Shown here piece by piece: positions 1 to 64,000 of a stretch of 64,000 nucleotides of DNA; positions within the stretch are counted from its first letter, which is position 1; each line of letters begins with the position of its first letter. The stretch comes from Amphiscolops sp. MND2022 (taxonomy: Eukaryota): the NCBI GenBank assembly GCA_964187785.1, contig OZ076409.1, positions 73,224,001 through 73,288,000 on the forward strand, given 5' to 3'. The notes beneath the pieces were generated by a model. The model was not told the origin of the DNA, ran no database searches, and saw nothing but the letters and a program-made list of their open reading frames with translations. Made by a program: the position numbers and the translations under genes.

Positions 1-1469
1 TCAGTCATTTTTCAGACATTCGGTACTTAACTTAGAAAAATTTCGCATCAAAAACCCATATTTGGTAGGGTCGAAATTTGAAATTCAGTTTTTTATGCAA
101 AATTATTAACTCTGACGTAACCAGTGGAGCCCATGATACTCAAAAACACGATTGGGACTGGTATCAGTGGCTCCAATAACATATGAGCCGCGATAAGACG
201 TTATTCAGAGCAAACGCTCTAAATCGAAGTAAACATCTCTGAAGCCTGGGATCACAGTGAAATGTGATATCACCAAAAGTTTACTCTTTTTTGTCAATCA
301 CTATGTACACAGAGTGCGTAGGGTGAGTTTCAGGACTATAATGAGGTTTTTGAAGTAATCGCGCTGCTCAAGGGGTGGTATGAGACTATTTTTTCCCAAA
401 TATACTACTACATTTCCATAAATTTGCAGTCCATTGTCTTGGAAAGATAACTTCACAAAAACAATTTTTCTACTCTATTCAGTTATTAGAATAAAGTTGA
501 ACACTGTGGTTGATCAGAAATGCTCAATTCTTTTGGTTTTTAAAAAATTTCCTTCGCATTCGTTACATTTGTGGAAGGAAGGTTATCAGTAGCTCCAAAA
601 AAACGAAATTTAGCACGAACAGACATGCAACGATGCAAAGCAAAAACGTTTTTACAACTTCCGACATCATTATTTTACCCAAGAAGTTCGAAAATATCAT
701 TCGCAATGCTGTCATTCGCTATATATACGATCGCGGTCAATTTACAAACATTTAGATTTCATTGTTCTGCTTGAAAACCAATTTTTGTCAGGTCGAAATT
801 TTAAATTTTGCCTGGGGAGCAATACCCTTCACGCTGAAGTAAACAGTGGGGGCCAAGTTACTCAAAAACAAGAAAGAGACTGCTACAATATGTCCTAATA
901 ACATATGGACCACGATAGTACGTTTTTCACACAAAAAACTCTCATCCGAAGTAAATATGTTGAAAGCTTTTAATCACCGTGAGAAGTGATTTCATCAAAA
1001 AATAACTCTTTTTTGTCAATCACTATTTACACGGAATTTGTAAAGTTAGTTTGAGTCATGAAATGACGCTTTACCGTAATATGGGTTGCTCAAGGTGTTA
1101 TATAAGACAAAAACTTCCTCTTTTCTACTAGCTTCTTCAAATATTTCAACCCTTTGTCACAATAAGTTAATATTCAAAATCTCTTTGAAATGTATCTTTA
1201 TGTTGGGGTGAAGTCTAAGAACAATAACTATGATCGAAGAATGCTAGTACTGGTGTTTGAACCATGTCCGGATGAACAAATCACAAAATCATCAAAAAAT
1301 TGTTCCCTTTTTTGGTTATTTTGGCAGTACTAAAAATGTTAGCCGATAAATAATTTTTTCGATGGCACCATTGGATTCCTCTCAAAAAGTTGGTTATATG
1401 ACCTGTGTAATAACCCCGTATCTTTTCAATTTAAATATATTTAAAAAGCCAACTATTTTGACCAAAATC

Positions 1470-2760
1470 CTAAAAATCATACCATTTCCTAAAAATTTTC
1501 AAATGCACCCCATTTGACGTATAAGATAAGCACAGAAAACTATCATATACCGATCAACTCTACTCCTATTGTAGATTATTAGAATTTTGTTTAGAATGAA
1601 TTTTGATGAATATTAAAAAAATTTTGAACCCTCCAAAAATGGGCCAAAATTACACGAAAAAATTGACCTTAAAATACCAAAATGTCAAAAAATCATCAAA
1701 ACCCAGGCTTCTTGGGGTTCTATCAACTCCGCGTGGTCCACAGAGTATGCTAAAACAGGTTTTACCCGTTTTTGAGCAATGTGTGAAAAAACCGACATTT
1801 TTGGGAAAGAAAAACATACCATTTCCTAAAAAAATTCAAATGCACGTCATTTGCCGTATTAGAATAGCACAGAAAACTATCACATACCAATCAACTCTAC
1901 TTTCATTGCAGATGAACAGAATTTTGTTTAGAATAAATTTTACCGGATAATAAAAAAAATTGAATCCTTCAAAAATGGGCCAAAAATACACGAAAAAATG
2001 GACCTTAAAAATTTAAAATGTCAAAAAATCATCAAAACAACATCTTCTTGGGGTTCTATCAACTCCACGAGGTCCACAGAGTATGCTAAAACAGGTTTTA
2101 CCCGTTTTTGAGCAATATGTGAAAAAGCCGACATTTTTGGGAAAGAAAAACATACCATTTCCTAAAAAAATTCAAATGCACGCCATTTGCCGTATGAAAA
2201 TAGCACAGAAAACTATCACATACCAATCAACTCTACTTTCATTGCAGATGAACAGAATTTTGTTTAGAATAAACTTTACCGGATAATAAAAAAAATTGAT
2301 TCCTTCTAAAATGGGCCAAAATTACACGAAAAAATGGACCTTAAAATTTTAAAATGTCAAAAAATCATCAAAACCACGGCTTCTTGGGGTTCTATCAACT
2401 CCACGTGGTCCACAGAGTATGCTTAACCCGGTTTTACCCATCTTTGAGCAAAATGTGAAAATACCGACATTTTTGGAAAAGAAAAACATGCCATTTTCTA
2501 ATAAATTTCAAATGCACGCCATTTGCTGTATGAGAATAACACAGAAAGTTGTCACATACCGATCAACTCTACTTCCATTGTAGATTATCAGAAGTTTGTT
2601 TAGAATAAATTTTGAAGGATAATAAAAAAATTTGAATCCATCAAAATTGGGCCAAAATTACACGAAAAAATTGACCTTAAAATATCAAAATATCAAAAAA
2701 TCATCAAAACCACAATTTCTTGGCGTTCTATCAACTCCATATGATACCAAACCAGGTACT
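1470..2760 (+). repeat. Internal tandem repeat, 336-337 bp period (dimer of 168 bp), ~3.8 copies
   Basis: CACAGAAA at 1531, 1868, 2204 and 2540. ATCAACTC at 1553, 1722, 1890, 2058, 2226, 2394, 2562 and 2730. Confidence 0.92.
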
Positions 2761-3030
2761 GCCAATCGTTTGAGTTATAATAAAAAAAAACGTCTTTTTT
2801 GGCAAGAATTCCATACCATAAATAATAATCATGTTCCATATAAGAAGCGAATCATTTGAGATATATACCCTGTTCATTTTTTTAATATTACCGATTATTA
2901 ATTTAATAGATGTTTTGAATGTGAGCTTCCTAAAAGGTTCAGGTGTGATGATACGTAAATAGAACCTTAGTTTCATCGAAATCTCAATTGAATATGTCCA
3001 ATCTTAACCATCAGATAACAAGAAACACTT

Positions 3031-3073
3031 AAGTACATTGCATCTCCCCATCGGGGGAGATGAGAATGTACTT
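3031..3073 (+). other. Bulged hairpin H1 (AAGTACATTC-CATCTCCCC-atcg-GGGGAGATG-A-GAATGTACTT consensus)
   Basis: An inverted repeat with one extra A in the right arm; this copy has one mismatch. Other copies: 7800-7841, 12572-12612, 17325-17367, 24074-24116, 30831-30871, 42714-42756, 46817-46859, 56713-56751. Confidence 0.85.
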
Positions 3074-3893
3074 TCGAGAAGCCAAATACGTCCAACATTC
3101 AAACTTTTGTAACTTTGTATGTAACTCCTGAAACGAAGAAGGAATAAAATTGTTTCTGGTACATACATGAGTCTTTACTTCAGCTTCTATTTCTGCTGAA
3201 CAAAACCATTCGACTCTTTTGCCGGAGTTAAGATCGATTGTTTTACCCAGTGAACAAAGGCATGACTGAAAACGTTTACTACTTTGTTCATAATTTTCCG
3301 GCCTTCCGAAATGATGAAACGTCCACATAACTAAGATAGCAAGTGAATGACTGCGAAATGCACCTTATTAGATGAGGTAAATAACGTGTAAAACTCTCCT
3401 TTATCCTAACATGAGGTTGAGTAATGATCATTTGAGAATAGTTTGATATGTGAATACAATAGTATAAAACAAGTACATTTTATATGAATAACGCCGTGGA
3501 AAGCGTTCAGAAAGGACAGTAGGCTTGTTTGGAACATGTATGTGTGGTGTCCCTTGGTGGCGTTCGCTTAGTGTATATGTCGAGGGGTATTCGAGTTGTT
3601 ATGATAGAATTTACACACAAGTCTTTTGTTTTTTGGTTTTTTTTACAATGTCGTTAAGTACCTGCATTCTATCCCCTTCTCAGAGATGATGTGAAGTTAC
3701 GTTTGCTAAATAAATGTCATCGAAAGATCACACTCCCGACGAAATTAACTATCTTAACACGTGTTTAGAATTTTAAATAAACAACCGTATAACATTTTTA
3801 TATTTCATTGAGTTTGATGAAGTCTTTTGTTCTTCTCACTACTATTTCAACCAATACACATATCCGTTACCATATCACATGTCTCCATTAGTA

Positions 3894-4009
3894 CAACGCC
3901 ACATAGCGTTCCGACGCCCACAGTCTGTGGGCATGCCGAGGCATGCCCTTCGACGACGTATGGCAAATGGAGCCATGCCCGCCGTCTTTACGGCGGTAGC
4001 GGCTAGGTG
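3894..4009 (+). other. Conserved 3'-terminal module plus junction (first of 23 copies)
   Basis: The sequence runs ACAACGCCACATA..CGACGCCCACAGTCTGT-GGGCATGCCGAGGCATGCCC-TTCGACGACGTATG..hairpin..GCTAG|GTG. It is shared by all unit families, including those with dissimilar interiors. Confidence 0.92.
3929..3948. promoter_or_regulatory. 20-bp palindrome matching the p53-family response element (RRRCWWGYYY x2, no spacer); 23 copies
   Basis: GGGCATGCCG|AGGCATGCCC matches 19/20. Copies start at 3929, 8699, 13462, 18222, 20210, 24971, 26962, 31721, 33716, 35703, 37678, 39662, 41656, 42959, 47714, 49711, 51700, 53683, 55669, 56945, 58930, 60913 and 62881. The palindrome is certain; p53 binding is inferred. 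Confidence 0.55.
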
Positions 4010-7000
4010 GGGGGATATATCTCCACTTTTTTTGCGACCGCGGGTAGGGTCCTGTCGGGAGCTTCTATTTACCAAGCTTACGGCGCTATATACTAGAGAA
4101 AATTTTTCCGGCACCGAACTTTTTTTTGAACCATAGGATTTGTACCATTTTTTGCATGCGGCCCTAATTTGGGCATACAAGACGAAGTTCCTGCTGACGT
4201 TAAGCGATGGTTTCATTGTGTAACGAGATATGGCCACTTTTTGGTGCGATTTTTGAGGTATTTTTGAGAAACTTTTTACAAACAGCTCGAATGCAAAAAA
4301 CTGAAAAACTTGTGACAATCAACCTATCACTGGTTTAAACCTTCGATTCTTTGCCCTAGCAATGCACTAGACCCAAAAGATCTAAAACTTTTACATTTTT
4401 CAAAAATTTGACCAAATTGACTCGGGTTTCACTACTATATGTAACCAATGTGACAAAAACACCTCACAAAAAAAATTTTTATTTGCTTAAATTTAGAAAT
4501 CGTGGTATCCATGGTTTCTGTCGGAACCTACTCGCAGCCAAACACTCAACAGTTTGCATCCAATGTGAATATAAAATTTTTTTCGAGGTCATAGGTGTTT
4601 CACAAGGATTTCACAACTTAGTTTCAATTTACAAATTGGTCATTTTCAACATCATATTTCCATCGAGGCATGTCGGATAGAGTCTTATTGCTCACGAACA
4701 GTCCTACTGGCAACGTATTAACCATTTATAGAATTACAAAGTTTTAAAAAAAATTTTTCACCCGTTCTTCAGTCATTTTTCAGACATTCGGAACTTATCT
4801 TAGAAAAATTTCGTCTCAAAAACCCATTTTTTGTCAGGTCGAAAACTCAAATTCAGCTTTTTAAGCACAATTAATAACTCTGACGTAACCAGTGGGGCCC
4901 ATGATACTCAAAACAACGATTGGGGTTGGTACCATTGGCTCAAATAACATATGAGTCGCGATAAGACGTTATTTTTAGCCATACGTCTCAATTGAGGTTA
5001 ACATCTCGCAAGCCAGGGATCTCTGTGAAATGTGATTTCATCAAAAAGTTACCCATTTTCGCCAATTACTATGTGCACAGAGTGCGTAGGGTGAGTTTCA
5101 GCACTATAATGAGGTTTTTGAAGGATTCGGGTTGCTCAAAGGGTGGTATGAGACATTTTTTTCCCATATACTACTGTATTTTCCAAAAATTTTAGCCCAT
5201 TTTCTGGAAAAACTAACTTGACAAAATACTTTCAGTTACTCTATTCGAAGCTTAGAATATAGATGAACACTGTGGTTGATCAGAAACTATTAACTATTTT
5301 GTTTTTAGAAAAAAACTGCCTTGCATGTGTTACATTAGTGGCAGGAAAAATACCAGTAGCTCCAAAAATCAAAAATTTGGACGGACAGACTTCCAATGAT
5401 GCAAAACAAAAACGTTTCAACAACTTCTGACGCCACTTTTTTTACCCAAGAGGTTCGAAAACACCATTAACAATGCTGACATTCGCAATAAATAAGATCG
5501 AGGTCTATTTACTAACACTTAGGTTTTAAATTTTTTTCTCGGAAACCCATTATTGTCAGGTCGCAAATTCAAATTTGGTTTTGGAAGCAATACTTTTCAC
5601 TCTGAAGCAAACCGATGGGCCCAAAATACTCAACAACAACAAAAAGACTATCACCATATGCTCTAATAACATATGAGATGCGACTGTATGTTTTTAACAC
5701 AATAACTCTCATTCTGAAGTAAACATGTTGAAAGCCTTGAATCACCGTGAGAAGTGATTTCATCAAAAAATATTTCTTTTTCGTCAATCACTAAATACAC
5801 AGAACCCGTTGTGTTAGTTTCAGTCGTGAAATGAGGTTCTACCGTAATATCGGTTGCTCAAGGTGTTGTATAAGGCAAAAACTTCCTCTTTTCTACTAAC
5901 TTCTTCAAATACTTCAACCCTTTGTCACACGAAGTTAATATTCAAAATCTCTTTGAATTGTTTCTTAAGGTTGTGGTGAATTGTTAGAACAATTACTATG
6001 ATCGAAGAATGCTAGTATTGGTGTTTGGACCATGTCCGGATGAACAAATCGCAAAATCAAGAAAAAATTGTTTCCTTTTTTGGTTATTTTGGCAGTACTA
6101 AAAATGTTAGCTGATAAATAATTTTTTCGAAGGCACCATTGGATTCCGCTCAAAAAGTTGATTATAAGACATGTGTAATAACCCCGTATCTTTTCAATTT
6201 AAATAAATTTAAAAAGCAAACTTTTTTGACGAAAATCCTAAAAATCATACCATTTCCTAAAAAATTTCAAATGCACTCCATTTGACGTATAAGAATAGCA
6301 CAGAAAACTATCATATACCGATCAACTCTACTCCCATTGTAGACTATTAGAATTTTGTTTTGATTGAATTTTGAAGAATATTAAAAAAATTTGAACCCTC
6401 CAAAAATGGACCAAAATTACACGAAAAAATTGACCTTAAAATTTTAAAATGTCAAAAAATCATCAAAACCACAGCTTCTTGGGGTTCTATCAACTCCACG
6501 TGGTCCACAGAGTACGCTAAAACAGGTTTTACCCGTTTTTGAGCAATATGTGAAAAAGCCGACATTTTTGGGAAAGAAAAACATACCATTTCCTAAAATA
6601 TTTCAAATGCACGCCATTTGCCGTATGAGAATAGCACAGAAAACTATCACATACCGATCAACTCTACTTTCATTGTAGATGATTAGAAGTTAGTTTAAAT
6701 GAAAATTAGACGGATAATAAAAAATTATAAATCCTCCAAAAGTGGGCAAAAATTACACGAAAAAATTGTCCTTAAAATATTAAAATGTCGAAAAATCATC
6801 AAAACCACAGCTTATTGGGGTTCTATCAACTCCACATGGTCCACAGAGTACGCTAAAACAGGTTTTACCCGTTTTTGAGCAATATGTGGAAAAGCCGACA
6901 TTTTTGGGAAAGAAAAACATAACATTTCCTAAAAAAATTCACATGCACGCCATTTGGCGTATAAGAATAGCACAGAAAACTATCATATACCGATCAACTC

Positions 7001-8775
7001 TACTCCTATTGTAGATTATTAGAACTTTGTTTTGAATGAATTTTGATGGATAATAAAAAATTTTGAACCCTCCGAAAATGGGCTAAAATTACACGAAAAA
7101 ATTGACCCTAAAATTTTAAAATGTCTAAAAATCATCAAAACCACAGCTTCTTGAGGTTCTATCAACTCCACATGGCCCACAGAGTATGCCAAACCAGGTT
7201 TTGCGCGTTTTTGAGCAAAATTTAGGAAAGCCGATTTTTTGAGGAAGAAAAACATATCATTTCCTAAAAAACTTCAAATGCACGCCATTTGGCGTATAAC
7301 AATAGCACAGAAAACTATCACATACCAATCAACTCTACTCTTTTTGTAGATTACCAGAAGTTTGCTTAGAATAACTTTTGATGAATATTTATAAATTTTA
7401 AACCCTCCTAATATGGGCCAAAATCACACGGAAAAATTGACCCTAAGTATTAAAATGTCAGATATTCATCAAAACCCCAGCTTCTTGGGGTTCTATCATT
7501 TCCATATGACTTTCAGAGTATACCAAACAAGTTATTAACATTGGGCGATAATTAAAAAGACCAATTTTATTCTGAAGAAAACCATAATATGTTCAATATA
7601 AGAAGTGAATCATTCCACATATATACCCTGTCTAATATTCTAAATTAGCAAAAAAATATATACTTGATGTTTTTCGAATGTGAGCTTCATAAAAGGTTGA
7701 GATGTGATAATACGTAAATGGATTCCAAGTTTCATCGAAAAGTCAATGGAATACGTCCAATCAACTTCAATCTTAACAATTCGATAACAAAAAACACTTA
7801 AGTACATTCCATCTCCCTATCGGGGAGATGAGAATGTACTTTTCAAAAACTAAAAACTTAGATCTTTCTATCTTTTGTAACACTTACTGTAACAGCTGAA
7901 ATGATGAAAGAATAATTATTCTTCTAATAACTTCAAGATTTTTTGCTTCACCTTTTATTTCTGCATAACAAAACCATAAGACATACATATTTTTCGCAGT
8001 TAAGTTCGACTGTATTACCCAGTGAACAAAGGTATGACAGGAAGATTACAAGTTGTCTCAAAACTTTCCCGCCTTCCAAAATCATGAAACGTCTACACAA
8101 CCAAGATAGTAAAGGAATGAATGTGGAATGCATCATTTTAGTTAAAATAAATAACGTGTAGAACTTACCTTTATCTGAAGATGACGTTGATTTATGATCT
8201 TTAGAGGATAGTTCAATTTTTGACCATAATAGTGCGAAACTAATTATTATATGAATAATGGCGTGGAAAGCGTTCAGAAATTGCAGTATTTTCGATTCGA
8301 GCATGTATGCGTGGGTTCCTTTGGTGGCATTAGCTTAGTGTACATGATGGAAGTTTTCGGTCTATTATGATAAAATTTACTCACAAGTCTTTGTTTTTCC
8401 TATTTTCTTATGCCATTAAGTACATTCATTCTATCCCCTTCTCTGGGAATGTACGTTTGCCAAATGACTGTCATCCAAATTTTGCATTCGCGAAGAGTTT
8501 AAAAACATAAACACGTCTTTAGCGTTTCCAAATCACAACCGATTAACATTTTTTAAATTTTTTTTTAATGAAAATTGATAATTTGTTTTGATTTTGGTAT
8601 CTTCTACTTTTATCATCCATCATAACAAGCACCTTACCATGTCTCTCGCTTGTCTTCATTTTACAACGCCACATAGCGTTCCGACTCCCACCGTCTGTGG
8701 GCATGCCGAGGCATGCCCTTCGACGACGTATGCCAACTACTTTTTATATCTACACCCGATTGCGGTAGCGGCTAG
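4007..8775 (+). mobile_element. Unit 1: long class, subfamily C (4769 bp) with divergent 5' leader
   Basis: Bounded by GCTAGGTG junctions. It starts GTGGGGGGATATATCTCC and has 336-bp repeats at ~6240-7520 and H1 at 7800-7841. Confidence 0.75.
6240..7520 (+). repeat. Internal 336-bp tandem repeat (~3.8 copies)
   Basis: Same monomer as 1470-2760 (AAAATCATACCATTTCCTAAAAA...GGGGTTCTATCAACTCCACGTGGTCCACAGAGTA). Confidence 0.88.
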
Positions 8776-11700
8776 GTGGGCGGGGGTAATTCCCCAACAA
8801 AAAAATCGGCCGGCGGGTCGGGTCCTGCCGGCCGTCCAAAATCAAAATCCTCCTAGTAGAAAACGGCATGTCAAACGAGCTATTTTTTTATTTAACCATT
8901 AGAATTTCACCATTTTTTGCATGCGGCCCTGAAATGGCCATACGAGACGAAGTTCCTGCTGACGTTTTGCGATGTAAATGTTTTATAAAAAGTTATGGCC
9001 GATTTGTCATTCACCTAGAAGGGTAAAATGAGGAAAATTTTAACAAAGTCGCTGATAACTCAAAATGTGTTAATTTTTGGACTTTGACTGTGAAACAAGC
9101 TTGGAACCTTCATTTCGTGGCTGTGGCATTGCACTGAACGCAAAAGATGTAAAGTTTTTACATTTTTTGAAAATTTGACATTTTTGAAATTTCTTTCACT
9201 ACTATCAGTATCATATATGTCAAAAACACCTCAGAAAAAAAATTTTATTTGCTTTAACTTGGAAACCTTGGTATCCATGGTTTCTGTCGGAACCTACTCG
9301 CAACCAAACAACCAACAGTTTGCATCCAATGTGAAAATAAAAACTTTTTCTGGGTCATAAGCGTTTCACAAGGATTTCTCAACTTAGTATTAATTTACAA
9401 AATGGTCATTTTGAACACAATATTTTCATCGAGGCTTGTCGGCTATAGCCTTAATGTTCTAGAACGGTCCCACTGGCAACGTAGGAACCATTTATAGTAA
9501 TAGAAAGTTTAAAAAAATATATTTTCACCCTGTCTTCAGTCATTTTTCAGTCATTCGGAACTTAACTTAGAAAAATTTCGACCAAAATACCCATTTTTTG
9601 ACAGATCGAAAATTCAAATTCAACTTTTTAAGCAAAATTATTAACTCTGACGTAACCAGTGGGGCTCATGATACTCAAAAACACGATTGGGACTGGTACC
9701 AATGGCTCCAATATCATATGAGCCGCGATAAGACGTTATTTTGAGCAATACGTCTCAATTGAGGGAAACATCTCGCAAGCCTGGGATCACAGTTAAAAGT
9801 GATTTCGTCAAAAATTTACTCTTTTTCGTCTATCACTATGTACACAGAGTGCGTAGGGTGAGTTTCAGCACTATAATGCGGTTTTTGAAGGAATCGGTCT
9901 GCTCAAGGGGTGGTATGAGACATTTTTTTTTGCATGTAGTACTATATTTCCTAAAACTTTTAGCCCATTATCTCGAAAAGCTCACTTCGCAAATTACTTT
10001 CAGTTACTCTATTCGAAGCTTAGAATATATATGAACACTGTGGTTGATCAGAAACTCTTGACTATTTTGTTTTTGGAAAAAAACTGCCTTGCATGTGTTA
10101 CATTAGTGGCAGGAAAAATACCAGTAGCTCCAAAAATCACAATTTTGGACGGACAGACCTGCAATGATGCAAAGCAAAAACGTTTCAACAACTTCTGGCG
10201 CCACTTTTTTTACCCAAGAGGTTCGAAATTACTATTAACAATGCTGACATTCGCTATATATAAGATCGAGGACAATTTACTAACACTTAGGTTATACATT
10301 TATATCTGAGAAACCATTCTTTGTCAGGTCGCAATTTTAAATTTAGTTTGGGAAGCAATACTTTTCACTCTGAAGCAAACCGTTGGGCCCAAATTACTCA
10401 AAAACTACAAAAAGACTGTCACCAAATGCCCTAATAGCATATGAGATTCGACCGTATGTTTTTAACACAAAAACTCTCATCCGAAGTAAACATGTTGAAA
10501 GCCTTGAATCACCGTGAGAAATGATTTCATCAAAAATATCCCTTTTTCGTCAATCTTTATCTACACAGAACACGTTGTGTCATTTTCAGCCGTGAAATGA
10601 GCTTCTACCGTAATATGGGTTGCTCAAGGTGTTGTATAAGACAAAAACTTCCTCTTTTCTACTATCTTCTTCAAATATTTCAACCCTTTGTCACAAGAAG
10701 TTAATATTCAAAATCTCTTTGAAATGTTTCTTTAGGTTGGTGTGAAGTGTTAGAACAATAATTAAGATCGAAGAATGATAGTATTGGTGTTTGGACCATG
10801 TCCGGATGAACAAATTGCAAAATCATGAAAAATTTCTTACCATTTTTGGTCATTTTGTCAGTACTAAAAATGTTAGCTGAAAAAGAATTTTTTTGATGGC
10901 ACCATTGGATTCCTCTCAAAAAGTTAGCTATATGAACTGTGTAATAACCCCGTATCTTTTCAATTTAAATAATTTTAAAAAGCAAACTTTTTTGACTAAA
11001 ATCCTAAAAATCATACCATTTCCTAAAAAATTTCAAATGCCCCCCATTCGACGTATAAGAATAGCACAGAAAACTATCACATACCGATCGACTCTACTTC
11101 CATTGTAGATTACCAGAATTTTGTTTAGAACAATTTTTGACGGATGCAAAAAAATTTAAACCCTCCAAAAAAGGGCCAAAATTACACGAAAAAATTGACC
11201 TTAAAATTTTAAAATGTCGAAAAATCATCAAAACCACAGCTTCTTGGGGTTCTATCAACTCCACGTGGTCCACAGAGTATGTTAAAACAAGTTTTACCCG
11301 TATTTGAGCAATATGTGAAAAAGCCGACTTTTTTGGGAATGAAAAACATACCATTTCCTAAAAAATTTCAAACGCACCCCATTTGACGTATAAGAATAGC
11401 ACAGAAAACTATCACATACCGATCGACTCTACTTCCATTGTAGGTTACCAGAATCTTGTTTAGAACATTTGTTGACGGATGCAAAAAAAAATAAAACCCT
11501 CCAAAAATGGGCCAAAATTACACGAAAAAATTGACCTTAAATTTTTAAAATGTCAAAAAATCATCAAAACCACAGCTTCTTGGGGTTCTATCAACTCCAC
11601 GTGGTCCACAGAGTATGCTAAAACAGGTTTTACCTGTTTCTGAGCTATATGTGAAAAAACCGACATTTTGGGGAAGAAAAACATACCATTTCCTAAAAAA

Positions 11701-13538
11701 TTTCAAATGCACGCCATTTGCCGTATGAGAATAGCACAGAAAACTATCACATACCGATCAACTCTACTTCTATTGTAGATTATCAGATTTTTGTTTAGAA
11801 CAAATTTTTATGGATATAAAAAATTTTTAAACCCTCCAAAAATGAGCCAAAATAACACGAAAAAATGGACCCTAAATTTTTAAAATGTCAAAAAATTATC
11901 CAAACCACAGCTTCTTGGGGTTCTATCAGCTCCACGTGGTCCACAGAGTATGCTAAAACAGGTTTTGCCCGTTTTTGAGCAGTATATGAAAAAGCCGACA
12001 TTTTTGGGGAAGAAAAACATACCATTTCCTAAATAATTTCAAATGCAGGCAATTTGCCGTATGAGAGTAGCACAGAAAACTATCACACACCGATCAACTC
12101 TACTTCTTTTGTAGATTATCAGAATTATGTTTAGAGTAAAGTTTTATGGATATGAAAAATTTTTATACCCTCCAAAAATGGGCCAAAATGACACGAAAAA
12201 ATTGACCTCAAATTTTTAAAATGTCAAAAAATTATCCAAACCACAGCGTCTTGGCGTTCTATCAACTCCAAATGACCTTCAGAGTATACCAAACCAGGTA
12301 TTGCCAATCTTTTGAGCAATATTTAAAAACACCGACTATTTGGCAAGAACACCATAATATGTTCCATATAAGAAGTGAATCATTCCACATATATACCCGG
12401 TCTAATATTTTCAAATTAGCGATAACATTAATACATGATGTTTTTTGAAAGTGAGCTTCATAAGAGGTTGAGATGTAATAATACGTAAATGGACCCTAAG
12501 TTTCATTGAAATCTCAATGGAATACGTCCAATCAACTTCAATCCTAACTATTATATAACAAGAAACACTTGAGTACATTCCATCTCCCCATCGGGGGAGA
12601 TGAGAATGTACTTTTCAAAAGCCAAAATTTTCGAATTTTAAATCTTTTGTAACATTGTATGTAACTGTTGAAACGATGAACGAATAAAAATGCTTCTAGT
12701 ACCTTCATCAATTTTTGCTTCAGCTCCTATTTCTGCAGAACAAAACCAAAAGACACACTTACAGCAGTTAAGTTCGATTGTATAACTCAGTGAATAAAGG
12801 TATGACTGAGGAAGTTCACAAGTTGTTTCAAAAGTTTCCGGCCTTCCAAAATCATGAAACGTCCACACAACCAAGATAGCAAGTGAAAGAATGCTGAATG
12901 CACCTTATTAGATGAGATAAATAACGTGTGGAACTTGCCATTATCTTAAGATGACGTTGATTTATGATCTTTTAAGGATAGTTCGATATGTGACCACAAT
13001 AGTGGAAAACTTATTACTATTTGAAGAACACCGTGGAAAGCGTTCAGAAAGGACAGTATATTTGTTTCGAGCATGCATGCGTGTGTTCCTTTGGTGACGT
13101 TAGCTTAGTGTACATGACGGAGGTATTCGAGAGATTATGATAGAGTTTACTCACAAGTCTTTGTTTTTTAAAACTTTCTATGCCGTTGAGTACATTCGTA
13201 AGGTACATCCATCCCCTTCTCTGGGAATGTACGTTTGCCAAATGACTGTCATCCAAAATTCGTAATCCGGACGAGTTTAACTACATAAACATGTGATGAG
13301 CGTTTTCTATTCAAAACCGAATAACTTTTTTTTTCTCGAAAATGATGATGGTTTTGATTTTGATGTCTTCTACTTTTATCATCATGCAAACGACCTTACC
13401 ATGTCTCTCTTCTGTCGTCATTTGTACAACGCCACATAGCGTTCCGACGCCCACCGTCTGTGGGCATGCCGAGGCATGCCCTTCGACGACGTATGCCAAA
13501 TGAGCCATACCCGCACTCTGGAGTGCGGTAGCGGCTAG
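8776..13538 (+). mobile_element. Unit 2: long class, subfamily B (4763 bp)
   Basis: Junction-bounded and a near-copy of 27034-31797. 3' hairpin CCGCACTC-tg-GAGTGCGG. Confidence 0.75.
11007..12300 (+). repeat. Internal 336-bp tandem repeat (~3.8 copies)
   Basis: Same monomer as 1470-2760. Confidence 0.88.
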
Positions 13539-16500
13539 GTGGGCGGGGGTAATTCCCCAACAAAAAAATCGGCCGGCGGGTCGGGTCCTGCCGGCCGTCC
13601 AAAATCAAAATCCTCCTAGTAGAAAACGGCATGTCAAACGAGCTATTTTTTTATTTAACCATACGAATTTCACCATTTTTTGCATGCGGCCCTGAAATGG
13701 CCATACGAGACGAAGTTCCTGCTGACGTTTTGCGATGTAAATGTTTTATAAAAAGTTATGGCCGATTTGTCATTCACCTAGAAGGGTAAAATGAGGAAAA
13801 TTTTAACAAAGTCGCTGATAACTCAAAATGTGTTAATTTTTGGACTTTGACAGTGAAACAAGCTTGGAACTGTCATTTCGTGGCTGTGGCATTGCACTGA
13901 ACACAAAAGATGTAAAGTTTTCACATTTTTTGATAATTCGACATTTTTGATTTTTTTTTCACTACTATCAGTACACTATATGTCAAAAACGCCTCTGAAA
14001 AAAATTTTTATTTGCTTAAAATTAGAAACCTTGGTATCCATGGTTTCCGTCAGTACCTACTCGCTGCCAAACGCTCAACAGTTTGCATCCAATGTGAAAA
14101 TATAATTTTTTTCGAGGTCATAGGTGTTTCACAAGGATTTCTCAACTTAGTATCTATTTACAAATTGGTCATTTTGAACCCATTATTTTCATCGAAGCGT
14201 GTCAGATACTACCCTAATGCTCACGAATGGGCCTACTGGCAACGTTGGAACCATTTTTAGTAATAGAAAGTATTAAAAAAATATTTTCACCCGGTCTTCA
14301 GTCATTTTTCAGACATTCGGTACTTAACTTAGAAAAATTTCGCATCAAAAACCCATATTTGGTAGGGTCGAAATTTGAAATTCAGTTTTTTATGCAAAAT
14401 TATTAACTCTGACGTAACCAATGGAGCCCATGATACTCAAAAACACGATTGGGACTGGTATCAGTGGCTCCAATAACATATGAGCCGCGATAAGACGTTA
14501 TTCAGAGCAAACGCTCTAAATCGAAGTAAACATCTCTGAAGCCTGGGATCACAGTGAAATGTGATATCACCAAAAGTTTACTCTTTTTTGTCAATCACTA
14601 TGTACACAGAGTGCGTAGGGTGAGTTTCAGGACTATAATGAGGTTTTTGAAGTAATCGCGCTGCTCAAGGGGTGGTATGAGACTATTTTTTCCCATATAC
14701 TACTACATTTCCATAAATTTGCAGTCCATTGTCTTGGAAAGATAACTTCACAAAAACAATTTTTCTACTCTATTCAGTTATTAGAATAAAGTTGAACACT
14801 GTGGGTGATCAGAAATGCTCAATTCTTTTGGTTTTTAAAAAAAGTCCTTCGCATTCGTTACATTTGTGGAAGGAAGGTTATCAGTAGCTCCAAAAAAAAC
14901 GAAATTTAGCACGAACAGACATGCAACGATGCAAAGCAAAAACGTTTTTACAACTTCCGACGTCATTATTTTACCCAAGAAGTTCGAAAATATCATTCGC
15001 AATGCTGTCATTCGCTATATATACGATCGCGGTCAATTTACAAACATTTAGATTTCATTGTTCTGCTTGAAAACCAATTTTTGTCAGGTCGAAATTTTAA
15101 ATTTTACCTGGGGAGCAATACCCTTCACGCTGAAGTAAACAGTGGGGCCCAAGTTACTCAAAAACAAGAAAGAGACTGCTACAATATGTCCTAATAACAT
15201 ATGGACCACGATAGTACGTTTTTCACACAAAAAACTCTCATCCGAAGTAAATATGTTGAAAGCTTTTAATCACCGTGAGAAGTGATTTCATCAAAAAATA
15301 ACTCTTTTTTGTCAATCACTATTTACACAGAATTTGTAAAGTTAGTTTGAGTCATGAAATGAGGCTTTACCGTAATATGGGTTGCTCAAGGTGTTATATA
15401 AGACAAAAACTTCCTCTTTTCTACTAGCTTCTTCAAATATTTCAACCCTTTGTCACAATAAGTTAATATTCAAAATCTCTTTGAAATGTATCTTTATGTT
15501 GGGGTGAAGTCTAAGAACAATAACTATGATCGAAGAATGCTAGTACTGGTGTTTGAACCATGTCCGGATGAACAAATCACAAAATCATCAAAAAATTGTT
15601 CCCTTTTTTGGTTATTTTGGCAGTACTAAAAATGTTAGCCGATAAATAATTTTTTCGATGGCACCATTGGATTCCTCTCAAAAAGTTGGTTATATGACCT
15701 GTGTAATAACCCCGTATCTTTTCAATTTAAATATATTTAAAAAGCCAACTATTTTGACCAAAATCCTAAAAATCATACCATTTCCTAAAAATTTTCAAAT
15801 GCACCCCATTTGACGTATAAGATAAGCACAGAAAACTATCATATACCGATCAACTCTACTCCTATTGTAGATTATTAGAATTTTGTTTAGAATGAATTTT
15901 GATGAATAATAAAAAAATTTTGAACCCTCCAAAAATGGGCCAAAATTACACGAAAAAATTGACCTTAAAATACCAAAATGTCAAAAAATCATCAAAACCC
16001 AGGCTTCTTGGGGTTCTATCAACTCCGCGTGGTCCACAGAGTATGCTAAAACAGGTTTTACCCGTTTTTGAGCAATATGTGAAAAAGCCGACATTTTTGG
16101 GAAAGAAAAACATACCATTTCCTAAAAAAATTCAAATGCACGTCATTTGCCGTATTAGAATAGCACAGAAAACTATCACATACCTATCAACTCTACTTTC
16201 ATTGCAGATGAACAGAATTTTGTTTAGAATAAATTTTACCGGATAATAAAAAAATTTGAATCCTTCAAAAATGGGCCAAAAATGCACGAAAAAATGGACC
16301 TTAAAAATTTAAAATGTCAAAAAATCATCAAAACAACAGCTTCTTGGGGTTCTATCAACTCCACGAGGTCCACAGAGTATGCTAAAACAGGTTTTACCCG
16401 TTTTTGAGCAATATGTGAAAAAGCCGACATTTTTGGGAAAGAAAAACATACCATTTCCTAAAAAAATTCAAATGCACGCCATTTGCCGTATGAAAATAGC

Positions 16501-18299
16501 ACAGAAAACTATCACATACCAATCAACTCTACTTTCATTGCAGATGAACAGAATTTTGTTTAGAATAAACTTTACCGGATAATACAAAAATTTGATTCCT
16601 TCTAAAATGGGCCAAAATTACACGAAAAAATGGACCTTAAAATTTTAAAATGTCAAAAAATCATCAAAACCACGGCTTCTTGGGGTTCTATCAACTCCAC
16701 GTGGTCCACAGAGTATGCTTAACCCGGTTTTACCCATCTTTGAGCAAAATGTGAAAATACCGACATTTTTGGAAAAGAAAAACATGCCATTTTCTAATAA
16801 ATTTCAAATGCACGCCATTTGCTGTATGAGAATAACACAGAAAGCTGTCACATACCGATCAACTCTACTTCCATTGTAGATTATCAGAAGTTTGTTCAGA
16901 ATAAATTTTGAAGGATAATAAAAAAATTTGAATCCATCAAAAATTGGCCAAAATTACACGAAAAAATTGACCTTAAAATATCAAAATGTCAAAAAATCAT
17001 CAAAACCACAATTTCTTGGCGTTCTATCAACTCCATATGATACCAAACCAAGTACTGCCAATCGTTTGAGTTATAATAAAAAAACGTCTTTTTTGGCAAG
17101 AATTCCATACCATAAATAATAATCATGTTCCATATAAGAAGCGAATCATTTCAGATATATACCCTGTTCATTTTTTTAATATTACCGATTATTAATTTAT
17201 TAGATGTTTTGAATGTGAGCTTCCTAAAAGGTTCAGGTGTGATGATACGTAAATAGAACCTTAGTTTCATCGAAATCTCAATTGAATATGTCCAATCTTA
17301 ACCATCAGATAACAAGAAACACTTAAGTACATTCCATCTCCCCATCGGGGGAGATGAGAATGTACTTTCGAGAAGCCAAATACGTCCAACATTCAAACTT
17401 TTGTAACTTTGTATGTAACTCCTGAAACGAAGAAGGAATAAAATTGTTTCTGGTACATACATGAGTCTTTACTTCAGCTTCTATTTCTGCTGAACAAAAC
17501 CATTCGACTCTTTTGCCGGAGTTAAGATCGATTGTATTACCCAGTGAACAAAGGCATGACTGAAAACGTTTACTACTTTGTTCATAATTTTCCGGCCTTC
17601 CGAAATGATGAAACGTCCACATAACTAAGATAGCAAGTGAATGACTGCGAAATGCACCTTATTAGATGAGGTAAATAACGTGTAAAACTCTCCTTTATCC
17701 TAACATGAGGTTGAGTAATGATCATTTGAGAATAGTTTGATATGTGAATACAATAGTATAAAACAAGTACATTTTATATGAATAACGCCGTGGAAAGCGT
17801 TCAGAAAGGACAGTAGGCTTGTTTGGAACATGTATGTGTGGTGTCCCTTGGTGGCGTTCGCTTAGTGTATATGTCGAGGGGTATTCGAGTTGTTATGATA
17901 GAATTTACACACAAGTCTTTTGTTTTTTGGTTTTTTTAAAATGTCGTTAAGTACCTGCATTCTATCCCCTTCTCAGAGATGACGTGAAGTTACGTTTGCT
18001 AAATAAATGTCATCGAAAGATCACACTCCCGACGAAATTAACTATCTTAACACGTGTTTAGAATTTTAAATAAACAACCGTATAAGATTTTTATATTTCA
18101 TTGAGTTTGATGAAGTCTTTTGTTCTTCTCACTACTATTTCAACCAATACACATATCCGTTACCATATCACATGTCTCCATTAGTACAACGCCACATAGC
18201 GTTCCGACGCCCACAGTCTGTGGGCATGCCAAGGCATGCCCTTCGACGACGTATGGCAAATGGAGCCATGCCCGCCGTCTTTACGGCGGTAGCGGCTAG
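13539..18299 (+). mobile_element. Unit 3: long class, subfamily A (4761 bp)
   Basis: Junction-bounded and almost identical to 20288-25048. Confidence 0.75.
15770..17050 (+). repeat. Internal 336-bp tandem repeat (~3.8 copies)
   Basis: Same monomer as 1470-2760. Confidence 0.88.
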
Positions 18300-20287
18300 G
18301 TGGGCGGGGGTAATTCCCCAACAAAAAAATCGGCCGGCGGGTCGGGTCCTGCCGGCCGTCCAAAATCAAAATTATACTAGTAGAAAACGGCCGGTCAAAC
18401 GAGCTATTTTTTTATTTAACCGTTAGAATTTGGGTTTAGATTGCATGCGGCCATGAAATGGCCATACGAATTGAAGTTCCTGCTGACGTTTTGCGATTGA
18501 AACACTTTATAAAAAGTTATGGCCAATTTGTCAGTCACCTAGAAGGGCAAAATGAGGAAAATTTTAACAAAGTCGCTGATATCTCAAAATGTGTTAATTT
18601 TTGGACTTTGACTGTGAAACAAGCTTGGAACCTTCATTTCGTGGCTGTGGCATTGCACTGAACACAAAAGCTGTAAAGTTTTCACATTTTTTGAAAATTC
18701 GACATTTTTGAAATTTTTTTCACTACTATCAGTACCCCATATGTCAAAAACACCTCAGAAAAATTTTTTTATTTGCTTTAAGTTGGAAACCTTGGTATCC
18801 ATGGTTTCTGTCGGAACCTACTCGCAGCCAAACACCCAACAGTTTGCATCCAATGTGAAATAAAAAATTTTTTCGAGGTCATAAGCGTTTCACAAGGTTT
18901 TCATGATTTAGTATTAAATTACATAGTGGTCATTTTAAACATAAAATTTTGGTCCAGGCATGTCGGATATAGTCTGAATGCTCACGAACGGTCCTACTGG
19001 CAACGTAGGAACCATTTATAGTAATAAAAAGTATTAAAAATTTTTTTTCACCCGGTCTTCAGTCATTTTTCAGATATTCGGAACTTAACTTAGAAAATTT
19101 TCGAACCAAATACCCATTTTTTGTCAGGTCGAAAATTGAAATTCAGCTATTAAAGCAAAATTTTTTACTCTGACGTAACCAGTGGGGTCCATGATACTCA
19201 AAAATACGATTGGGACTGGTACCAATGGCTCCTATATCATATGAGCCGCGATAAGACGTTATTTTGAGCAATACGTCTCAATTGAGGTAAACATCTCGCA
19301 AGCCTGGGATCACAGTGAAATGTAATTTCATCAAAAAATTACTCATTTTCGTCAATCACTATGTGCATAGAGTGGGTAGGGTGAGTTCCAACACTATAAT
19401 GAGGTTTTTGAAGGCATCGGGTTGCTCAAGGGGTGGTATGAGTCATTACTTTCCTATATACAACTGTATTTTCAAAAACTTTTAGCCCATTATCTGGAAA
19501 AACTAACTTGACAAAATACTTTCAATTACTTTATTCAATGGTTACAATATAGATGAACACTGTGGTTGATCAGAAACTTTCATCTCTTTCGTTTTCCGAA
19601 ATAACTCCTTTCAAATGTGTTACATTTGTAGCAGGAAAAAAAACTGAAACTAAAAAATACGCGATTTTGCTGAGATAGAATCGCAATGGTTGCGCCTAAA
19701 ATCTCTTTAAAAACTTCTAACGCAACCTTACGGACCCAAAATGATTGAAAATGCCATTCACAATGCTGACATGTGCTCTTTCTACGATCCTGGCTGGACA
19801 AGTTTTGCATTTTTTTCAAGTACCTGTTAACTGAACATTGTGATAGCCTTTCAAGTTGGCCTTGTGTCAACTTGGGAAGGCTGTCACATCAAAAAACTGT
19901 CAACAAAAATACCATTTGTTTATAGGATATTGCTGTCGATGCTTCACTTCGTGATTCGATCATGTCGTGAGTTCCTTCCATCAGGTCAGCTAACATTTGG
20001 ATTCAGTGTTGGATAAGAACCTATGATTTTCATGACAATTTTCGTTTTTTTTTGCCAACAAAAAGTACAAATAAATGATATAAAACATATTTGTAACCTC
20101 TAGGAAGTTTAACTTTACCTTTTTTACCGTTACCATCACAACCCACCCCCTACGACCTCGCAGTGTCCTCATTACAACGCCACGAAGTGTTGCGACGTCC
20201 ACCGTCTGTGGGCATGCCGAGGCATGCCCTTCGACGACGTATGCCAAAAATAGCGCCCTCCGCGGTCACTACCGCGGTAGCAGCTAG
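18300..20287 (+). mobile_element. Unit 4: 2-kb class, family S (1988 bp)
   Basis: Junction-bounded, with H2 at 19842-19885 and 3' hairpin CCGCGGT-cact-ACCGCGG. The body closely matches unit 11. Confidence 0.75.
19839..19888 (+). other. Bulged hairpin H2 (TGT-GATAGCCTTT-YAAGTTGGC-cttgt-GTCAACTTG-G-GAAGGCTRTC-ACA)
   Basis: An inverted repeat with G.T pairs and one extra base in the right arm. The 44-nt cores start at 19842, 26590, 33340, 35335, 37291, 39294, 41283, 49337, 51330, 53313, 55296, 58559, 60543 and 62495. Confidence 0.85.
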
Positions 20288-23200
20288 GTGGGCGGGGGTA
20301 ATTCCCCAACAAAAAAATCGGCCGGCGGGTCGGGTCCTGCCGGCCGTCCAAAATCAAAATCCTCCTAGTAGAAAACGGCATGTCAAACGAGCTATTTTTT
20401 TATTTAACCATACGAATTTCACCATTTTTTGCATGCGGCCCTGAAATGGCCATACGAGACGAAGTTCCTGCTGACGTTTTGCGATGTAAATGTTTTATAA
20501 AAAGTTATGGCCGATTTGTCATTCACCTAGAAGGGTAAAATGAGGAAAATTTTAACAAAGTCGCTGATAACTCAAAATGTGTTAATTTTTGGACTTTGAC
20601 AGTGAAACAAGCTTGGAACTGTCATTTCGTGGCTGTGGCATTGCACTGAACACAAAAGATGTAAAGTTTTCACATTTTTTGATAATTCGACATTTTTGAT
20701 TTTTTTTTCACTACTATCAGTACACTATATGTCAAAAACGCCTCTGAAAAAAATTTTTATTTGCTTAAAATTAGAAACCTTGGTATCCATGGTTTCCGTC
20801 AGTACCTACTCGCTGCCAAACGCTCAACAGTTTGCATCCAATGTGAAAATATAATTTTTTTCGAGGTCATAGGTGTTTCACAAGGATTTCTCAACTTAGT
20901 ATCTATTTACAAATTGGTCATTTTGAACCCATTATTTTCATCGAAGCGTGTCAGATACTACCCTAATGCTCACGAATGGGCCTACTGGCAACGTTGGAAC
21001 CATTTTTAGTAATAGAAAGTATTAAAAAAATATTTTCACCCGGTCTTCAGTCATTTTTCAGACATTCGGTACTTAACTTAGAAAAATTTCGCATCAAAAA
21101 CCCATATTTGGTAGGGTCGAAATTTGAAATTCAGTTTTTTATGCAAAATTATTAACTCTGACGTAACCAATGGAGCCCATGATACTCAAAAACACGATTG
21201 GGACTGGTATCAGTGGCTCCAATAACATATGAGCCGCGATAAGACGTTATTCAGAGCAAACGCTCTAAATCGAAGTAAACATCTCTGAAGCCTGGGATCA
21301 CAGTGAAATGTGATATCACCAAAAGTTTACTCTTTTTTGTCAATCACTATGTACACAGAGTGCGTAGGGTGAGTTTCAGGACTATAATGAGGTTTTTGAA
21401 GTAATCGCGCTGCTCAAGGGGTGGTATGAGACTATTTTTTCCCATATACTACTACATTTCCATAAATTTGCAGTCCATTGTCTTGGAAAGATAACTTCAC
21501 AAAAACAATTTTTCTACTCTATTCAGTTATTAGAATAAAGTTGAACACTGTGGGTGATCAGAAATGCTCAATTCTTTTGGTTTTTAAAAAAAGTCCTTCG
21601 CATTCGTTACATTTGTGGAAGGAAGGTTATCAGTAGCTCCAAAAAAAACGAAATTTAGCACGAACAGACATGCAACGATGCAAAGCAAAAACGTTTTTAC
21701 AACTTCCGACGTCATTATTTTACCCAAGAAGTTCGAAAATATCATTCGCAATGCTGTCATTCGCTATATATACGATCGCGGTCAATTTACAAACATTTAG
21801 ATTTCATTGTTCTGCTTGAAAACCAATTTTTGTCAGGTCGAAATTTTAAATTTTACCTGGGGAGCAATACCCTTCACGCTGAAGTAAACAGTGGGGCCCA
21901 AGTTACTCAAAAACAAGAAAGAGACTGCTACAATATGTCCTAATAACATATGGACCACGATAGTACGTTTTTCACACAAAAAACTCTCATCCGAAGTAAA
22001 TATGTTGAAAGCTTTTAATCACCGTGAGAAGTGATTTCATCAAAAAATAACTCTTTTTTGTCAATCACTATTTACACAGAATTTGTAAAGTTAGTTTGAG
22101 TCATGAAATGAGGCTTTACCGTAATATGGGTTGCTCAAGGTGTTATATAAGACAAAAACTTCCTCTTTTCTACTAGCTTCTTCAAATATTTCAACCCTTT
22201 GTCACAATAAGTTAATATTCAAAATCTCTTTGAAATGTATCTTTATGTTGGGGTGAAGTCTAAGAACAATAACTATGATCGAAGAATGCTAGTACTGGTG
22301 TTTGAACCATGTCCGGATGAACAAATCACAAAATCATCAAAAAATTGTTCCCTTTTTTGGTTATTTTGGCAGTACTAAAAATGTTAGCCGATAAATAATT
22401 TTTTCGATGGCACCATTGGATTCCTCTCAAAAAGTTGGTTATATGACCTGTGTAATAACCCCGTATCTTTTCAATTTAAATATATTTAAAAAGCCAACTA
22501 TTTTGACCAAAATCCTAAAAATCATACCATTTCCTAAAAATTTTCAAATGCACCCCATTTGACGTATAAGATAAGCACAGAAAACTATCATATACCGATC
22601 AACTCTACTCCTATTGTAGATTATTAGAATTTTGTTTAGAATGAATTTTGATGAATAATAAAAAAATTTTGAACCCTCCAAAAATGGGCCAAAATTACAC
22701 GAAAAAATTGACCTTAAAATACCAAAATGTCAAAAAATCATCAAAACCCAGGCTTCTTGGGGTTCTATCAACTCCGCGTGGTCCACAGAGTATGCTAAAA
22801 CAGGTTTTACCCGTTTTTGAGCAATATGTGAAAAAGCCGACATTTTTGGGAAAGAAAAACATACCATTTCCTAAAAAAATTCAAATGCACGTCATTTGCC
22901 GTATTAGAATAGCACAGAAAACTATCACATACCTATCAACTCTACTTTCATTGCAGATGAACAGAATTTTGTTTAGAATAAATTTTACCGGATAATAAAA
23001 AAATTTGAATCCTTCAAAAATGGGCCAAAAATGCACGAAAAAATGGACCTTAAAAATTTAAAATGTCAAAAAATCATCAAAACAACAGCTTCTTGGGGTT
23101 CTATCAACTCCACGAGGTCCACAGAGTATGCTAAAACAGGTTTTACCCGTTTTTGAGCAATATGTGAAAAAGCCGACATTTTTGGGAAAGAAAAACATAC

Positions 23201-25048
23201 CATTTCCTAAAAAAATTCAAATGCACGCCATTTGCCGTATGAAAATAGCACAGAAAACTATCACATACCAATCAACTCTACTTTCATTGCAGATGAACAG
23301 AATTTTGTTTAGAATAAACTTTACCGGATAATACAAAAATTTGATTCCTTCTAAAATGGGCCAAAATTACACGAAAAAATGGACCTTAAAATTTTAAAAT
23401 GTCAAAAAATCATCAAAACCACGGCTTCTTGGGGTTCTATCAACTCCACGTGGTCCACAGAGTATGCTTAACCCGGTTTTACCCATCTTTGAGCAAAATG
23501 TGAAAATACCGACATTTTTGGAAAAGAAAAACATGCCATTTTCTAATAAATTTCAAATGCACGCCATTTGCTGTATGAGAATAACACAGAAAGCTGTCAC
23601 ATACCGATCAACTCTACTTCCATTGTAGATTATCAGAAGTTTGTTCAGAATAAATTTTGAAGGATAATAAAAAAATTTGAATCCATCAAAAATTGGCCAA
23701 AATTACACGAAAAAATTGACCTTAAAATATCAAAATGTCAAAAAATCATCAAAACCACAATTTCTTGGCGTTCTATCAACTCCATATGATACCAAACCAA
23801 GTACTGCCAATCGTTTGAGTTATAATAAAAAAACGTCTTTTTTGGCAAGAATTCCATACCATAAATAATAATCATGTTCCATATAAGAAGCGAATCATTT
23901 CAGATATATACCCTGTTCATTTTTTTAATATTACCGATTATTAATTTATTAGATGTTTTGAATGTGAGCTTCCTAAAAGGTTCAGGTGTGATGATACGTA
24001 AATAGAACCTTAGTTTCATCGAAATCTCAATTGAATATGTCCAATCTTAACCATCAGATAACAAGAAACACTTAAGTACATTCCATCTCCCCATCGGGGG
24101 AGATGAGAATGTACTTTCGAGAAGCCAAATACGTCCAACATTCAAAGTTTTGTAACTTTGTATGTAACTCCTGAAACGAAGAAGGAATAAAATTGTTTCT
24201 GGTACATACATGAGTCTTTACTTCAGCTTCTATTTCTGCTGAACAAAACCATTCGACTCTTTTGCCGGAGTTAAGATCGATTGTATTACCCAGTGAACAA
24301 AGGCATGACTGAAAACGTTTACTACTTTGTTCATAATTTTCCGGCCTTCCGAAATGATGAAACGTCCACATAACTAAGATAGCAAGTGAATGACTGCGAA
24401 ATGCACCTTATTAGATGAGGTAAATAACGTGTAAAACTCTCCTTTATCCTAACATGAGGTTGAGTAATGATCATTTGAGAATAGTTTGATATGTGAATAC
24501 AATAGTATAAAACAAGTACATTTTATATGAATAACGCCGTGGAAAGCGTTCAGAAAGGACAGTAGGCTTGTTTGGAACATGTATGTGTGGTGTCCCTTGG
24601 TGGCGTTCGCTTAGTGTATATGTCGAGGGGTATTCGAGTTGTTATGATAGAATTTACACACAAGTCTTTTGTTTTTTGGTTTTTTTAAAATGTCGTTAAG
24701 TACCTGCATTCTATCCCCTTCTCAGAGATGACGTGAAGTTACGTTTGCTAAATAAATGTCATCGAAAGATCACACTCCCGACGAAATTAACTATCTTAAC
24801 ACGTGTTTAGAATTTTAAATAAACAACCGTATAAGATTTTTATATTTCATTGAGTTTGATGAAGTCTTTTGTTCTTCTCACTACTATTTCAACCAATACA
24901 CATATCCGTTACCATATCACATGTCTCCATTAGTACAACGCCACATAGCGTTCCGACGCCCACAGTCTGTGGGCATGCCAAGGCATGCCCTTCGACGACG
25001 TATGGCAAATGGAGCCATGCCCGCCGTCTTTACGGCGGTAGCGGCTAG
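20288..25048 (+). mobile_element. Unit 5: long class, subfamily A (4761 bp)
   Basis: Junction-bounded and nearly identical to unit 3, including the AA-centred palindrome variant. Confidence 0.75.
22519..23800 (+). repeat. Internal 336-bp tandem repeat (~3.8 copies)
   Basis: Same monomer as 1470-2760. Confidence 0.88.
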
Positions 25049-27033
25049 GTGGGCGGGGGTAATTCCCCAACAAAAATTACGGCCGGCGGGTTGGGTCCTG
25101 CCGGACGTCAAATAGCAAAGAATATCTAGTAGGAAACGGCGACACAGAATCGCGATTTTTAAATCTAACCACAATTTTTTGGACTTGGAGTGCATGCGGC
25201 CCTGAAATGCCCATACGAATCGAAGTTCCTGCTGACGTTAAGCGATTGAAATAATATATAAAAAGTTATGGCCCATTTTTCACTCACATAGAAGGGTAAA
25301 ATGAGGAAATTTTTAACAAAGTCGCTGATAACTCAAAATGTGTTAATTTTTGGACATTGACTGTGAAACAAGCTTGGAACCTTCATTTCGTGGCTGTGGC
25401 ATTGCACTGAACACAAAAGATGTAAAGTTTTTACATTTTTTGAAAATTCGACATTTTTGAAATTTTTTTCACTACTATCAGTACACTATATGTCAAAAAC
25501 GCCTCAGAAAAAATTTTTTATTTGCTTTAAATTGGAAACCTTGGTATCCATGGTTTCTGTCGGATCCTACTCGCAGTCAAACACCCAACAGTTTGCATCC
25601 AATGTGGAAATAAAAATTTTTTCGGGGTCATAAGCGTTTCACAAGGATTTCTCAACTTAGTTTCAATTTACAAATTGGTCACATTGAACACATTATTTTC
25701 ATCGAAGCGCGTCAGATACCGCCCTAAAGCTCACGAACGGTCCTACTGGCAACGTAGCAACCATTTATAGTAATATAAAAGATTTAAAAAATTTTTTCAC
25801 CCGGTCTTCAGTCATTTTTCAGTCATTCGGAACTTAACTTAGAAAAATTTCGACCAAAATACCCATTTTTTGTCAGGTCGAAAAATCAAATTCAGATTTT
25901 TAAGCAAAATTATTAACTCTGACGTAACTCATGGGGCCCATGATACTCAAAACAACGATTGACACTGGTATCAATGGCTCCAATAACATATGAGTCGCGA
26001 TCGGACGTTATTTTGAGCAATACGTCTCAATTGAGGTAAAGATCTCGCAAGCCAGCGATCACTGTCAAATGTGATTTCATCAAAAATTTACTCATTTTTG
26101 TCAATCATTATGTGCACAGAATGCGTAGGGTGCGTTTCAGCACTATAATGAGGTTTTTGAATGCATCGAGTTGCTCAAGGGGTGGTACGAGACATTTTTG
26201 TCCCATATACTACTGTATTTTCCAAAATTTTTAGCCCAATATCTGGAAATACAACCTTGACAAAATACTTTCAACTATTTTATTCAAAGGTTACAATATA
26301 GATGAACACTGTGGTTGATCAGAAACTTTCATCTCTTTCGTTTTCCGAAATATTTTCCTTCGCATGTGTTAAATTTGTATCAGAAAAAAAATCGAAACTG
26401 AAAAATACGCTATTTTGCTAATATAGAATCGCAATGATTGTGCCTAAAAACTCTTTAAACACTTCTAACGCGACCTTACGCACCCAAAATGATCGAAAAT
26501 GCTATTCACAATGGTGACATGTGCTCTTTCAACGATCCTGGCTGGACAAGGTTTGCATATTTTTCAAGTACCTGTCAGCTGAATCTTGTGATAGCCTTTT
26601 AAGTTGGCCTTGTGTCAACTTGGGAAGGCTATCACATCAAACAACCATCAACAAAAATAATTTTTGTTTATTGGATATTACAGTTGATACCTTATTTCGT
26701 GATTCTATACTACCGTTAGTATATTCCATGAGGTCACCTTACGATTGCATTCAGACTTTGATGAAAACCTATGAACTCAAAGTCACATTTATATATTTTT
26801 TGCCCAAAAAAATCATCAAAAACATCTAATATATATAAAATTGAGTCTTTAACTTTTTTACGTTTCAAGTTTCTGCCGTTATTAAGCCAATCAACTTCCT
26901 ACAGCCACGCTCTCTGTCATACTGTACAACGCCACATAGTGTTGCGACGTGCACGGTCTGTGGGCATGCCGAGGCATGCCCTTCGACGACGTATGCCGAA
27001 TACCGCGGGCCTATGCCCGCGCTCCCCGGCTAG
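25049..27033 (+). mobile_element. Unit 6: 2-kb class, family S (1985 bp)
   Basis: Junction-bounded, with H2 at 26590-26633 and 3' hairpin CGCGGGC-ctat-GCCCGCG. Confidence 0.75.
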
Positions 27034-30000
27034 GTGGGCGGGGGTAATTCCCCAACAAAAAAATCGGCCGGCGGGTCGGGTCCTGCCGGCCGTCCAAAAT
27101 CAAAATCCTCCTAGTAGAAAACGGCATGTCAAACGAGCTATTTTTTTATTTAACCATACGAATTTCACCATTTTTTGCATGCGGCCCTGAAATGGCCATA
27201 CGAGACGAAGTTCCTGCTGACGTTTTGCGATGTAAATGTTTTATAAAAAGTTATGGCCGATTTGTCATTCACCTAGAAGGGTAAAGTGAGGAAAATTTTA
27301 ACAAAGTCGCTGATAACTCAAAATGTGGTAATTTTTGGACTTTGACTGTGAAACAAGCTTGGAACCTTCATTTCGTGGCTGGGGCATTGGATTGAACACA
27401 AAAGATGTAAAGTTTTTACATTTTTTGAAAATTTGACATTTTTGAAATTTTTTTCACTACTATCAGTACCATATATGTCAAAAACACCTCAGAAAAAAAA
27501 TTTTATTTGCTTTAACTTGGAAACCTTGGTATCCATGGTTTCTGTCGGAACCTACTCGCAACCAAACAACCAACAGTTTGCATCCAATGTGAAAATAAAA
27601 AATTTTTCTGGGTCATAAGCGTTTCACAAGGATTTCTCAACTTAGTATTAATTTACAAAATGGTCATTTTGAACACAATATTTTCATCGAGGCTTGTCGG
27701 CTATAGCCTTAATGTTCTAGAACGGTCCCACTGGCAACGAAGGAACCATTTATAGTAATAGAAAGTTTAAAAAATATATTTTCACCCTGTTTTCAGTCAT
27801 TTTTCAGTCATTCGGAACTTAACTTAGAAAAATTTCGACCAAAATACCCATTTTTTGACAGATCGAAAATTCAAATTCAACTTTTTAAGCAAAATTAGTA
27901 ACTCTGACGTAACCAGTGGGGCTCATGATACTCAAAAACACGATTGGGACTGGTACCAATGGCTCCAATATCATATGAGCCGCGATAAGACGTTATTTTG
28001 AGCAATACGTCTCAATTGAGGGAAACATCTCGCAAGCCTGGGATCACAGTTAAAAGTGATTTCGTCAAAAATTTACTCTTTTTCGTCAATCACTATGTAC
28101 ACAGAGTGCGTAGGGTGAGTTTCAGCACTATAATGCGGTTTTTGAAGGAATCGGTCTGCTCAAGGGGTGGTATGAGACATTTTTTTTGCATGTAGTACTA
28201 TATTTCTCAAAACTTTTAGCCCAATATCTCGAAAAGCTCACTTCGCAAATTACTTTCAGTTACTCTATTCGAAGCTTAGAATATATATGAACACTGTGGT
28301 TGATCAGAAACTCTTGACTATTTTGTTTTTGGAAAAAAACTGCCTTGCATGTGTTACATTAGTGGCAGGAAAAATACCAGTAGCTCCAAAAATCACAATT
28401 TTGGATGGACAGACCTGCAATGATGCAAAGCAAAAACGTTTCAACAACTTCTGGCGCCACTTTTTTTACCCAAGAGGTTCGAAATTACTATTAACAATGC
28501 TGACATTCGCTATAAATAAGATCGAGGTCAATTTACCAACACTTAGGTTATACATTTATATCTGAGAAACCATTCTTTGTCAGGTCGCAATTTTAAATTC
28601 AGTTTGGGAAGCAATACTTTTCACTCTGAAGCAAACCGTTGGGCCCAAATTACTCAAAAACTACAAAAAGACTGTCACCATATGCCCTAATAGCATATGA
28701 GATTCGACCGTATGTTTTTAACACAAAAACTCTCATCCGAAGTAAACATGTTGAAAGGCTTGAATCACCGTGAGAAATGATTTCATCAAAAAATATTCCT
28801 TTTTCGTCAATCTTTATCTACACAGAACACGTTGTGTCATTTTCAGCCGTGAAATGAGCTTCTACCGTAATATGGGTTGCTCAAGGTGTTGTATAAGACA
28901 AAAACTTCCTCTTTTCTACTATCTTCTTCAAATATTTCAACCCTTTGTCACAAGAAGTTAATATTCAAAATCTCTTTGAAAGGTTTCTTTAGGTTGGGGT
29001 GAAGTGTTAGAACAATAGTTATGATCGAAGAATGATAGTATTGGTGTTTGGACCATGTCCGGATGAACAAATTGCAAAATCATGAAAAATTTCTTACCAT
29101 TTTTGGTCATTTTGTCAGTACTAAAAATGTTAGCTGAAAAAGAATTTTTTTGATGGCACCATTGGATTCCTCTCAAAAAGTTAGCTTTATGAACTGTGTA
29201 ATAACCCCGTATCTTTTCAATTTAAATAATTTTAAAAAGCAAACTTTTTTGACTAAAATCCTAAAAATCATACCATTTCCTAAAAAATTTCAAATGCCCC
29301 CCATTTGACGTATAAGAATAGCACAGAAAACTATCACATACCGATCGACTCTACTTCCATTGTAGATTACCAGAATTTTGTTTAGAACAATTTTTGACGG
29401 ATGCAAAAAAAATTTAAACCCTCCAAAAAAGGGCCAAAATTACACGAAAAAATTGACCTTAAAATTTTAAAATGTCGAAAAATCATCAAAACCACAGCTT
29501 CTTGGGGTTCTATCAACTCCACGTGGTCCACAGAGTATGTTAAAACAAGTTTTACCCGTATTTGAGCAAGATGTGAAAAAGCCGACTTTTTTGGGAATGA
29601 AAAACATACCATTTCCTAAAAAATTTCAAACGCACCCCATTTGACGTACAAGAATAGCACAGAAAACTATCACATACCGATCGACTCTACTTCCATTGTA
29701 GGTTACCAGAATCTTGTTTAGAACAATTGTTGACGGATGCAAAAAAAAAATTAAACCCTCCAAAAATGGGCCAAAATTACACGAAAAAATTGACCTTAAA
29801 TTTTTAAAATGTCAAAAAATCATCAAAACCACAGCTTCTTGGGGTTCTATCAACTCCACGTGGTCCACAGAGTATGCTAAAACAGGTTTTACATGTTTCT
29901 GAGCTATATGTGAAAAAACCGACATTTTGGGGAAGAAAAACATACCATTTCTTAAAAAATTTCAAATGCACGCCATTTGTCGTATGAGAATAGCACAGAA

Positions 30001-31797
30001 AACTATCACATACCGATCAAATCTACTTCTATTGTAGATTATCAGATTTTTGTTTAGAACAAATTTTTATGGATATAAAAAATTTTTAAACCCTCCAAAA
30101 ATGAGCCAAAATAACACGAAAAAATGGACCCTAAATTTTTAAAATGTCAAAAAATTATCCAAACCACAGCTTCTTGGGGTTCTATCAGCTCCACGTGGTC
30201 CACAGAGTATGCTAAAACAGGTTTTGCCCGTTTTTGAGCAGTATATGAAAAAGCCGACATTTTTGGGGAAGAAAAACATACCATTTCCTATATAATTTCA
30301 AATGCAGGCAATTTGCCGTATGAGAGTAGCACAGAAAACTATCACACACCGATCAACTCTACTTCTTTTGTAGATTATCAGAATTATGTTTAGAGTAAAG
30401 TTTTATGGATATGAAAAATTTTTATACCCTCCAAAAATGGGCCAAAATGACACGAAAAAATTGACCTCAAATTTTTAAAATGTCAAAAAATTATCCAAAC
30501 CACAGCGTCTTGGCGTTCTATCAACTCCAAATGACCTTCATAGTATACCAAACCAGGTATTGCCAATCTTTTGAGCAATATTTAAAAACACCGACTATTT
30601 GGCAAGAACACCATAATATGTTCCATATAAGAAGTGAATCATTCCACATATATACCCGGTCTAATATTTCCAAATTAGCGATAACATTAATACATGATGG
30701 TTTTTGAAAGTGAGCTTCATAAGAGGTTGAGATGTAATAATACGTAAATGGACCCTAAGTTTCATTGAAATCTCAATGGAATACGTCCAATCAACTTCAA
30801 TCCTAACTATTATATAACAAAAAACACTTGAGTACATTCCATCTCCCCATCGGGGGAGATGAGAATGTACTTTTCAAAAGCCAAAAACTTCGAATTTTAA
30901 ATCTTTTGTAACATTGTATGTAACTGTTGAAACGATGAACGAATGAAAATGCTTCTAGTACCTTCATCAATTTTTGCTTCAGCTCCTATTTCTGCAGAAC
31001 AAAACCAAAAGACACACTTACAGCAGTTAAGTTCGATTGTATAACTCAGTGAGTAAAGGTATGACTGAGGAAGTTCACAAGTTGTTTCAAAAGTTTCCGG
31101 CCTTCCAAAATCATGAAACGTCCACACAACCAAGATAGCAAGTGAAAGAATGCTGAATGCACCTTATTAGATGAGATAAATAATGTGTGGAACTTGCCAT
31201 TATCTCAAGATGACGTTGATTTATGATCTTTTAAGGATAGTTCGATATGTGACCACAATAGTGGAAAACTTATTACTATTTGAAGAACACCGTGGAAAGC
31301 GTTCAGAAAGGACAGTATATTTGTTTCGAGCATGCATGCGTGTGTTCCTTTGGTGACGTTAGCTTAGTGTACATGACGGAGGTATTCGAGAGATTATGAT
31401 AGAGTTTACTCACAAGTCTTTGTTTTTTTAAACTTTCTATGCCGTTGAGTACATTCGTAAGGTACATCCATCCCCTTCTCTGGGAATGTACGTTTGCCAA
31501 ATGACTGTCATCCAAAATTCGTAATCCGGACGAGTTTAACTACATAAACATGTGATGAGCGTTTTCAATTCACAACCGAATAACATTTTTTTTCTCGAAA
31601 ATGATGATGGTTTTGATTTTGATGTCTTCTACTTTTATCATCATGCAAACGACCTTACCATGTCTCTCTTCTGTCGTCATTTGTACAACGCCACATAGCG
31701 TTCCGACGCCCACCGTCTGTGGGCATGCCGAGGCATGCCCTTCGACGACGTATGCCAAATGAGCCATACCCGCACTCTGGAGTGCGGTAGCGGCTAG
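27034..31797 (+). mobile_element. Unit 7: long class, subfamily B (4764 bp)
   Basis: Junction-bounded near-copy of unit 2, with H1 at 30831-30871. Confidence 0.75.
29264..30560 (+). repeat. Internal 336-bp tandem repeat (~3.8 copies)
   Basis: Same monomer as 1470-2760. Confidence 0.88.
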
Positions 31798-33793
31798 GTG
31801 GGCGGGGGTAATTCCCCAACAAAAATTACGGCCGGCGGGTTGGGTCCTGCCGGACGTCAAATAGCAAAGAATATCTAGTAGGAAACGGCGACACAGAATC
31901 GCGATTTTTAAATCTAACCACAATTTTTTGGACTTGGAGTGCATGCGGCCCTGAAATGCCCATACGAATCGAAGTTCCTGCTGACGTTAAGCGATTGAAA
32001 TAATATATAAAAAGTTATGGCCCATTTTTCACTCACAAAGAAGGGTAAAATGAGGAAATTTTTAACAAAGTCGCTGATAACTCAAAATGTGTTAATTTTT
32101 GGACATTGACTGTGAAACAAGCTTGGAACCTTCATTTCGTGGCTGTGGCATTGCACTGAACACAAAAGATGTAAAGTTTTTACATTTTTTGAAAATTCGA
32201 CATTTTTGAAATTTTTTTCACTACTATCAGTACCCCATATGTCAAAAACGCTTCAGAAAAAATTTTTTATTTGCTTTAAATTGGAAACCTTGGTATCCAT
32301 GGTTTCTGTCGGAACCTACTCGCAGCCAAACACTCAACAGTTTGCATCCAATGTGAAAATAAAATTTTTTTCGGGGTCATAAGCGTTTCACAAGGATTTC
32401 TCAACTTAGTATTATTTTACAAAATGGTCATTTTGAACACAATATTTTCATCGAGGCTTGTCGGCTATAGCCTTAATGTTCTAGAACGGTCCCACTGGCA
32501 ACGTAGGAACCATTTATAGTAATGGAAAGTAATAAAAAAATATTTTCACCCGGTCTTCAGTCATTTTTCAGTCATTCGGAACTTAACTTAGAAAAATTTC
32601 GACCAAAATACCCATTTTTTGTCAGGTCGAAAATTCAAATTCAGTTTTTTAAGCAAAATTATTAACTCTGACGTAACCCATGGGGACCATGATACTCAAA
32701 ACAACGATTGACACTGGTATCAATGGCTCCAATAACATATGAGTCGCGATAAGACGTTATTTTGAGCAATACGTCTCAATTGAGGTAAAGATCTCGCAAG
32801 CCAGCGATCACTGTGAAATGTGATTTCATAAAAAATTTACTCATTTTTGTCAATCACTATGTGCACAGAATGCGTAGGGTGAGTTCCAGCACTATAATGA
32901 GGTTTTTGAAGGCATCGAGTTGCTCAAGGGGTGGTATGAGACATTTTTTCCCTATATACTACTGTATTTTCCAAAACTTTTACCCCATTATCTGGAGAAA
33001 CTAACTTGAAAAAATACTTGCAATAACTTTATTTAAAGGTTACAATGTAGATGAACCCTGTGGTTGATCAGAAACTCTCATCTCATTCGTTTTCCTGAAT
33101 AATTCCCTTCGAATGTGTTACATTTGTAGCAGAAAAAAAACCGAACCAAAAAAAATACGCGATTTTGCTGAGATAGAATCGCAATGGTTACGCCTAAAAT
33201 CTCTTTAAATACTTCTAACGCGACCTTACGGACCCAAAAAGATTGAAAATGCCATTCACAATGCTGACATGTGCTCTTTCTACGATCCTGGCTTGACAAG
33301 TTTTGCATATTATTCAAGTACCTGTTAACTGAATTTTGTGATAGCCTTTCAAGTTGGCCTTGTGTCAACTTGGGAAGGCTATCACATAAAAAAACTTTCA
33401 TCAAAAATACTTTTCGTTTAAACGATATTGTATTCGATATTTATTTTCGTGATTTTACACTACCGCTAGTACCTTCCGCCAGGTCAGCTGACGTTTGCAA
33501 GCAGCCTTTGTTAAAAACCTATGAACACCAATATTTTTTTCTCATACTTTTGTTGAAGAAAAGTACAAATAAACAATAAAAATATAATTTTAACCTTTAA
33601 CAACACTAATTTGTCTTTATCGTTATCAGTCCTACCACCCATACCCATCATCATCCTATGCCACGGCCCGGTGATTAGTACAACGTCACATAGTGTAGCG
33701 ACGCCCACAGTCTGTGGGCATGCCGAGGCATGCCCTTCGACGACGTATGCCAAATTTAGCGTAGCCCGCGGTCACTACCGCGGTAGCAGCTAG
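31798..33793 (+). mobile_element. Unit 8: 2-kb class, family S (1996 bp)
   Basis: Junction-bounded, with H2 at 33340-33383. Confidence 0.75.
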
Positions 33794-35780
33794 GTGGGCG
33801 GGGGTAATTCCCCAACAAAAAAATCGGCCGGCGGGTCGGGTCCTGCCGGCCGTCCAAAATCAAAATCCTCCTAGTAGAAAACGGCATGTCAAACGAGCTA
33901 TTTTTTTATTTAACCATTAGAATTTCACCATTTTTTGCATGCGGCCCTGAAATGGCCATACGAGACGAAGTTCCTGCTGACGTTTTGCGATGTAAATGTT
34001 TTATAAAAAGTTATGGCCGATTTGTCATTCACCTAGAAGGGTAAAATAAGGAAAATTTTAACAAAGTCGCTGATAACTCAAAATACGTTAATTTTTGGAC
34101 TTTGACTGTGAAACAAGCTTGGAACCTTCATTTCGTGGCTGTGGCATTGCATTGAACACAAAAGATGTAAGGGTTTTACATTTTTTGAAAATTCGACATT
34201 TTTGAAATTTTTTTCACTACTATCAGTACCCCATATGTCAAAAACACCTCAGAAAAAAATTTTTATTTGCTTTAAATTGGAAACCTTGGTATCCATGGTT
34301 TCTGTCGGAACCTACTCGCAGCCAAACACCCAACAGTTTGCATCCAATGTGAAAATAAAATTTTTTTCGGGGTCATAAGCGTTTCACAAGGATTTCTCAA
34401 CTTAGTATTAATTTACAAAATGGTCATTTTGAACATAATATTTTCATCGAGGCTTGTCGGCTATAGCCTTAATGTTCTAGAACGGTCCCACTGGCAACGT
34501 AGCAACCATTTATAGTAATATAAAAGGTTAAAAAATTTTTTTCACCCGGTCTTCAGTCATTTTTCAGACATTCGGAACATAACTTAGAAAATTTTCGACC
34601 CAAATACCCATTTTTTGTCAGGTCGAAAATTAAAATTCAGCTATTAAAGCAAAATTATTTACTCTGACGTAACCAGTGGGGCCCATGATACTCAAAAACA
34701 CCATTGGCACTGGTACCAATGGCTCCAATAACATATGAGTCGCGATAAGACGTTATTTTGAGCAATACGTCTGAATTGAGGTAAAGATCTCGCAAGCCAG
34801 CGATCACTGTGAAGTGTGATTTCATCAAAAATTTACTCATTTTTGTCAATAACTATGTGCACAGAGTGTGTAGGGTGAGTTCCAGCACTATAATGAGGTT
34901 TTTGAAGGCATCGGGTTGCTCAAGGGGTGGTATGAGACATTTTTTTCCTATATACTACTGTGTTTTCCAAAACTTTTAGCCCATTATCAGGAAAAAATAA
35001 TTTGACAAAATACTTTCAACTACTTTATTCAAAGGTTACAATATAGATGAACACTGTGGTTGATCAGAAACTTTCATCTCTTTCGTTTTCCGAAATAATT
35101 CCCTTCGAATGTGTTACATTTGTAGCCGGAAAAAAACCGAAACTAAAAAATACGCGATTTTGCTGAGATAGAACCGGGATAATTGTGTCTAAATACTCTT
35201 TAAATACTTCTAACGCGACCTTACGGACCCAGAAGGATTAAAAATGCCACTCACAATGCTGACATGTGCTCTTTCGACGATCCTGGCTGGACAAGTTTTG
35301 CAAATTTTTCAAGTAACTGTTAACTGAATTTTGTGATAGCCTTTTAAGTTGGCCTTGTGTCAACTTGGGAAGGCTATCACATCAAAAAACTTTCAACAAA
35401 AATATTTTTGTTTATTGGATATTGCTGTCGATACCTTTTTTTGTGATTCTATACTACCGTTAGTATATTCCATCAGGTCACCAGACGATTGTATTCAGTA
35501 TTTGATTAAAACTTATGAACTCGAAGTCTTTTTCATATGTTTCTTGTTCAAAAAAATTATCAAAAAATTTTATATTATAAACAATTGAGTCTTTAACTTT
35601 TTTATTTCCCAATTTTGCAGTGTTATTAGGCTCATCAACTTCCTACTGCCACATCCAGACATTAGTACAACGCCACAAAGTGTTGCGACGTCCACCGTCT
35701 GTGGGCATGCCGAGGCATGCCCTTCGACGACGTATGCCAAAAATAGCGCCCTCCGCGGTCACTACCGCGGTAGCAGCTAG
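33794..35780 (+). mobile_element. Unit 9: 2-kb class, family S (1987 bp)
   Basis: Junction-bounded, with H2 at 35335-35378. Confidence 0.75.
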
Positions 35781-37751
35781 GTGCGGGGGGGTAACCCCAA
35801 CAAATATATTGGAGGATTCGGGTAGGGTCCTGAATCCGATTTTAACTCTAATAGCTATCGATAGGAAATCTTGCAAAAATTTCGGGATCTCGTGATCTAA
35901 CCATAGGATTTTAAAGTTGGAGCGGCCCCCACCAGATTTTCCGAAAATTAGCGCCCCCCACCGGGTTCCATACCCCGCAAAATTTTTTTCTATCCACACG
36001 GGCGACCGTTAGGGGGTCATTTTAGGGGTAAAATTCATATTGGGCCACATAACTTTTTTTCTGTTGATTTAAACCTTTGGAACCCTGCTAAAAGTTTCTT
36101 GACCGTGTTGCAGGGGCCCCGAAGGTCCAAACCAAATTTTTCTATCTTGAAGCTATCTCCAAGTACCCCCCCGCTCAAACCGTTATTTTTCCGGAAACGC
36201 AGGTTTTTGACCCGGAAGGAGTCGTCTGAGCGCGGGGTCGTTAGGTGATGTATTGGGGACGGCCTTGAGACGAAGTGGGGGACAAGTAGTTTGCCAACCT
36301 CAATTTACCCCCCGGACGGGAAATGACCGTTATATGAGCGTGAAAAATGCCCCCCTCCACGTTTTACCGCTATTTCCGGTGTGAAGGAGTGGGAGTAGCG
36401 CGTCGGGTGTTATATAACAAAAGTAGGTTTAGACATGGACCTATCGGAAACATGTAGTTTGGGACCCCCTGGACCAACCCGTTAGCGGGAAATGGGGCTT
36501 CCGCCTCCTTTTTTTAGTGCTAAAACCGTAAAATGGGCATTGAGGGGTAAATATCTCGTGAACGCGTGGAGCAATCGTGTCCATCACTACTACAAGGTTT
36601 CATACCCATGATATGGTGCCTTCAGGGGGGCAAACAGATTTCCGCTATCTATCACCGTTACCGACTTGGCCCCCCAGCCTAACCGCTATGTGACCGGAAA
36701 TGTCACTTTTTGAGCCCAAAGGGTCGGTCCCAGCCGGGGAACGTTAGGTAACTTATTGTAGTACTCAATGAGACGAGTTGAGGGATATAGTTTCAGTCAC
36801 CCCCCGTTACCCCTTGGGACCGGAAATGACCGTTATGTGGGTAAAATTGCAATTTTTATACTTTTTCAAGTGTATTTAGGTGCGGAAGGAGTGGTAATAG
36901 GTGCTTGGACACTATATGAGGTAAGGGAGGACGTGAGGCGAGCATTCGGAAATAACCGTTATGTTGACCCTAAAGTCCCCCTGGTACCGTAAACGACCGG
37001 AAATGGTCAAATTTTATGTCTATTGGGTACAAATGTTTTGTATTTTGTAGATAAAAGTATCTATTAGGTGTTTCGACGGTCTACAGTAGTGAACATAGTC
37101 ATGAAACCTTGTGGGGGGTAACGGTATATAGCACCGGAAGTCAAACCGTTGGAGACAGGATAGGTTTTTTGGTTTTAAAATGTCTTTCGGCGTAATTTTT
37201 TCGACTCTTGTGGACTATTTTTAAAAATTAAAGTTTTTCCATATAGTTTCAGAGACTCCGAAACCTCAACCAACATAACCGTTACCTTATGATAGCCTTT
37301 CAAGTTGGCCTGGTGTCAACTTGGAAGCGCTATCCTTCTGAAATCGTTAATCAAGAGTGTTTTTGGGTAGGTATATATTGCATTAGTACCAATTAGAGCT
37401 TCATCAACAGTGTATCAACGACAAAAACTATGCCGTCATGATTCCGTTATTAGAATCATAGTGAGCAAATTGTTGAAAAAAATGGTTTTTTCCATACAAA
37501 ATGTGTCCTAAATGCCAGGAAACCTATTTACCTAACAAATGGTATTATTTGGAATGTTTGTAACAGATTTATAAAAGTTCAAATTGAATATTACATTTCA
37601 TTATGGAAGCTGAAACGTCATATTTTAGTTTAATTAACGTCAATGCCACACACTTTACATCAACGCACACCGTCTGTGGGCATGCCGAGGCATGCCCTTC
37701 GACGACGTATGACAAATCCTTATCAAACGACGCCCGTACATCCCGGGCTAG
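35781..37751 (+). mobile_element. Unit 10: 2-kb class, family D (1971 bp); GC-richer interior not visibly alignable to family S
   Basis: Starts GTGCGGGGGGGTAACCCC and is homologous to 60985-62958. It still carries H2 (37291-37334) and the terminal module. Confidence 0.75.
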
Positions 37752-39740
37752 GTGGGCGGGGGTAATTCCCCAACAAAAAAATCGGCCGGCGGGTCGGGTC
37801 CTGCCGGCCGTCCAAAATCAAAATCCTCCTAGTAGAAAACGGCCGGTCAAACGAGCTATTTTTTTATTTAACCGTTAGAATTTGGGTTTAGATTGCATGC
37901 GGCCATGAAATGGCCATACGAATGGAAGTTCCTGCTGACGTTTTGCGATTGAAACACTTTATAAAAAGTTATGGCCCATTTTTCACTCATCGAGAAGGGT
38001 AAAATGAGGAAATTTTTAACAAAGTTGCTGATAATTCAAAATACAATAATTTTTGGACTTTGACTAAGAAACAAGCTCGGAACAGTCATTTCGTGGCTGT
38101 GGCATTGCACTGAACACAAAAGATGCAAAGTTTTTATATTTTTTGAAAATTCGACATTTTTGAAATTTTTTTCACTACTATCAGTACCCCATATGTCAAA
38201 AACACCTCAGAAAAAAATTTTTATTTGCTTTAAATTGGAAACCTTGGTATCCATGGTTTCTGTTGGAACCTACTCGCAGCCAAACACCCAACAGTTTGCA
38301 TCCAATGTGAAATAAAAAATTTTTTCGAGGTCATAAGCGTTTCACAAGGTTTTCATGATTTAGTATTAAATTACAAAGTGGTCATTTTAAACATAAAATT
38401 TTGGTCCAGGCATGTCGGATATAGTCTGAATGCTCACGAACGGTCCTACTGGCAACGTAGGAACCATTTATAGTAATAAAAAGTATTAAAAAATTTTTTT
38501 CACCCGGTCTTCAGTCATTTTTCAGACATTCGGAACTTAACTTAGAAAATTTTCGAACCAAATACCCATTTTTTGTCAGGTCGAAAATTGAAATTCAGCT
38601 ATTAAAGCAAAATTTTTTACTCTGACGTAACCAGTGGGGTCCATGATACTCAAAAATACGATTGGGACTGGTACCAATGGCTCCTATATCATATGAGCCG
38701 CGATAAGACGTTATTTTGAGCAATACGTCTCAATTGAGGTAAACATCTCGCAAGCCTGGGATCACAGTGAAATGTAATTTCATCAAAAAATTACTCATTT
38801 TCGTCAATCACTATGTGCATAGAGTGGGTAGGGTGAGTTCCAACACTATAATGAGGTTTTTGAAGGCATCGGGTTGCTCAAGGGGTGGTATGAGTCATTA
38901 CTTTCCTATATACAACTGTATTTTCAAAAACTTTTAGCCCATTATCTGGAAAAACTAACTTGACAAAATACTTTCAATTACTTTATTCAAAGGTTACAAT
39001 ATAGATGAACCCTGTGGTTGATCAGAAACTTTCATCTCTTTCGTTTTCCGAAATAACTCCTTTCAAATGTGTTACATTTGTAGCAGGAAAAAAAACTGAA
39101 ACTAAAAAATACGCTATTTTGCTGAGATAGAATCGCAATGGTTGCGCCTAAAATCTCTTTAAATACTTCTAACGCGACCTTACGGACCCAAAATGATTAA
39201 AAATGCCATTCACAAGGCTGACATGTGCTCTTTCTACGATCCTGGCTGGACAAGTTTTGCATTTTTTTCAAGTACCTGTTAACTGAACATTGTGATAGCC
39301 TTTCAAGTTGGCCTTGTGTCAACTTGGGAAGGCTGTCACATCAAAAAACTGTCAACAAAAATACCATTTGTTTATAAGATATTGCTGTCGATGCTTCACT
39401 TCGTGATTCGATCATGTCGTGAGTTCCTTCCATCAGGTCAGCTAACATTTGGATTCAGTGTTTGATAAGAACCTATGATTTTCATGACAATTTTTGTTTT
39501 TTTTGCAAACAAAAAGTACGAATAAATGATATAAAACATATTTGTAACCTTTAGGAAGTTTAACTTTACCTTTATTTACCGTTACCATCACCACCCACCC
39601 CCTACGATCTCGCAGTGTCCTCATTACAACGCCACATAGTGTAGCGACGCCCACAGTCTGTGGGCATGCCGAGGCATGCCCTTCGACGACGTATGGCAAA
39701 TATAGCGTTAGCCCGCGGTCACTACCGCGGTAGCAGCTAG
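37752..39740 (+). mobile_element. Unit 11: 2-kb class, family S (1989 bp)
   Basis: Junction-bounded, with H2 at 39294-39337. The body closely matches unit 4. Confidence 0.75.
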
Positions 39741-41727
39741 GTGGGCGGGGGTAATTCCCCTTCAAAAAATTCGGCCGGCGGGTTGGGTCCTGCCGGACGT
39801 CAAATAGTGTGAAACATCCAGTAGGAAACGGCGACATAAATCAGCGATTTTAAAATTTAACCGTTAGAATTCAGACTTGGAGTGCATGCGGCCCCAAAAT
39901 GCCCATACGAATCGAAGTTCCTGCTGACGTTAAGCGATAAAAACATTTTATAAAAAGTTATGGCCCATTTTACGTTCACCTATAAGGGTAAAATGAGGAA
40001 AATTTTTACAAAGTCGCTGATAACTCAAAATACATTAATTTTTGGACTTTGACTGTGAAACAAGCTTAGAACCTTCATTTCGTGGCTGTAGCATTGCAGT
40101 GAACACAAAAGATGTAAAGTTTTTACATTTTTTGAAAATTCGACATTTTTGATTTTTTTTTCACTACTATCAGTACACTATATGTCAAAAACACCTCTGA
40201 AAAAAAATATTATTTGCTTAAAATTGGAAACCTTGGTATCCATGGTTTCTGTCGGAACCTACTCGCTGCCAAACACCCAACAGTTTGCATCCAATGTGAA
40301 ATTAAAATTTTTTTTGAGGTCTTAGGTGTTTCACAAGGATTTCTCAACTTAGTTTCAATTTACAAATTGGTCATATTGAACACAATATTTTCATCGAAGC
40401 TTGTCAGATACCGCCCTAATGCTCACTAATGGGCCTACTCGCAACGTTGGAACCGTTTATAGTAATAGAAAGATTAAAAAAAATATTTTCACCTGGTCTT
40501 CAGTCATTTTTCAGTCATTCGGAACTTAACTTAGAAAAATTTCGACCAAAATACCCATTTTTTGTCAGGTCGAAAAATCAAATTCAGATTTTTAAGCAAA
40601 ATTATTTACTCTGACGTAACTAGTGGGCCCCATGATACTCAAAAACACGATTGGGACCGGTACCAATGGCTCCAATTTCATATGAGCCGCGATAAGACGT
40701 TATTTTGAGCAACACGTCTCAATAGAGGTAAACTTCTCGCAAGCCTGGGGTCACAGTGAAAAGTAATTTCATCAAGAATTTACTCATTTTTGTCAATCAC
40801 TATGTGCACAGAGTGCGTAGGGTGCGTTTCAGCACTTTAATGAGGTTTTTGAAGGCATCGGTCTGCTCAAGGGGTGGTATGAGACATTTTTTTCCTGTAT
40901 ACTACTGTATTTTCCAAAACTTTTAGCCAATTATCTGGAAAAACTAACTTGACAAAATACTTTCAATTACTTTATTCAAAGGTTACAATATAGATGAACC
41001 CTGTGGTTGATCAGAAATTCTCAACTACTTTGTTTTCCGGAAAAAATCACTTCGCATCTGTTACATTTGTAGCATGAAAAAAAGCAGAATCTAAAAAATA
41101 CGCAATTTTGTTAAGATAGAATCGCGTTGATTGTGCCTAAAAAGTTAATAAACACGTCTTACGCCACCATACAGACCCAAAATGATTGAACATGTCAATC
41201 AGAATGCTGACATGTTTTCTATCTACGATCAAGGTTGGACAATTTTTGCATTATTTTCAAGTACCTGTTAACTGAATCTTGTGATAGCCTTTTAAGTTGG
41301 CCTTGTGTCAACTTTGGAAGGCTATCACATCAAAAAATTATCAACAAAAATGCTTTTTGTTTATACAATGTTGTTTTCGATAAACATTTTTGCGATTCTA
41401 AGCTACCGTTAGTACCTTCCATGAGGTCAGCTAACAATAGCATGCAGTCTCTGATAAAAAATTATGAACTCAATTACATTTTTCTAAAATTTTTCTCAGA
41501 GAAAAGTACAAATAAATAAAAACAATATAAAATTCTAATCTCAAACAACTATAAATTGTTTGTTTTTCACCGTAATTAGTTTACGACCCATCACCCTATG
41601 TCACGGCACCGTCATTAGTACAACGCCACATAGTGTTGCGACGTGCACAGTCTGTGGGCATGCCGAGGCATGCCCTTCGACGACGTATGCCGAATACCGC
41701 GGGCCTACGCCCGCGCTCCCCGGCTAG
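39741..41727 (+). mobile_element. Unit 12: 2-kb class, family S (1987 bp)
   Basis: Junction-bounded, with H2 at 41283-41326. The last ~540 bp are shared with unit 18. Confidence 0.75.
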
Positions 41728-43028
41728 GTGGTCACGACCATGGTTTCTTGCGTATCTTGTCGAATCCTTTGTCGTTGCCGGCCGGGGAGGGACCCGTTTG
41801 CCGGCGTGTGTAGTGTGGGGCCCCCATACCCAAAAAGTGGTATTTTTTTCAGAGATCTCAAAATCGGCCCGTCAGAATTGCCTGAAATTTGGCATGAGGC
41901 TCCCAATTGGGGAAAAAATAAGAAGTGTAGGAGGCGACTTGTTCGGGTAAATATTGTATGTTGACTTTTGGCCAAAATAGTGTTCCCCCCCAACTTGGGC
42001 AAAATCACATGAGGTGTAAAAATATGATCACAACTTTCGAACCTTTGGATTTAGGGGTACGGTCGTGGACTACTTTAAGCAAGCGCTTTGGTGCGCGGGT
42101 AGGATAGATGGGTTTTGATCCCAGTACCTTCAACCACTTTTGAGAAATTAACGTTTCAAACAAACATCCGGGAGGTATATGTTGCCCCTGAAGGCAGGTT
42201 TTTCGCCATTTTCAATGTGAAGGAGTGGGTTTAGCGCAACGTGTGTGGGGTGCTTTTTTGTTGCCCGTGTGCGGAGCGTTGTATAGAGGTGCTGGTTGTT
42301 GAAATTGGAAAAGTTGGTAAAAAGTTATACCTATACCCCCCCTACTGTCTCTGCCATTCAATTTTTTTTTCAACTTCAGGCCTCCCAAAGGTGAGAAACT
42401 TCCACACAACTAGTATTGCAAGTGAATGCATGTGGAAAGTACTCGGATAGACGAGAAAAATGAGCTATAGAACGACTCTGTAGCTTAACTTGACGTTGAC
42501 TTATGACATTTTGAGTGTGAGCTTGCTATGTGAGAAAAAAAGTCAGAATTGAATATCGAAGCTAAGTCTCATCCAAAACTCATCGAAAAACGTTCAATCC
42601 ATCACAAAGCGGATTAATTCCAGATATATAGTGCAGCAACACTATTCAAGACCATTTGACACAATTTTACTAGTTTTGACATTGTATTATTCATCCGAGA
42701 GCACAAAACAGTTGGGTACATTCCATCTCCCTTTCGGGGGAGATGAGAATGTACCCGCTAAATGACACGCACCATGGCCTAATTTTTACCTTTATGCGAC
42801 GTTTTCTAGGCTTTCGCGCAAGCCCACTAATATTTAGACTGGTTTCTTTCTCTTTCACTCCAAACTTTCCGTCCGTACTAACCACCTTACACACCACCAG
42901 CTCAACGACACATCTGTAACGTCAACGCCACATACTTGCATCAACGCCCACCGTCCGTGGGCATGCCGAGGCATGCCCTTCGACGACGTATGCCCGTTGT
43001 CACAACAGGGCGCCCCCATTCCCGCTAG
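41728..43028 (+). mobile_element. Unit 13: 1.3-kb class (1301 bp)
   Basis: Starts GTGGTCACGACCAT, with H1 at 42714-42756 and the terminal module at ~42922-43028. Confidence 0.72.
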
Positions 43029-46000
43029 GTGGGCGGGGGTAATTCCCCAACAAAAAAATCGGCCGGCGGGTCGGGTCCTGCCGGCCGTCCAAAATCAAAA
43101 TTATACTAGTAGAAAACGGCCGGTCAAACGAGCTATTTTTTTATTTAACCGTTAGAATTTGGGTTTAGATTGCATGCGGCCATGAAATGGCCATACGAAT
43201 GGAAGTTCCTGCTGACGTTTTGCGATTGAAACACTTTATAAAAAGTTATGGCCAATTTGTCATTCACCTAGAAGGGCAAAATGAGGAAAATTTTAACAAA
43301 GTCACTGATAACTCAAAATGTAATAATTTTTGGACTTTGACAGTGATACAAGCTTGGAACTGTCATTTCGTGGCTGTGGCATTGCACTGAACACAAAAGA
43401 TGTAAAGTTTTCACATTTTTTGAAAATTCGACATTTTTGAATTTTTTTTCACTACTATCAGTACACTATATGTCAAAAACGCCTCTGAAAAAAATTTTTA
43501 TTTGCTTAAAATTAGAAACCTTGGTATCCATGGTTTCCGTCAGTACCTACTCGCCGCCAAACGCTCAACAGTTTGCATTCAATGTGAAAATATAATTTTT
43601 TTCGAGGTCATAGGTGTTTCACAAGGATTTCTCAACTTAGTATCTATTTACAAATTGGTCATTTTGAACACATTATTTTCATCGAAGCGTGTCAGATACC
43701 ACCCTAATGCTCACGAATGGGCCTACTGGCAACGTTGGAACCATTTTTAGTAATAGAAAGTATTAAAAAAATATTTTCACCCGGTCTTCAGTCATTTTTC
43801 AGACATTCGGTACTTAACTTAGAAAAATTTCGCATCAAAAACCCATATTTGGTAGGGTCGAAATTTGAAATTCAGTTTTTTATGCAAAATTATTAACTCT
43901 GACGTAACCAGTGGAGCCCATGATACTCAAAAACACGATTGGGACTGGTATCAGTGGCTCCAATAACATATGAGCCGCGATAAGACGTTATTCAGAGCAA
44001 ACGCTCTAAATCGAAGTAAACATCTCTGAAGCCTGGGATCACAGTGAAATGTGATATCACCAAAAGTTTACTCTTTTTTGTCAATCACTATGTACACAGA
44101 GTGCGTAGGGTGAGTTTCAGGACTATAATGAGGTTTTTGAAGTAATCGCGCTGCTCAAGGGGTGGTATGAGACTATTTTTTCCCATATACTACTACATTT
44201 CCATAAATTTGCAGTCCCTTGTCCTGGAAAGATAACTTCACAAAAACAATTTTTCTACTCTATTCAGTTATTAGAATAAAGTTGAACACTGTGGTTGATC
44301 AGAAATGCTCAATTCTTTTGGTTTTTAAAAAAATTCCTTCGCATTCGTTACATTTGTGGAAGGAAGGTTATCAGTAGCTCCAAAAAAAAAACGAAATTTA
44401 GCACGAACAGACATGCAACGATGCAAAGCAAAAACGTTTTTACAACTTCCGACGTCATTATTTTACCCAAGAAGTTCGAAAATATCATTCGCAATGCTGT
44501 CATTCGCTATATATACGATCGCGGTCTATTTACAAACATTTAGATTTCATTGTTCTGCTTGAAAACCAATTTTTGTCAGGTCGAAATTTTAAATTTTGCC
44601 TGGGGAGCAATACCCTTCACGCTGAAGTAAACAGTGGGGCCCAAGTTACTCAAAAACAAGAAAGAGACTGCTACAATATGTCCTAATAACATATGGACCA
44701 CGATAGTACGTTTTTCACACAAAAAACTCTCATCCGAAGTAAATATGTTGAAAGCTTTTAATCACCGTGAGAAGTGATTTCATCAAAAAATAACTCTTTT
44801 TTGTCAATCACTATTTACACAGAATTTGTAAAGTTAGTTTGAGTCATGAAATGAGGCTTTACCGTAATATGGGTTGCTCAAGGTGTTATATAAGACAAAA
44901 ACTTCCTCTTTTCTACTAGCTTCTTCAAATATTTCAACCCTTTGTCACAATAAGTTAATATTCAAAATCTCTTTGAAATGTATCTTTATGTTGGGGTGAA
45001 GTCTAAGAACAATAACTATGATCGAAGAATGCTAGTACTGGTGTTTGAACCATGTCCGGATGAACAAATCACAAAATCATCAAAAAATTGTTCCCTTTTT
45101 TGGTTATTTTGGCAGTACTAAAAATGTTAGCCGATAAATAATTTTTTCGATGGCACCATTGGATTCCTCTCAAAAAGTTGGTTATATGACCTGTGTAATA
45201 ACCCCGTATCTTTTCAATTTAAATATATTTAAAAAGCCAACTATTTTGACCAAAATCCTAAAAATCATACCATTTCCTAAAAATTTTCAAATGCACCCCA
45301 TTTGACGTATAAGATAAGCACAGAAAACTATCATATACCGATCAACTCTACTCCTATTGTAGATTATTAGAATTTTGTTAAGAATGAATTTTGATGAATA
45401 TTAAAAAAATTTTGAACCCTCCAAAAATGGGCCAAAATTACACGAAAAAATTGACCTTAAAATACCAAAATGTCAAAAAATCATCAAAACCCAGGCTTCT
45501 TGGGGTTCTATCAACTCCGCGTGGTCCACAGAGTATGCTAAAACAGGTTTTACCCGTTTTTGAGCAATATGTGAAAAAGCCGACATTTTTGGGAAAGAAA
45601 AACATACCATTTCCTAAAAAAATTCAAATGCACGTCATTTGCCGTATTAGAATAGCACAGAAAACTATCACATACCAATCAACTCTACTTTTATTGCAGA
45701 TGAACAGAATTTTGTTTAGAATAAATTTTACCGGATAATAAAAAAATTTGAATCCTTCAAAAATGGGCCAAAAATACACGAAAAAATGGACCTTAAAAAT
45801 TTAAAATGTCAAAAAATCATCAAAACAACAGCTTCTTGGGGTTCTATCAACTCCACGAGGTCCACAGAGTATGCTAAAACAGGTTTTACCCGTTTTTGAG
45901 CAATATGTGAAAAAGCCGACATTTTTGGGAAAGAAAAACATACCATTTCCTAAAAAAATTCAAATGCACGCCATTTGCCGTATGAAAATAGCACAGAAAA

Positions 46001-47791
46001 CTATCACATACCAATCAACTCTACTTTCATTGCAGATGAACAGAATTTTGTTTAGAATAAACTTTACCGGATAATAAAAAAATTTGATTCCTTCTAAAAT
46101 GGGCCAAAATTACACGAAAAAATGGACCTTAAAATTTTAAAATGTCAAAAAATCATCAAAACCACGGCTTCTTGGGGTTCTATCAACTCCACGTGGTCCA
46201 CAGAGTATGCTTAACCCGGTTTTACCCATCTTTGAGCAAAATGTGAAAATACCGACATTTTTGGAAAAGAAAAACATGCCATTTTCTAATAAATTTCAAA
46301 TGCACGCCATTTGCTGTATGAGAATTACACAGAAAGCTGTCACATACCGATCAACTCTACTTCCATTGTAGATTATCAGAAGTTTGTTTAGAATAAATTT
46401 TGAAGGATAATAAAAAAATTTGAATCCATCAAAAATGGGCCAAAATTACACGAAAAAATTGACCTTAAAATATCAAAATGTCAAAAAATCATCAAAACCA
46501 CAATTTCTTGGCGTTCTATCAACTCCATATGATACCAAACCAGGTACTGCCAATCGTTTGAGTTATAATAAAAAAACGTCTTTTTTGGCAAGAATTCCAT
46601 ACCATAAATAATAATCATGTTCCATATAAGAAGCGAATCATTTCAGATATATACCCTGTTCATTTTTTTAATATTACCGATTATTAATTTAATAGATGTT
46701 TTGAATGTGAGCTTCCTAAAAGGTTCAGGTGTGATGATACGTAAATAGAACCTTAGTTTCATCGAAATCTCAATTGAATATGTCCAATCTTAACCATCAG
46801 ATAACAAGAAACACTTAAGTACATTCCATCTCCCCATCGGGGGAGATGAGAATGTACTTTCGAGAAGCCAAATACGTCCAACATTCAAACTTTTGTAACT
46901 TTGTATGTAACTCCTGAAACGAAGAAGGAATAAAATTGTTTCTGGTACATACATGAGTCTTTACTTCAGCTTCTATTTCTGCTGAACAAAACCATTCGAC
47001 TCTTTTGCCGGAGTTAAGATCGATTGTATTACCCAGTGAACAAAGGCATGACTGAAAACGTTTACTACTTTGTTCATAATTTTCCGGCCTTCCGAAATGA
47101 TGAAACGTCCACATAACTAAGATAGCAAGTGAATGACTGCGAAATGCACCTTATTAGATGAGGTAAATAACGTGTAAAACTCTCCTTTATCCTAACATGA
47201 GGTTGAGTAATGATCATTTGAGAATAGTTTGATATGTGAATACAATAGTATAAAACAAGTACATTTTATATGAATAACGCCGTGGAAAGCGTTCAGAAAG
47301 GACATTAGGCTTGTTTGGAACATGTATGTGTGGTGTCCCTTGGTGGCGTTCGCTTAGTGTATATGTCGAGGGGTATTCGAGTTGTTATGATAGAATTTAC
47401 ACACAAGTCTTTTGTTTTTTGGTTTTTTTAAAATGTCGTTAAGTACCTGCATTCTATCCCCTTCTCAGAGATGACGTGAAGTTACGTTTGCTAAATAAAT
47501 GTCATCGAAAGATCACACTCCCGACGAAATTAACTATCTTAACACGTGTTTAGAATTTTAAATAAACAACCGTATAAGATTTTTATATTTCATTGAGTTT
47601 GATGAAGTCTTTTGTTCTTCTCACTACTATTTCAACCAATACACATATCCGTTACCATATCACATGTCTCCATTAGTACAACGCCACATAGCGTTCCGAC
47701 GCCCACAGTCTGTGGGCATGCCGAGGCATGCCCTTCGACGACGTATGGCAAATGGAGCCATGCCCGCCGTCTTTACGGCGGTAGCGGCTAG
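43029..47791 (+). mobile_element. Unit 14: long class, subfamily A (4763 bp)
   Basis: Junction-bounded, with an A body and the leader variant seen in unit 4. H1 at 46817-46859. Confidence 0.75.
45261..46545 (+). repeat. Internal 336-bp tandem repeat (~3.8 copies)
   Basis: Same monomer as 1470-2760. Confidence 0.88.
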
Positions 47792-49788
47792 GTGGGCGGG
47801 GGTAATTCCCCAACAAAAATTACGGCCGGCGGGTTGGGTCCTGCCGGACGTTCAAATAGCGCGAAGCATCTAGTAGAAAACAAGGAGTCCTGAAACAGCG
47901 ATTTTAAAATTGAACCGTTAGAATTTGGTTTTAGATTGCATGCGGCCCTAAAATCCCCATACGAATGGAAGTTCCTGCTGGCGTTAAGCGGTTGAAATAA
48001 TATATAAAAAGTTATGGCCCATTTTTGGGTCATCGAGAAGGGCAAAATGAGGAAAATTTTAACTAAGTTGCTGATAACTCAAAATGTGTTAATTTTTGGA
48101 CTTTGACTGTGAAACAAGCTAGGAACCTTCATTTCGTGGCTGTGGCATTGCACTGAACACAAAAGATGTAAAGTTTTTACATTTTTTGAAAATTCGACAT
48201 TTTTGAAATTTTTTTCACTACTATCAGTACCCCATATGTCAAAAACGCCTCAGAAAAAAATTTTTGTTTGCTTTAAATTGGAAACCTTGGTATCCATGGT
48301 TTCTGTCGGAACCTACTCGCAGCCAAACACCCAACAGTTTGCATCCAATGTGAAAATAACAATTTTTTCTGGGTCATAAGCGTTTCACAAGGATTTCTCA
48401 ACTTAGTATTAATTTACAAAAGGGTCATTTTGAACACAATATTTTCATCGAGGCTTGTCGGCTATAGCCTTAATGTGCTAGAACGGTACCTCTGACAACG
48501 TAGGAACCATTTATAGTAATAGAAAGTCTTAAAAAAATATTTTCACCCGGTCTTCAGTCATTTTTCAGTCATTCGGAACTTAACTTAGAAAAATTTCGAC
48601 CGAAATACCCATTTTTTGTCAGGTCGAAAATTCAAATTCAGATTTTTAGGCAAAATTATTAACTCTGACGTAACCCATGGGGCCCATGATACTCAAAACA
48701 ACGATTGACACTGGTATCAATGGCTCCAATAACATATGAGTCGCGATAAGGCGTTATTTTGAGCAATACGTCTCAATTGAGGTAAAGATCTCGCAAGCCA
48801 GCGATCACTGTGAAATGAGATTTCATAAAAACTTTACTCATTTTTGTCAATCACTATGTGCACAGAATGCGTAGGGTGCGTTTCAGCACTATAATGAAGT
48901 TTTTGAAGGCATCGAGTTGCTCAAGGGGTGGTATGAGACATTTTTGTCCCATATACTACTGTATTTTCCAAAAATTTTAGCCCAATATCTGGAATTATAA
49001 ACTTGACAAAATACTTTCAACTACTTTATTCAAAGGTTACAATATAGATGAACACTGTGGTTGATCAGAAACTTTCATCTCTTTCGTTTTCCGAAATATT
49101 TCCCTTCGCATGTGTTACATTCGTAGCAGAAAAAAAAATCGAAACTGAAAAATACGCTATTTTGCTAATATAGAATCGCAATGATTGTGCCTAAAAACTT
49201 TTTAAACACTTCTAACGCAACCTTAGGCACCCAAAATGATTGAAAATGCCATTCACAATGCTGACATGTGCCCTTTCTACGATCCTGGCTGGACAAGTGT
49301 CGCATATTTTTCAAGTACCTGTTAACTGAATTTTGTGATAGCCTTTCAAGTTGGCCTTGTGTCAACTTGAGAAGGCTGTCACATCAAAAAACTATCAACA
49401 AAATTACGTTTCGTTTATGTAATAATGCTGTCAATGATTAATTTAGTGATTCTATCCTACCGTTGGTACCTTCCATCAGATCAGATAACGACTGCATTCA
49501 GTCTTTGATAAAAACCTATGAACTCGAATTCATTTTTCTGTTTTTTTTTCTAACAGAAAAGTAAAAAATAATGAATTTTTTATTAATAACACCTTTAAGT
49601 ACTATTACTTTCACACACAATCGTTACCGTGATCAGCCACACCCACCCCGTGCGGCCTCGCCCTGTTAGTAGTGCAACGCCACATATAAACATCAACGCC
49701 CACCGTCTGTGGGCATGCCGAGGCATGCCCTTCGACGACGTATGGCAAATTTAGCGTTGCCCGCACTCTGGAGTGCGGTAGCAGCTAG
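47792..49788 (+). mobile_element. Unit 15: 2-kb class, family S (1997 bp)
   Basis: Junction-bounded, with H2 at 49337-49380 and a B-type 3' hairpin. Confidence 0.75.
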
Positions 49789-51771
49789 GTGGGCGGGGGT
49801 AATTCCCCAACAAAAATTTCGGCCGGCGGGTTGGGTCCTGCCGGACGTCAAATAGTGTGAAACATCCAGTAGGAAACGGCGACATAAATCAGCGATTTTA
49901 AAATTTAACCGTTAGAATTCGGACTTGGAGTGCATGCGGCCCCAAAATGCCCATACGAATCGAAGTTCCTGCTGACGTTAAGCGATAAAAACACTTTATA
50001 AAAAGTTATGGCCCATTTTACGTTCACTTAGAGAGGTAAAATGAGGAAAATTCTAACAAAGTTGCTGATAACTCAAAATACATTAATTTTTGGACTTTGA
50101 CTGTGAAAGAAGCTTGGAACCTTCATTTCGTGGCTGTGGCATTGCACTGAACACAAAAGATGTAAAGTTTTTACATTTTTTGAAAATTCGACATTTTTGA
50201 AATTTTTTTCACTACTATCAGTACCCCATATGTCAAAAACGCCTCGGAAAAATATTTTTATTTGCTTTAACTTGGAAACCTTGGTATCCATGGTTTCTGT
50301 CGGAACCTACTCGCAGCCAAACACCCAACAGTTTGCATCCAATGTGAAAATAAAAATTTTTTCGGGGTCATAAGCGTTTCACAAGGATTTCTCAACTTAG
50401 TATTAATTTACAAATTGGTCATTTTGAACACACTATTTTCATCGAGGCTTGTCGGCTATAGCCTTAATGTTCTAGAACGGTCCCACTGGCAACGTAGGAA
50501 CCATTTATAGTAATAGAAAGTTTTAAAAAAATATTTTCACCCGGTCTTCAGTCATTTTTCAGTCATTCGGAACTTAACTTAGAAAAATTTCGACCAAAAT
50601 ACCCATTTTTTGTCAGGTCGAAAATTCAAAATCAGATTTTTAAGCAAAATTATTAACTCTGACGTAACCCATGGGGCCCATGATACTCAAAACAACGATT
50701 GACACTGGTATCAATGGCTCCAATAACATATGAGTCGCGATAAGACGTTATTTTGAGCAATACGTCTCAATTGAGGTAAAGATCTCGCAAGCCAGCGATC
50801 ACTGTAAAATGCGATTTCATCAAAAATTTACCCATATTTGTCAATCACTATGTGCAGAGAATGCGTAGGGTGCGTTTCAGCATTATAATGAGGTTTTTGA
50901 AGGCATCGAGTTGCTCAAGGGGTGGTATGAGACATTTTTGTCCCATATACTACTGTATTTTCCAAAATTTTTAGCCCAATATCTGGAAATACAAACTTGA
51001 CAAAATACTTTCAACTACTTTATTCAAAGGTTACATTATAGATGAACACTGTGGTTGATCAGAAACTTTCATCTCTTTCGTTTTCCGAAATATTTCCCTT
51101 CGCATGTGTTATATTTGTAGCAGAAAAAAAATCGAAACTGAAAAATACGCTATTTTCGTAATATAGAATCGCAATGATTGTGCCTAAAAACTCTTTAAAC
51201 ACTTCTAACGCAACCTTACGCACCCAAAACGATCGAAAATGCTATTCACAATGGTGACATGTGCTCTTTCTACGATCCTGGCTGAACAAGGTTTGCATAT
51301 TTTTCAAGTACCTGTCAGCTGAATCTTGTGATAGCCTTTTAAGTTGGCCTTGTGTCAACTTGGGAAGGCTATCACATCAAACAACCATCAACAAAAATAG
51401 TTTTTGTTTATTGGATATTACAGTCGATACGTTTTTTCGTGATTCTATACTACCGTTAGTACATTCCATCAGGTCACCTTACGATTGCATTCACTCTTTG
51501 ATAAAAACATATGAACTCAAAGTCACATTTATATACTTTTGGCCCAACAAAATTATCAAAAACATCTAAAACATATAAAATAAAGTCTTTCACATTTTTA
51601 CGTTTCAAGTTTCAACCGTTATTAAGCCAATCAACGTCCTAGAGCCACATCCTGTCATACTGTACAACGCCACATAGTGTTGCGACGTTCACGGTCTGTG
51701 GGCATGCCGAGGCATGCCCTTCGACGACGTATGCCGAATACCGCGGGCCGACGCCCGCGCTCCCCGGCTAG
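49789..51771 (+). mobile_element. Unit 16: 2-kb class, family S (1983 bp)
   Basis: Junction-bounded, with H2 at 51330-51373. Confidence 0.75.
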
Positions 51772-53754
51772 GTGGGCGGGGGTAATTCCCCTTCAAAAAA
51801 TTCGGCCGGCGGGTTGGGTCCTGCCGGACGTCAAATAGTGTGAAACATCCAGTAGGAAACGGCGACATAAATCAGCGATTTTAAAATTTAACCGTTAGAA
51901 TTCGGACTTGGAGTGCATGCGGCCCCAAAATTCCCATACGAATCGAAGTTCCTGCTGACGTTAAGCGATAAAAACATTTTATAAAAAGTTATGGCCCATT
52001 TTACGTTCACCTATGAGGGTAAAATGAGGAAAATTTTTACAAAGTCGCTGATAACTCAAAATACATTGTTTTTTGGCTTTTGACTGTGAAACAAGCTTAG
52101 AACCTTCATTTCGTGGCTGTGGCATTGCACTGAACACAAAAGATGTTTAGTTTTTACATTTTTCGAAAATTCGACATTTTTGATTTTTTTTTCACTACTA
52201 TCAGTACACTATATGTCAAAAACACCTCTGAAAAAAATTATTATTTGCTTAAAATTAGAAACCTTGGTATCCATGGTTTCTGTCGGAACCTACTCGCTGC
52301 CAAACACCCAACAGTTTGCATCCAATGTGAATTTAAAATTTTTTTCGAGGTCATAAGGGTTTCACAAGGTTTTCATAACAAAGTATTAAACTACAAACTG
52401 GTCATTTTCAACATAATATCTTTGTCGAGGCATGTCGGATATAGTCCTATTGCTCACGAACGGTCCTACTGGCAACGTAATAACCATTTATAGAAATGTA
52501 AAGTTATAAAAAAAATTTTCACCCGGTCTTCAGTCATTTTTCAGTCATTCGGAACTTAACTTAGAAAAATTTCGACCAAAATATCCATTTTTTGTCAGGT
52601 CGAAAAATCAAATTCAGATTTTTAAGCAAAATTATTGACTCTGACGTAACCCATGGGGCCCATGATACTCAAAACAACGATTGACACTGGTATCAATGGC
52701 TCCAATAACATATGAGTCGCGATAAGACGTTATTTTGAGCATTACGTCTCAATTGAGGTAAAGATCTCGCAAGCCAGCGATCACTGTGAAATGTAATTTC
52801 ATCAAAAATTTACTCTTTTTTGTCAATCACTATGTGCACAGAATGCGTAGGGTGCGTTTCAGCACTATAATGAGGTTTTTGAAGGCATCGAGTTGCTCAA
52901 GGGTTGGTATGAGACACTTTTGTCCCATATACTACTGTATTTTCCAAAATTGTTAGCCCAATATCTGGAAATACAAACTTGACAAAATACTTTCAACTAC
53001 TTTATTCAAAGGTTACATTATAGATGAACACTGTGGTTGATCAGAAACTTTCATCTCTTTCGTTTTCCGAAATATTTCCCTTCGCATGTGTTACATTCGT
53101 AGCAGAAAAAAAAATCGAAACTGAAAAATACGCAATTTTGCTAATATAGAATCGCAATGATTGTGCCTAAAAACTCTTTAAACACTTCTAACGTAACCTT
53201 ACGCACCCAAAATGATCGAAAATGCTATTCACAATGGTGACATGTGCTCTTTCTACGATCCTGGCTGGACAAGGTTTGCATATTTTTCAAGTACCTGTCA
53301 GCTAAATCTTGTGATAGCCTTTTCAGTTGGCCTTGTGTCAACTTGGGAAGGCTATCACATCAAAAAACCATCAACAAAAATAATTTTTGTTTATTGGATC
53401 TTACAGTCGATACTTTTTTTCGTGATTCTATACTACCGTTAGTATATTTCCTCAGGTCACCTTACGATTGCATTCAGTCTTTGATAAAAACCTATGAACT
53501 CAAAGTCACATTTTTATATTTTTTTGCCAAAAAAAACATCAAAAATATCTAAAATATATAAAATAGAGTCTAACATTTTTACATTTCAAGTTTCTGCCGT
53601 TATTAGGCCCATCAACTTCCTACAGCCAGGCTCTCTGTCATACTGTACAACGCCACATAGTGTTGCGACGTGCACGGTCTGTGGGCATGCCGAGGCATGC
53701 CCTTCGACGACGTATGCCGAATACCGCGGGCCTACGCCCGCGCTCCCCGGCTAG
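51772..53754 (+). mobile_element. Unit 17: 2-kb class, family S (1983 bp)
   Basis: Junction-bounded, with H2 at 53313-53356. Confidence 0.75.
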
Positions 53755-55740
53755 GTGGGCGGGGGTAATTCCCCAACAAAAAAATCGGCCGGCGGGTCGG
53801 GTCCTGCCGGCCGTCCAAAATCAAAATCCTCCTAGTAGAAAACGGCCGGTCAAACGAGCTATTTTTTTGTTTAACCGTTAGAATTTGGTTTTAGATTGCA
53901 TGCGGCCCTAAAATCCCCATACGAATGGAAGTTCCTGCTGGCGTTAAGCGATTGAAATAATATATAAAAAGTTATGGCCCATTTTTGGGTCAACGAGAAG
54001 GTCAAAATGAAGAAAATTTTAACTAAGTTGCTGATAACTCAAAATGTGTTAATTTTTGGACTTTGACTGTGAAACAAGCTTGGAACCTTCATTTCGTGGC
54101 TGTGGCATTGCACTAAACACAAAAGATTTAAAGTTTTCACATTTTTTGAAAATTCGACATTTTTGAATTTTTTTTCACTACTATCAGTACACTATATGTC
54201 AAAAACACCTCTGAAAAATTTTTTTATTTGCTTAAATTTAGAAACCTCGGTATCCATGATTTCCGTCAGTACCTACTCGCTGCCAAACACTCAACAGTTT
54301 GCATCCAATGTGAAAATAAAATTTTTTTCGTGGTCTTAGGTATTTCACAAGGATTTCTCAACTTAGTATCAATTTACAAATTGGTCATTTTGAACACATT
54401 ATTTTCATCGAAGCGTGTCATATACCGCCCTAATGCTCACGAACGGGCGTACTGGCAACGTTGGAACCATTTATAGTAATAAAAAGTTTTTAAAAAAATT
54501 TTTCAACCCGTCTTCAGTCATTTTACACACTTTCGGAACTTAACTTAGAAAAATTTCGTCTCAAAAACCCATTTTTTGTCAGGTCGAAAACTCAAATTCA
54601 GCTTTTTAAGCACTATTATTAACTCTGACGTAACCAGTGGGGCCCATGATACTCAAAACAACGATTGGGGTTGGTACCATTGGCTCAAATAACATATGAG
54701 TCGCGATAAGACGTTATTTTTAGCTATACGTCTCAATTGAGGTAAACATCTCGCAAGCCAGGGATCTCTGTGAAATGTGATTTCATCAAAAATATACTCA
54801 TTTTTGTCAATCACTATGTGCACAGAATGCGTAGGGTGCGTTTCAGCACTATAATGAGGTTTTTGAAGGCATCGAGTTGCTCAAGGGGTGGTATGAGACA
54901 TTTTTGTCCCATATATTACTGTATTTTCCAAAATTTTTAGCCCAATATCTGGAAATACAAACTTGACAAATTACTTTCAAATACTTTATTCAAAGGTTAC
55001 AATATAGATGAACACTGTGGTTGATCAGAAACTTTCATCTCTTTCGTTTTCCGAAAAAATTCCCTTCGAATGTGTTACATTTGTAGCAGGAAAAAAACCG
55101 AAACTAAAAAATACGCGTTTTTGCTGAGATAGAATCGCAATGGTTACGCCTAAAATCTTTTTAAAAACTTCTAACGCGACCTTACGGACCCAAAATGATT
55201 GAACATGTCAATCAGAATGCTGACATGTGTTCTATCTACGATCATGGTTGGACAATTTTTGCATTATTTTCAAGTACCTGTTAACTGAATCTTGTGATAG
55301 CCTTTTAAGTTGGCCTTGTGTCAACTTTGGAAGGCTATCACATCAAAAAATGATCAACAAAAATGCTTTTTGTTTATACAATGTTGTTTTCGATAAACAT
55401 TTTTGCGATTCTAAGCTACTGTTAGTACCTTTCATGAGGTCAGCTAACGATAGCATGCAGTCTCTGATAAAAAATTATGAACTCAATTACATTTTTCTAA
55501 ACTTTTTCATTGAGAAAAGTACAAATAAATAAAAACAATATAAAATTCTAATCTCAAACAACTATAAATTGTTTGTTTTTCACCGTAATCAGTTTACGAC
55601 CCATCACCCTATGTCACGGCACCGTCATTAGTACAACGCCACATAGTGTTGCGACGTGCACAGTCTGTGGGCATGCCGAGGCATGCCCTTCGACGACGTA
55701 TGCCGAATACCGCGGGCCTACGCCCGCGCTCCCCGGCTAG
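53755..55740 (+). mobile_element. Unit 18: 2-kb class, family S (1986 bp)
   Basis: Junction-bounded, with H2 at 55296-55339. Confidence 0.75.
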
Positions 55741-57018
55741 GTGGTCGTTAGCATGGGATTTTCTTTATGAGCGTAGTCCACTTTTTTTAGGCCGGGGTAG
55801 GGTCCCGGGCCGTTACCAATTTCTTACGGAGGAAAAATGTGAAAATCTGCGAGTTTAAAAAATTGGCCCGTACGATTTGGCTGAAAATTGGCATACAGCA
55901 TCGTCTTGGTAAACAAATGACTTTGTCCTAGTGACATTTTGCCCAGAAAATTCAAAAAGTTGGTCAAATTGAAAATTTTTTGACCGTCTAAGGCTAAAAT
56001 TTGACTTTTTCGCTTTTTTTGGTCAATTTCCTCAGAACTGGTTGATTTTGGTGAAGTAAGTCATGAGAGGTTATAAGGTCTGCAAATAGCCATCAATTGG
56101 CTTGCATAATCAGATTTTGTCAAAAGTGTTTAGTTTTTTCAAAATTTCACACTTTTTTTTCATTTCAGTGTTTTTTGATACAATTTATTGAATTTTTACT
56201 AAGTTCCACTAAATATTTTTAAAATGTTTTTAAAAAACCTTTTTTTGCACGTTTTTGATGTTTTTTGCTCTCCCATATAGGTTTTCGCATACGGGGAACC
56301 TGAATCTGACAACGAAATAATTTTATTCCGCAGTTCAACTTACGCCATTTTTAATAGTGAAAAATCACTCATTTTCAATCTAACGAGTGAAAATATCAGA
56401 ATTTAAAAACCTAAAGTTGAGTTTAAGGCGACTTACAGGTAGAAACAAATGCTCAGAAACAAACTGATTTCTTGTATTAGCTAAAGAAAGCCTTCAAAAT
56501 TCTTTTTACTTTCTTTAAATCAAAATTCGACACTTTCCATGAAATTTGTCAGTGGAAAAAATTTATCATTTTTTAAATTAAAAACTTGCTTTGTTGGTCA
56601 TTTCCGTTAGTCATTAGTAGCTGTGTAATGCTCCAAAGCCTTTCAAGTTCTTTTGACCCTATTTGAAAACTTTTGATACTGCATAATCAATCCGAGAGAA
56701 CGAAACAGTTGTGTACATTCCATCTCCCTCTTGGGGGAGATGAGAATGTACTTCCTAAAGTCCAGGTACTACAGATCATATTTGGTTTTATGCGACGCCC
56801 TCTATGCTAGTGCATATAAATACAAGTTGTTTGGCTGGATTTTGCTTCTGACTTGACGTATACTGTACGTTTGGTACTGACAATACCCATCATTTACATA
56901 ACAAACGTCAACGCCACATACCCTTACCAACGCCCATAGTCCGTAGGCATGCCGAGGCATGCCTTTCGACGACGCGCGCCAAACACAAGCGCGCCCGCAC
57001 TTTTGCGGTAGCGGCTAG
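55741..57018 (+). mobile_element. Unit 19: 1.3-kb class (1278 bp), distant relative of unit 13
   Basis: Starts GTGGTCGTTAGCAT, with H1 at 56713-56751 and the palindrome variant AGGCATGCCGAGGCATGCCT. Confidence 0.72.
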
Positions 57019-59001
57019 GTGGGCGGGGGTAATTCCCCAACAAAAATTACGGCCGGCGGGTTGGGTCCTGCCGGACGTCAAATAGCAGAAAATACCTATT
57101 AGGAATCGGCGACACAAAATCGCTATTTTTAAATCTAACCACAATTTTTTGGACTTGGAGTGCATGCGGCCCTGAAATGCCCATACGAATCGAAGTTCCT
57201 GCTGACGTTAAGCGATTGAAATAATATATAAAAAGTTATGGCCCATTTTTCACTCACAAAGAAGGGTAAAATGAGGAAATTTTTAACAAAGTCGCTGATA
57301 ACTCAAAATGTGTTAATTTTTGGACATTGACTGTGAAACAAGCTGGGAACCTTCATTTCGTGGCTGTGGCATTGCACTGAACACAAAAGATGTAAAGTTT
57401 TTACATTTTTTGAAAATTCGAAATTTTTGAAATTTTTTTCACTACTATCAGTACCCCATATGTCAAAAACGCCTCAGAAAAAATTTTTTATTTGCTTTAA
57501 ATTGGAAACCTTGGTATCCATGGTTTCTGTCGGATCCTACTCGCAGTCAAACACCCAACAGTTTGCATCCAATGTGAATTAAAAATTTTTTTCGGGGTCA
57601 TAAGCGTTTCACAAGGATTTCTCAACTTAGTTTCAATTTACAAATTGGTCACATTGAACACATTATTTTCATCGAAGCGCGTCAGATACCGCCCTAAAGC
57701 TCACGAACGGTCCTACTGGCAACGTAGCAACCATTTATAGTAATATAAAAGATTAAAAAAATTTTTTCACCCGGTCTTCAGTCATTTTTCAGTCATTCGG
57801 AACTTAACTTAGAAAAATTTCGACCAAAATACCCATTTTTTGTCAGTTCGAAAAATCAAATTCAGATTTTAAAGCAAAATTATTAATTCTGACGTAACTC
57901 ATGGGGCCCATGATACTCAAAACAACGATTGACACTGGTATCAATGGCTCCAATAACATATGAGTCGCGATCGGACGTTATTTTGAGCAATACGTCTCAA
58001 TTGAGGTAAAGATATCGCAAGCCAGCGATCACTGTCAAATGTGATTTCATCAAAAATTTACTCATTTTTGTCAATCACTATGTGCACAGAATGCGTAGGG
58101 TGCGTTTCAGCACTATAATGAGGTTTTTGAAGGCATCGAGTTGCTCAAAGGATGGTATGAGACATTTTTGTCCCATATACTACTGTATTTTCCAAAATTT
58201 TTAGCCCAATATCTGGAAATACAAACTTGACAAAATACTTTCAACTACTTTATTCAAAGGTTACAATATAGATGAACACTGTGGTTGATCAGAAACTTTC
58301 ATCTCTTTCGTTTTCCGAAATATTTCCCTTCGTATGTGTTACATTTGTAGCAGAAAAAAAATCGAAACTGAAAATACGCTATTTTGCTAATATGGAATCG
58401 CAATGATTGTGCCTAAAAACTTTCTAAATACTTCTAACGCAACTGTACAGACCCAAAATGATTGAAAATGCCATTCACAATGCTGACATGTGCTCTTTCT
58501 ACGATCCTAACTGGACAAGTTTTGCATATTTTTCAAGTACCTGTTAACTGAATCTCGTGATAGCCTTTTAAGTTGGCCTTGTGTCAACTTGGGAAGGCTA
58601 TCACATCAAAAAACCATCAACAAAAATAATTTTTGTTTATTGGATCTTACAGTTGATACTTTTTTTCGTGATTCTATACTACCGTTAGTATATTTCATCA
58701 GGTCACCTTACGATTGCATTCAGTCTTTGATAAAAACCTATGAACTCAAAGTCACATTTATATATTTTTTTGCCAAAAAAAAACATCAAAAATATCTAAA
58801 ATATATAAAATAGAGTCTTTAACATTTTTACATTTCAAGTTTCTGCCGTTATTAGGCCAATCAACGTCCTAGAGCCACATCCTGTCATACTGTACAACGC
58901 CACATAGTGTTGCGACGTGCATAGTCTGTGGGCATGCCGAGGCATGCCCTTCGACGACGTATGCCGAATACCGCGGGCCTACGCCCGCGCTCCCCGGCTA
59001 G
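57019..59001 (+). mobile_element. Unit 20: 2-kb class, family S (1983 bp)
   Basis: Junction-bounded, with H2 at 58559-58602. Confidence 0.75.
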
Positions 59002-60984
59002 GTGGGCGGGGGTAATTCCCCAACAAAAATTACGGCCGGCGGGTCGGGTCCTGCCGGACGTCAAATAGTGTGAAACATCCAGTAGGAAACGGCGACATAA
59101 ATCAGCGATTTTAAAATTTAACCGTTAGAATTCGGACTTGGAGTGCATGCGGCCCCAAAATGCCCATACGAATCGAAGTTCCTGCTGACGTTAAGCGATA
59201 AAAACACTTTATAAAAAGTTATGGCCCATTTTACGTTCACTTAGAGAGGTAAAATGAGGAAAATTTTAACAAAGTTGCTGATAACTCAAAATACAATAAT
59301 TTTTGGCTTTTGACTGTGAAACAAGCTTAGAACCTTCATTTCGTGGCCGTGGCATTGCATTGAACACAAAAGATGTAAATTTTTTAAATTTTTTGAAAAT
59401 TCGACATTTTTGATTTTTTTTTCACTACTATCAGTACCCGATATGTCAAAAACACCTCAGAAAAACATTTTTATTTGCTTTAAATTGGAAACCTTGGTTT
59501 CCATGGTTTCTGTCGGAACCTACTCGCAGCCAAACACTCAACAGTTTGCATCCAATTTGAAAATAAAATTTTTTTCGGGGTCATAAGCGTTTCACAAGGA
59601 TTTCTCAACTTAGTATTAATTTACAAAATGGTCATTTTGAACACAATATTTTCATCGAGGCTTGTCGGCTATAGCCTTAATATTCTAGAACGGTCCCACT
59701 GGCAACGTAGGAACCATTTATAGTAATAGAAAGTATTTAAAAAATATTTTCACCCGGTCTTCAGTCATTTTTCAGTCATTCGGAACTTAACTTAGAAAAA
59801 TTTCGACCAAAATACCCATTTTTTGTCAGGTCGAAAATTCAAAATCAGATTTTTAAGCAAAATTATTAACTCTGACGTAACCCATGGGGCCCATGATACT
59901 CAAAACAACGATTGACACTGGTATCAATGGCTCCAATAACATATGAGTCGCGATAAGACGTTATTTTGAGCAATACGTCTCAATTGAGGTAAAGATCTCG
60001 CAAGCCAGCGATCACTGTGAAATGTGATTTCATAAAAAATTTACTCATTTTTGTCAATCACTATGTGCACAGAATGCGTAGGGTGCGTTTCAGCACTATA
60101 ATGAGGTTTTTGAAGGCATCGAGTTGCTCAAAGGATGGTATGAGACATTTTTGTCCCATATACTACTGTATTTTCCAAAATTTTTAGCCCAATATCTGGA
60201 AATACAAACTTGACAAAATACTTTCAACTACTTTATTCAAAGGTTACAATATAGATGAACACTGTGGTTGATCAGAAACTTTCATCTCTTTCGTTTTCCG
60301 AAATATTTCCCTTCGCATGTGTTACATTTGTAGCAGAAAAAAAATCGAAACTGAAAAATACGCTATTTTGCTAATATGGAATCGCAATGATTGTGCCTAA
60401 AAACTTTTTAAATACTTCTAACGCAACTGTACAGACCCAAAATGATTGAAAATGCCATTCACAATGCAGACATGTGCTCTTTCTACGATCCTAACTGGAC
60501 AAGTTTTGCATATTTTTCAAGTACCTGTTAACTGAATCTCGTGATAGCCTTTTAAGTTGGCCTTGTGTCAACTTGGGAAGGCTATCACATCAAAAAATTT
60601 TCAACAAAAATACCTTTTGTTTATTGGAAATGACAGTCGATATATAATTTCGTGATTCTATACTACCGTTAGTACCTTCCATTAAGTCACCTGACGATTG
60701 CATTCAGTCTTTGATAAATACCTATGAACTCGAAGTCATATTTATAATTTTTGTGCTAAAAATAAACATCAAAATTATCCAATTTATTTAAAATTGAGTC
60801 TTTACCGTTTTTGTTTTACTTTTTCTACTGTTATTAGGCTCATCAACTTCCTACAGCCACGCTCTCTGTCATTAGTACAACGCCACATAGTGTTGCGACG
60901 TGCACGGTCTGTGGGCATGCCGAGGCATGCCCTTCGACGACGTATGCCGAATACCGCGGGCCTACGCCCGCGCTCCCCGGCTAG
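59002..60984 (+). mobile_element. Unit 21: 2-kb class, family S (1983 bp)
   Basis: Junction-bounded, with H2 at 60543-60586. Confidence 0.75.
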
Positions 60985-62958
60985 GTGCGGGGGGGTAACC
61001 CCTACAAAGATATTGGAGGATTCGGGTAGGGTCCTGAATCCGAGTTCAGTGCTGCCAGCTATCGTTAGGGATTTTAGAAAATTTTGCCGATCTCGTGATC
61101 TAACCGTAGGATTTTAAAGTTGGAGCGGCCCCCACCAGATTTTCCAAAGTTATTCGCCCCCCACCGGGTTCCAGCGTGATTGAAATATTTTGACGGGGTA
61201 CACGGGCGACCGTTAGGGGTCATTTTGGGGGTAAAATTTATATCCGGTCGCATAACTTTTTTCCTGTTGGTTTAAAACTTTGGGACCCTGCTAAAAGTTT
61301 CTTGACCGTGTTGCAGTGGCTCCGGAGGTCCAAACCAAATTTTTCTATCTTGAAGCTATCTCCAAGTACCCCCCCGCCCAAACCGTTATTTTTCCGGAAA
61401 CGCAGGTTTTTGACCCGGAAGGAGTCGTCTGAGCGCGGGGTCGTTAGGTGATGTATTGGGGACGGCCTTGAGACGAAGCGGGGGACATGTAGTTTGCCGA
61501 CCCCTGTTTACCCCCCGGACGGGAAATGACCGTTATTTGAGCGGGAAAAATGCCCCCCTCCACGTTTTACCGCTATTTCCGGTGTGAAGGAGTGGGAGTA
61601 GCGCGTCGGGTGTTATATAACAAAAGTAGGTTTAGACAAGGACCAATCGGAAACATGTGGTTTGGGACCCCCAGGCCCAACCCGTTAGCGGGAAATGGGG
61701 CTTCCGCCTCCTTTTTTTACTGCTAAAACCTTAAAATGGGCATTGAGGGGTAAATATCTCGTGAACGCGTGGAGCTACGGTGTCCATCACTACTACAAGG
61801 TTTCATACCCATGATATGGTGCCTTCAGGGGGGCAAACAGATTTCCGCTATCTATCGCCGTTACCGACTTGGCCCCCCAGCCTAACCGCTATGTGACCGG
61901 AAATGTCACTTTTTGAGCCCAAAGGGTCGGTCCCAGCCAGGGAACGTTAGGTAACTTATTGTACTACTCAATGAGACGAGTTGGGGGACATAGTTTCAGT
62001 CACCCCCCGTTACCCCTTGGGACCGGAAATGACCGTTATGTGGGTAAAATTGCAATATATGTACTTTTTAAAGGACTTTTAGATGCGGAAGGAGTGGTAA
62101 TAGGTGCTTGGACACTATATGATGATAGGGAGGACGTGAGGCGAGCATTCGGAAATAACCGTTATGTTGACCCTGAAGTCCCCCTGGTACCGGAAGTGAC
62201 CCGTAATGGTCAAATTTTGTGTTTAAAGGGTACAAATGTTTGGTGTTTTTTGGATAACAGTACCTATTAGGTGTTTCGACGGTCTGCAGTCGTGAACATA
62301 GTCATGAAACCTTGTGGGGGGTAACGGTATATAGCACCTTAAGTGCAAACCGTTGGAGACAGGATAAGTTTTTTGGTTTTAAAATGTCTTTCGGCCTACT
62401 TTTGTTGACTATTATGGACTATTTTTGAAAAAAAAAGTTTTTCCATATAGTTTCAGAGACTCCGAAACCTCAACCAACATAACCGTTACCTTATGATAGC
62501 CTTTCAAGTTGGCCTGGTGTCAACTTGGAAGGGCTATCCTTCAAAAATCATTAATCAAGTGTGTTTTTGAGTATGTTTGTTTTACTTTAGAATCAATTAG
62601 AGCTTCAAGAAAAGTTTGCCAACGATAAAAACTATGTCGTGATGATTCCGTTATTAGAATAATAGTTAACAAAATATTGATAAAGTTGATTTTTTACATT
62701 TCAAATGTGTCCTAAATGCCAGAAAAACTCTTTACCAAACAAATGGTATTGATTGGATTGTATATAACAGCTAATAAAAGTTCAAATTGAATATTACGTT
62801 TCATTATGGAAGCTGAAACGTCAAATTATAGTTTAATTAACGTCAACGCCACATACTTTACATCAACGCCCACCGTCTGTGGGCATGCCGAGGCATGCCC
62901 TTCGACGACGTATACCAAATTCCTCCAACACAACACCCTCGAGCGCGGTAGCAGCTAG
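60985..62958 (+). mobile_element. Unit 22: 2-kb class, family D (1974 bp)
   Basis: Diverged homologue of unit 10, with H2 at 62495-62538. Confidence 0.75.
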
Positions 62959-64000
62959 GTGGGCGGGGGTAATTCCCCTTCAAAAAATTCGGCCGGCGGG
63001 TTGGGTCCTGCCGGACGTCAAATAGTGTGAAACATCCAGTAGGAAACGGCGACATAAATCAGCGATTTTAAAATTTAACCGTTAGAATTCGGACTTGGAG
63101 TGCATGCGGCCCCAAAATGCCCATACGAATCGAAGTTCCTGCTGACGTTAAGCGATAAAAACACTTTATAAAAAGTTATGGCCCATTTTACGTTCACTTA
63201 GAGAGGTAAAATGAGGAAAATTTTAACAAAGTTGCTGATAACTCAAAATACATTAGTTTTTGGACTTTGACTGTGAAACAAGCTTGGAACCTTCATTTCG
63301 TGGCTGTGGCATTGCACTGAACACAAAAGATGTGAAATTTTCACATTTTTTGAAAATTCGACATTTTTTGATTTTTTTTTCACTACTATCAGTACACTAT
63401 ATGTCAAAAACACCTCTGAAAAAATTTTTATTTGCTCAAATTTAGAAACCTCGGTATCCATGGTTTCCGTCAGTACCTACTCGCTGCAAAACGCTCAACA
63501 GTTTGCATCCAATGTGAAAATAAAATTTTTTTGGAGGTCTTAGGTGTTTCACAAGGATTTCTCAACTTAGTATCAATTTACAAATTGGTCATTTTGAACA
63601 CATTATTTCCATCGAAGCTTGTCGGCTATAGCCTTAATGTTCTAGAACGGTCTCACTGGCAACGTAGGAACCATTTATAGTAATAGAAAGTTTTAAAAAA
63701 ATTTTTTCACCCGGTCTTCAGTCATTTTTCAGTCATTCGGAACTTAACTTAGAAAAATTTCGACCAAAATACCCATTTTTTGTCAGGTCGAAAAATCAAA
63801 TTCAACTTTTTAAGCAAAATTATTAACTCTGACGTAACCCATGGGGCCCATGATACTCAAAACAACGATTGACACTGGTATCAGTGGCTCCAATAACATT
63901 TGAGTTGCGATAAGACGTTACTTTGAGCAATACGTCTCAATTGAGGTAAAGATCTCGCAAGCCAGCGATCACTGTGAAATGTGATTTCATCAAAAATTTA
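62959..64000 (+). mobile_element. Unit 23: S/long-type 5' body (3'-truncated by window)
   Basis: Starts GTGGGCGGGGGTAATTCCCC after the junction at 62958. Its size class cannot be determined. Confidence 0.7.

What the first reader, a model, noticed from the sequence alone, without database searches (positions are those of the whole stretch)
4002..62961. Cassette-like array: different element families joined precisely at an invariant GCTAG|GTG site in shuffled order
Seen: all 23 junctions contain GCTAGGTG, while bases immediately outside this 8-mer vary. One end (…CTCCCCGGCTAG) is followed by GTGGGCG (27033, 51771, 53754, 59001), GTGGTCAC (41727), GTGGTCGT (55740) or GTGCGGG (60984). The D-family start follows two different ends (35780, 60984). 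The order is A C B A s A s B s s D s s E A s s s s F s s D, with no higher-order period and no spacer DNA, and close relatives are non-adjacent (units 2/7, 4/11, 10/22). Established: rolling-circle read-through or unequal crossover produces runs of like neighbours. Inference: units move as discrete modules, probably as circles closed at GCTAGGTG, and integrate at an existing junction, which regenerates the site. That would make a self-extending, integron-like landing array acted on in trans by an HUH nickase or a tyrosine recombinase (an 8-bp core fits either).
Basis: partly seen in the sequence, partly recalled or inferred. Interest (0 to 1): 0.92.

Follow-up and report, generated by a model that had tools for sequence, protein, structure and literature searches.

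The report
Self-stacking rolling-circle transposon array
This DNA is a slice of a multi-megabase stack of rolling-circle transposons from an unusual Helitron-like lineage whose many families appear to insert almost only at each other's ends, so they pile up head-to-tail instead of scattering through the genome.

Summary
There are 23 GCTAG|GTG junctions, all on one strand, joining 22 complete units of 1.3, 2.0 and 4.8 kb without spacer.

The units are non-autonomous Helitron-like elements. The window lies in an array region of about 6 Mb (C1 ~70.5-76.5 Mb); the genome has 4,935 such junctions. The same arrays hold intact 13-15 kb elements with the same joints. These encode an HUH-Y2 Rep/PIF1 helicase with a C-terminal GIY-YIG domain, plus an OB-fold protein. 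These transposases form a clade apart from HLE1 and HLE2, with relatives in metagenomes that share the 5' hairpin.

A paralogous empty site shows precise insertion directly behind a host CTAG, the element's own last four bases (IS91-like). Of 3' ends with the exact module, 4,242 join another element and 87 do not. Near-identical units almost never share neighbours (2 of 67 pairs), so single units move.

It is not an integron, and no tyrosine recombinase was found. Circles and self-targeting chemistry are inferred, not shown.

The parts
1..64000 (+). Slice of a head-to-tail array of non-autonomous Helitron-like elements (22 complete units, two cut by the window ends); G000:C1:73224001-73288000, inside an array region of about C1:70.5-76.5 Mb
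4002..4009 (+). First of 23 junctions, CTAG|GTG. The joint follows bases 4006, 8775, 13538, 18299, 20287, 25048, 27033, 31797, 33793, 35780, 37751, 39740, 41727, 43028, 47791, 49788, 51771, 53754, 55740, 57018, 59001, 60984, 62958
3929..4006 (+). 3' terminal module (palindromic 20-mer, TTCGACGACG, family-specific hairpin, CTAG); present before all 23 junctions
   Evidence: 4,293 exact copies of the 20-mer in the genome
4042..4052 (+). 5' subterminal hairpin loop GGG(T/G)NGGGNCC with covarying stem; present after all 23 junctions and upstream of related transposase genes in metagenome contigs
4007..8775 (+). Unit 1 (C, 4,769 bp); 98.0% twin in the array at C1:3.58 Mb
8776..13538 (+). Unit 2 (B, 4,763 bp); 98.8% to unit 7 (27034-31797)
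13539..18299 (+). Unit 3 (A, 4,761 bp); differs from unit 5 (20288-25048) at one base, with unit 4 between them; 98-99% twins at 43029-47791, C1:73.76 Mb and C1:38.05 Mb
18300..20287 (+). Unit 4, first of the twelve ~1.98-kb 's' units; the family shows mosaic 5'/3' combinations
35781..37751 (+). Unit 10 (D, 1,971 bp), alignable to the other families only at the termini; 97.2% twin in the array at C1:23.99 Mb; second D unit at 60985-62958
41728..43028 (+). Unit 13 (E, 1,301 bp); 97.0% twin at C1:24.02 Mb; shares 254 bp at 90% and its 3' module with the 12.9-kb RepHel element at C1:73737316-73750224
55741..57018 (+). Unit 19 (F, 1,278 bp)
15769..17035 (+). 336-bp internal tandem repeat (3.8-4 copies) of the 4.76-kb units; also at 1473-2739, 6241-7498, 11007-12356, 22518-23784, 29264-30615, 45261-46527

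Best explanation
The units are non-autonomous members of a Helitron-like (HUH rolling-circle) transposon lineage outside HLE1 and HLE2. They are moved in trans by 13-15 kb autonomous elements that sit in the same arrays (RepHel-GIY-YIG, OB-fold protein, SGNH-like ORF). Shown: each element runs GTG...CTRG; it inserts directly 3' of a CTNG that matches its own last four bases, usually before NT; nearly all copies lie head-to-tail with other families; single units move between arrays and chromosomes. Inferred: RepHel nicks the top strand at CTAG|GTG, peels off and circularises one unit as Helraiser does, and integrates the circle by strand transfer at a site that looks like its own circle junction. 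An existing element-element junction, with nick site, 5' hairpin and 3' module, is the best such site and each insertion adds one more, so arrays seed themselves at rare host CTNG|NT sites and then grow from within. The SLX1-like GIY-YIG domain probably trims branched intermediates (speculative). Recombination between similar units and occasional two-unit read-through act on top.
For: Same joints on intact RepHel elements. HUH (H1131, H1133) and Y2 (Y1302, Y1306) invariant in 14 aligned proteins. Empty site: 14 of 14 paralogous SINE-like copies read straight through where a solo unit (98% to an array unit) sits behind GCTAG. 4,242 ends join GTG against 87 followed by A, C or T, although roughly a million CTAG(A/T)T host sites are expected (rough). 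21 of 25 inspected exits have T at +2, like GT. Twins at 97% or more share a right neighbour in 2 of 67 pairs and a left one in 2 of 66. One 13.7-kb element at four chromosomes has four different left and four different right neighbours, all joined at CTAG|GTG. Units 3 and 5 differ by one base in the middle of the array. Separate clade: SH-aLRT 90 (this clade), 99 (HLE2), 100 (HLE1), 83 sequences. Distant relatives show the same rule: L184/L185 have CT(C/G)G before and CTGG at the end of one element at two loci; L160 has CTGG|GTGGGCGG.
Against: No circles, transcripts, reads or second haplotype were examined. Like families are neighbours about twice as often as chance (28 of 142 against 15.5; 15 against 6.9 at 90%) and the 2-kb units are mosaics, so processes other than single-unit insertion act. 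The 98% figure counts only ends with an exact 14-mer, so decayed dispersed copies are missed; most of 20 dispersed ends examined were diverged or truncated. The second empty site is imperfect: the insert ends in about 10 bases resembling the host 5' flank. A 3' hairpin is not general (24 of 96 distinct ends with z below -2). No autonomous element matching both ends of the window's main 2.0/4.8-kb family was found. 15 of 98 long relatives lack the GIY-YIG match, so it is not essential.
Confidence: 0.72

Rival explanations
1. Same elements, but only the short CTNG|NT site is recognised. Arrays arise because insertion happens near the donor or in a permissive chromatin domain, and because scattered copies are purged or decay.
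For: Solo and small-array insertions exist at plain host sites. Like families cluster locally. Units 3 and 5, one base apart in sequence, lie 2 kb apart. Exact-motif counts miss old dispersed copies.
Against: In the 200-kb stretch 72 junctions are end-to-end on one strand and no unit interrupted at an internal CTAG was noticed there, although the window alone has 9 GCTAG on + outside junctions. Twins are shared between distant arrays and chromosomes.
Confidence: 0.13
2. Arrays are rolling-circle read-through concatemers, later reshuffled by unequal crossover and gene conversion, as proposed for known tandem Helitron arrays.
For: Tandem Helitron arrays are reported in plants and bats (PMC5876387, passages; PMC11934779, passages). 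One two-unit block recurs at C1:73.83-73.84 Mb and one in the C1:29.53 Mb array. Mosaic 2-kb units.
Against: Near-identical adjacent units are 2 of 142, as by chance (1.5), and twins share neighbours in only 2 of 67 pairs. Families alignable only at their termini are joined precisely. No higher-order period.
Confidence: 0.11
3. An integron-like or Crypton-like system run by a tyrosine recombinase on an 8-bp core.
For: The site can be written as a short direct repeat on both sides of a solo unit, as described for CryptonS (PMC13565253, passages).
Against: The large units with the same ends encode RepHel, and no recombinase family was found in the ORFs scanned. The core varies (CTAG, CTGG, CTTG).
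Confidence: 0.02
4. The shuffled order is an assembly artefact.
For: No reads could be laid on it. Units 3 and 5 are nearly identical. A 200-N gap with an orientation switch lies in the C1:23.98 Mb array.
Against: 148 units fall into 111 clusters at 97%, so most are distinguishable. An assembler would not join non-homologous units at one exact base thousands of times. The empty-site comparison is independent of array order.
Confidence: 0.02

Closest known systems
Canonical Helitrons (HLE1, e.g. Helraiser, Xuan-Feng)
   Same: HUH-Y2 Rep fused to a PIF1 helicase, ORF reading towards a CTRR 3' end, OB-fold accessory gene, many non-autonomous derivatives, no target duplication. Helraiser makes circles with a precise CTAG-to-start junction and cuts them (PMC5876387, passages).
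   Different: Starts GTG, not TC. Inserts behind CTNG, not between A and T. Longer motif II (EFQxxxGNxxHxH in 88 of 98 relatives, 0 of 120 HLE1), a family-specific N-terminal region, C-terminal GIY-YIG, about 18% identity in the trimmed core. Mixed-family arrays of megabases.
HLE2 (Helitron2/Helentron)
   Same: RepHel, hairpin near the 5' end, internal tandem repeats in non-autonomous copies. One Sphagnum HLE2 family has a captured GIY-YIG (PMC11417382, passages).
   Different: No T|T insertion, no DUF6570, no AP endonuclease; separate clade, about 19% identity. GIY-YIG is fused and widespread here (83 of 98) and absent from the 120 HLE2 proteins sampled.
Paramecium third HLE clade (PMC13085455, passages and first part of section 18)
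   Same: Outside HLE1/HLE2, absolute strand bias, and a target (C4A2 repeats) that resembles the element's own end (CCAA).
   Different: Inserts into telomeric repeats rather than other elements; ORFs 9-10 kb against about 7 kb here; GIY-YIG not mentioned in its main text or seven text supplements. Kinship with this clade was not testable.
IS91 family (PMC13181058, passages)
   Same: HUH-Y2 rolling-circle element whose target tetranucleotide (CTTG) resembles its ter cleavage site (CTCG); circular junction intermediates; no target duplication.
   Different: Prokaryotic, no fused helicase; no mixed-family arrays in the passages seen.
Replitrons (PMC10288648, passages)
   Same: Eukaryotic HUH transposons with short direct repeats at the ends and oriented insertion behind a short target.
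   Different: Y1 Rep without helicase; the proteins here are Y2 RepHel.
Tandem Helitron arrays and Helitron-derived satellites (plants, bats, Xenopus, Hydractinia, Meloidogyne; passages)
   Same: Head-to-tail Helitron copies, sometimes in large chromosomal blocks.
   Different: In the passages seen these are runs of one family, truncated copies or internal minisatellites. Here dozens of families and intact autonomous elements alternate with full-length precise joints.

Membership tests
Helitron-like elements (superfamily) | Autonomous partner encodes HUH-Y2 Rep followed by a PIF1-type helicase | tested here: met
   PF14214 and PF05970 over cut-off; invariant H1131/H1133 and Y1302/Y1306; helicase part matches Helraiser 7LCC, E 1e-16
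Helitron-like elements (superfamily) | Non-autonomous copies share termini with autonomous ones | tested here: met
   Same CTRG|GTG joints and 5' hairpin; the 12.9-kb element shares the window's 3' module at 86-100% over 54-91 bp. No autonomous element matching both ends of the main window family was found.
Helitron-like elements (superfamily) | Insertion without loss or duplication of target bases | tested here: met
   14 of 14 empty paralogues at one site. The shared CTAG can also be written as a short direct repeat; a second site is imperfect.
Helitron-like elements (superfamily) | Circular intermediates with joined ends | not testable with these tools
   No reads or eccDNA data were available
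HLE1 | 5' TC start | tested here: not met
   Starts are GTGG 104 and GTGC 44 of 148; boundary fixed independently by the empty site
HLE1 | 3' CTRR end | tested here: met
   CTAG or CTGG in 147 of 148
HLE1 | 3' subterminal hairpin | tested here: inconclusive
   Strong in most window end types, but only 24 of 96 distinct ends reach z below -2, median about 0
HLE1 | Insertion between A and T | tested here: not met
   Host side before the element ends in CTAG, CTGG or CTTG at the clear boundaries
HLE1 | Transposase falls in the HLE1 clade | tested here: not met
   Trees of Rep, helicase and both; references were chosen by similarity to this genome's own HLE1 and HLE2, not from a curated set
HLE2 | Insertion between T and T | tested here: not met
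HLE2 | DUF6570 marker domain | tested here: not met
   PF20209 absent from 29 of 29 homologues and from two proteins scanned; common among HLE2 hits
HLE2 | Asymmetric terminal inverted repeats | not tested
   Not searched for specifically
HLE2 | Transposase falls in the HLE2 clade | tested here: not met
   HLE2 27 of 27 monophyletic without this clade, SH-aLRT 99
Paramecium HLE clade | Transposase groups with Paramecium RepHel | not testable with these tools
   No Paramecium sequences were held
Replitron | Y1 Rep without helicase | tested here: not met
   Y2 Rep fused to PIF1
Integron / Crypton | Tyrosine recombinase in the autonomous unit | tested here: not met
   No such Pfam family in the ORFs of the autonomous units scanned; the rest of the genome was not searched for one

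The most novel reading that the evidence does not exclude
This is an undescribed, widespread lineage of eukaryotic HUH transposons (RepHel-GIY-YIG plus OB-fold gene, conserved 5' hairpin) in which dozens of diverged families share one landing site, the junction between two elements. They build their own multi-megabase, transposon-only, single-strand-polarity arrays as a safe harbour: site-specific integration at a self-regenerating att-like site by a Helitron-type enzyme. Such arrays could serve the host as a chromosomal domain, and the enzyme could serve as a programmable, self-extending integrase.
Probability: 0.55. Interest if true: 0.9.

Novelty: new variant of a known kind. Interest (0 to 1): 0.8.

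Why it matters
Helitrons are taken to insert at AT or TT dinucleotides almost anywhere. How they pick and join a target is the least understood step of their cycle.

Here a separate lineage seems to use its own end-to-end junction as the target. That links eukaryotic Helitrons to IS91-type targeting and gives a defined substrate for testing integration in vitro. Intact transposases, identical over the tested Rep stretch on four chromosomes, point to recent activity.

It also shows a way to make megabase repeat blocks that are neither satellites nor piles of broken nested elements. A transposase that adds cargo repeatedly at one defined site would interest genome engineers. The lineage has 351 representatives at E below 1e-30 in a 50%-identity library and is barely detected by the standard Helitron Pfam model, so it may have been missed in many genomes.

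Tried and rejected
RNA-gene array: no Rfam family at gathering threshold and no tRNA in the window.

Coding in the window: the longest stop-to-stop frame in 4000-20300 is 150 aa; the rest of the window was not listed.

Sequencing runs: none was listed for L014, so no reads were laid; this is no evidence either way.

Structure: folding the OB-fold ORF without an alignment failed (pLDDT 32); with 14 sequences it worked.

Trees: the first domain extraction failed on too strict patterns. In the second, 7 of 92 sequences could not be anchored and 2 mis-anchored ones were dropped. The trees are unrooted; one protein of this genome (L213) branches between HLE1 and HLE2.

Host boundaries: 20 dispersed 3' ends were traced upstream; only two gave a clean full-length match with a 5' boundary.

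Control: 15 loci of this genome's ordinary HLE1/HLE2 genes held 0-1 CTRGGTG(G/C) each. This is weak, because the stretches need not include the element ends.

Not obtained: the ends of further autonomous families, so the partner of the window's main family stays open.

Earlier scan findings: three look-ups returned nothing.

Literature: ten searches found no description of this clade or of mixed-family junction arrays. Repbase and most subscription papers, including Xiong et al. 2016 (seen only as cited by others), were not searchable.
Full report
1. The observation. GCTAGGTG occurs 23 times on the + strand and never on the - strand; 0.36 per strand is expected. It cuts the window into 22 complete units of 1,278-4,769 bp with no spacer. 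The 4.76-kb types A, B, C and the 1.98-kb type s share their first 1.5 kb at about 80-85%; D aligns to them only at the ends, E and F only at the ends and in short patches. Every junction has a ~75-nt module before it and a GGG(T/G)NGGGNCC motif after it, so the conserved feature is two terminal modules and not just 8 bases. No Rfam family, tRNA or long ORF was found.

2. Genome context. The window is G000:C1:73.224-73.288 Mb in a 1.07-Gb assembly. The 20-mer of the 3' module has 4,293 exact copies (control 0). The pattern CTAGGTG plus 5' motif has 4,935 (control 3). Ten of ten 4-kb samples between C1:70.7 and 75.5 Mb held + strand junctions, one at 76.08 Mb held - strand junctions, and nine outside held none; continuity between samples was not checked. 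A contiguous 200 kb at 73.72-73.92 Mb has 72 junctions on + and none on -, six more with another start type, and six RepHel ORFs of 2,345-2,411 aa; one 23-kb segment was not resolved into units. Smaller arrays lie at C1:3.5, 24.0, 29.5 and 38.1 Mb.

3. The helper. In the C1:24.0 Mb array a 13,675-bp unit with the same joints carries a 2,377-aa ORF with Helitron_like_N, PIF1 and GIY-YIG matches (the last below Pfam's cut-off in this copy, above it in others). HUH and two tyrosines are invariant in 14 aligned relatives. The GIY-YIG part matches SLX1 structures (best E 4e-6). A second ORF, conserved in metagenome relatives, folds with pLDDT 78 and resembles OB-fold single-strand binders: RPA by Foldseek, E 5e-5, MCM10 Z 9.6 over 117 residues. 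Some elements have a ~240-aa ORF with GDS, GGND and DxxH motifs typical of SGNH hydrolases (motifs recalled; Pfam matches below cut-off). A Rep-segment search gave 153 matches; of the 150 listed, 35 lie in C1:70.5-76.5 Mb, all on +, 28 of them in open frames of 2,200 aa or more, at 29-90% identity to the query (counted by hand). Other clusters are at C2:102-104 Mb and C3:2.4-3.9 Mb. The 12.9-kb element at C1:73737316-73750224 ends in the window's 3' module and shares internal sequence with unit 13. Others end differently, and none examined matches both ends of the window's main family.

4. Place among Helitrons. HLE1 and HLE2 references came from searches with this genome's ordinary Helitrons. 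On 587 trimmed columns of 83 proteins, the 32 new ones form one clade (SH-aLRT 90, stem 1.3), beside HLE2 (27; 99) and HLE1 (23; 100); Rep and helicase alone agree. Mean identity to HLE1 and HLE2 is 18-19%, against 23% between those two. Of 98 relatives of 2,100 aa or more, 88 have the lengthened motif II, 83 match a GIY-YIG profile and 97 an N-terminal profile; none of 120 HLE1 or 120 HLE2 proteins does (the profiles were built from this family). The clade is large: 351 representatives at E below 1e-30. In 38 metagenome loci the 5' motif occurs 9 times against 0.67 in shuffles, 7 times upstream of the transposase gene on its strand (two pairs are the same element). The stem around the motif covaries: 169 of 354 outer positions pair, against 107 on average and 130 at most in 2,000 permutations (related sequences and four mis-anchored rows included).

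5. The target. A solo 1.98-kb unit, 98% identical to an array unit, lies in a tRNA-like SINE on C2. All 14 paralogues retrieved read GCTAG|ATC with nothing between, so the element is GTG...CTAG placed directly behind a host GCTAG. A second solo lies behind CTTG in an LTR-retrotransposon-like repeat (4 of 4 paralogues empty), but its last ten bases resemble the host flank. The C1:29.5 Mb array starts behind host CTAG and ends CTAG|TTG. Of 87 ends followed by a base other than G, 63 have A, 22 T and 2 C (counted by hand). Of 30 inspected, 5 were altered junctions inside arrays; of the other 25, 21 have T at +2. The host target is therefore about CTNG|NT, a mimic of the junction CTAG|GT. In L184/L185 one distant element sits behind CTCG and CTGG at two loci, ends in CTGG and is followed by T. 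This is the IS91 arrangement, target CTTG and ter site CTCG (PMC13181058, passages).

6. How the arrays grow. 4,242 ends join GTG and 87 are followed by A, C or T; ends followed by other G-starting sequence were not counted, and decayed copies are missed. About a million CTAG(A/T)T sites are expected in the genome (235 in 251 kb, a sample that includes 14 SINE loci carrying the site). Among 148 units from six stretches, pairs at 97% or more share a right neighbour in 2 of 67 cases and a left one in 2 of 66; adjacent near-identical units are 2 of 142 (1.5 expected). Window units have twins in arrays up to 70 Mb away. One autonomous element, identical over the tested Rep stretch on C1, C2, C6 and C8, has different neighbours on both sides at all four places. 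Units 3 and 5 differ at one base in mid-array, which needs a recent event at an internal junction. Against a pure model: like families are neighbours more than chance (28 of 142 against 15.5 at 80%), and best matches switch along the 2-kb units.

7. Mechanism. Helraiser forms circles with a precise end-to-start junction, cuts that junction and uses circles as donors (PMC5876387, passages). I infer the same first steps here, with integration at a site that resembles the circle junction. A chromosomal junction carries the nick site and both terminal modules, so it should be the best target, and each event makes one more. That the enzyme reads more than CTAG|NT is inferred from the counts in section 6; local hopping plus purging of scattered copies is the main rival. 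The roles of GIY-YIG, the OB-fold protein and the SGNH-like ORF are guesses.

8. Comparison and novelty. It works like a Helitron with IS91-type targeting. It is a Helitron-like element but fails the tests for HLE1 and HLE2. HELIANO reports unclassified elements in 19 genomes, at least four extra clusters and one HLE2 family with a captured GIY-YIG (PMC11417382, passages and supplement look-ups); some could belong to this clade, and their sequences were not compared. A third clade is described in Paramecium, with ends CCAA inserted in C4A2 repeats (PMC13085455, passages and part 1 of section 18; no GIY match in seven text supplements); kinship is untested. Passages of PMC3627910, PMC6431247, PMC10288648, PMC3333891, PMC13565253, PMC13286980, PMC11934779, PMC13404089, PMC12001565, PMC5148889 and 10.64898/2026.09.17.752431 describe tandem or centromeric Helitrons, Replitrons and BIME arrays, but not mixed-family junction arrays. 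Ten searches found no description; Repbase was not available. Verdict: a new variant of a known kind, with an unusual targeting rule and array form.

Noticed in passing
window 3929-3948 and the 22 equivalent places: The palindromic 20-mer resembles a p53-family response element with two adjacent half-sites; the second fits the consensus fully and the first in 9 of 10 positions (consensus recalled, not from a call). It has 4,293 exact copies, and a degenerate second copy lies 200-300 bp upstream in a 2.2-kb family. It could tie mobilisation to DNA damage or the germ line.
   Followed up: partly
G000:C1:37.9-38.08 Mb and 3.588-3.63 Mb (L017-L021, L029): A second class of units (about 1.05 and 4.4-4.9 kb) lacks the 20-mer module, often ends CTGG, and forms blocks within the same arrays, interleaved with the window's families.
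   Followed up: partly
G000:C1:23978673-23978873 (L011): Array orientation flips across a 200-N gap; junctions are also on the minus strand at C1:76.08 Mb (L095). Either inversions or scaffolding errors.
   Followed up: no
window 814-1198 and 1536-1917 within each 4.76-kb unit: An old internal duplication (67-71% identity) about 720 bp apart, and a 336-bp tandem repeat of 3.8-4 copies; a ~150-bp patch near unit position 4050-4200 matches position 630-790 of autonomous and 1.3-kb elements.
   Followed up: no
L141, L188-L202: An abundant tRNA-derived SINE-like repeat (684 candidates) carries a GCTAGCTAG site that received one insertion.
   Followed up: partly
L168:9250-9310: In a metagenome contig a CTGG followed by the 5' hairpin motif lies just downstream of a related element's last ORF, hinting at tandem stacking in another organism.
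   Followed up: no
L184, L185: The same 11.7-kb element (95-99% identical) at two loci among WD40, PPR, GH47 and helicase genes of a compact eukaryotic genome; here it appears solo.
   Followed up: yes
L173:5845-8052: A SET-domain ORF directly downstream of a related transposase gene, possibly cargo.
   Followed up: no
L213:1905-6416: A RepHel of this genome that branches between HLE1 and HLE2 in the tree.
   Followed up: no
P0017-P0022, L151: A subgroup of the clade (about 38% identity to the query) lacks the C-terminal GIY-YIG domain.
   Followed up: partly

Follow-up and report, generated by a model that had tools for sequence, protein, structure and literature searches.

Organization and content of the unit array

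The window (the whole stretch of 64,000 nucleotides that was analysed) was a chain of non-coding units lying head to tail on one strand (1..64000, + strand), with 22 full and 2 partial units (U00-U23). The full units fell into size classes of 4761-4769 bp (n=6), 1983-1997 bp (n=12), 1971/1974 bp (n=2) and 1278/1301 bp (n=2). The 1971/1974-bp pair had an unrelated, GC-richer body, and unrelated bodies had little in common besides the conserved modules. Unit bodies were mosaic, and the 4.76-kb class carried an internal tandem repeat of 336 bp in 3.8-4 copies (1473..2739, unstranded, an example of 7). AA/TT phasing of ~10 bp was observed in most bodies, with a net length change near zero.

Unit order was random by class (same-class neighbours 9/23, p=0.47). 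U03 (13539..18299, + strand) and U05 (20288-25048) showed 1 difference per 4761 bases while their neighbours differed on both sides, and their identity ended 5 nt beyond the 5' end. For U04/U09 and U17/U21 identity ended 3 nt beyond the 3' end, leaving the 8-bp junction core, within which the unit boundaries mapped. Since near-identical copies have different neighbours, the junctions between units appear to serve as insertion sites for further units. Neither an autonomous element, an empty site, an array end nor a solo insertion was seen within the 64-kb window.

No Pfam match was obtained at the cut-off (32/46 open frames scanned), no gene-like long frame recurred under tables 1, 4 and 6, codon periodicity was absent in 15/15 windows, and no tRNA was found in the window. 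Several candidates were rejected: retrozymes or known structured RNAs (hammerhead and other Rfam families gave 0 matches at gathering score in 64 kb and 3 at chance level in 12.2 kb), group II or spliceosomal introns, considered for the AG/GT junction (no Rfam match), organelle minicircles (no gene modules) and HeT-A-like retro-arrays (no poly(A), no 5' truncation).

One locus in metagenomes, L001, had the same anatomy. No viral contig matched any of three specific patterns, and the bare double palindrome (12 loci) or junction plus hairpin (4 loci) was accompanied by flanks or body homology in 0/16; one of the viral loci, L012, was 1303 bp long like one size class and proved to be a coding fragment matching by chance. 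Pattern scans gave 0 matches in prokaryote genomes and 0 in phages and plasmids. Two sequencing runs, with no RNA run among them, contained small shares (0.09 and 0.05). Compared with 35600-47900, the run contigs touched 28/30 bins (X1) and 19/30 bins (X2), with pieces like the 2-kb, U10-type and 4.76-kb bodies; one piece crossed a junction with 27 letters left, below the 31-letter criterion, so it was not counted as bridging. The exact motif and this array type were absent from the literature searched, which was mostly open access, and the family could be a catalogued one, e.g. in Repbase.

Junctions and hairpins

The junction core GCTAG/GTG (GCTAGGTG, 8 bp, slash at the junction; 4002..4009 as an example) was invariant, with 23 copies on the + strand and 0 on the - strand. 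The other cores started at 8771, 13534, 18295, 20283, 25044, 27029, 31793, 33789, 35776, 37747, 39736, 41723, 43024, 47787, 49784, 51767, 53750, 55736, 57014, 58997, 60980 and 62954 (+ strand). CTAG formed the 3' end in 23/23 window ends (CGAG in L001), and the units began with GTG in 23/23, not with the TC of canonical Helitrons. Every unit was flanked by the core, for which a direct repeat and a split junction look alike without array ends.

A Helitron-type 3' hairpin (3979..3996 as an example, + strand) with a GC-rich stem of 7-8 bp ended 10-12 nt before CTAG in 18/23 ends, and 2 further ends had 5-bp stems; the perfect stem was absent in U01, U13, U22 and L001, and stem sequences differed between families. 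The 5' hairpin (8807..8834 as an example, + strand) had a fixed apex, GGGTNGGGTCC, and compensatory changes in its stem, which were two-sided in 4/9 pairs (0/500 shuffles). Two internal bulged hairpins were also identified on the + strand. Hairpin A (41281..41328 as an example) lay ~440-460 bp from the 3' end in both 2-kb families, with G-T pairs present and A-C pairs absent on that strand, and hairpin B (3033..3071 as an example) occurred in the 4.76-kb and 1.3-kb classes and L001.

These ends bear on a highly improbable alternative, in which the host maintains the array as a complex macrosatellite (at a heterochromatic, centromeric or germline locus) that concentrates p53-family sites, is shuffled by recombination at the shared box and no longer transposes. 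Mosaic bodies, the ~10-bp AA/TT phasing, the near-zero net length change and the 336-bp repeats would suit it, and p53 sites clustered in tandem repeats are known (PMC3386156, in the available text). However, such a satellite is at odds with the exact copying of whole units beside new neighbours, with the Helitron-type ends and with hairpins that are specific to one strand. As a variant of it, a tyrosine-recombinase cassette system would act on the 8-bp core, which is asymmetric like a recombinase crossover, but inverted repeats of 11-13 bp beside the core were not found and the core flanks varied.

The 3' module and its p53-type 20-mer

A conserved 3' module (3894..3958 as an example, + strand) consisted of box 1, box 2, GTCYGT, a p53-family-type 20-mer and TTCGACGACG. 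Box 1 (CAACGCCACA) lay at -35 to -37 and box 2 (CRACGnnCAC) at -17, the latter in 24/24 ends (23 plus L001), and the CRACG repeats around the 20-mer were helically phased. With a profile of the module, R1, the strong copies in the window numbered exactly 23, and L001 was recovered as well. The module was rigid inside while its distance to the junction varied over 50-59 bp, which suits a factor that acts from some way off more than one in rigid contact with the cut.

The 20-mer (3929..3948 as an example, + strand) occurred in 23 copies over 3929-62900, and the other copies started at 8699, 13462, 18222, 20210, 24971, 26962, 31721, 33716, 35703, 37678, 39662, 41656, 42959, 47714, 49711, 51700, 53683, 55669, 56945, 58930, 60913 and 62881 (+ strand). 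The initial annotation had placed it before each junction in all families, with 23 sites in 64 kb and very few variants, and all of this was confirmed. It was present in 23/23 unit ends of all size classes, on the same strand, 50-59 bp upstream of the junction; 0/100 shuffles reached 23 + strand copies. Twenty copies read GGGCATGCCGAGGCATGCCC, two had the centre AA (18222 and 24971) and one read AGGCATGCCGAGGCATGCCT (56945). The last lies in U19, the 1278-bp unit (55741..57018, + strand), whose symmetric A...T variant was common to L001.

The same annotation had described the 20-mer as the most invariant part of the unit ends, a description that did not hold, for the 20-mer belongs to a rigid block of ~40 bp whose flank TTCGACGACG (3949..3958 as an example, + strand) is more constant. 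This flank was the sole 10-mer common to all 24 ends, and together with a GTC to the left of the 20-mer it lengthens the dyad (GTC...GAC). Invariant positions over the 24 ends were 17/20 in the motif, 10/10 in the right flank and 7/10 in the left flank. In the 2-kb family, with 12 units, the longest stretch without variation spanned 40 columns, GTCTGT-[20-mer]-TTCGACGACGTATG, the next being 22 (simulated P=0.0008); the 4.76-kb class (six full units, three lineages) had longer invariant stretches, located in the body.

Two abutting RRRCWWGYYY decamers of high affinity had also been claimed. The spacer of 0 and the CATG core of both decamers were as described, while the first decamer ended in a purine in 23/23 copies (G in 21, A in 2), giving a fit of 19/20. 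With the C/G cores intact, a scan of the window for the p53 consensus found 0 perfect sites, 23 at one mismatch, 23 at two and 26 at three, and a Markov model of the window predicted 1 comparable site per 1.92 Mb. Although CATG cores and the lack of a spacer agree with high affinity, G/C occupied positions 3, 8, 13 and 18 in 4/4, which marks a lower-affinity class for human p53 in the accessible text of PMC7817693, while a preference of p73 forms for the GGGCA site is described in the excerpted PMC3794606. Two GGCATGCC spaced 10 bp make the 20-mer a double palindrome of tetramer geometry, one site per unit.

Variation in the 20-mer was limited to positions 1, 10 and 20, a pattern informed by two or three independent substitution events only. 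It fits p53 tolerance and fits a dyad as well. Brandt et al., in the part of PMC2807882 available, report that the outer positions 1/10/20 had no significant effect on binding by human, mouse, frog, fish and fly proteins.

Pairs of the dyad never varied in 8/9 cases as against the covarying 5' hairpin, which suggests that the dyad is kept for its sequence and the other hairpins for their structure. It is very unlikely that the dyad acts in single-stranded form, as a hairpin with an 8-bp stem and a 4-nt loop, for pausing or recognition in a displaced strand or transcript. The dyad folds as a stem in 7/7 ends tested, its sole double change is of the compensatory type, with the remaining variant in the loop; but the other hairpins of the element swap stem sequence freely between families and the dyad does not, and self-palindromic arms are unnecessary for a hairpin. 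A serine-recombinase crossover at the dyad was rejected, as the haplotypes on its two sides remain linked (12/14 left types had one right type, 2 had two close variants).

A possible reading, though on the improbable side, is that the 40-bp block with the dyad is a double-stranded site of the element's own multimeric protein and that the p53 fit is coincidental. The 20-mer is conserved much more strictly than the degenerate p53 code demands, and the same holds for the non-p53 flanks, which match the dyad in invariance and continue its symmetry as far as GTC...GAC. The double change at 56945 (positions 1/20) keeps the symmetry, which p53 does not require, and no single-change intermediate was seen; the position also matches Helentron 3' subTIRs (38-60 bp) and FoHeli 3' repeats (38-51 bp). 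Such a site would, however, need a 19/20 consensus fit with the right 10-bp half-site spacing by chance, where a random 9-bp arm fits RRRCWWGYY with p ~4e-4. A 5' subTIR to go with it is also lacking (inverted matches reach 4-7 nt at most in 22/22 units), and the cut distance varies over a full helical turn.

Our preferred reading, held at about an even chance, is that the units form a group of non-autonomous rolling-circle elements and that a genuine p53/p63/p73-type site is part of their origin module. Non-autonomous elements retain mainly the cis sites needed for movement, so a 3' module shared by otherwise unrelated bodies counts as support. As HUH, Helitron-like elements they would depend on an unseen partner for mobilisation in trans. 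The enzyme would nick and rejoin at GCTAG/GTG with the 3' hairpin as the stop, and a circle would form whose junction is the 8-bp core. By integrating at an existing junction, circles could let mixed, same-strand arrays grow, and gene conversion may later mix the bodies. The 3' module would be a double-stranded protein-binding platform 50-59 bp upstream of the nick site in array or circle, with a p53/p63/p73-type tetramer site at its centre and phased CRACG repeats to which a protein of the element, or another host factor, would bind. The p53-family activity of the host, in the germline or on damage, might open or license the origin, giving a hint that a host DNA-damage or germline regulator helps trigger cassette movement. 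What the sequence itself shows is the anatomy, the unit boundaries, the motif fit and the hairpin covariation; the enzyme class, the circles, self-targeting as a mechanism, the binding and the link to damage are inferred.

Weighing against the rolling-circle reading with a p53 site are the absence of the canonical 5' TC and A/T target, the CGAG end of L001, the missing perfect 3' stem in U01, U13, U22 and L001, the lack of an autonomous element, empty site or array end in the window, and an invariance that goes beyond the needs of p53 and takes in the flanks. Purified Helraiser, according to the available text of PMC5876387, forms junctions without cellular proteins, a further point against this reading.

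In a bolder and rather unlikely version, the units would belong to an undescribed eukaryotic rolling-circle class that builds integron-like mixed arrays via its own junction, with an origin licensed by the host p53 family. That would make them the eukaryotic analogue of SOS-inducible mobile elements. The size classes are common to unrelated bodies (1971-1997, 1278-1301 and 4761-4769 bp) with net indels near zero, and they would reflect a constraint on circle length, for instance from helper-virus packaging or integer nucleosomes.

The usual view is that p53 restrains transposons and that p53 sites within transposons are passengers which the host co-opts later. If every non-coding family has to retain the site at a fixed place next to the cut, a transposon would be using p53-family activity for its own movement. 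As a separate point, an HUH system that targets its own 8-bp junction would represent a new kind of site-specific integration, and its arrays would be dense clusters of p53-family binding sites (23 in 64 kb).

Comparison with known systems

Canonical Helitrons (HLE1; Helraiser/Helibat1, Heli1Xen1) share with the units a 3' CTAG, a hairpin just upstream and precise head-to-tail junctions. As described in the accessible parts of PMC4067079, PMC5876387 and PMC12001565, they have a CTAG end, a 16-20-nt palindrome ~11 nt upstream, no target duplication and tandem arrays. Unlike them, the window units start with GTG and have no TC, and the junctions lie within the core with no A/T target. Further differences are arrays that mix unrelated families randomly, the subterminal dyad module, the internal bulged hairpins and the lack of any RepHel in view. 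A mixed cassette order is known from integron cassette arrays, to which the window array is analogous.

Like Helentron/HINE/DINE-1 elements and Helitron2 (FoHeli), the units have non-coding bodies, central tandem repeats, hairpins at both ends and a subterminal palindrome. The Helentron-type palindromic element lies 38-60 bp from the 3' end and is palindromic in mite HINEs, and FoHeli 3' repeats lie at 38-51 bp (PMC4067079 and PMC5148889, as excerpted). In contrast to these groups, the subTIR/ATIR pair of 12-15 bp is absent (4-7 nt only), there is no T-rich target, and the end is CTAG.

Paramecium telomere-targeting Helitrons (third clade) resemble the units in non-canonical ends, a fixed target, absolute orientation and satellite-filled derivatives without ORFs; in the text available from PMC13085455 they end in CCAA and insert in telomeric repeats. 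The window units differ in that they abut without a spacer and have their own junction as target.

Replitrons are eukaryotic HUH elements with short direct terminal repeats and a right-end hairpin (PMC10288648, in part), and here the 8-bp core flanks each unit. By the same partial account theirs are dispersed in plants, algae and protists with 6-bp repeats of the TAAAGG type, whereas the window holds no Rep to compare. Cryptons use short direct repeats as crossover sites and form circular intermediates (PMC3212892, in part). They differ from the units, whose 8-bp core has no flanking inverted repeats, whose hairpins are Helitron-like and in which no recombinase was seen; Crypton ends are poorly defined in the available account.

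Decamer pairs within repeats link the units to transposon-borne p53 elements (zebrafish EnSpm-N6_DR; L1, Alu and LTR; PMC3485254, as excerpted), and tandem repeats of mouse introns also carry p53-type sites (PMC3386156). Unlike the EnSpm-N6_DR type, whose sites the excerpted source treats as family-specific passengers absent from sister EnSpm families, the units have one shared site at a fixed terminal position in every family, across unrelated bodies, a pattern pointing to some function in the cycle of the element itself.

Array composition and copying of units

The array consisted of 22 full and two partial units (U00 to U23 in order), arranged head-to-tail without spacer. Six full units belonged to the 4.76-kb class (4761-4769 bp), twelve to the 2-kb family (1983-1997 bp), two to a second 2-kb family (1971/1974 bp), whose body was unrelated and richer in GC, and two to the 1.3-kb class (1278/1301 bp; overall likeness 52.5%). 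No coding signal was found in the units of the window and no tRNA or Rfam family in the window, where CpG was undepleted (o/e 0.99).

The size classes followed each other in random order (p=0.47). U03 and U05 had one difference in 4761 bases, yet their neighbours differed; their identity ended 5 nt beyond the 5' ends, and that of U04/U09 and U17/U21 ended 3 nt beyond the 3' ends. These limits confined the unit boundary to the junction core GCTAG|GTG, and, with near-identical copies among differing neighbours, indicate that units were probably copied whole and inserted at pre-existing junctions. Unit bodies were mosaic, which points to gene conversion. U14 (43029-43350) combined a U04/U11-type 5' end with a U03-type body, apparently by recombination between size classes inside their common first 1.37 kb. 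Internal repeats of 336 bp (2 x 168) were observed at 1473-2739 and in six further copies. The 4.76-kb class also contained a 721-bp duplication, now decayed, and U10 one of 503 bp (36160-36840); A-tract phasing of about 10 bp accompanied them (1473-2739 and copies; 36160-36840).

The units probably form a non-autonomous rolling-circle group. A nick at the junction would be followed by strand displacement and a stop at the 3' hairpin, then a circle would form with the junction rebuilt and integrate into another junction. We infer the enzyme, the circles, the binding and the damage coupling alike. That the array is instead a host-maintained satellite or a recombinase cassette system is improbable.

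Unit ends, internal hairpins and length

Units began with GTG and a hairpin with a fixed, G-rich apex GGGTNGGGTCC (8807-8834 and all 5' ends; L001:914-946, in the single related locus from a metagenome collection). Its stem varied among families with compensation, two-sided changes occurring at 4/9 pairs (0/500 shuffles) in an alignment of nine sequences, eight distinct, with U13 omitted owing to different spacing. The + strand folded more stably in 11/11 variants. Each unit also had one internal bulged hairpin, either A (41281-41328; both 2-kb families), with 12 G-T and 0 A-C pairs on the + strand, or B (3033-3071; L001:567-605; 1.3- and 4.76-kb classes). The two are long, mutually exclusive and tied to size class. 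They may function in second-strand priming or packaging, or as RNA signals. A degenerate module of ~150 bp was common to hairpin-B units (U13 42355-42520, U03 17570-17740, L001:278-396), located upstream of hairpin B in U13 and L001 and downstream in the 4.76-kb class.

The 3' module (example 3894..3958, + strand) comprised CAACGCCACA at -35 to -37, a CRACG box at -17 (24/24 ends, L001 included), GTCYGT, the 20-mer and TTCGACGACG. Four iteron-like CRACG repeats surrounded the 20-mer dyad on one strand in roughly helical phase (3894-3921, 3951-3958), separated by about two and four helical turns; they presumably resemble KLF/SP and CRE-type boxes. A GC-rich stem of 7-8 bp ended 10-12 nt upstream of CTAG at 18/23 ends. 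Since the module would lie upstream of the nick site in array and circle alike, it could serve as origin activator.

Unit length appears more conserved than sequence, a point that compensating gaps from the aligner may inflate. U12 and U18 were separated by 196 substitutions and three indel events, and net length changed by -6 to +3 bp over 12 within-family pairs, even with 35-39 events. Bodies without relation to each other fell in one size class (e.g. 35781-37751 against the 2-kb family), and the length classes were tight, with few indels (e.g. 39741-41727 against 53755-55740). This conservation would be accounted for by a limit on circle length, perhaps one set by packaging or nucleosome count. 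AA/TT phasing of about 10 bp exceeded all 60 shuffles in 4/7 units, the others giving 1/60, 2/60 and 9/60.

The 20-mer and its possible readers

The 20-mer occurred 23 times in the window, always on the + strand. Twenty copies had the major form, two had AA at the centre and one had A...T in place of the usual outer pair; shuffled sequences contained none. Every copy ended 50-59 bp upstream of GCTAGGTG (23 on +, 0 on - in the window), which bears out the initial annotation that the 20-mer precedes every junction with rare variants. When the whole window was scanned for two successive RRRCWWGYYY decamers, with C/G cores obligatory, 0 perfect sites were found, 23 at one mismatch, none added at two and three added at three; a Markov model gave one such site per 1.92 Mb. 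The sole mismatch was position 10, a purine in 23/23, so the proposed near-perfect p53-family element stands to within one base in all copies, with no perfect site. In the 2-kb family (12 units) a 40-column invariant run was centred on the 20-mer (next longest 22; P=0.0008, simulation). Over the 24 ends the right flank was invariant at 10/10 positions and the motif at 17/20, and TTCGACGACG was the sole 10-mer found in all; the 20-mer, once described as the most invariant part, is instead the centre of that run. It is a real feature whose earlier description was partly overstated.

There is about an even chance that a host p53/p63/p73-type protein is one reader of the 3' module, and the p53-family reading of the 20-mer is plausible and slightly favoured. 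The 20-mer has two CATG half-sites, each palindromic in itself and 10 bp apart, which is the geometry of a p53 tetramer, and a random arm would fit the p53 pattern with p about 4e-4. The lab GGGCA full site described for p73 binding differs from the 20-mer at two central bases only (PMC3794606). Variation was restricted to positions 1, 10 and 20; according to Brandt et al., these have no significant influence on binding by the proteins of human, mouse, frog, fish and fly (PMC2807882). The module is internally rigid, yet its distance to the cut varies from 50 to 59 bp, a behaviour that would be expected of a transcription-factor-like platform.

Against this reading, p53 sites are degenerate whereas the 20-mer is frozen, likewise flanks that p53 does not read, and the double change retains a symmetry that p53 does not need. 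G/C at positions 3, 8, 13 and 18 is described as the lower-affinity class for human p53 (PMC7817693). Helentrons and FoHeli are described with subterminal palindromes at a position matching the dyad, and Helraiser end joining in vitro is reported to proceed without host protein (PMC5876387); that the element's own protein alone reads the module is possible, though somewhat doubtful.

The dyad might also act as a single-stranded hairpin. On the - strand its centre variants are CTCG and CTTG, which we take to be known compact DNA/RNA loop types; they are uninformative because they represent one mutation event only, at a CpG. Among the 16 of 24 ends aligned, 8/9 dyad pairs were invariant and one had a single two-sided change. 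Unlike the element's true hairpins, the dyad therefore keeps its sequence beyond mere pairing, which speaks for the p53-family reading; a hairpin role is unlikely. As a crossover site the dyad was excluded, since the flanks stay linked across it.

Relatives and known systems

The metagenome scan gave one match, L001 (1172 bp), with hairpin B, a 3' module of the A...T variant and a 5' hairpin with another stem again. It comes from an independent assembly and shows the same anatomy and tandem junction, here GCGAG|GTG (L001:879-886), so that CTAG is not absolute, its T being unfixed in relatives. The style of the element and the 20-mer motif suggest an animal host. Nothing related was found in viral, prokaryote, phage and plasmid collections, and neither the 20-mer motif nor mixed self-targeting arrays in the literature within reach (Repbase and closed journals lay outside it).

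The 3' GC-rich stem and CTAG of the units match the textbook Helitron 3' end (PMC4067079), but the 5' TC and A|T target of canonical Helitrons are absent, as are the subTIRs of Helentrons. Because these two defining features and the subTIR test fail, the units would be filed in neither class. Helitrons of Paramecium are described as non-canonical, target-specific and of one orientation (PMC13085455), and Helitron tandem arrays are known (PMC12001565, PMC5876387). Transposon-borne p53 sites are also known, but reported as family-specific (PMC3485254). The system around the 20-mer is more unusual than the 20-mer itself.

Follow-up and report, generated by a model that had tools for sequence, protein, structure and literature searches.

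A conserved hairpin, one per short unit, in mixed arrays of Helitron-like elements of Amphiscolops sp.: a candidate single-strand-origin-like signal

The stretch of DNA analyzed here (the window) comprises 64,000 nucleotides of Amphiscolops sp. MND2022 (assembly GCA_964187785.1, contig OZ076409.1, positions 73,224,001 to 73,288,000) and repeatedly carries one of two imperfect hairpins, H1 or H2. A preliminary description had noted one extra base in their right arm and proposed that a structure-specific protein reads them in single-stranded form. The locus raises the question to which kind of element the hairpins belong and what keeps them there.

The array and its mobile elements

Non-autonomous Helitron-like elements with the plan 5'-GTG ... 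hairpin-CTAG-3' follow one another head to tail over the whole window (positions 1..64000, plus strand). This array has 23 CTAG|GTG junctions; its complete units, 22 in number, belong to types A (6), B (12), C (2) and D (2) and stand in mixed order. The array holding the window spans at least 71.4-74.0 Mb of the contig; such arrays are of megabase scale and include the autonomous partners. The families are mosaics in which heads, tails and blocks have been shuffled. Two contig runs of low share, compared with the array, showed only scattered related pieces. The units and termini referred to below are:

13539..18299, plus strand: A-type non-autonomous unit (GTG...CTAG), 4.76 kb, with a 336-bp internal satellite, one intact H1 and one decayed H1
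18300..20287, plus strand: B-type non-autonomous unit, 1.99 kb, carrying H2
35781-37751, plus strand: D-type unit, with H2 at 37291..37334
41728-43028, plus strand: C-type unit, 1.30 kb, with H1 at 42714..42756
55741-57018: second C unit, with H1 at 56713-56751
60985-62958: second D unit, with H2 at 62495-62538
18222..18241, plus strand: subterminal palindrome GGCATGCC-NN-GGCATGCC, common to all 23 unit ends of the window
18272..18299, plus strand: 3' terminus, an 18-nt GC-rich hairpin (18272-18289) ending 10 nt before the terminal CTAG, a Helitron-type right end (HLE1 definition in PMC11417382)
18300..18358, plus strand: 5' terminus, a GTG start and a head hairpin with the loop motif GGGT.GGGTCC, also found in autonomous elements

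A 26-nt motif of the subterminal palindrome has 4,262 exact copies in the genome. The 3' hairpin followed by CTRR, by which HLE1 is recognized, is present, while solo elements begin with GTG and not with the TC of HLE1. By eye, no short terminal inverted repeats were evident in the termini inspected.

Comparison of filled sites with empty paralogous sites gave an exact match without target duplication in three of three cases, and these clean insertions show that the units are mobile. The three sites read CTTG|GT, CTTG|AT and GTCC|TT, which is neither the A|T of HLE1 nor the T|T of HLE2; insertion otherwise follows CT(A/T/G)G, with GTCC instead at one checked site. Among 344 joined junctions sampled, 305 had CTAG, 38 CTGG and one CTTG. 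Because insertion occurs 3' of CT(A/T/G)G and the elements begin with GTG and end with CTAG, the target is re-created at every junction, which would build mixed arrays and provide, as a self-renewing target, an insertion route to the megabase scale. Termini and target fit neither described Helitron group, so annotators based on TC/CTRR ends or terminal inverted repeats would miss these ends.

The autonomous elements are 8-20 kb long. Inside an array, a 2,373-aa ORF matched Pfam Helitron_like_N and PIF1 above cut-off and carries the RepHel motifs HYH and YxxxY. This RepHel is divergent, only its helicase core matching Helraiser (E 2.4e-6), and its C-terminal domain is an SLX1-like GIY-YIG that matches structure-specific nucleases of the SLX1 type (E 1.8e-8). 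Homologues numbered 46, some relatives carrying OTU; AP endonuclease was absent among the RepHel Pfam hits. Open RepHel frames of at least 2,200 aa were found 37 times, and since these copies are intact and apparently young, an active system could be cloned as is. Further ORFs are SGNH-like and RPA/CST-like; the model of ORF3 (pLDDT 84) matched CST and RPA OB folds in Foldseek (E 2e-5 to 6e-4, low TM-scores). In many families, autonomous and non-autonomous elements have 590-850 nt in common at the 5' end and 80-170 nt at the 3' end; no autonomous parent was found for the head of the window's B units. Other conserved hairpins (H3, H6 and H4-like) lie just after stop codons of autonomous elements. 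In the arrays examined and next to them, no integrase, no TnpA and no sign of an attC or IS200 context turned up.

Structure and maintenance of the internal hairpins

The hairpins H1 and H2, and the decayed copies discussed below, are located as follows:

17325..17367, plus strand: intact H1 in the 4.76-kb A-type unit, with invariant blocks GTACATT/AATGTAC and GAGATG
19839..19888 (core 19842-19885), plus strand: H2 in the 1.99-kb B-type unit, with blocks GATAGCC/GGCTATC and AAGTTG/CAACTT
33340-33383: further H2 copy
8420..8454, plus strand: decayed second H1 in an A unit
13190-13232 and 31449-31491: further decayed second H1 copies
about 17950-18010 (unit position about 4,410): further decayed form of H1, A1 subfamily

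Sequences and coordinates of H1, of H2 at two sites and of the H1 variant at 42714-42756 were exactly as first described. H1 and H2 are indeed unlike in sequence (local score 19 vs a shuffle mean of 20.9, p 0.73), and the reported covariation at the base of H1 was confirmed. None of 200 shuffles folded as well as H1 or H2, with z values of -9.6 (H1) and -6.0 (H2) for DNA parameters and -8.9 and -6.7 for RNA parameters. Intact hairpins in the window number 9 H1 and 14 H2, one per unit. Between families, hairpin islands are 86% and 91% identical, compared with 55-57% for the flanks and an unrelated baseline of 51%, and the conservation peak falls exactly on the hairpin over 29 H1 and 16 H2 clusters. 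Both hairpins are genuine components of the elements and are strongly conserved.

The hairpins measure 42-50 nt, with 19-22 bp, 3-7-nt loops and unpaired flanks. The geometry first ascribed to both (10 bp, one right-arm base, 9 bp) was not confirmed as a general rule; one extra right-arm base is the majority state. H1 has the +1 asymmetry in 103 of 108 units (25 of 29 clusters) and lacks it in five units (4 clusters). Of 65 H2 units, 51 (10 of 16 clusters) have +1, 11 (4 clusters) have no asymmetry and three (2 clusters) have +2. Any of the four bases can be the extra one, and its position shifts; the inner stem of H1 varies in length, and the H1 loop is free in length and sequence. The outer stem of H2 extends to 13 bp with flanking TGT/ACA. 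H2 contains many G.T pairs; under DNA parameters its fold has a 1x2 internal loop in place of a clean bulge, and a clean fold is obtained with RNA parameters only.

The stem blocks are near-invariant in sequence, whereas bulge and loop vary. Along the arms the first base is free, the next 6-7 are fixed, the centre is variable and the 3' part is kept; both arms are about equally constrained, and two-sided changes occur at the stem base and near the loop. These two-sided changes and the G.T bias support selection on the hairpins as folded single strands. The folded strand is probably the plus strand: G.T cells outnumber A.C cells 40:13 in H1 and 64:13 in H2 (only 8:7 when the H2 bias is counted by pair types). 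The H1 strand bias under RNA parameters is modest (24 plus vs 16 minus). Hairpin orientation is identical in all units. The idea of structure-specific reading in single-stranded form keeps its footing as regards the folded strand and loses it as regards the extrahelical base. In most H1 and H2 clusters, though not in all, the stem is preceded by TTG and followed after 5-8 nt by AAA.

A hairpin was present in 203 of 204 distinct short units (H1 106, H2 63, H4 27, H5 5, H1 and H2 together 2); of the two units with both, one is a missed junction and one a chimera. These four hairpin kinds are mutually unrelated. The apical loops of H4, a set partly picked by its loop pattern, are mostly C-GNA-G, a DNA mini-hairpin type. 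H1 has at least 2,557 copies in the genome. The hairpin lies 200-1,090 nt from the 3' end, its position being free, and the hairpin types occur in combination with heads and tails of many kinds.

Spare copies decay. The second H1 in seven A units scores 14-18 bits vs 57-73 for the intact one, and in an eighth A unit, of another subfamily, 8.8 bits; decay took three different ways. In the 3' parts of 40 autonomous elements (248 kb) H1 was never intact, and H2 was found once intact and once decayed, so that intact H1 or H2 is missing from 39 of 40. In one autonomous element an intact H2 stands beside an H1 that has decayed to 15.5 bits, where the reversed-sequence null reaches 7.7 at best. Where H2 has decayed, the family concerned includes another copy, 99.3% identical. 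Since single copies are kept, spares are decayed and autonomous elements are mostly hairpin-less, a one-per-element, cis-acting plus-strand signal is indicated.

Rfam gave nothing at gathering score over the window and nothing at E<=1 over four loci, and a let-7 model had no genome match, which is uninformative. Six hairpin arm strings did not occur in the literature searched (main texts outside subscription journals). The likeness of 10 nt of the H1 3' arm to a minisatellite of some autonomous elements is at chance level, a coupling to TATA was inconsistent across clusters, and readings as Sm site, IRE, mirtron or basal-UG/CNNC were dropped by eye.

Possible roles of the hairpin

By analogy to rolling-circle replicons, the hairpin may be a cis-acting plus-strand priming signal, similar to a single-strand origin (sso), for the second strand of the transposon circle; we prefer this reading tentatively, at somewhat less than even confidence. 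As described for Helraiser, RepHel would nick at the GTG end and displace the plus strand, displacement would stop at the 3' hairpin-CTAG and yield a circle, and this circle would have to turn double-stranded to serve as donor. The hairpin would stay folded on the coated strand, where its base pairs would be recognized, most plausibly by the RPA/CST-like OB protein of the element together with host Pol alpha-primase. Autonomous circles of 8-20 kb would offer redundant priming sites, and for this proposed reason autonomous elements could lose the hairpin. According to excerpts of PMC5876387, Helraiser donors must be double-stranded and one strand is used; the sso matters in mini-ICEBs1 and is redundant in the full element (PMC4595007, in part). 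Donors in which the Helraiser termini flank a foreign cassette give rise to double-stranded circles in human cells (PMC5876387, same excerpts); an internal signal of this kind is thus dispensable for a canonical Helitron.

The preliminary description had instead likened the extrahelical base to the strand-recognition determinants of integron attC sites or IS200/IS605 ends. Its frequency as the majority state and the plus-strand bias would agree with this. However, whole families do without it (4 of 29 H1 and 4 of 16 H2 clusters), and base and position vary; the stems keep base identity in two blocks, the opposite of the structure-only conservation of attC-type sites; the hairpins are internal and not at unit borders or strand-transfer sites; and the cognate enzyme is a Helitron RepHel. 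Loss of the bulge had been named beforehand as a refuting observation and occurs in part, in bulge-free multi-copy families. The model is thereby largely refuted, and we give it next to no credence. A site on the single DNA strand where RepHel or its SLX1-like GIY-YIG domain docks, pauses or cuts, with short elements competing for enzyme supplied in trans, would suit the SLX1-type domain, the sequence-specific stems and the cis, one-per-unit pattern. We nevertheless regard it as rather improbable: most autonomous elements have neither H1 nor H2 although the same enzyme must move them, the hairpin types are combined with many heads and tails, and insertions and the one clear chimera do not coincide with the hairpin. 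That the inverted repeats have no function and are kept alike by arm conversion and recent family swapping is very improbable, mosaic families notwithstanding, given the peaks exactly on the hairpin and the decay of spare but not single copies; arm conversion would also erase the bulge and the G.T pairs.

Two RNA-based explanations, both unlikely in our view, carry more weight. The hairpin could act in cis on the nascent unit RNA as a processing, termination or protein-tethering stem that keeps a short unit transcribable or unsilenced or stops read-through of the array, which would account equally well for the need of one per unit. Short H1 and H4 families retain the first 590-850 nt of autonomous elements, with the hairpin where the RepHel gene would start; 20 of 29 H1 clusters have, 210-236 nt upstream of the hairpin and thus placed like a promoter, a TGACGT block that also occurs in the 5' region of autonomous elements; the stems are G.U-rich; and the hairpins after the stop codons of autonomous elements fit RNA 3' UTR elements. 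Yet in A units decay has struck the H1 copy that lies at the usual distance from the block and has spared the other, the block was not found in B units, there is no consistent splice donor, and a poly(A) signal occurs in only 3 of 29 H1 and 7 of 16 H2 clusters. RNA is, moreover, not a transposition intermediate of Helitrons. Slightly less credible still is the reading that H1, H2, H4 and H5 give rise to small regulatory RNAs, as miRNA-like hairpins or as short hairpins sliced by Argonaute, and were amplified by the transposon to thousands of copies. The duplex of about 20 bp with a central imperfection, arms that resemble those of miRNAs (position 1 free, 2-7/8 fixed, centre variable, 3' part kept), the free H1 loop and the H1 copy number speak for it, and the 42-nt pre-mir-451 is a precedent (PMC3919586, in part). 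The hairpins, however, with 42-50 nt, 3-7-nt loops and no lower stem, differ from canonical animal pre-miRNAs, which have a lower stem and a loop long enough for Dicer; canonical stems have 30-35 bp (PMC12553114, in part), and the sole host miRNA-like locus found (mir-124 model, below cut-off) has ~57 nt and a longer loop. Further arguments against it are that both arms are about equally constrained, that seed matches to the arms are not in excess across 151 kb of autonomous DNA and that Rfam gave no match; a trans-acting product leaves the decay of spare copies unexplained. If it were true, this would be a transposon-spread family of hairpin RNAs with thousands of copies.

Several of these features count against the sso-like reading: the clean fold of H2 as RNA only, the promoter-like upstream block, the stop-codon hairpins, the miRNA-like arm pattern, the modest strand bias of H1, the near-even G.T count of H2 by pair types and the partial choice of the H4 set by its loops. 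Its appeal is that a conserved, deletable and swappable element of 45 nt would make the step from Helitron single strand to double-stranded circle directly testable, with decayed spare copies and hairpin-less long elements at hand as natural knock-outs.

Comparison with known systems

Canonical Helitrons (HLE1, e.g. Helraiser), as described in the consulted portions of PMC11417382 and PMC5876387, resemble the present elements in a RepHel with HUH motif, two tyrosines and PIF1-like helicase, a 3' hairpin 10-12 nt before CTAG, insertion without target duplication, an RPA-like gene downstream of RepHel and non-autonomous derivatives. Unlike in HLE1, the 5' end here is GTG with a head hairpin instead of TC, and insertion follows CT(A/T/G)G instead of A|T (PMC11417382); RepHel is very divergent, with a fused SLX1-like GIY-YIG and an SGNH-like ORF beside it, the megabase arrays are of mixed families, and short elements retain an internal hairpin. 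HLE2 (Helentron/Helitron2), in the same portions of PMC11417382, has accessory domains, as here, where OTU occurs in some RepHel relatives, and hairpins at both ends; GIY-YIG is reported there once in HLE2, in HelenSM92. Unlike in HLE2, the target here is not T|T, no AP endonuclease is among the Pfam hits and the end is CTAG. IS91-type transposons and Replitrons share orientation-specific insertion by a short target without duplication; both are described, in excerpts of PMC10288648, as lacking a fused helicase, Replitrons having a Y1 Rep and terminal direct repeats. The fused PIF1 helicase rules out a Replitron.

Helitrons in tandem arrays are known from plant centromeres. Tandem or clustered arrays, satellites and a preference for repeated targets, as here, appear in the consulted parts of reports on Xenopus (PMC12001565), Meloidogyne (PMC13404089) and Paramecium (10.1101/2025.11.06.686955). 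What differs from these is that dozens of whole unrelated families alternate here with exact CTAG|GTG joints, the element's own end being the target. Integron attC sites and IS200/IS605 ends likewise present an imperfect hairpin that is read on one strand. Those sites depend on extrahelical bases and recombine at the hairpin, whereas the present hairpins lie inside the unit and can do without the bulge.

Taken together, we consider it possible, though doubtful as a whole, that the elements form a Helitron lineage of their own, with a RepHel-GIY-YIG and helpers of SGNH and CST/RPA-like type, for which the 3' end of the element itself is the target. Such a lineage would lay down ordered multi-megabase archives of dozens of families, and its short satellites would need an interchangeable sso, which would make this the first sso-like signal for second-strand priming known from a eukaryotic DNA transposon. 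The literature searched contained no description of an sso in such a transposon, nor, in main texts on Helitron arrays, self-targeting, GIY-YIG, miRNA and second-strand synthesis, of this system. The sso of rolling-circle plasmids and ICEBs1, as far as the excerpts of PMC4595007 describe it, is an orientation-specific, cis-acting stem-loop that is needed in the mini-element and redundant in the full one, traits that the present hairpins may share, sso activity here being an analogy; it differs in being bacterial, in usually comprising several stem-loops over a longer region and in its use of bacterial priming enzymes.

Array structure and mobility of the units

By self-comparison, the window (G000:C1:73.22-73.29 Mb, genome size 1.07 Gb) is one uninterrupted head-to-tail array with 23 CTAG/GTG junctions (slash, joint) and 22 whole units, whose four types are intermingled.

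Whole non-autonomous units in the window
A unit: 6 in the window, 4.76 kb, contains a 336-bp satellite, carries hairpin H1
B unit: 12 in the window, 1.99 kb, carries hairpin H2
C unit: 2 in the window, 1.3 kb, carries H1
D unit: 2 in the window, 1.97 kb, carries H2

The A-unit satellite is present in 3.8-4 copies per unit (window 15769-17035 and the other A units), and one 117-bp stretch within it has a match in the 5' region of an autonomous element. The H1 region recurs in exact copies over C1 71.4-74.0 Mb and on C2. Genome-wide, the H1 pattern occurs at least 2,557 times, and 4,262 copies were counted for a 26-nt motif from the 3' palindrome.

The array is made of mobile elements. When 3' ends without a following G were sought, 35 places emerged, and array-unit matches were detected at 15 of the 20 that were examined, several being whole units with unique flanks. 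Three such solos whose left flank is a repeat were compared with unoccupied copies, in which the flanks were joined exactly, with zero duplication and zero loss.

Solo insertion sites (slash, insertion point)
CTTG/GT: empty copies at 5/5 loci
CTTG/AT: empty copies at 4/4 loci
GTCC/TT: 2/4 loci above the match filter

In the window and sampled loci of the same genome (L-numbers), 344 of 374 heads (5' termini) were joined straight to a recognised tail (3' terminus), the four preceding bases being CTAG (305), CTGG (38) or CTTG (1). Eleven free heads were chosen without the non-G pattern and with no evident tail before them; CT(A/T/G)G preceded ten, and two may follow tails of unrecognised families. 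The second base of right flanks was nearly always T. An element starting with GT and ending in CTAG would regenerate the insertion target at every joint. As a target of 4-6 nt is by itself insufficient for clustering, insertion would also have to favour ends already in place, or copies would have to arise by local duplication.

An inverted B unit lies within another unit's head (L040:4484-6514), and units within units, at an internal CTTG/GT or inside the head hairpin, were seen at L170:7051-8386 and in L038. At L166:5498-9828 one host flank follows three element 3' ends, a tandem duplication including flanking DNA. In L006 a solo B unit sits within tRNA-like sequence, 3' of CTAG.

Hairpins of the short units

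The four hairpin stretches named in the preliminary description are present exactly as given and out-fold shuffled sequences by far, both as DNA and as RNA. H1 and H2, described there as different in sequence, proved unrelated by comparison; 9 intact H1 and 14 H2 were counted in the window. H1 is common to A and C units (86% identity) and H2 to B and D units (91%), in both cases as an island between flanks of 55-57% (baseline 51%). For a census, 204 distinct whole units flanked by recognised junctions were taken from the window and L001-L080, a sample biased to short units and array interiors; they fall into 53 clusters (85% identity), and 203 carry H1, H2 or one of two further unrelated types, H4 and H5. 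The sole short unit without these, of 4,380 nt (L034), has a hairpin of another kind 323 nt before the 3' terminus. An A/B chimera at L050:3900-8330 retains H1 and H2 intact, with the switch point between them.

The preliminary description, confirmed in part overall, gave both hairpins one extra right-arm base and compared it to the bulges of attC sites. The base is the majority state, but it is missing in 4/29 H1 and 4/16 H2 clusters and doubled in two H2 clusters, and its identity and place vary, which speaks against the attC-type reading. The H1 blocks GTACATT (5') and GAGATG (3') are fixed in 39/39 variants with constant 3'-arm spacing, and H2 5'-arm spacing is constant in 31/32; as a single substitution was tolerated in each block of these patterns, more divergent copies would escape. 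Constancy in the hairpins is one of sequence, not of the extra base.

Covariation, earlier noted for H1, was analyzed in 47 H1 and 39 H2 variants after removal of two reverse-strand duplicates. Scores beat 500/500 shuffles, but two-sided change was limited to 4/19 H1 pairs (base and beside the loop) and 4/22 H2 pairs (base and centre), and the variants are related sequences. Non-canonical G.T and A.C cells stood at 40:13 in H1 and 64:13 in H2 (by type, 7:3 and 8:7). The plus strand folded better in 33/38 H2 variants and in 24/43 H1 variants, the opposite holding for 16 of the latter.

In A units a further H1, located some 350 nt before the 3' end, has decayed three ways, with the upstream copy still intact. 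Across 40 autonomous 3' parts (248 kb; a short unit had been taken into one of them via a missed junction), H2 was found once in intact and once in decayed form, and intact H1 not at all. The decayed H2 of autonomous elements occurs in two copies, 99.3% alike, and the intact H2 is accompanied in its element by a decayed H1 (15.5 bits vs 7.7 for the null best). H1 and H2 were unmatched in 10 autonomous 5' regions with recognised head; ORF interiors were covered in few elements. Taken together, the census, the decayed spares and the scarcity of H1 and H2 in autonomous elements suggest that one intact hairpin of any type is needed per short unit. Long elements appear to manage without one.

The autonomous partner and its hairpins

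One of the arrays, at C1 24.0 Mb, contains a 13.7-kb unit with the shared head motif that encodes a RepHel (Rep-helicase) protein of 2,373 aa with Helitron_like_N and PIF1 domains, HYH and YxxxY motifs and a C-terminal GIY-YIG slightly below the Pfam cut-off, SLX1-like by profile search (E 1.8e-8). Its match to Helraiser is limited to the helicase core. Genome matches to its last 139 aa were scored in 150 cases; 37 of these fall within open frames of at least 2,200 aa, and array units follow all ten first-examined matches. Two further ORFs, ORF2 and ORF3, matched no Pfam family. ORF2 (L061:4443-5060) is SGNH/GDSL hydrolase-like by language-model features only, a resemblance that brings to mind esterases of some retroelements; the predicted structure of ORF3 (pLDDT 84) matches CST and RPA OB folds. 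Many short families consist of the autonomous first 590-850 nt, a payload and an autonomous-type tail of 80-170 nt, and D units derive from a 20-kb autonomous family. Other conserved hairpins of autonomous elements sit behind stop codons.

Hairpins and repeats in autonomous elements
L061:2478-3085 and 7163-7295; L027/L041: H3, core GGGAGACCWGAGTGCC, covarying outer stem; 7-8 copies after the RepHel stop, two at the ORF3 stop
L071, L079, L092, L097, L156, L157, L159, L162, L167-L170: H6, 55-60 nt, conserved internal loop CACAAAG ... GGGTGG, after RepHel and ORF3 stops, often tandem, also ~230 nt upstream of some 3' ends; shared across autonomous families ~40% alike
L073:2435-2487, L089:874-926, L090:870-922: H4-like hairpins, C-GCA-G loop, 4-78 nt past the RepHel stop
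L027/L041, RepHel-ORF2 interval: purine-rich ~75-bp minisatellite with AGATGAGAAT, 10 nt shared at chance level with the 3' arm of H1

Possible function and relation to known systems

The one-per-unit pattern and the decay of spares argue for a cis-acting single-strand signal. We tentatively favour second-strand priming, in which an element's hairpin would prime the second strand on single-stranded transposon DNA. This reading draws on the CST/RPA-like protein encoded by the element, on the C-GNA-G loops of H4, a loop type with DNA-specific stability, and on an analogy to single-strand origins (sso). In bacteria these are orientation-specific stem-loops, and sso1 of ICEBs1 is important in a mini-element and redundant in the whole element (PMC4595007). 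Helraiser moves a single strand, yet requires a double-stranded donor (PMC5876387, PMC6431247).

Helraiser works without an internal signal, H2 is rich in G.U, 20/29 H1 clusters have, 210-236 nt upstream of the hairpin, a block shared with the 5' region of autonomous elements, and autonomous elements have conserved hairpins behind stops. All four points disfavour priming and leave some room for a cis-acting RNA stem and for a small-RNA precursor, both of which we judge unlikely, the former marginally less so. Against the precursor stand the short stem and loop, the lack of a seed-match excess in autonomous DNA, the decay of spare copies and the greater length of a host mir-124-like hairpin, known from one locus by a weak match below the Rfam cut-off. 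That hairpin (L171:1501-1571, minus strand), a weak pointer to an animal host, shows scant pairing past the duplex, so that pri-miRNA stems of this host may be atypical.

The hairpins lead to a Helitron-like system whose ends, target and cargo are unusual and of which no description was found among the main texts searched. By the definitions in PMC11417382, the 5' end and target of the array elements match neither HLE1 (canonical Helitron) nor HLE2 (Helentron/Helitron2), whereas their 3' end is like that of HLE1.

Follow-up and report, generated by a model that had tools for sequence, protein, structure and literature searches.

Hairpin position, not hairpin type, predicts unit length in mixed arrays of Helitron-like elements of Amphiscolops sp.

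Why should the kind of hairpin inside a repeated DNA unit go together with the length of that unit? The question is raised by a stretch of 64,000 nucleotides from Amphiscolops sp. MND2022 (assembly GCA_964187785.1, contig OZ076409.1, positions 73,224,001 to 73,288,000 of the forward strand), here called the window. An earlier note, made from the letters alone, had distinguished two internal hairpins in it, H1 and H2, each confined to certain size classes, and had proposed that they are interchangeable cis signals linking each unit to a helper or process that also sets its length.

Results

Units of the window and their hairpins

At 23 CTAG|GTG junctions the window divides into 22 complete units and two partial ones (Table 1). 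They are non-coding partners of Helitron-like RepHel elements and form a mixed array in head-to-tail order. A 336-bp satellite was found in all seven long units, and the subterminal palindrome listed in Table 1 matches the p53 response-element consensus.

The distribution of hairpins described earlier held throughout the window. H2 lies in all 14 units of 1,971-1,997 bp, both family D units included, and H1 in the six complete units of 4,761-4,769 bp, in the partial first unit and in both 1.3-kb units (1,301 and 1,278 bp), while no unit carries both hairpins (best off-type score 28, against 70-100 on-type). Measured to the C of CTAG, the distances from the end of the hairpin agree within a few bp with those given earlier: 391-416 bp for H2 (previously 398-420), 920-929 bp for H1 in the long units (previously about 926-934), and 270 and 261 bp for H1 in the 1.3-kb units (previously about 267-272). 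The hairpins are indeed islands of conservation, as 10 representatives of the 2-kb class, with a mean identity of 0.61, have conserved blocks only at H2 and at the 3' end. With flanks, H1 folds to -18.8 kcal/mol (z -9.2) and H2 to -15.9 kcal/mol (z -6.3), both relative to 300 mononucleotide shuffles and with DNA parameters, and their exact patterns match 2,753 and 2,187 times in the genome, against 1 and 0 for reversed-pattern controls. H1 and H2 are not due to chance. The window has only four lineages, so that its 23/23 association of type and size amounts to about four independent points.

Table 1. Units and other features of the window (fraction: distance of the hairpin centre from the 3' end, relative to unit length).
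Feature	Position	Strand	Hairpin	Fraction	Remarks
Partial 4.76-kb non-autonomous unit	1..4006	+	H1 3033-3074		
4,769-bp unit	4007..8775	+	H1 7800-7842	0.200	
4,763-bp unit	8776..13538	+	H1 12572-12614	0.199	
4,761-bp unit	13539..18299	+	H1 17325-17368	0.200	reference H1
336-bp satellite	15769..17035	+			3.8 copies, within 5' arc of long unit
Unit junction CTAG|GTG	18296..18302	+			putative nick and insertion site; 1 of 23 in window
5' head	18300..18374	+			GTG start and two short hairpins; conserved GGGT(A/C/T)GGGTCC-type apex in the second
1,988-bp unit	18300..20287	+	H2 19839-19888	0.213	reference H2
Subterminal palindrome GGGCATGCCGAGGCATGCCC	20210..20229	+			in all 22 complete window units
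4,761-bp unit	20288..25048	+	H1 24074-24117	0.200	
1,985-bp unit	25049..27033	+	H2 26587-26636	0.213	
4,764-bp unit	27034..31797	+	H1 30831-30873	0.199	
1,996-bp unit	31798..33793	+	H2 33337-33386	0.216	
1,987-bp unit	33794..35780	+	H2 35332-35381	0.213	
1,971-bp unit	35781..37751	+	H2 37290-37334	about 0.22	dissimilar family D
1,989-bp unit	37752..39740	+	H2 39291-39340	0.214	
1,987-bp unit	39741..41727	+	H2 41280-41329	0.213	
1,301-bp unit	41728..43028	+	H1 42716-42754	0.226	
4,763-bp unit	43029..47791	+	H1 46817-46860	0.200	
1,997-bp unit	47792..49788	+	H2 49334-49383	0.215	
1,983-bp unit	49789..51771	+	H2 51327-51376	0.212	
1,983-bp unit	51772..53754	+	H2 53310-53359	0.212	
1,986-bp unit	53755..55740	+	H2 55293-55342	0.213	
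1,278-bp unit	55741..57018	+	H1 56713-56753	0.223	
1,983-bp unit	57019..59001	+	H2 58557-58605	0.212	
1,983-bp unit	59002..60984	+	H2 60541-60589	0.212	
1,974-bp unit	60985..62958	+	H2 62494-62538	0.224	family D
Partial unit	62959..64000	+			window end precedes its hairpin

Hairpin type does not set unit length

We sampled 412 units (39 autonomous elements and 373 non-autonomous units), drawn around arrays and RepHel hits rather than at random. As there are further tail types beyond the p53-like motif, units were defined by all CTRG|GTG junctions. An apparent presence of H1 and H2 as parts of autonomous elements was an artefact of splitting by the p53-like end motif only, and it was gone after splitting at all of these junctions.

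The proposal that the type of hairpin is a signal specific for a helper or capsid, and fixes the size class, has in its favor a perfect association of type and size, both in the window and within each lineage genome-wide, and the conservation of H1 and H2 in sequence, not in structure alone. Across the sampled units, however, H1 occurs in units of 795-4,775 bp (204 units) and H2 in units of 1,381-6,496 bp (121 units), 5- to 6-fold spans that overlap at 4.7-4.9 kb, where 4.76-kb units carry H1 (13 units) and 4.72-4.90-kb units carry H2 (10 units). Many intact units have neither of the two: other hairpins take the same fractional place in autonomous elements and in the 1.05-kb and 3.07-kb classes. 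Units with H1 and units with H2 can be served by one and the same helper clade. H1 units have their 5' arc in common with autonomous elements from seven RepHel/hairpin clades, H2 units with those from four, and the H3 clade shares it with the window's 2-kb (H2, non-D) and 4.76-kb (H1) units alike.

A further check suggested earlier was whether H1 and H2 lie beside Rep or capsid ORFs. In 39 of 39 complete autonomous elements the element's own hairpin is neither of them, and no autonomous owner was found among these elements (ORF2 copies being inspected within arrays) by RepHel and ORF2 searches, each scoring 104-141 of 364-513 candidates; the last of the RepHel searches gave no further intact clade among the candidates scored. 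No capsid ORF was found, and on the idea of a satellite virus, a PDB search identified ORF2 of the autonomous elements as an OB-fold and no capsid. The viral contigs searched had no real H1 or H2 (12 half-arm matches, none of which forms a hairpin), no match to the end motif and no RepHel relative. Hairpin type is independent of size and of RepHel clade, and a size class fixed by type is highly improbable and largely refuted. What survives of the earlier proposal is that the hairpins are cis-acting, exchangeable modules in helper-dependent mobile units and are tied to length; the property that matters is position, not type.

The hairpin lies one fifth of unit length from the 3' end

Unit length, from 1 to 27 kb, is predicted by the position of the hairpin, whose centre is separated from the 3' end by about 0.20 of the unit. 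This place is 0.189-0.213 (mean 0.199 +/- 0.006) in 37 of the 39 autonomous elements, which use ten hairpin types other than H1 and H2. Four autonomous elements fitted only in a fold scan limited to 0.12-0.30 or 0.14-0.27; pattern-free scoring put the top hairpin within 0.18-0.22 in 28 of 39. Non-autonomous units have it at 0.19-0.245 in 362 of the 364 with a called hairpin (9 of 373 had no call), the misses being singletons of 795 bp (0.36) and 1,147 bp (0.28), and some of the hairpin family patterns behind this 412-unit tally were picked after inspection near 0.2. A weighted fit over 39 length/type groups gave distance = 0.197 L + 43 bp (R2 0.997; log-log slope 0.95), so that unit length is approximated by L ~ 5 x (distance - 43 bp). 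Ten length predictions recorded before the sequences were fetched deviated by 0.1-5.3%, and 48 of 50 fresh units fitted the rule, which was measured within one genome (the metagenome loci L151-L153 are partial). As a control, another hairpin of the HA clade floats between 0.24 and 0.36 in 6 elements. For one further element, which ends at about G000:C3:3803978, has its hairpin about 7.2 kb before that end and shows no junction over 30 kb upstream, the rule predicts a length of about 34-36 kb.

Some autonomous elements also have strong hairpins further upstream, with scores of 14-16 at 0.72-0.90, so that structure alone is not the signal, and extra copies of H1 or H2 were seen only 3' of the element's own hairpin (2 autonomous elements). 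We also considered size classes as nucleosome multiples and rejected them, since by inspection no shared repeat length fits.

Autonomous partners encode RepHel with a GIY-YIG domain, and ORF2

The autonomous partners are Helitron-like elements of 12-27 kb in the same mixed arrays as the non-autonomous units. Their Rep domain is recognized by Pfam Helitron_like_N (40.9 bits; cut-off 28.9), has the EFQ..HxH motif in 39 of 39 elements and, among 30 proteins, invariant H1115, H1117, Y1286 and Y1290, as in a HUH domain with two catalytic tyrosines. A PIF1-type helicase is fused C-terminal to it (Pfam PIF1, 44.7 bits) in a 2,377-aa open frame. Helraiser in the PDB was matched over the helicase alone, with a score below that of bacterial Pif1, and the Rep region of the present elements gave no sequence match to it. 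The C-terminal domain of RepHel is a GIY-YIG domain, to which SLX1 proteins come closest among solved structures (E 2.8e-9); it was found in 15 of 17 distant relatives, and some relatives have an OTU domain. Hagfish and Styela clava are among the animals with named relatives.

The 5' arc of a non-autonomous unit begins 38 of the 39 autonomous elements, never with its complete hairpin, and in five of them the homology breaks at or within the left arm of the hairpin. These breakpoints, together with the closeness of the domain to SLX1 and its presence in the relatives, would suit a hairpin that is the substrate of the GIY-YIG domain, the nick serving as a self-primer or as a second strand-transfer point with a timing matched to unwinding of the last fifth. 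SLX1 proteins are described as cutting branched DNA (PMC8287910). In the HB recombinant, however, hairpin type and ratio go with ORF2 and not with GIY-YIG (68% to HA, 28% to HB), the last fifth would be lost from a displaced strand cut at this place, and the domain could equally process the target, as the Helentron endonuclease does. We consider this role of the hairpin quite unlikely.

ORF2, which occurs in every autonomous clade examined, is a predicted tandem OB-fold single-stranded DNA (ssDNA)-binding protein like LEF-3 and RPA70. Its model (pLDDT 88) matched LEF-3 (E 1.3e-5) and RPA70 (E 1e-4) in Foldseek, at a TM of only about 0.3; it is weakly similar to CTC1/POT1 as well and has no match in Pfam. 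The one-fifth ratio varies between clades, and both hairpin and ratio track ORF2 in two lineages that are RepHel/ORF2 recombinants, a co-inheritance that is expected because hairpin and ORF2 are physically linked. H1 units of 1.28 kb paired with HB helpers, which are low-ratio, make up three groups with the lowest ratios of 20 groups; over all 20 helper-paired groups, the ratio correlation was nil (Spearman -0.04).

A near-integer ratio that tracks a widespread ORF2 is also what geometric matching might produce: hairpin and junction would be held together, or be the ends of an ORF2-coated intermediate, and two arcs differing about 4-fold in compactness (for example, coated ssDNA and duplex) would have equal physical length only at 4:1. 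Yet no capsid or filament fold was found for ORF2, lengths are continuous from 12 to 27 kb, and the conservation profiles have no second feature at a fixed fraction. We know of no precedent for such matching and regard it as unlikely.

Elements insert at sites resembling their own junction

The 3' ends of the 412 units read CTAG in 369, CTGG in 40, CTTG in 2 and CTCG in 1, CTRG being part of the splitting rule, and all 412 start with GTG, as do heads located by homology. Upstream genomic flanks end in CT(A/G/T)G in 9 of 9 cases, and downstream flanks have T at +2 in 10 of 11, which gives a target consensus, CT(A/G/T)G|NT, that mimics the elements' own junction. The 15 solo sites comprised 8 without a recognizable end, 4 with the tail only and 3 with both ends, and three tail-like "flanks" were excluded from the target count. 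Where the two flanks of a solo unit or small array were compared, there was no target-site duplication beyond the junction-like CT(A/G/T)G.

Arrays reach megabase size and are mixed across more than ten clades. Every junction is a perfect target, so that units would pile up on one another, and this junction-mimic targeting in a eukaryote would explain the mixed megabase arrays. Coverage by contigs from one sequencing run was thin, one contig spanning a mixed junction. Many tails have only a weak form of the 3' terminal hairpin of canonical Helitrons, the last 42 nt folding to -4 kcal/mol or lower in 77 of 161 distinct p53-type tails and in 3 of 51 distinct alternative tails. No terminal inverted repeats were evident in the termini examined by eye.

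The hairpin folds better on the + strand

On the + strand, 1x1 oppositions in the stems are G.T in 18 cases and A.C in none, and the better fold is that of this strand in 10 of 14 families under DNA parameters and in 12 of 14 under RNA parameters (p 0.006). The hairpin thus appears to favor the displaced strand, if the + strand is displaced as in the Helitron model. In the H4 family, 6 of 18 pairs are kept through double changes. Singleton substitutions in 24 unit clusters showed neither a strand asymmetry nor a gradient around the hairpin, and skew profiles showed no strand asymmetry.

The larger advantage with RNA parameters raises the question of whether the hairpin works in + strand RNA, as a terminator or processing site, with the ratio timing transcription against RepHel movement. 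In the autonomous elements inspected, the hairpin does lie between or after ORFs. It is 5' of ORF2 in some clades and 3' in others, however, non-coding units keep the same fraction, and Rfam gave one chance match only (E 0.8) over positions 33794-49788 of the window, which makes a role in RNA very unlikely.

Discussion

A candidate second-strand origin

Our leading, still tentative explanation (probability about 0.45) is that the + strand hairpin one fifth before the 3' end, be it H1, H2 or one of a dozen other types, is a second-strand origin, placed so that two machines finish together, in an array of partners of RepHel elements. RepHel would nick at CTRG|GTG, keep hold of the 5' end and peel off the + strand, which ORF2 would coat. 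On emerging at 0.8 L, the hairpin would be primed by host primase, probably with the help of ORF2, and synthesis of the complementary strand would run back across 0.8 L at about four times the speed at which RepHel unwinds the last 0.2 L, this 4:1 ratio of speeds being assumed. Once both machines had reached their ends together, the next CTRG would be cleaved and joined, whereas off-ratio elements would finish at a wrong junction and fail to spread. Size classes would be the product of ancestry plus this ratio constraint.

The anatomy fits a second-strand origin in that the five 5'-arc homologies stop at or inside the left arm, and there are parallels for its steps: Helraiser circles are reported to turn double-stranded in cells (PMC5876387), and prokaryotic rolling circles to have host-primed single-strand origins (PMC5714925). 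Against a timed finish, prolonged exposure of ssDNA might leave a strand asymmetry, which the substitution data lack, 3% is a narrow CV for a kinetic optimum, and the use of H1 and H2 with many helpers is not accounted for.

The rule bears on how the displaced strand of Helitrons becomes double-stranded and how their 3' end is picked. Some 5,000 natural copies of more than 12 families, from 1 to 27 kb, follow one rule within a few percent, as measured in the 412 sampled, and with one cis element and one number it is testable by relocating the 45-bp hairpin. Whatever the mechanism, we know of no cis signal described for any rolling-circle element whose position scales with replicon length. Junction-mimic targeting could serve site-directed stacking of large DNA.

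Comparison with known systems

We consider it an even bet that these elements are an unnamed, widespread GIY-YIG-fused clade with a length gauge, in which a hairpin at four-fifths, its ratio set in trans by the elements' own ssDNA-binding protein, would couple second-strand synthesis to termination, and IS91-like self-junction targeting would build megabase arrays with cassettes of more than ten families. Single-strand origins sit late on the displaced strand, mitochondrial OL being a parallel, and to our knowledge their position is not known to scale with replicon length. The literature searched, which lay outside Repbase, subscription journals and supplements, described no single-strand origin inside a eukaryotic transposon, no fractional-hairpin rule, no Helitron-SLX1 link and no Helitron p53 site. 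What the hairpin would share with the single-strand origins of rolling-circle plasmids and phages is a hairpin-type signal on the displaced strand, with host priming of the complementary strand (PMC5714925).

Paramecium telomeric Helitrons (PMC13085455) and Replitrons (PMC10288648) are HUH transposons outside HLE1 and HLE2, with target preference and clustering as seen here. The former target telomeric repeats and the latter are Y1 elements without a helicase, and no fractional hairpin rule is known to us from either description.

With HLE1, the canonical Helitrons (PMC11417382, PMC5876387), the present elements share a Y2 HUH Rep-PIF1 fusion, a 3' CTRR, a gene located downstream of RepHel for a predicted OB-fold ssDNA-binding protein, the presence of non-autonomous partners, the lack of target duplication, and the head-to-tail junctions and tandem arrays reported there. 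They differ in a 5' GTG instead of TC, a target CT(A/G/T)G|NT instead of A|T, a fused C-terminal SLX1-like GIY-YIG, a terminal hairpin that appears weak in many tails, arrays mixing more than ten clades and the proportional internal hairpin. Annotation by TC/CTRR termini would miss such GIY-YIG-fused Helitron-like elements. HLE2/Helentrons, including the Sphagnum HelenSM92 family with its captured GIY-YIG (PMC11417382), also join RepHel to an extra endonuclease, and the OTU domain of some relatives is a further likeness. Here, however, there is no T|T insertion, the ends are CTRG, and in place of an AP endonuclease there is a C-terminal GIY-YIG nuclease that is conserved in 15 of 17 relatives.

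The IS91 family (PMC13181058) resembles these elements in its Y2 HUH rolling-circle transposition, in having no target-site duplication and in a tetranucleotide target like its own cleavage site, CTTG/CTCG for IS91 and CTAG/CTGG/CTTG/CTCG here, with 9 of 9 upstream flanks junction-like. Unlike IS91, the elements described here are eukaryotic and have a fused helicase, their own predicted ssDNA-binding protein, megabase mixed arrays and a proportional internal hairpin.

Window arrays and hairpin types

The main finding is a one-fifth position rule for the internal hairpin, in a divergent Helitron-like clade whose targeting mimics its own junction. The window is a head-to-tail array throughout, with all units in the same direction, and an ORF scan of it detected no long ORF. 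Its 23 CTAG|GTG junctions separate 22 complete and 2 partial units. The earlier note had proposed that the hairpin type, H1 or H2, predicts the size class and ties each unit to a helper or process that also sets its length. Across the split units of the window, H2 was present in 14/14 units of 1,971-1,997 bp, H1 in 7/7 long (6 complete) and 2/2 1.3-kb units, and both in none, an association that covers only four lineages. Folding energies placed H1 and H2 far above shuffled sequences in stability, and the dissimilar 2-kb family D can be aligned with the other 2-kb family only at the hairpin and the ends. Two long units are 99.96% alike by global alignment score; such near-identical units and many intact RepHel frames genome-wide point to recent or ongoing activity.

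The genome (1.07 Gb) contains 4,962 occurrences of a 26-nt end motif, and pattern matches number 2,187 for H2 and 2,753 for H1, most of them within arrays. The megabase arrays, two of which contain strand flips, are possibly centromeric or subtelomeric (Table).

Table. Locations of arrays, units, motifs and coding elements
Feature	Location	Detail
Window	G000:C1:73224001-73288000	
Megabase array	G000:C1:70.45-76.5 Mb	
Megabase array	C2:102.0-103.9 Mb	contig end; strand flip near 102.7 Mb
Megabase array	C3:2.4-3.9 Mb	strand flip near 2.6 Mb
Near-identical long unit	window 13539-18299	
Near-identical long unit	window 20288-25048	
Subterminal motif	window 20210-20229	
5' head hairpin	window 18332-18360	
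Third ORF	L021:4362-5027	strand (-)
Third ORF	L069:2037-2687	
Third ORF	L078:591-1298	
Third ORF	L090:1721-2290	
Inverted RepHel/ORF2 copies	G000:C1041:40351-61381	flanking AT-rich repeat
RepHel+ORF2 outside arrays	C5:24.26-24.28 Mb	L051/L145
RepHel+ORF2 outside arrays	C9:34.22-34.24 Mb	L061/L146
ORF2-only tandem repeat	G000:C9:45476638-45483985	~3.2-kb
ORF2-only tandem repeat	C5:14623396-14631203	~1.3-kb period

Autonomous elements

Long gaps within the arrays are occupied by autonomous elements encoding RepHel (2,200-2,850 aa; Helitron_like_N, PIF1 and C-terminal GIY-YIG domains, HUH and YxxxY motifs) and, downstream, ORF2. More than 10 RepHel clades at 30-40% identity lie within common arrays. 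The RepHel clade is widespread (552 clusters at E <= 0.001), with named relatives from hagfish and Styela clava, and GIY-YIG is kept in 15/17 sampled relatives. ORF2 is predicted to form tandem OB folds (pLDDT 88); LEF-3 and RPA70 were nearest by structure search, at a TM of ~0.3 that indicates fold class only, and Atlas gave a weak pointer to POT1/CTC1/MEIOB.

Several clades carry a third ORF (~190-260 aa) at varying positions relative to RepHel; its start is presumably SGNH-hydrolase-like, and no Pfam match was obtained in L021, L069 or L078. One contig holds two near-identical, inverted RepHel/ORF2 copies. The two loci outside arrays have no recognisable junction or strong hairpin, and an integrase-like ORF lies near the element of L061.

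Hairpin position, not type, follows unit length

We delimited 412 units in 1.63 Mb drawn around arrays and RepHel hits. Cross-tabulation left the window observation standing and its reading partly supported; hairpin position, not type, predicts size. H1 units span 795-4,775 bp (n=204) and H2 units 1,381-6,496 bp (n=121), both occur at 4.7-4.9 kb, and neither is the hairpin of the 1.05-kb and 3.07-kb classes, which carry H5 and H6. Lengths are held to a few percent in the 1.05-, 1.28-, 1.39- and 2.0-kb classes despite low identity (53-68% within size classes). Nor does a type belong to one helper (autonomous partner): seven helper clades have 5' arcs in common with H1 units, and four have them in common with H2 units. 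After units were re-split on recognition of further tail types, H1 or H2 was the own hairpin of 0/39 autonomous elements, every clade having a separate one. Short cores common to H1 and the HB-clade hairpin (CATTYTC..GARAATG) and to H2 and the HF-clade hairpin (CTTCCAA..TTGGAAG) hint that H1 and H2 may descend from hairpins of autonomous clades.

Conserved non-hairpin blocks lie ~200-470 bp upstream of H1 in the 1.28-kb and 2.3-kb H1 classes (CACAACTAG...TGCATGTGG, TGACGTTGAC), and ACCGGAAAT is present twice in the 1.39-kb class; we take these to resemble CREB and ETS sites. A Myb-like AACAGTTG or AACTG adjoins H1 and H2.

The distance of the hairpin centre from the 3' end equals 0.197 L + 43 bp, where L is unit length (39 groups, R2 0.997). 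The ratio of this distance to L was 0.189-0.213 in 37/39 autonomous elements (mean 0.199, SD 0.006) and 0.19-0.245 in 362/364 non-autonomous units with a hairpin call (9/373 had none), counts for which the family hairpin patterns were partly post hoc. When hairpins were ranked without supervision, the first fell at 0.18-0.22 in 28/39 autonomous elements; in four without a clear call, folding over a restricted interval put the stablest structure at 0.194-0.211. Lengths predicted beforehand from the 3' distance alone agreed within 0.1-5.3% in 10/10 elements, several of them close kin of measured ones (21,268; 24,697; 18,984; 21,356; 27,044; 16,498; 14,150; 14,161; 14,082; 23,023 bp found), and 48/50 units of a later set obeyed the rule. 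Another conserved HA-clade hairpin floats at 0.24-0.36. The misses were 795-bp and 1,147-bp singletons, a 4,380-bp unit without hairpin and a 2,714-bp unit with both. We put the probability that the rule holds at about 95%.

Ends and target

All 412 units start with GTG and end in CTAG (369), CTGG (40), CTTG (2) or CTCG (1); canonical terminal hairpins are frequently weak. The upstream genomic flank ends in CT(A/G/T)G at 9/9 head-genome borders, and T stands at +2 of the downstream flank in 10/11. The target thus imitates the junction that the elements themselves form, which would explain why different families stack in a single orientation.

In 320/412 units the subterminal motif GGGCATGCCGAGGCATGCCC, or a close variant, precedes the 3' end by ~60-80 bp; the motif is common to RepHel clades at 30-40% identity and, in an array or circle, stands directly upstream of the next 5' end; other tails, without it, end 86/412 units. 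It matches what we take to be the p53 consensus (RRRCWWGYYY x2) and could render RepHel damage-inducible. A conserved 5' head hairpin with a GGG(T/G)AGGG(T/C)CC-type apex, likely a Rep-binding origin, follows GTG by 30-70 bp; every clade has it, as does metagenome contig L153.

A possible mechanism

The autonomous elements open with a non-autonomous unit's 5' arc in 38/39 cases, never with its whole hairpin; in five, the shared arc ends at or inside the hairpin's left arm. Spare H1/H2 copies lie only downstream of the own hairpin. Together, these observations suggest that the first complete hairpin from the 5' end is what matters.

Tentatively, at somewhat below even odds, we propose a second-strand origin with joint arrival. 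RepHel would nick CTRG|GTG and peel off the + strand, as has been demonstrated for Helraiser (PMC5876387), and ORF2 would coat this strand. The hairpin would be primed at 0.8 L, much as a plasmid sso is (PMC5714925), and the second strand would be copied back over 0.8 L in the time that RepHel takes to unwind 0.2 L, simultaneous arrival licensing termination at CTRG. The positive intercept of the fit agrees with a priming lag.

H4 stems covary (6/18 pairs), and wobble pairs in the stems show a + strand bias (18 G.T vs 0 A.C, the variants not being independent). The ratio differs by clade (0.190-0.208). In one recombinant lineage RepHel is of HA type (Rep 82% vs 42%) and ORF2 of HB type (58% vs 31%), and both the hairpin and the ratio are those of HB; in a second lineage, whose ORF2 is different again, a different hairpin stands at 0.206-0.211. 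The lowest ratios belong to H1 units paired with HB helpers (0.213-0.218 vs 0.223-0.228), and all 20 helper-paired groups together gave no trend. There are three alternatives, each less likely: ORF2 may match lengths geometrically, the hairpin may act in RNA, or it may be nicked by the GIY-YIG domain, whose best solved relatives are SLX1 proteins, which cut branched DNA (PMC8287910). Counting against joint arrival, substitutions show no asymmetry, a few elements have strong hairpins upstream, and no owner of H1/H2 was found among the autonomous elements.

Comparison with known systems

By end and insertion-site criteria, the elements match neither the 5' TC and A|T insertion of HLE1 nor the T|T insertion of HLE2, as defined in PMC11417382. 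Further sources describe tandem and centromeric Helitron arrays (PMC12001565, PMC13404089), a third Helitron clade in Paramecium (PMC13085455) and Replitrons (PMC10288648); the preprint 10.64898/2026.09.17.752431 has no bearing on these elements. No proportional hairpin rule was found in the literature searched, whose scope excluded Repbase, closed journals and supplements, where the clade may already have a name. Similarity of RepHel to Helraiser is confined to the helicase. The elements act like Helitrons and agree with the RepHel criteria, and a target mimicking their own junction is a trait in common with IS91, as PMC13181058 describes it.
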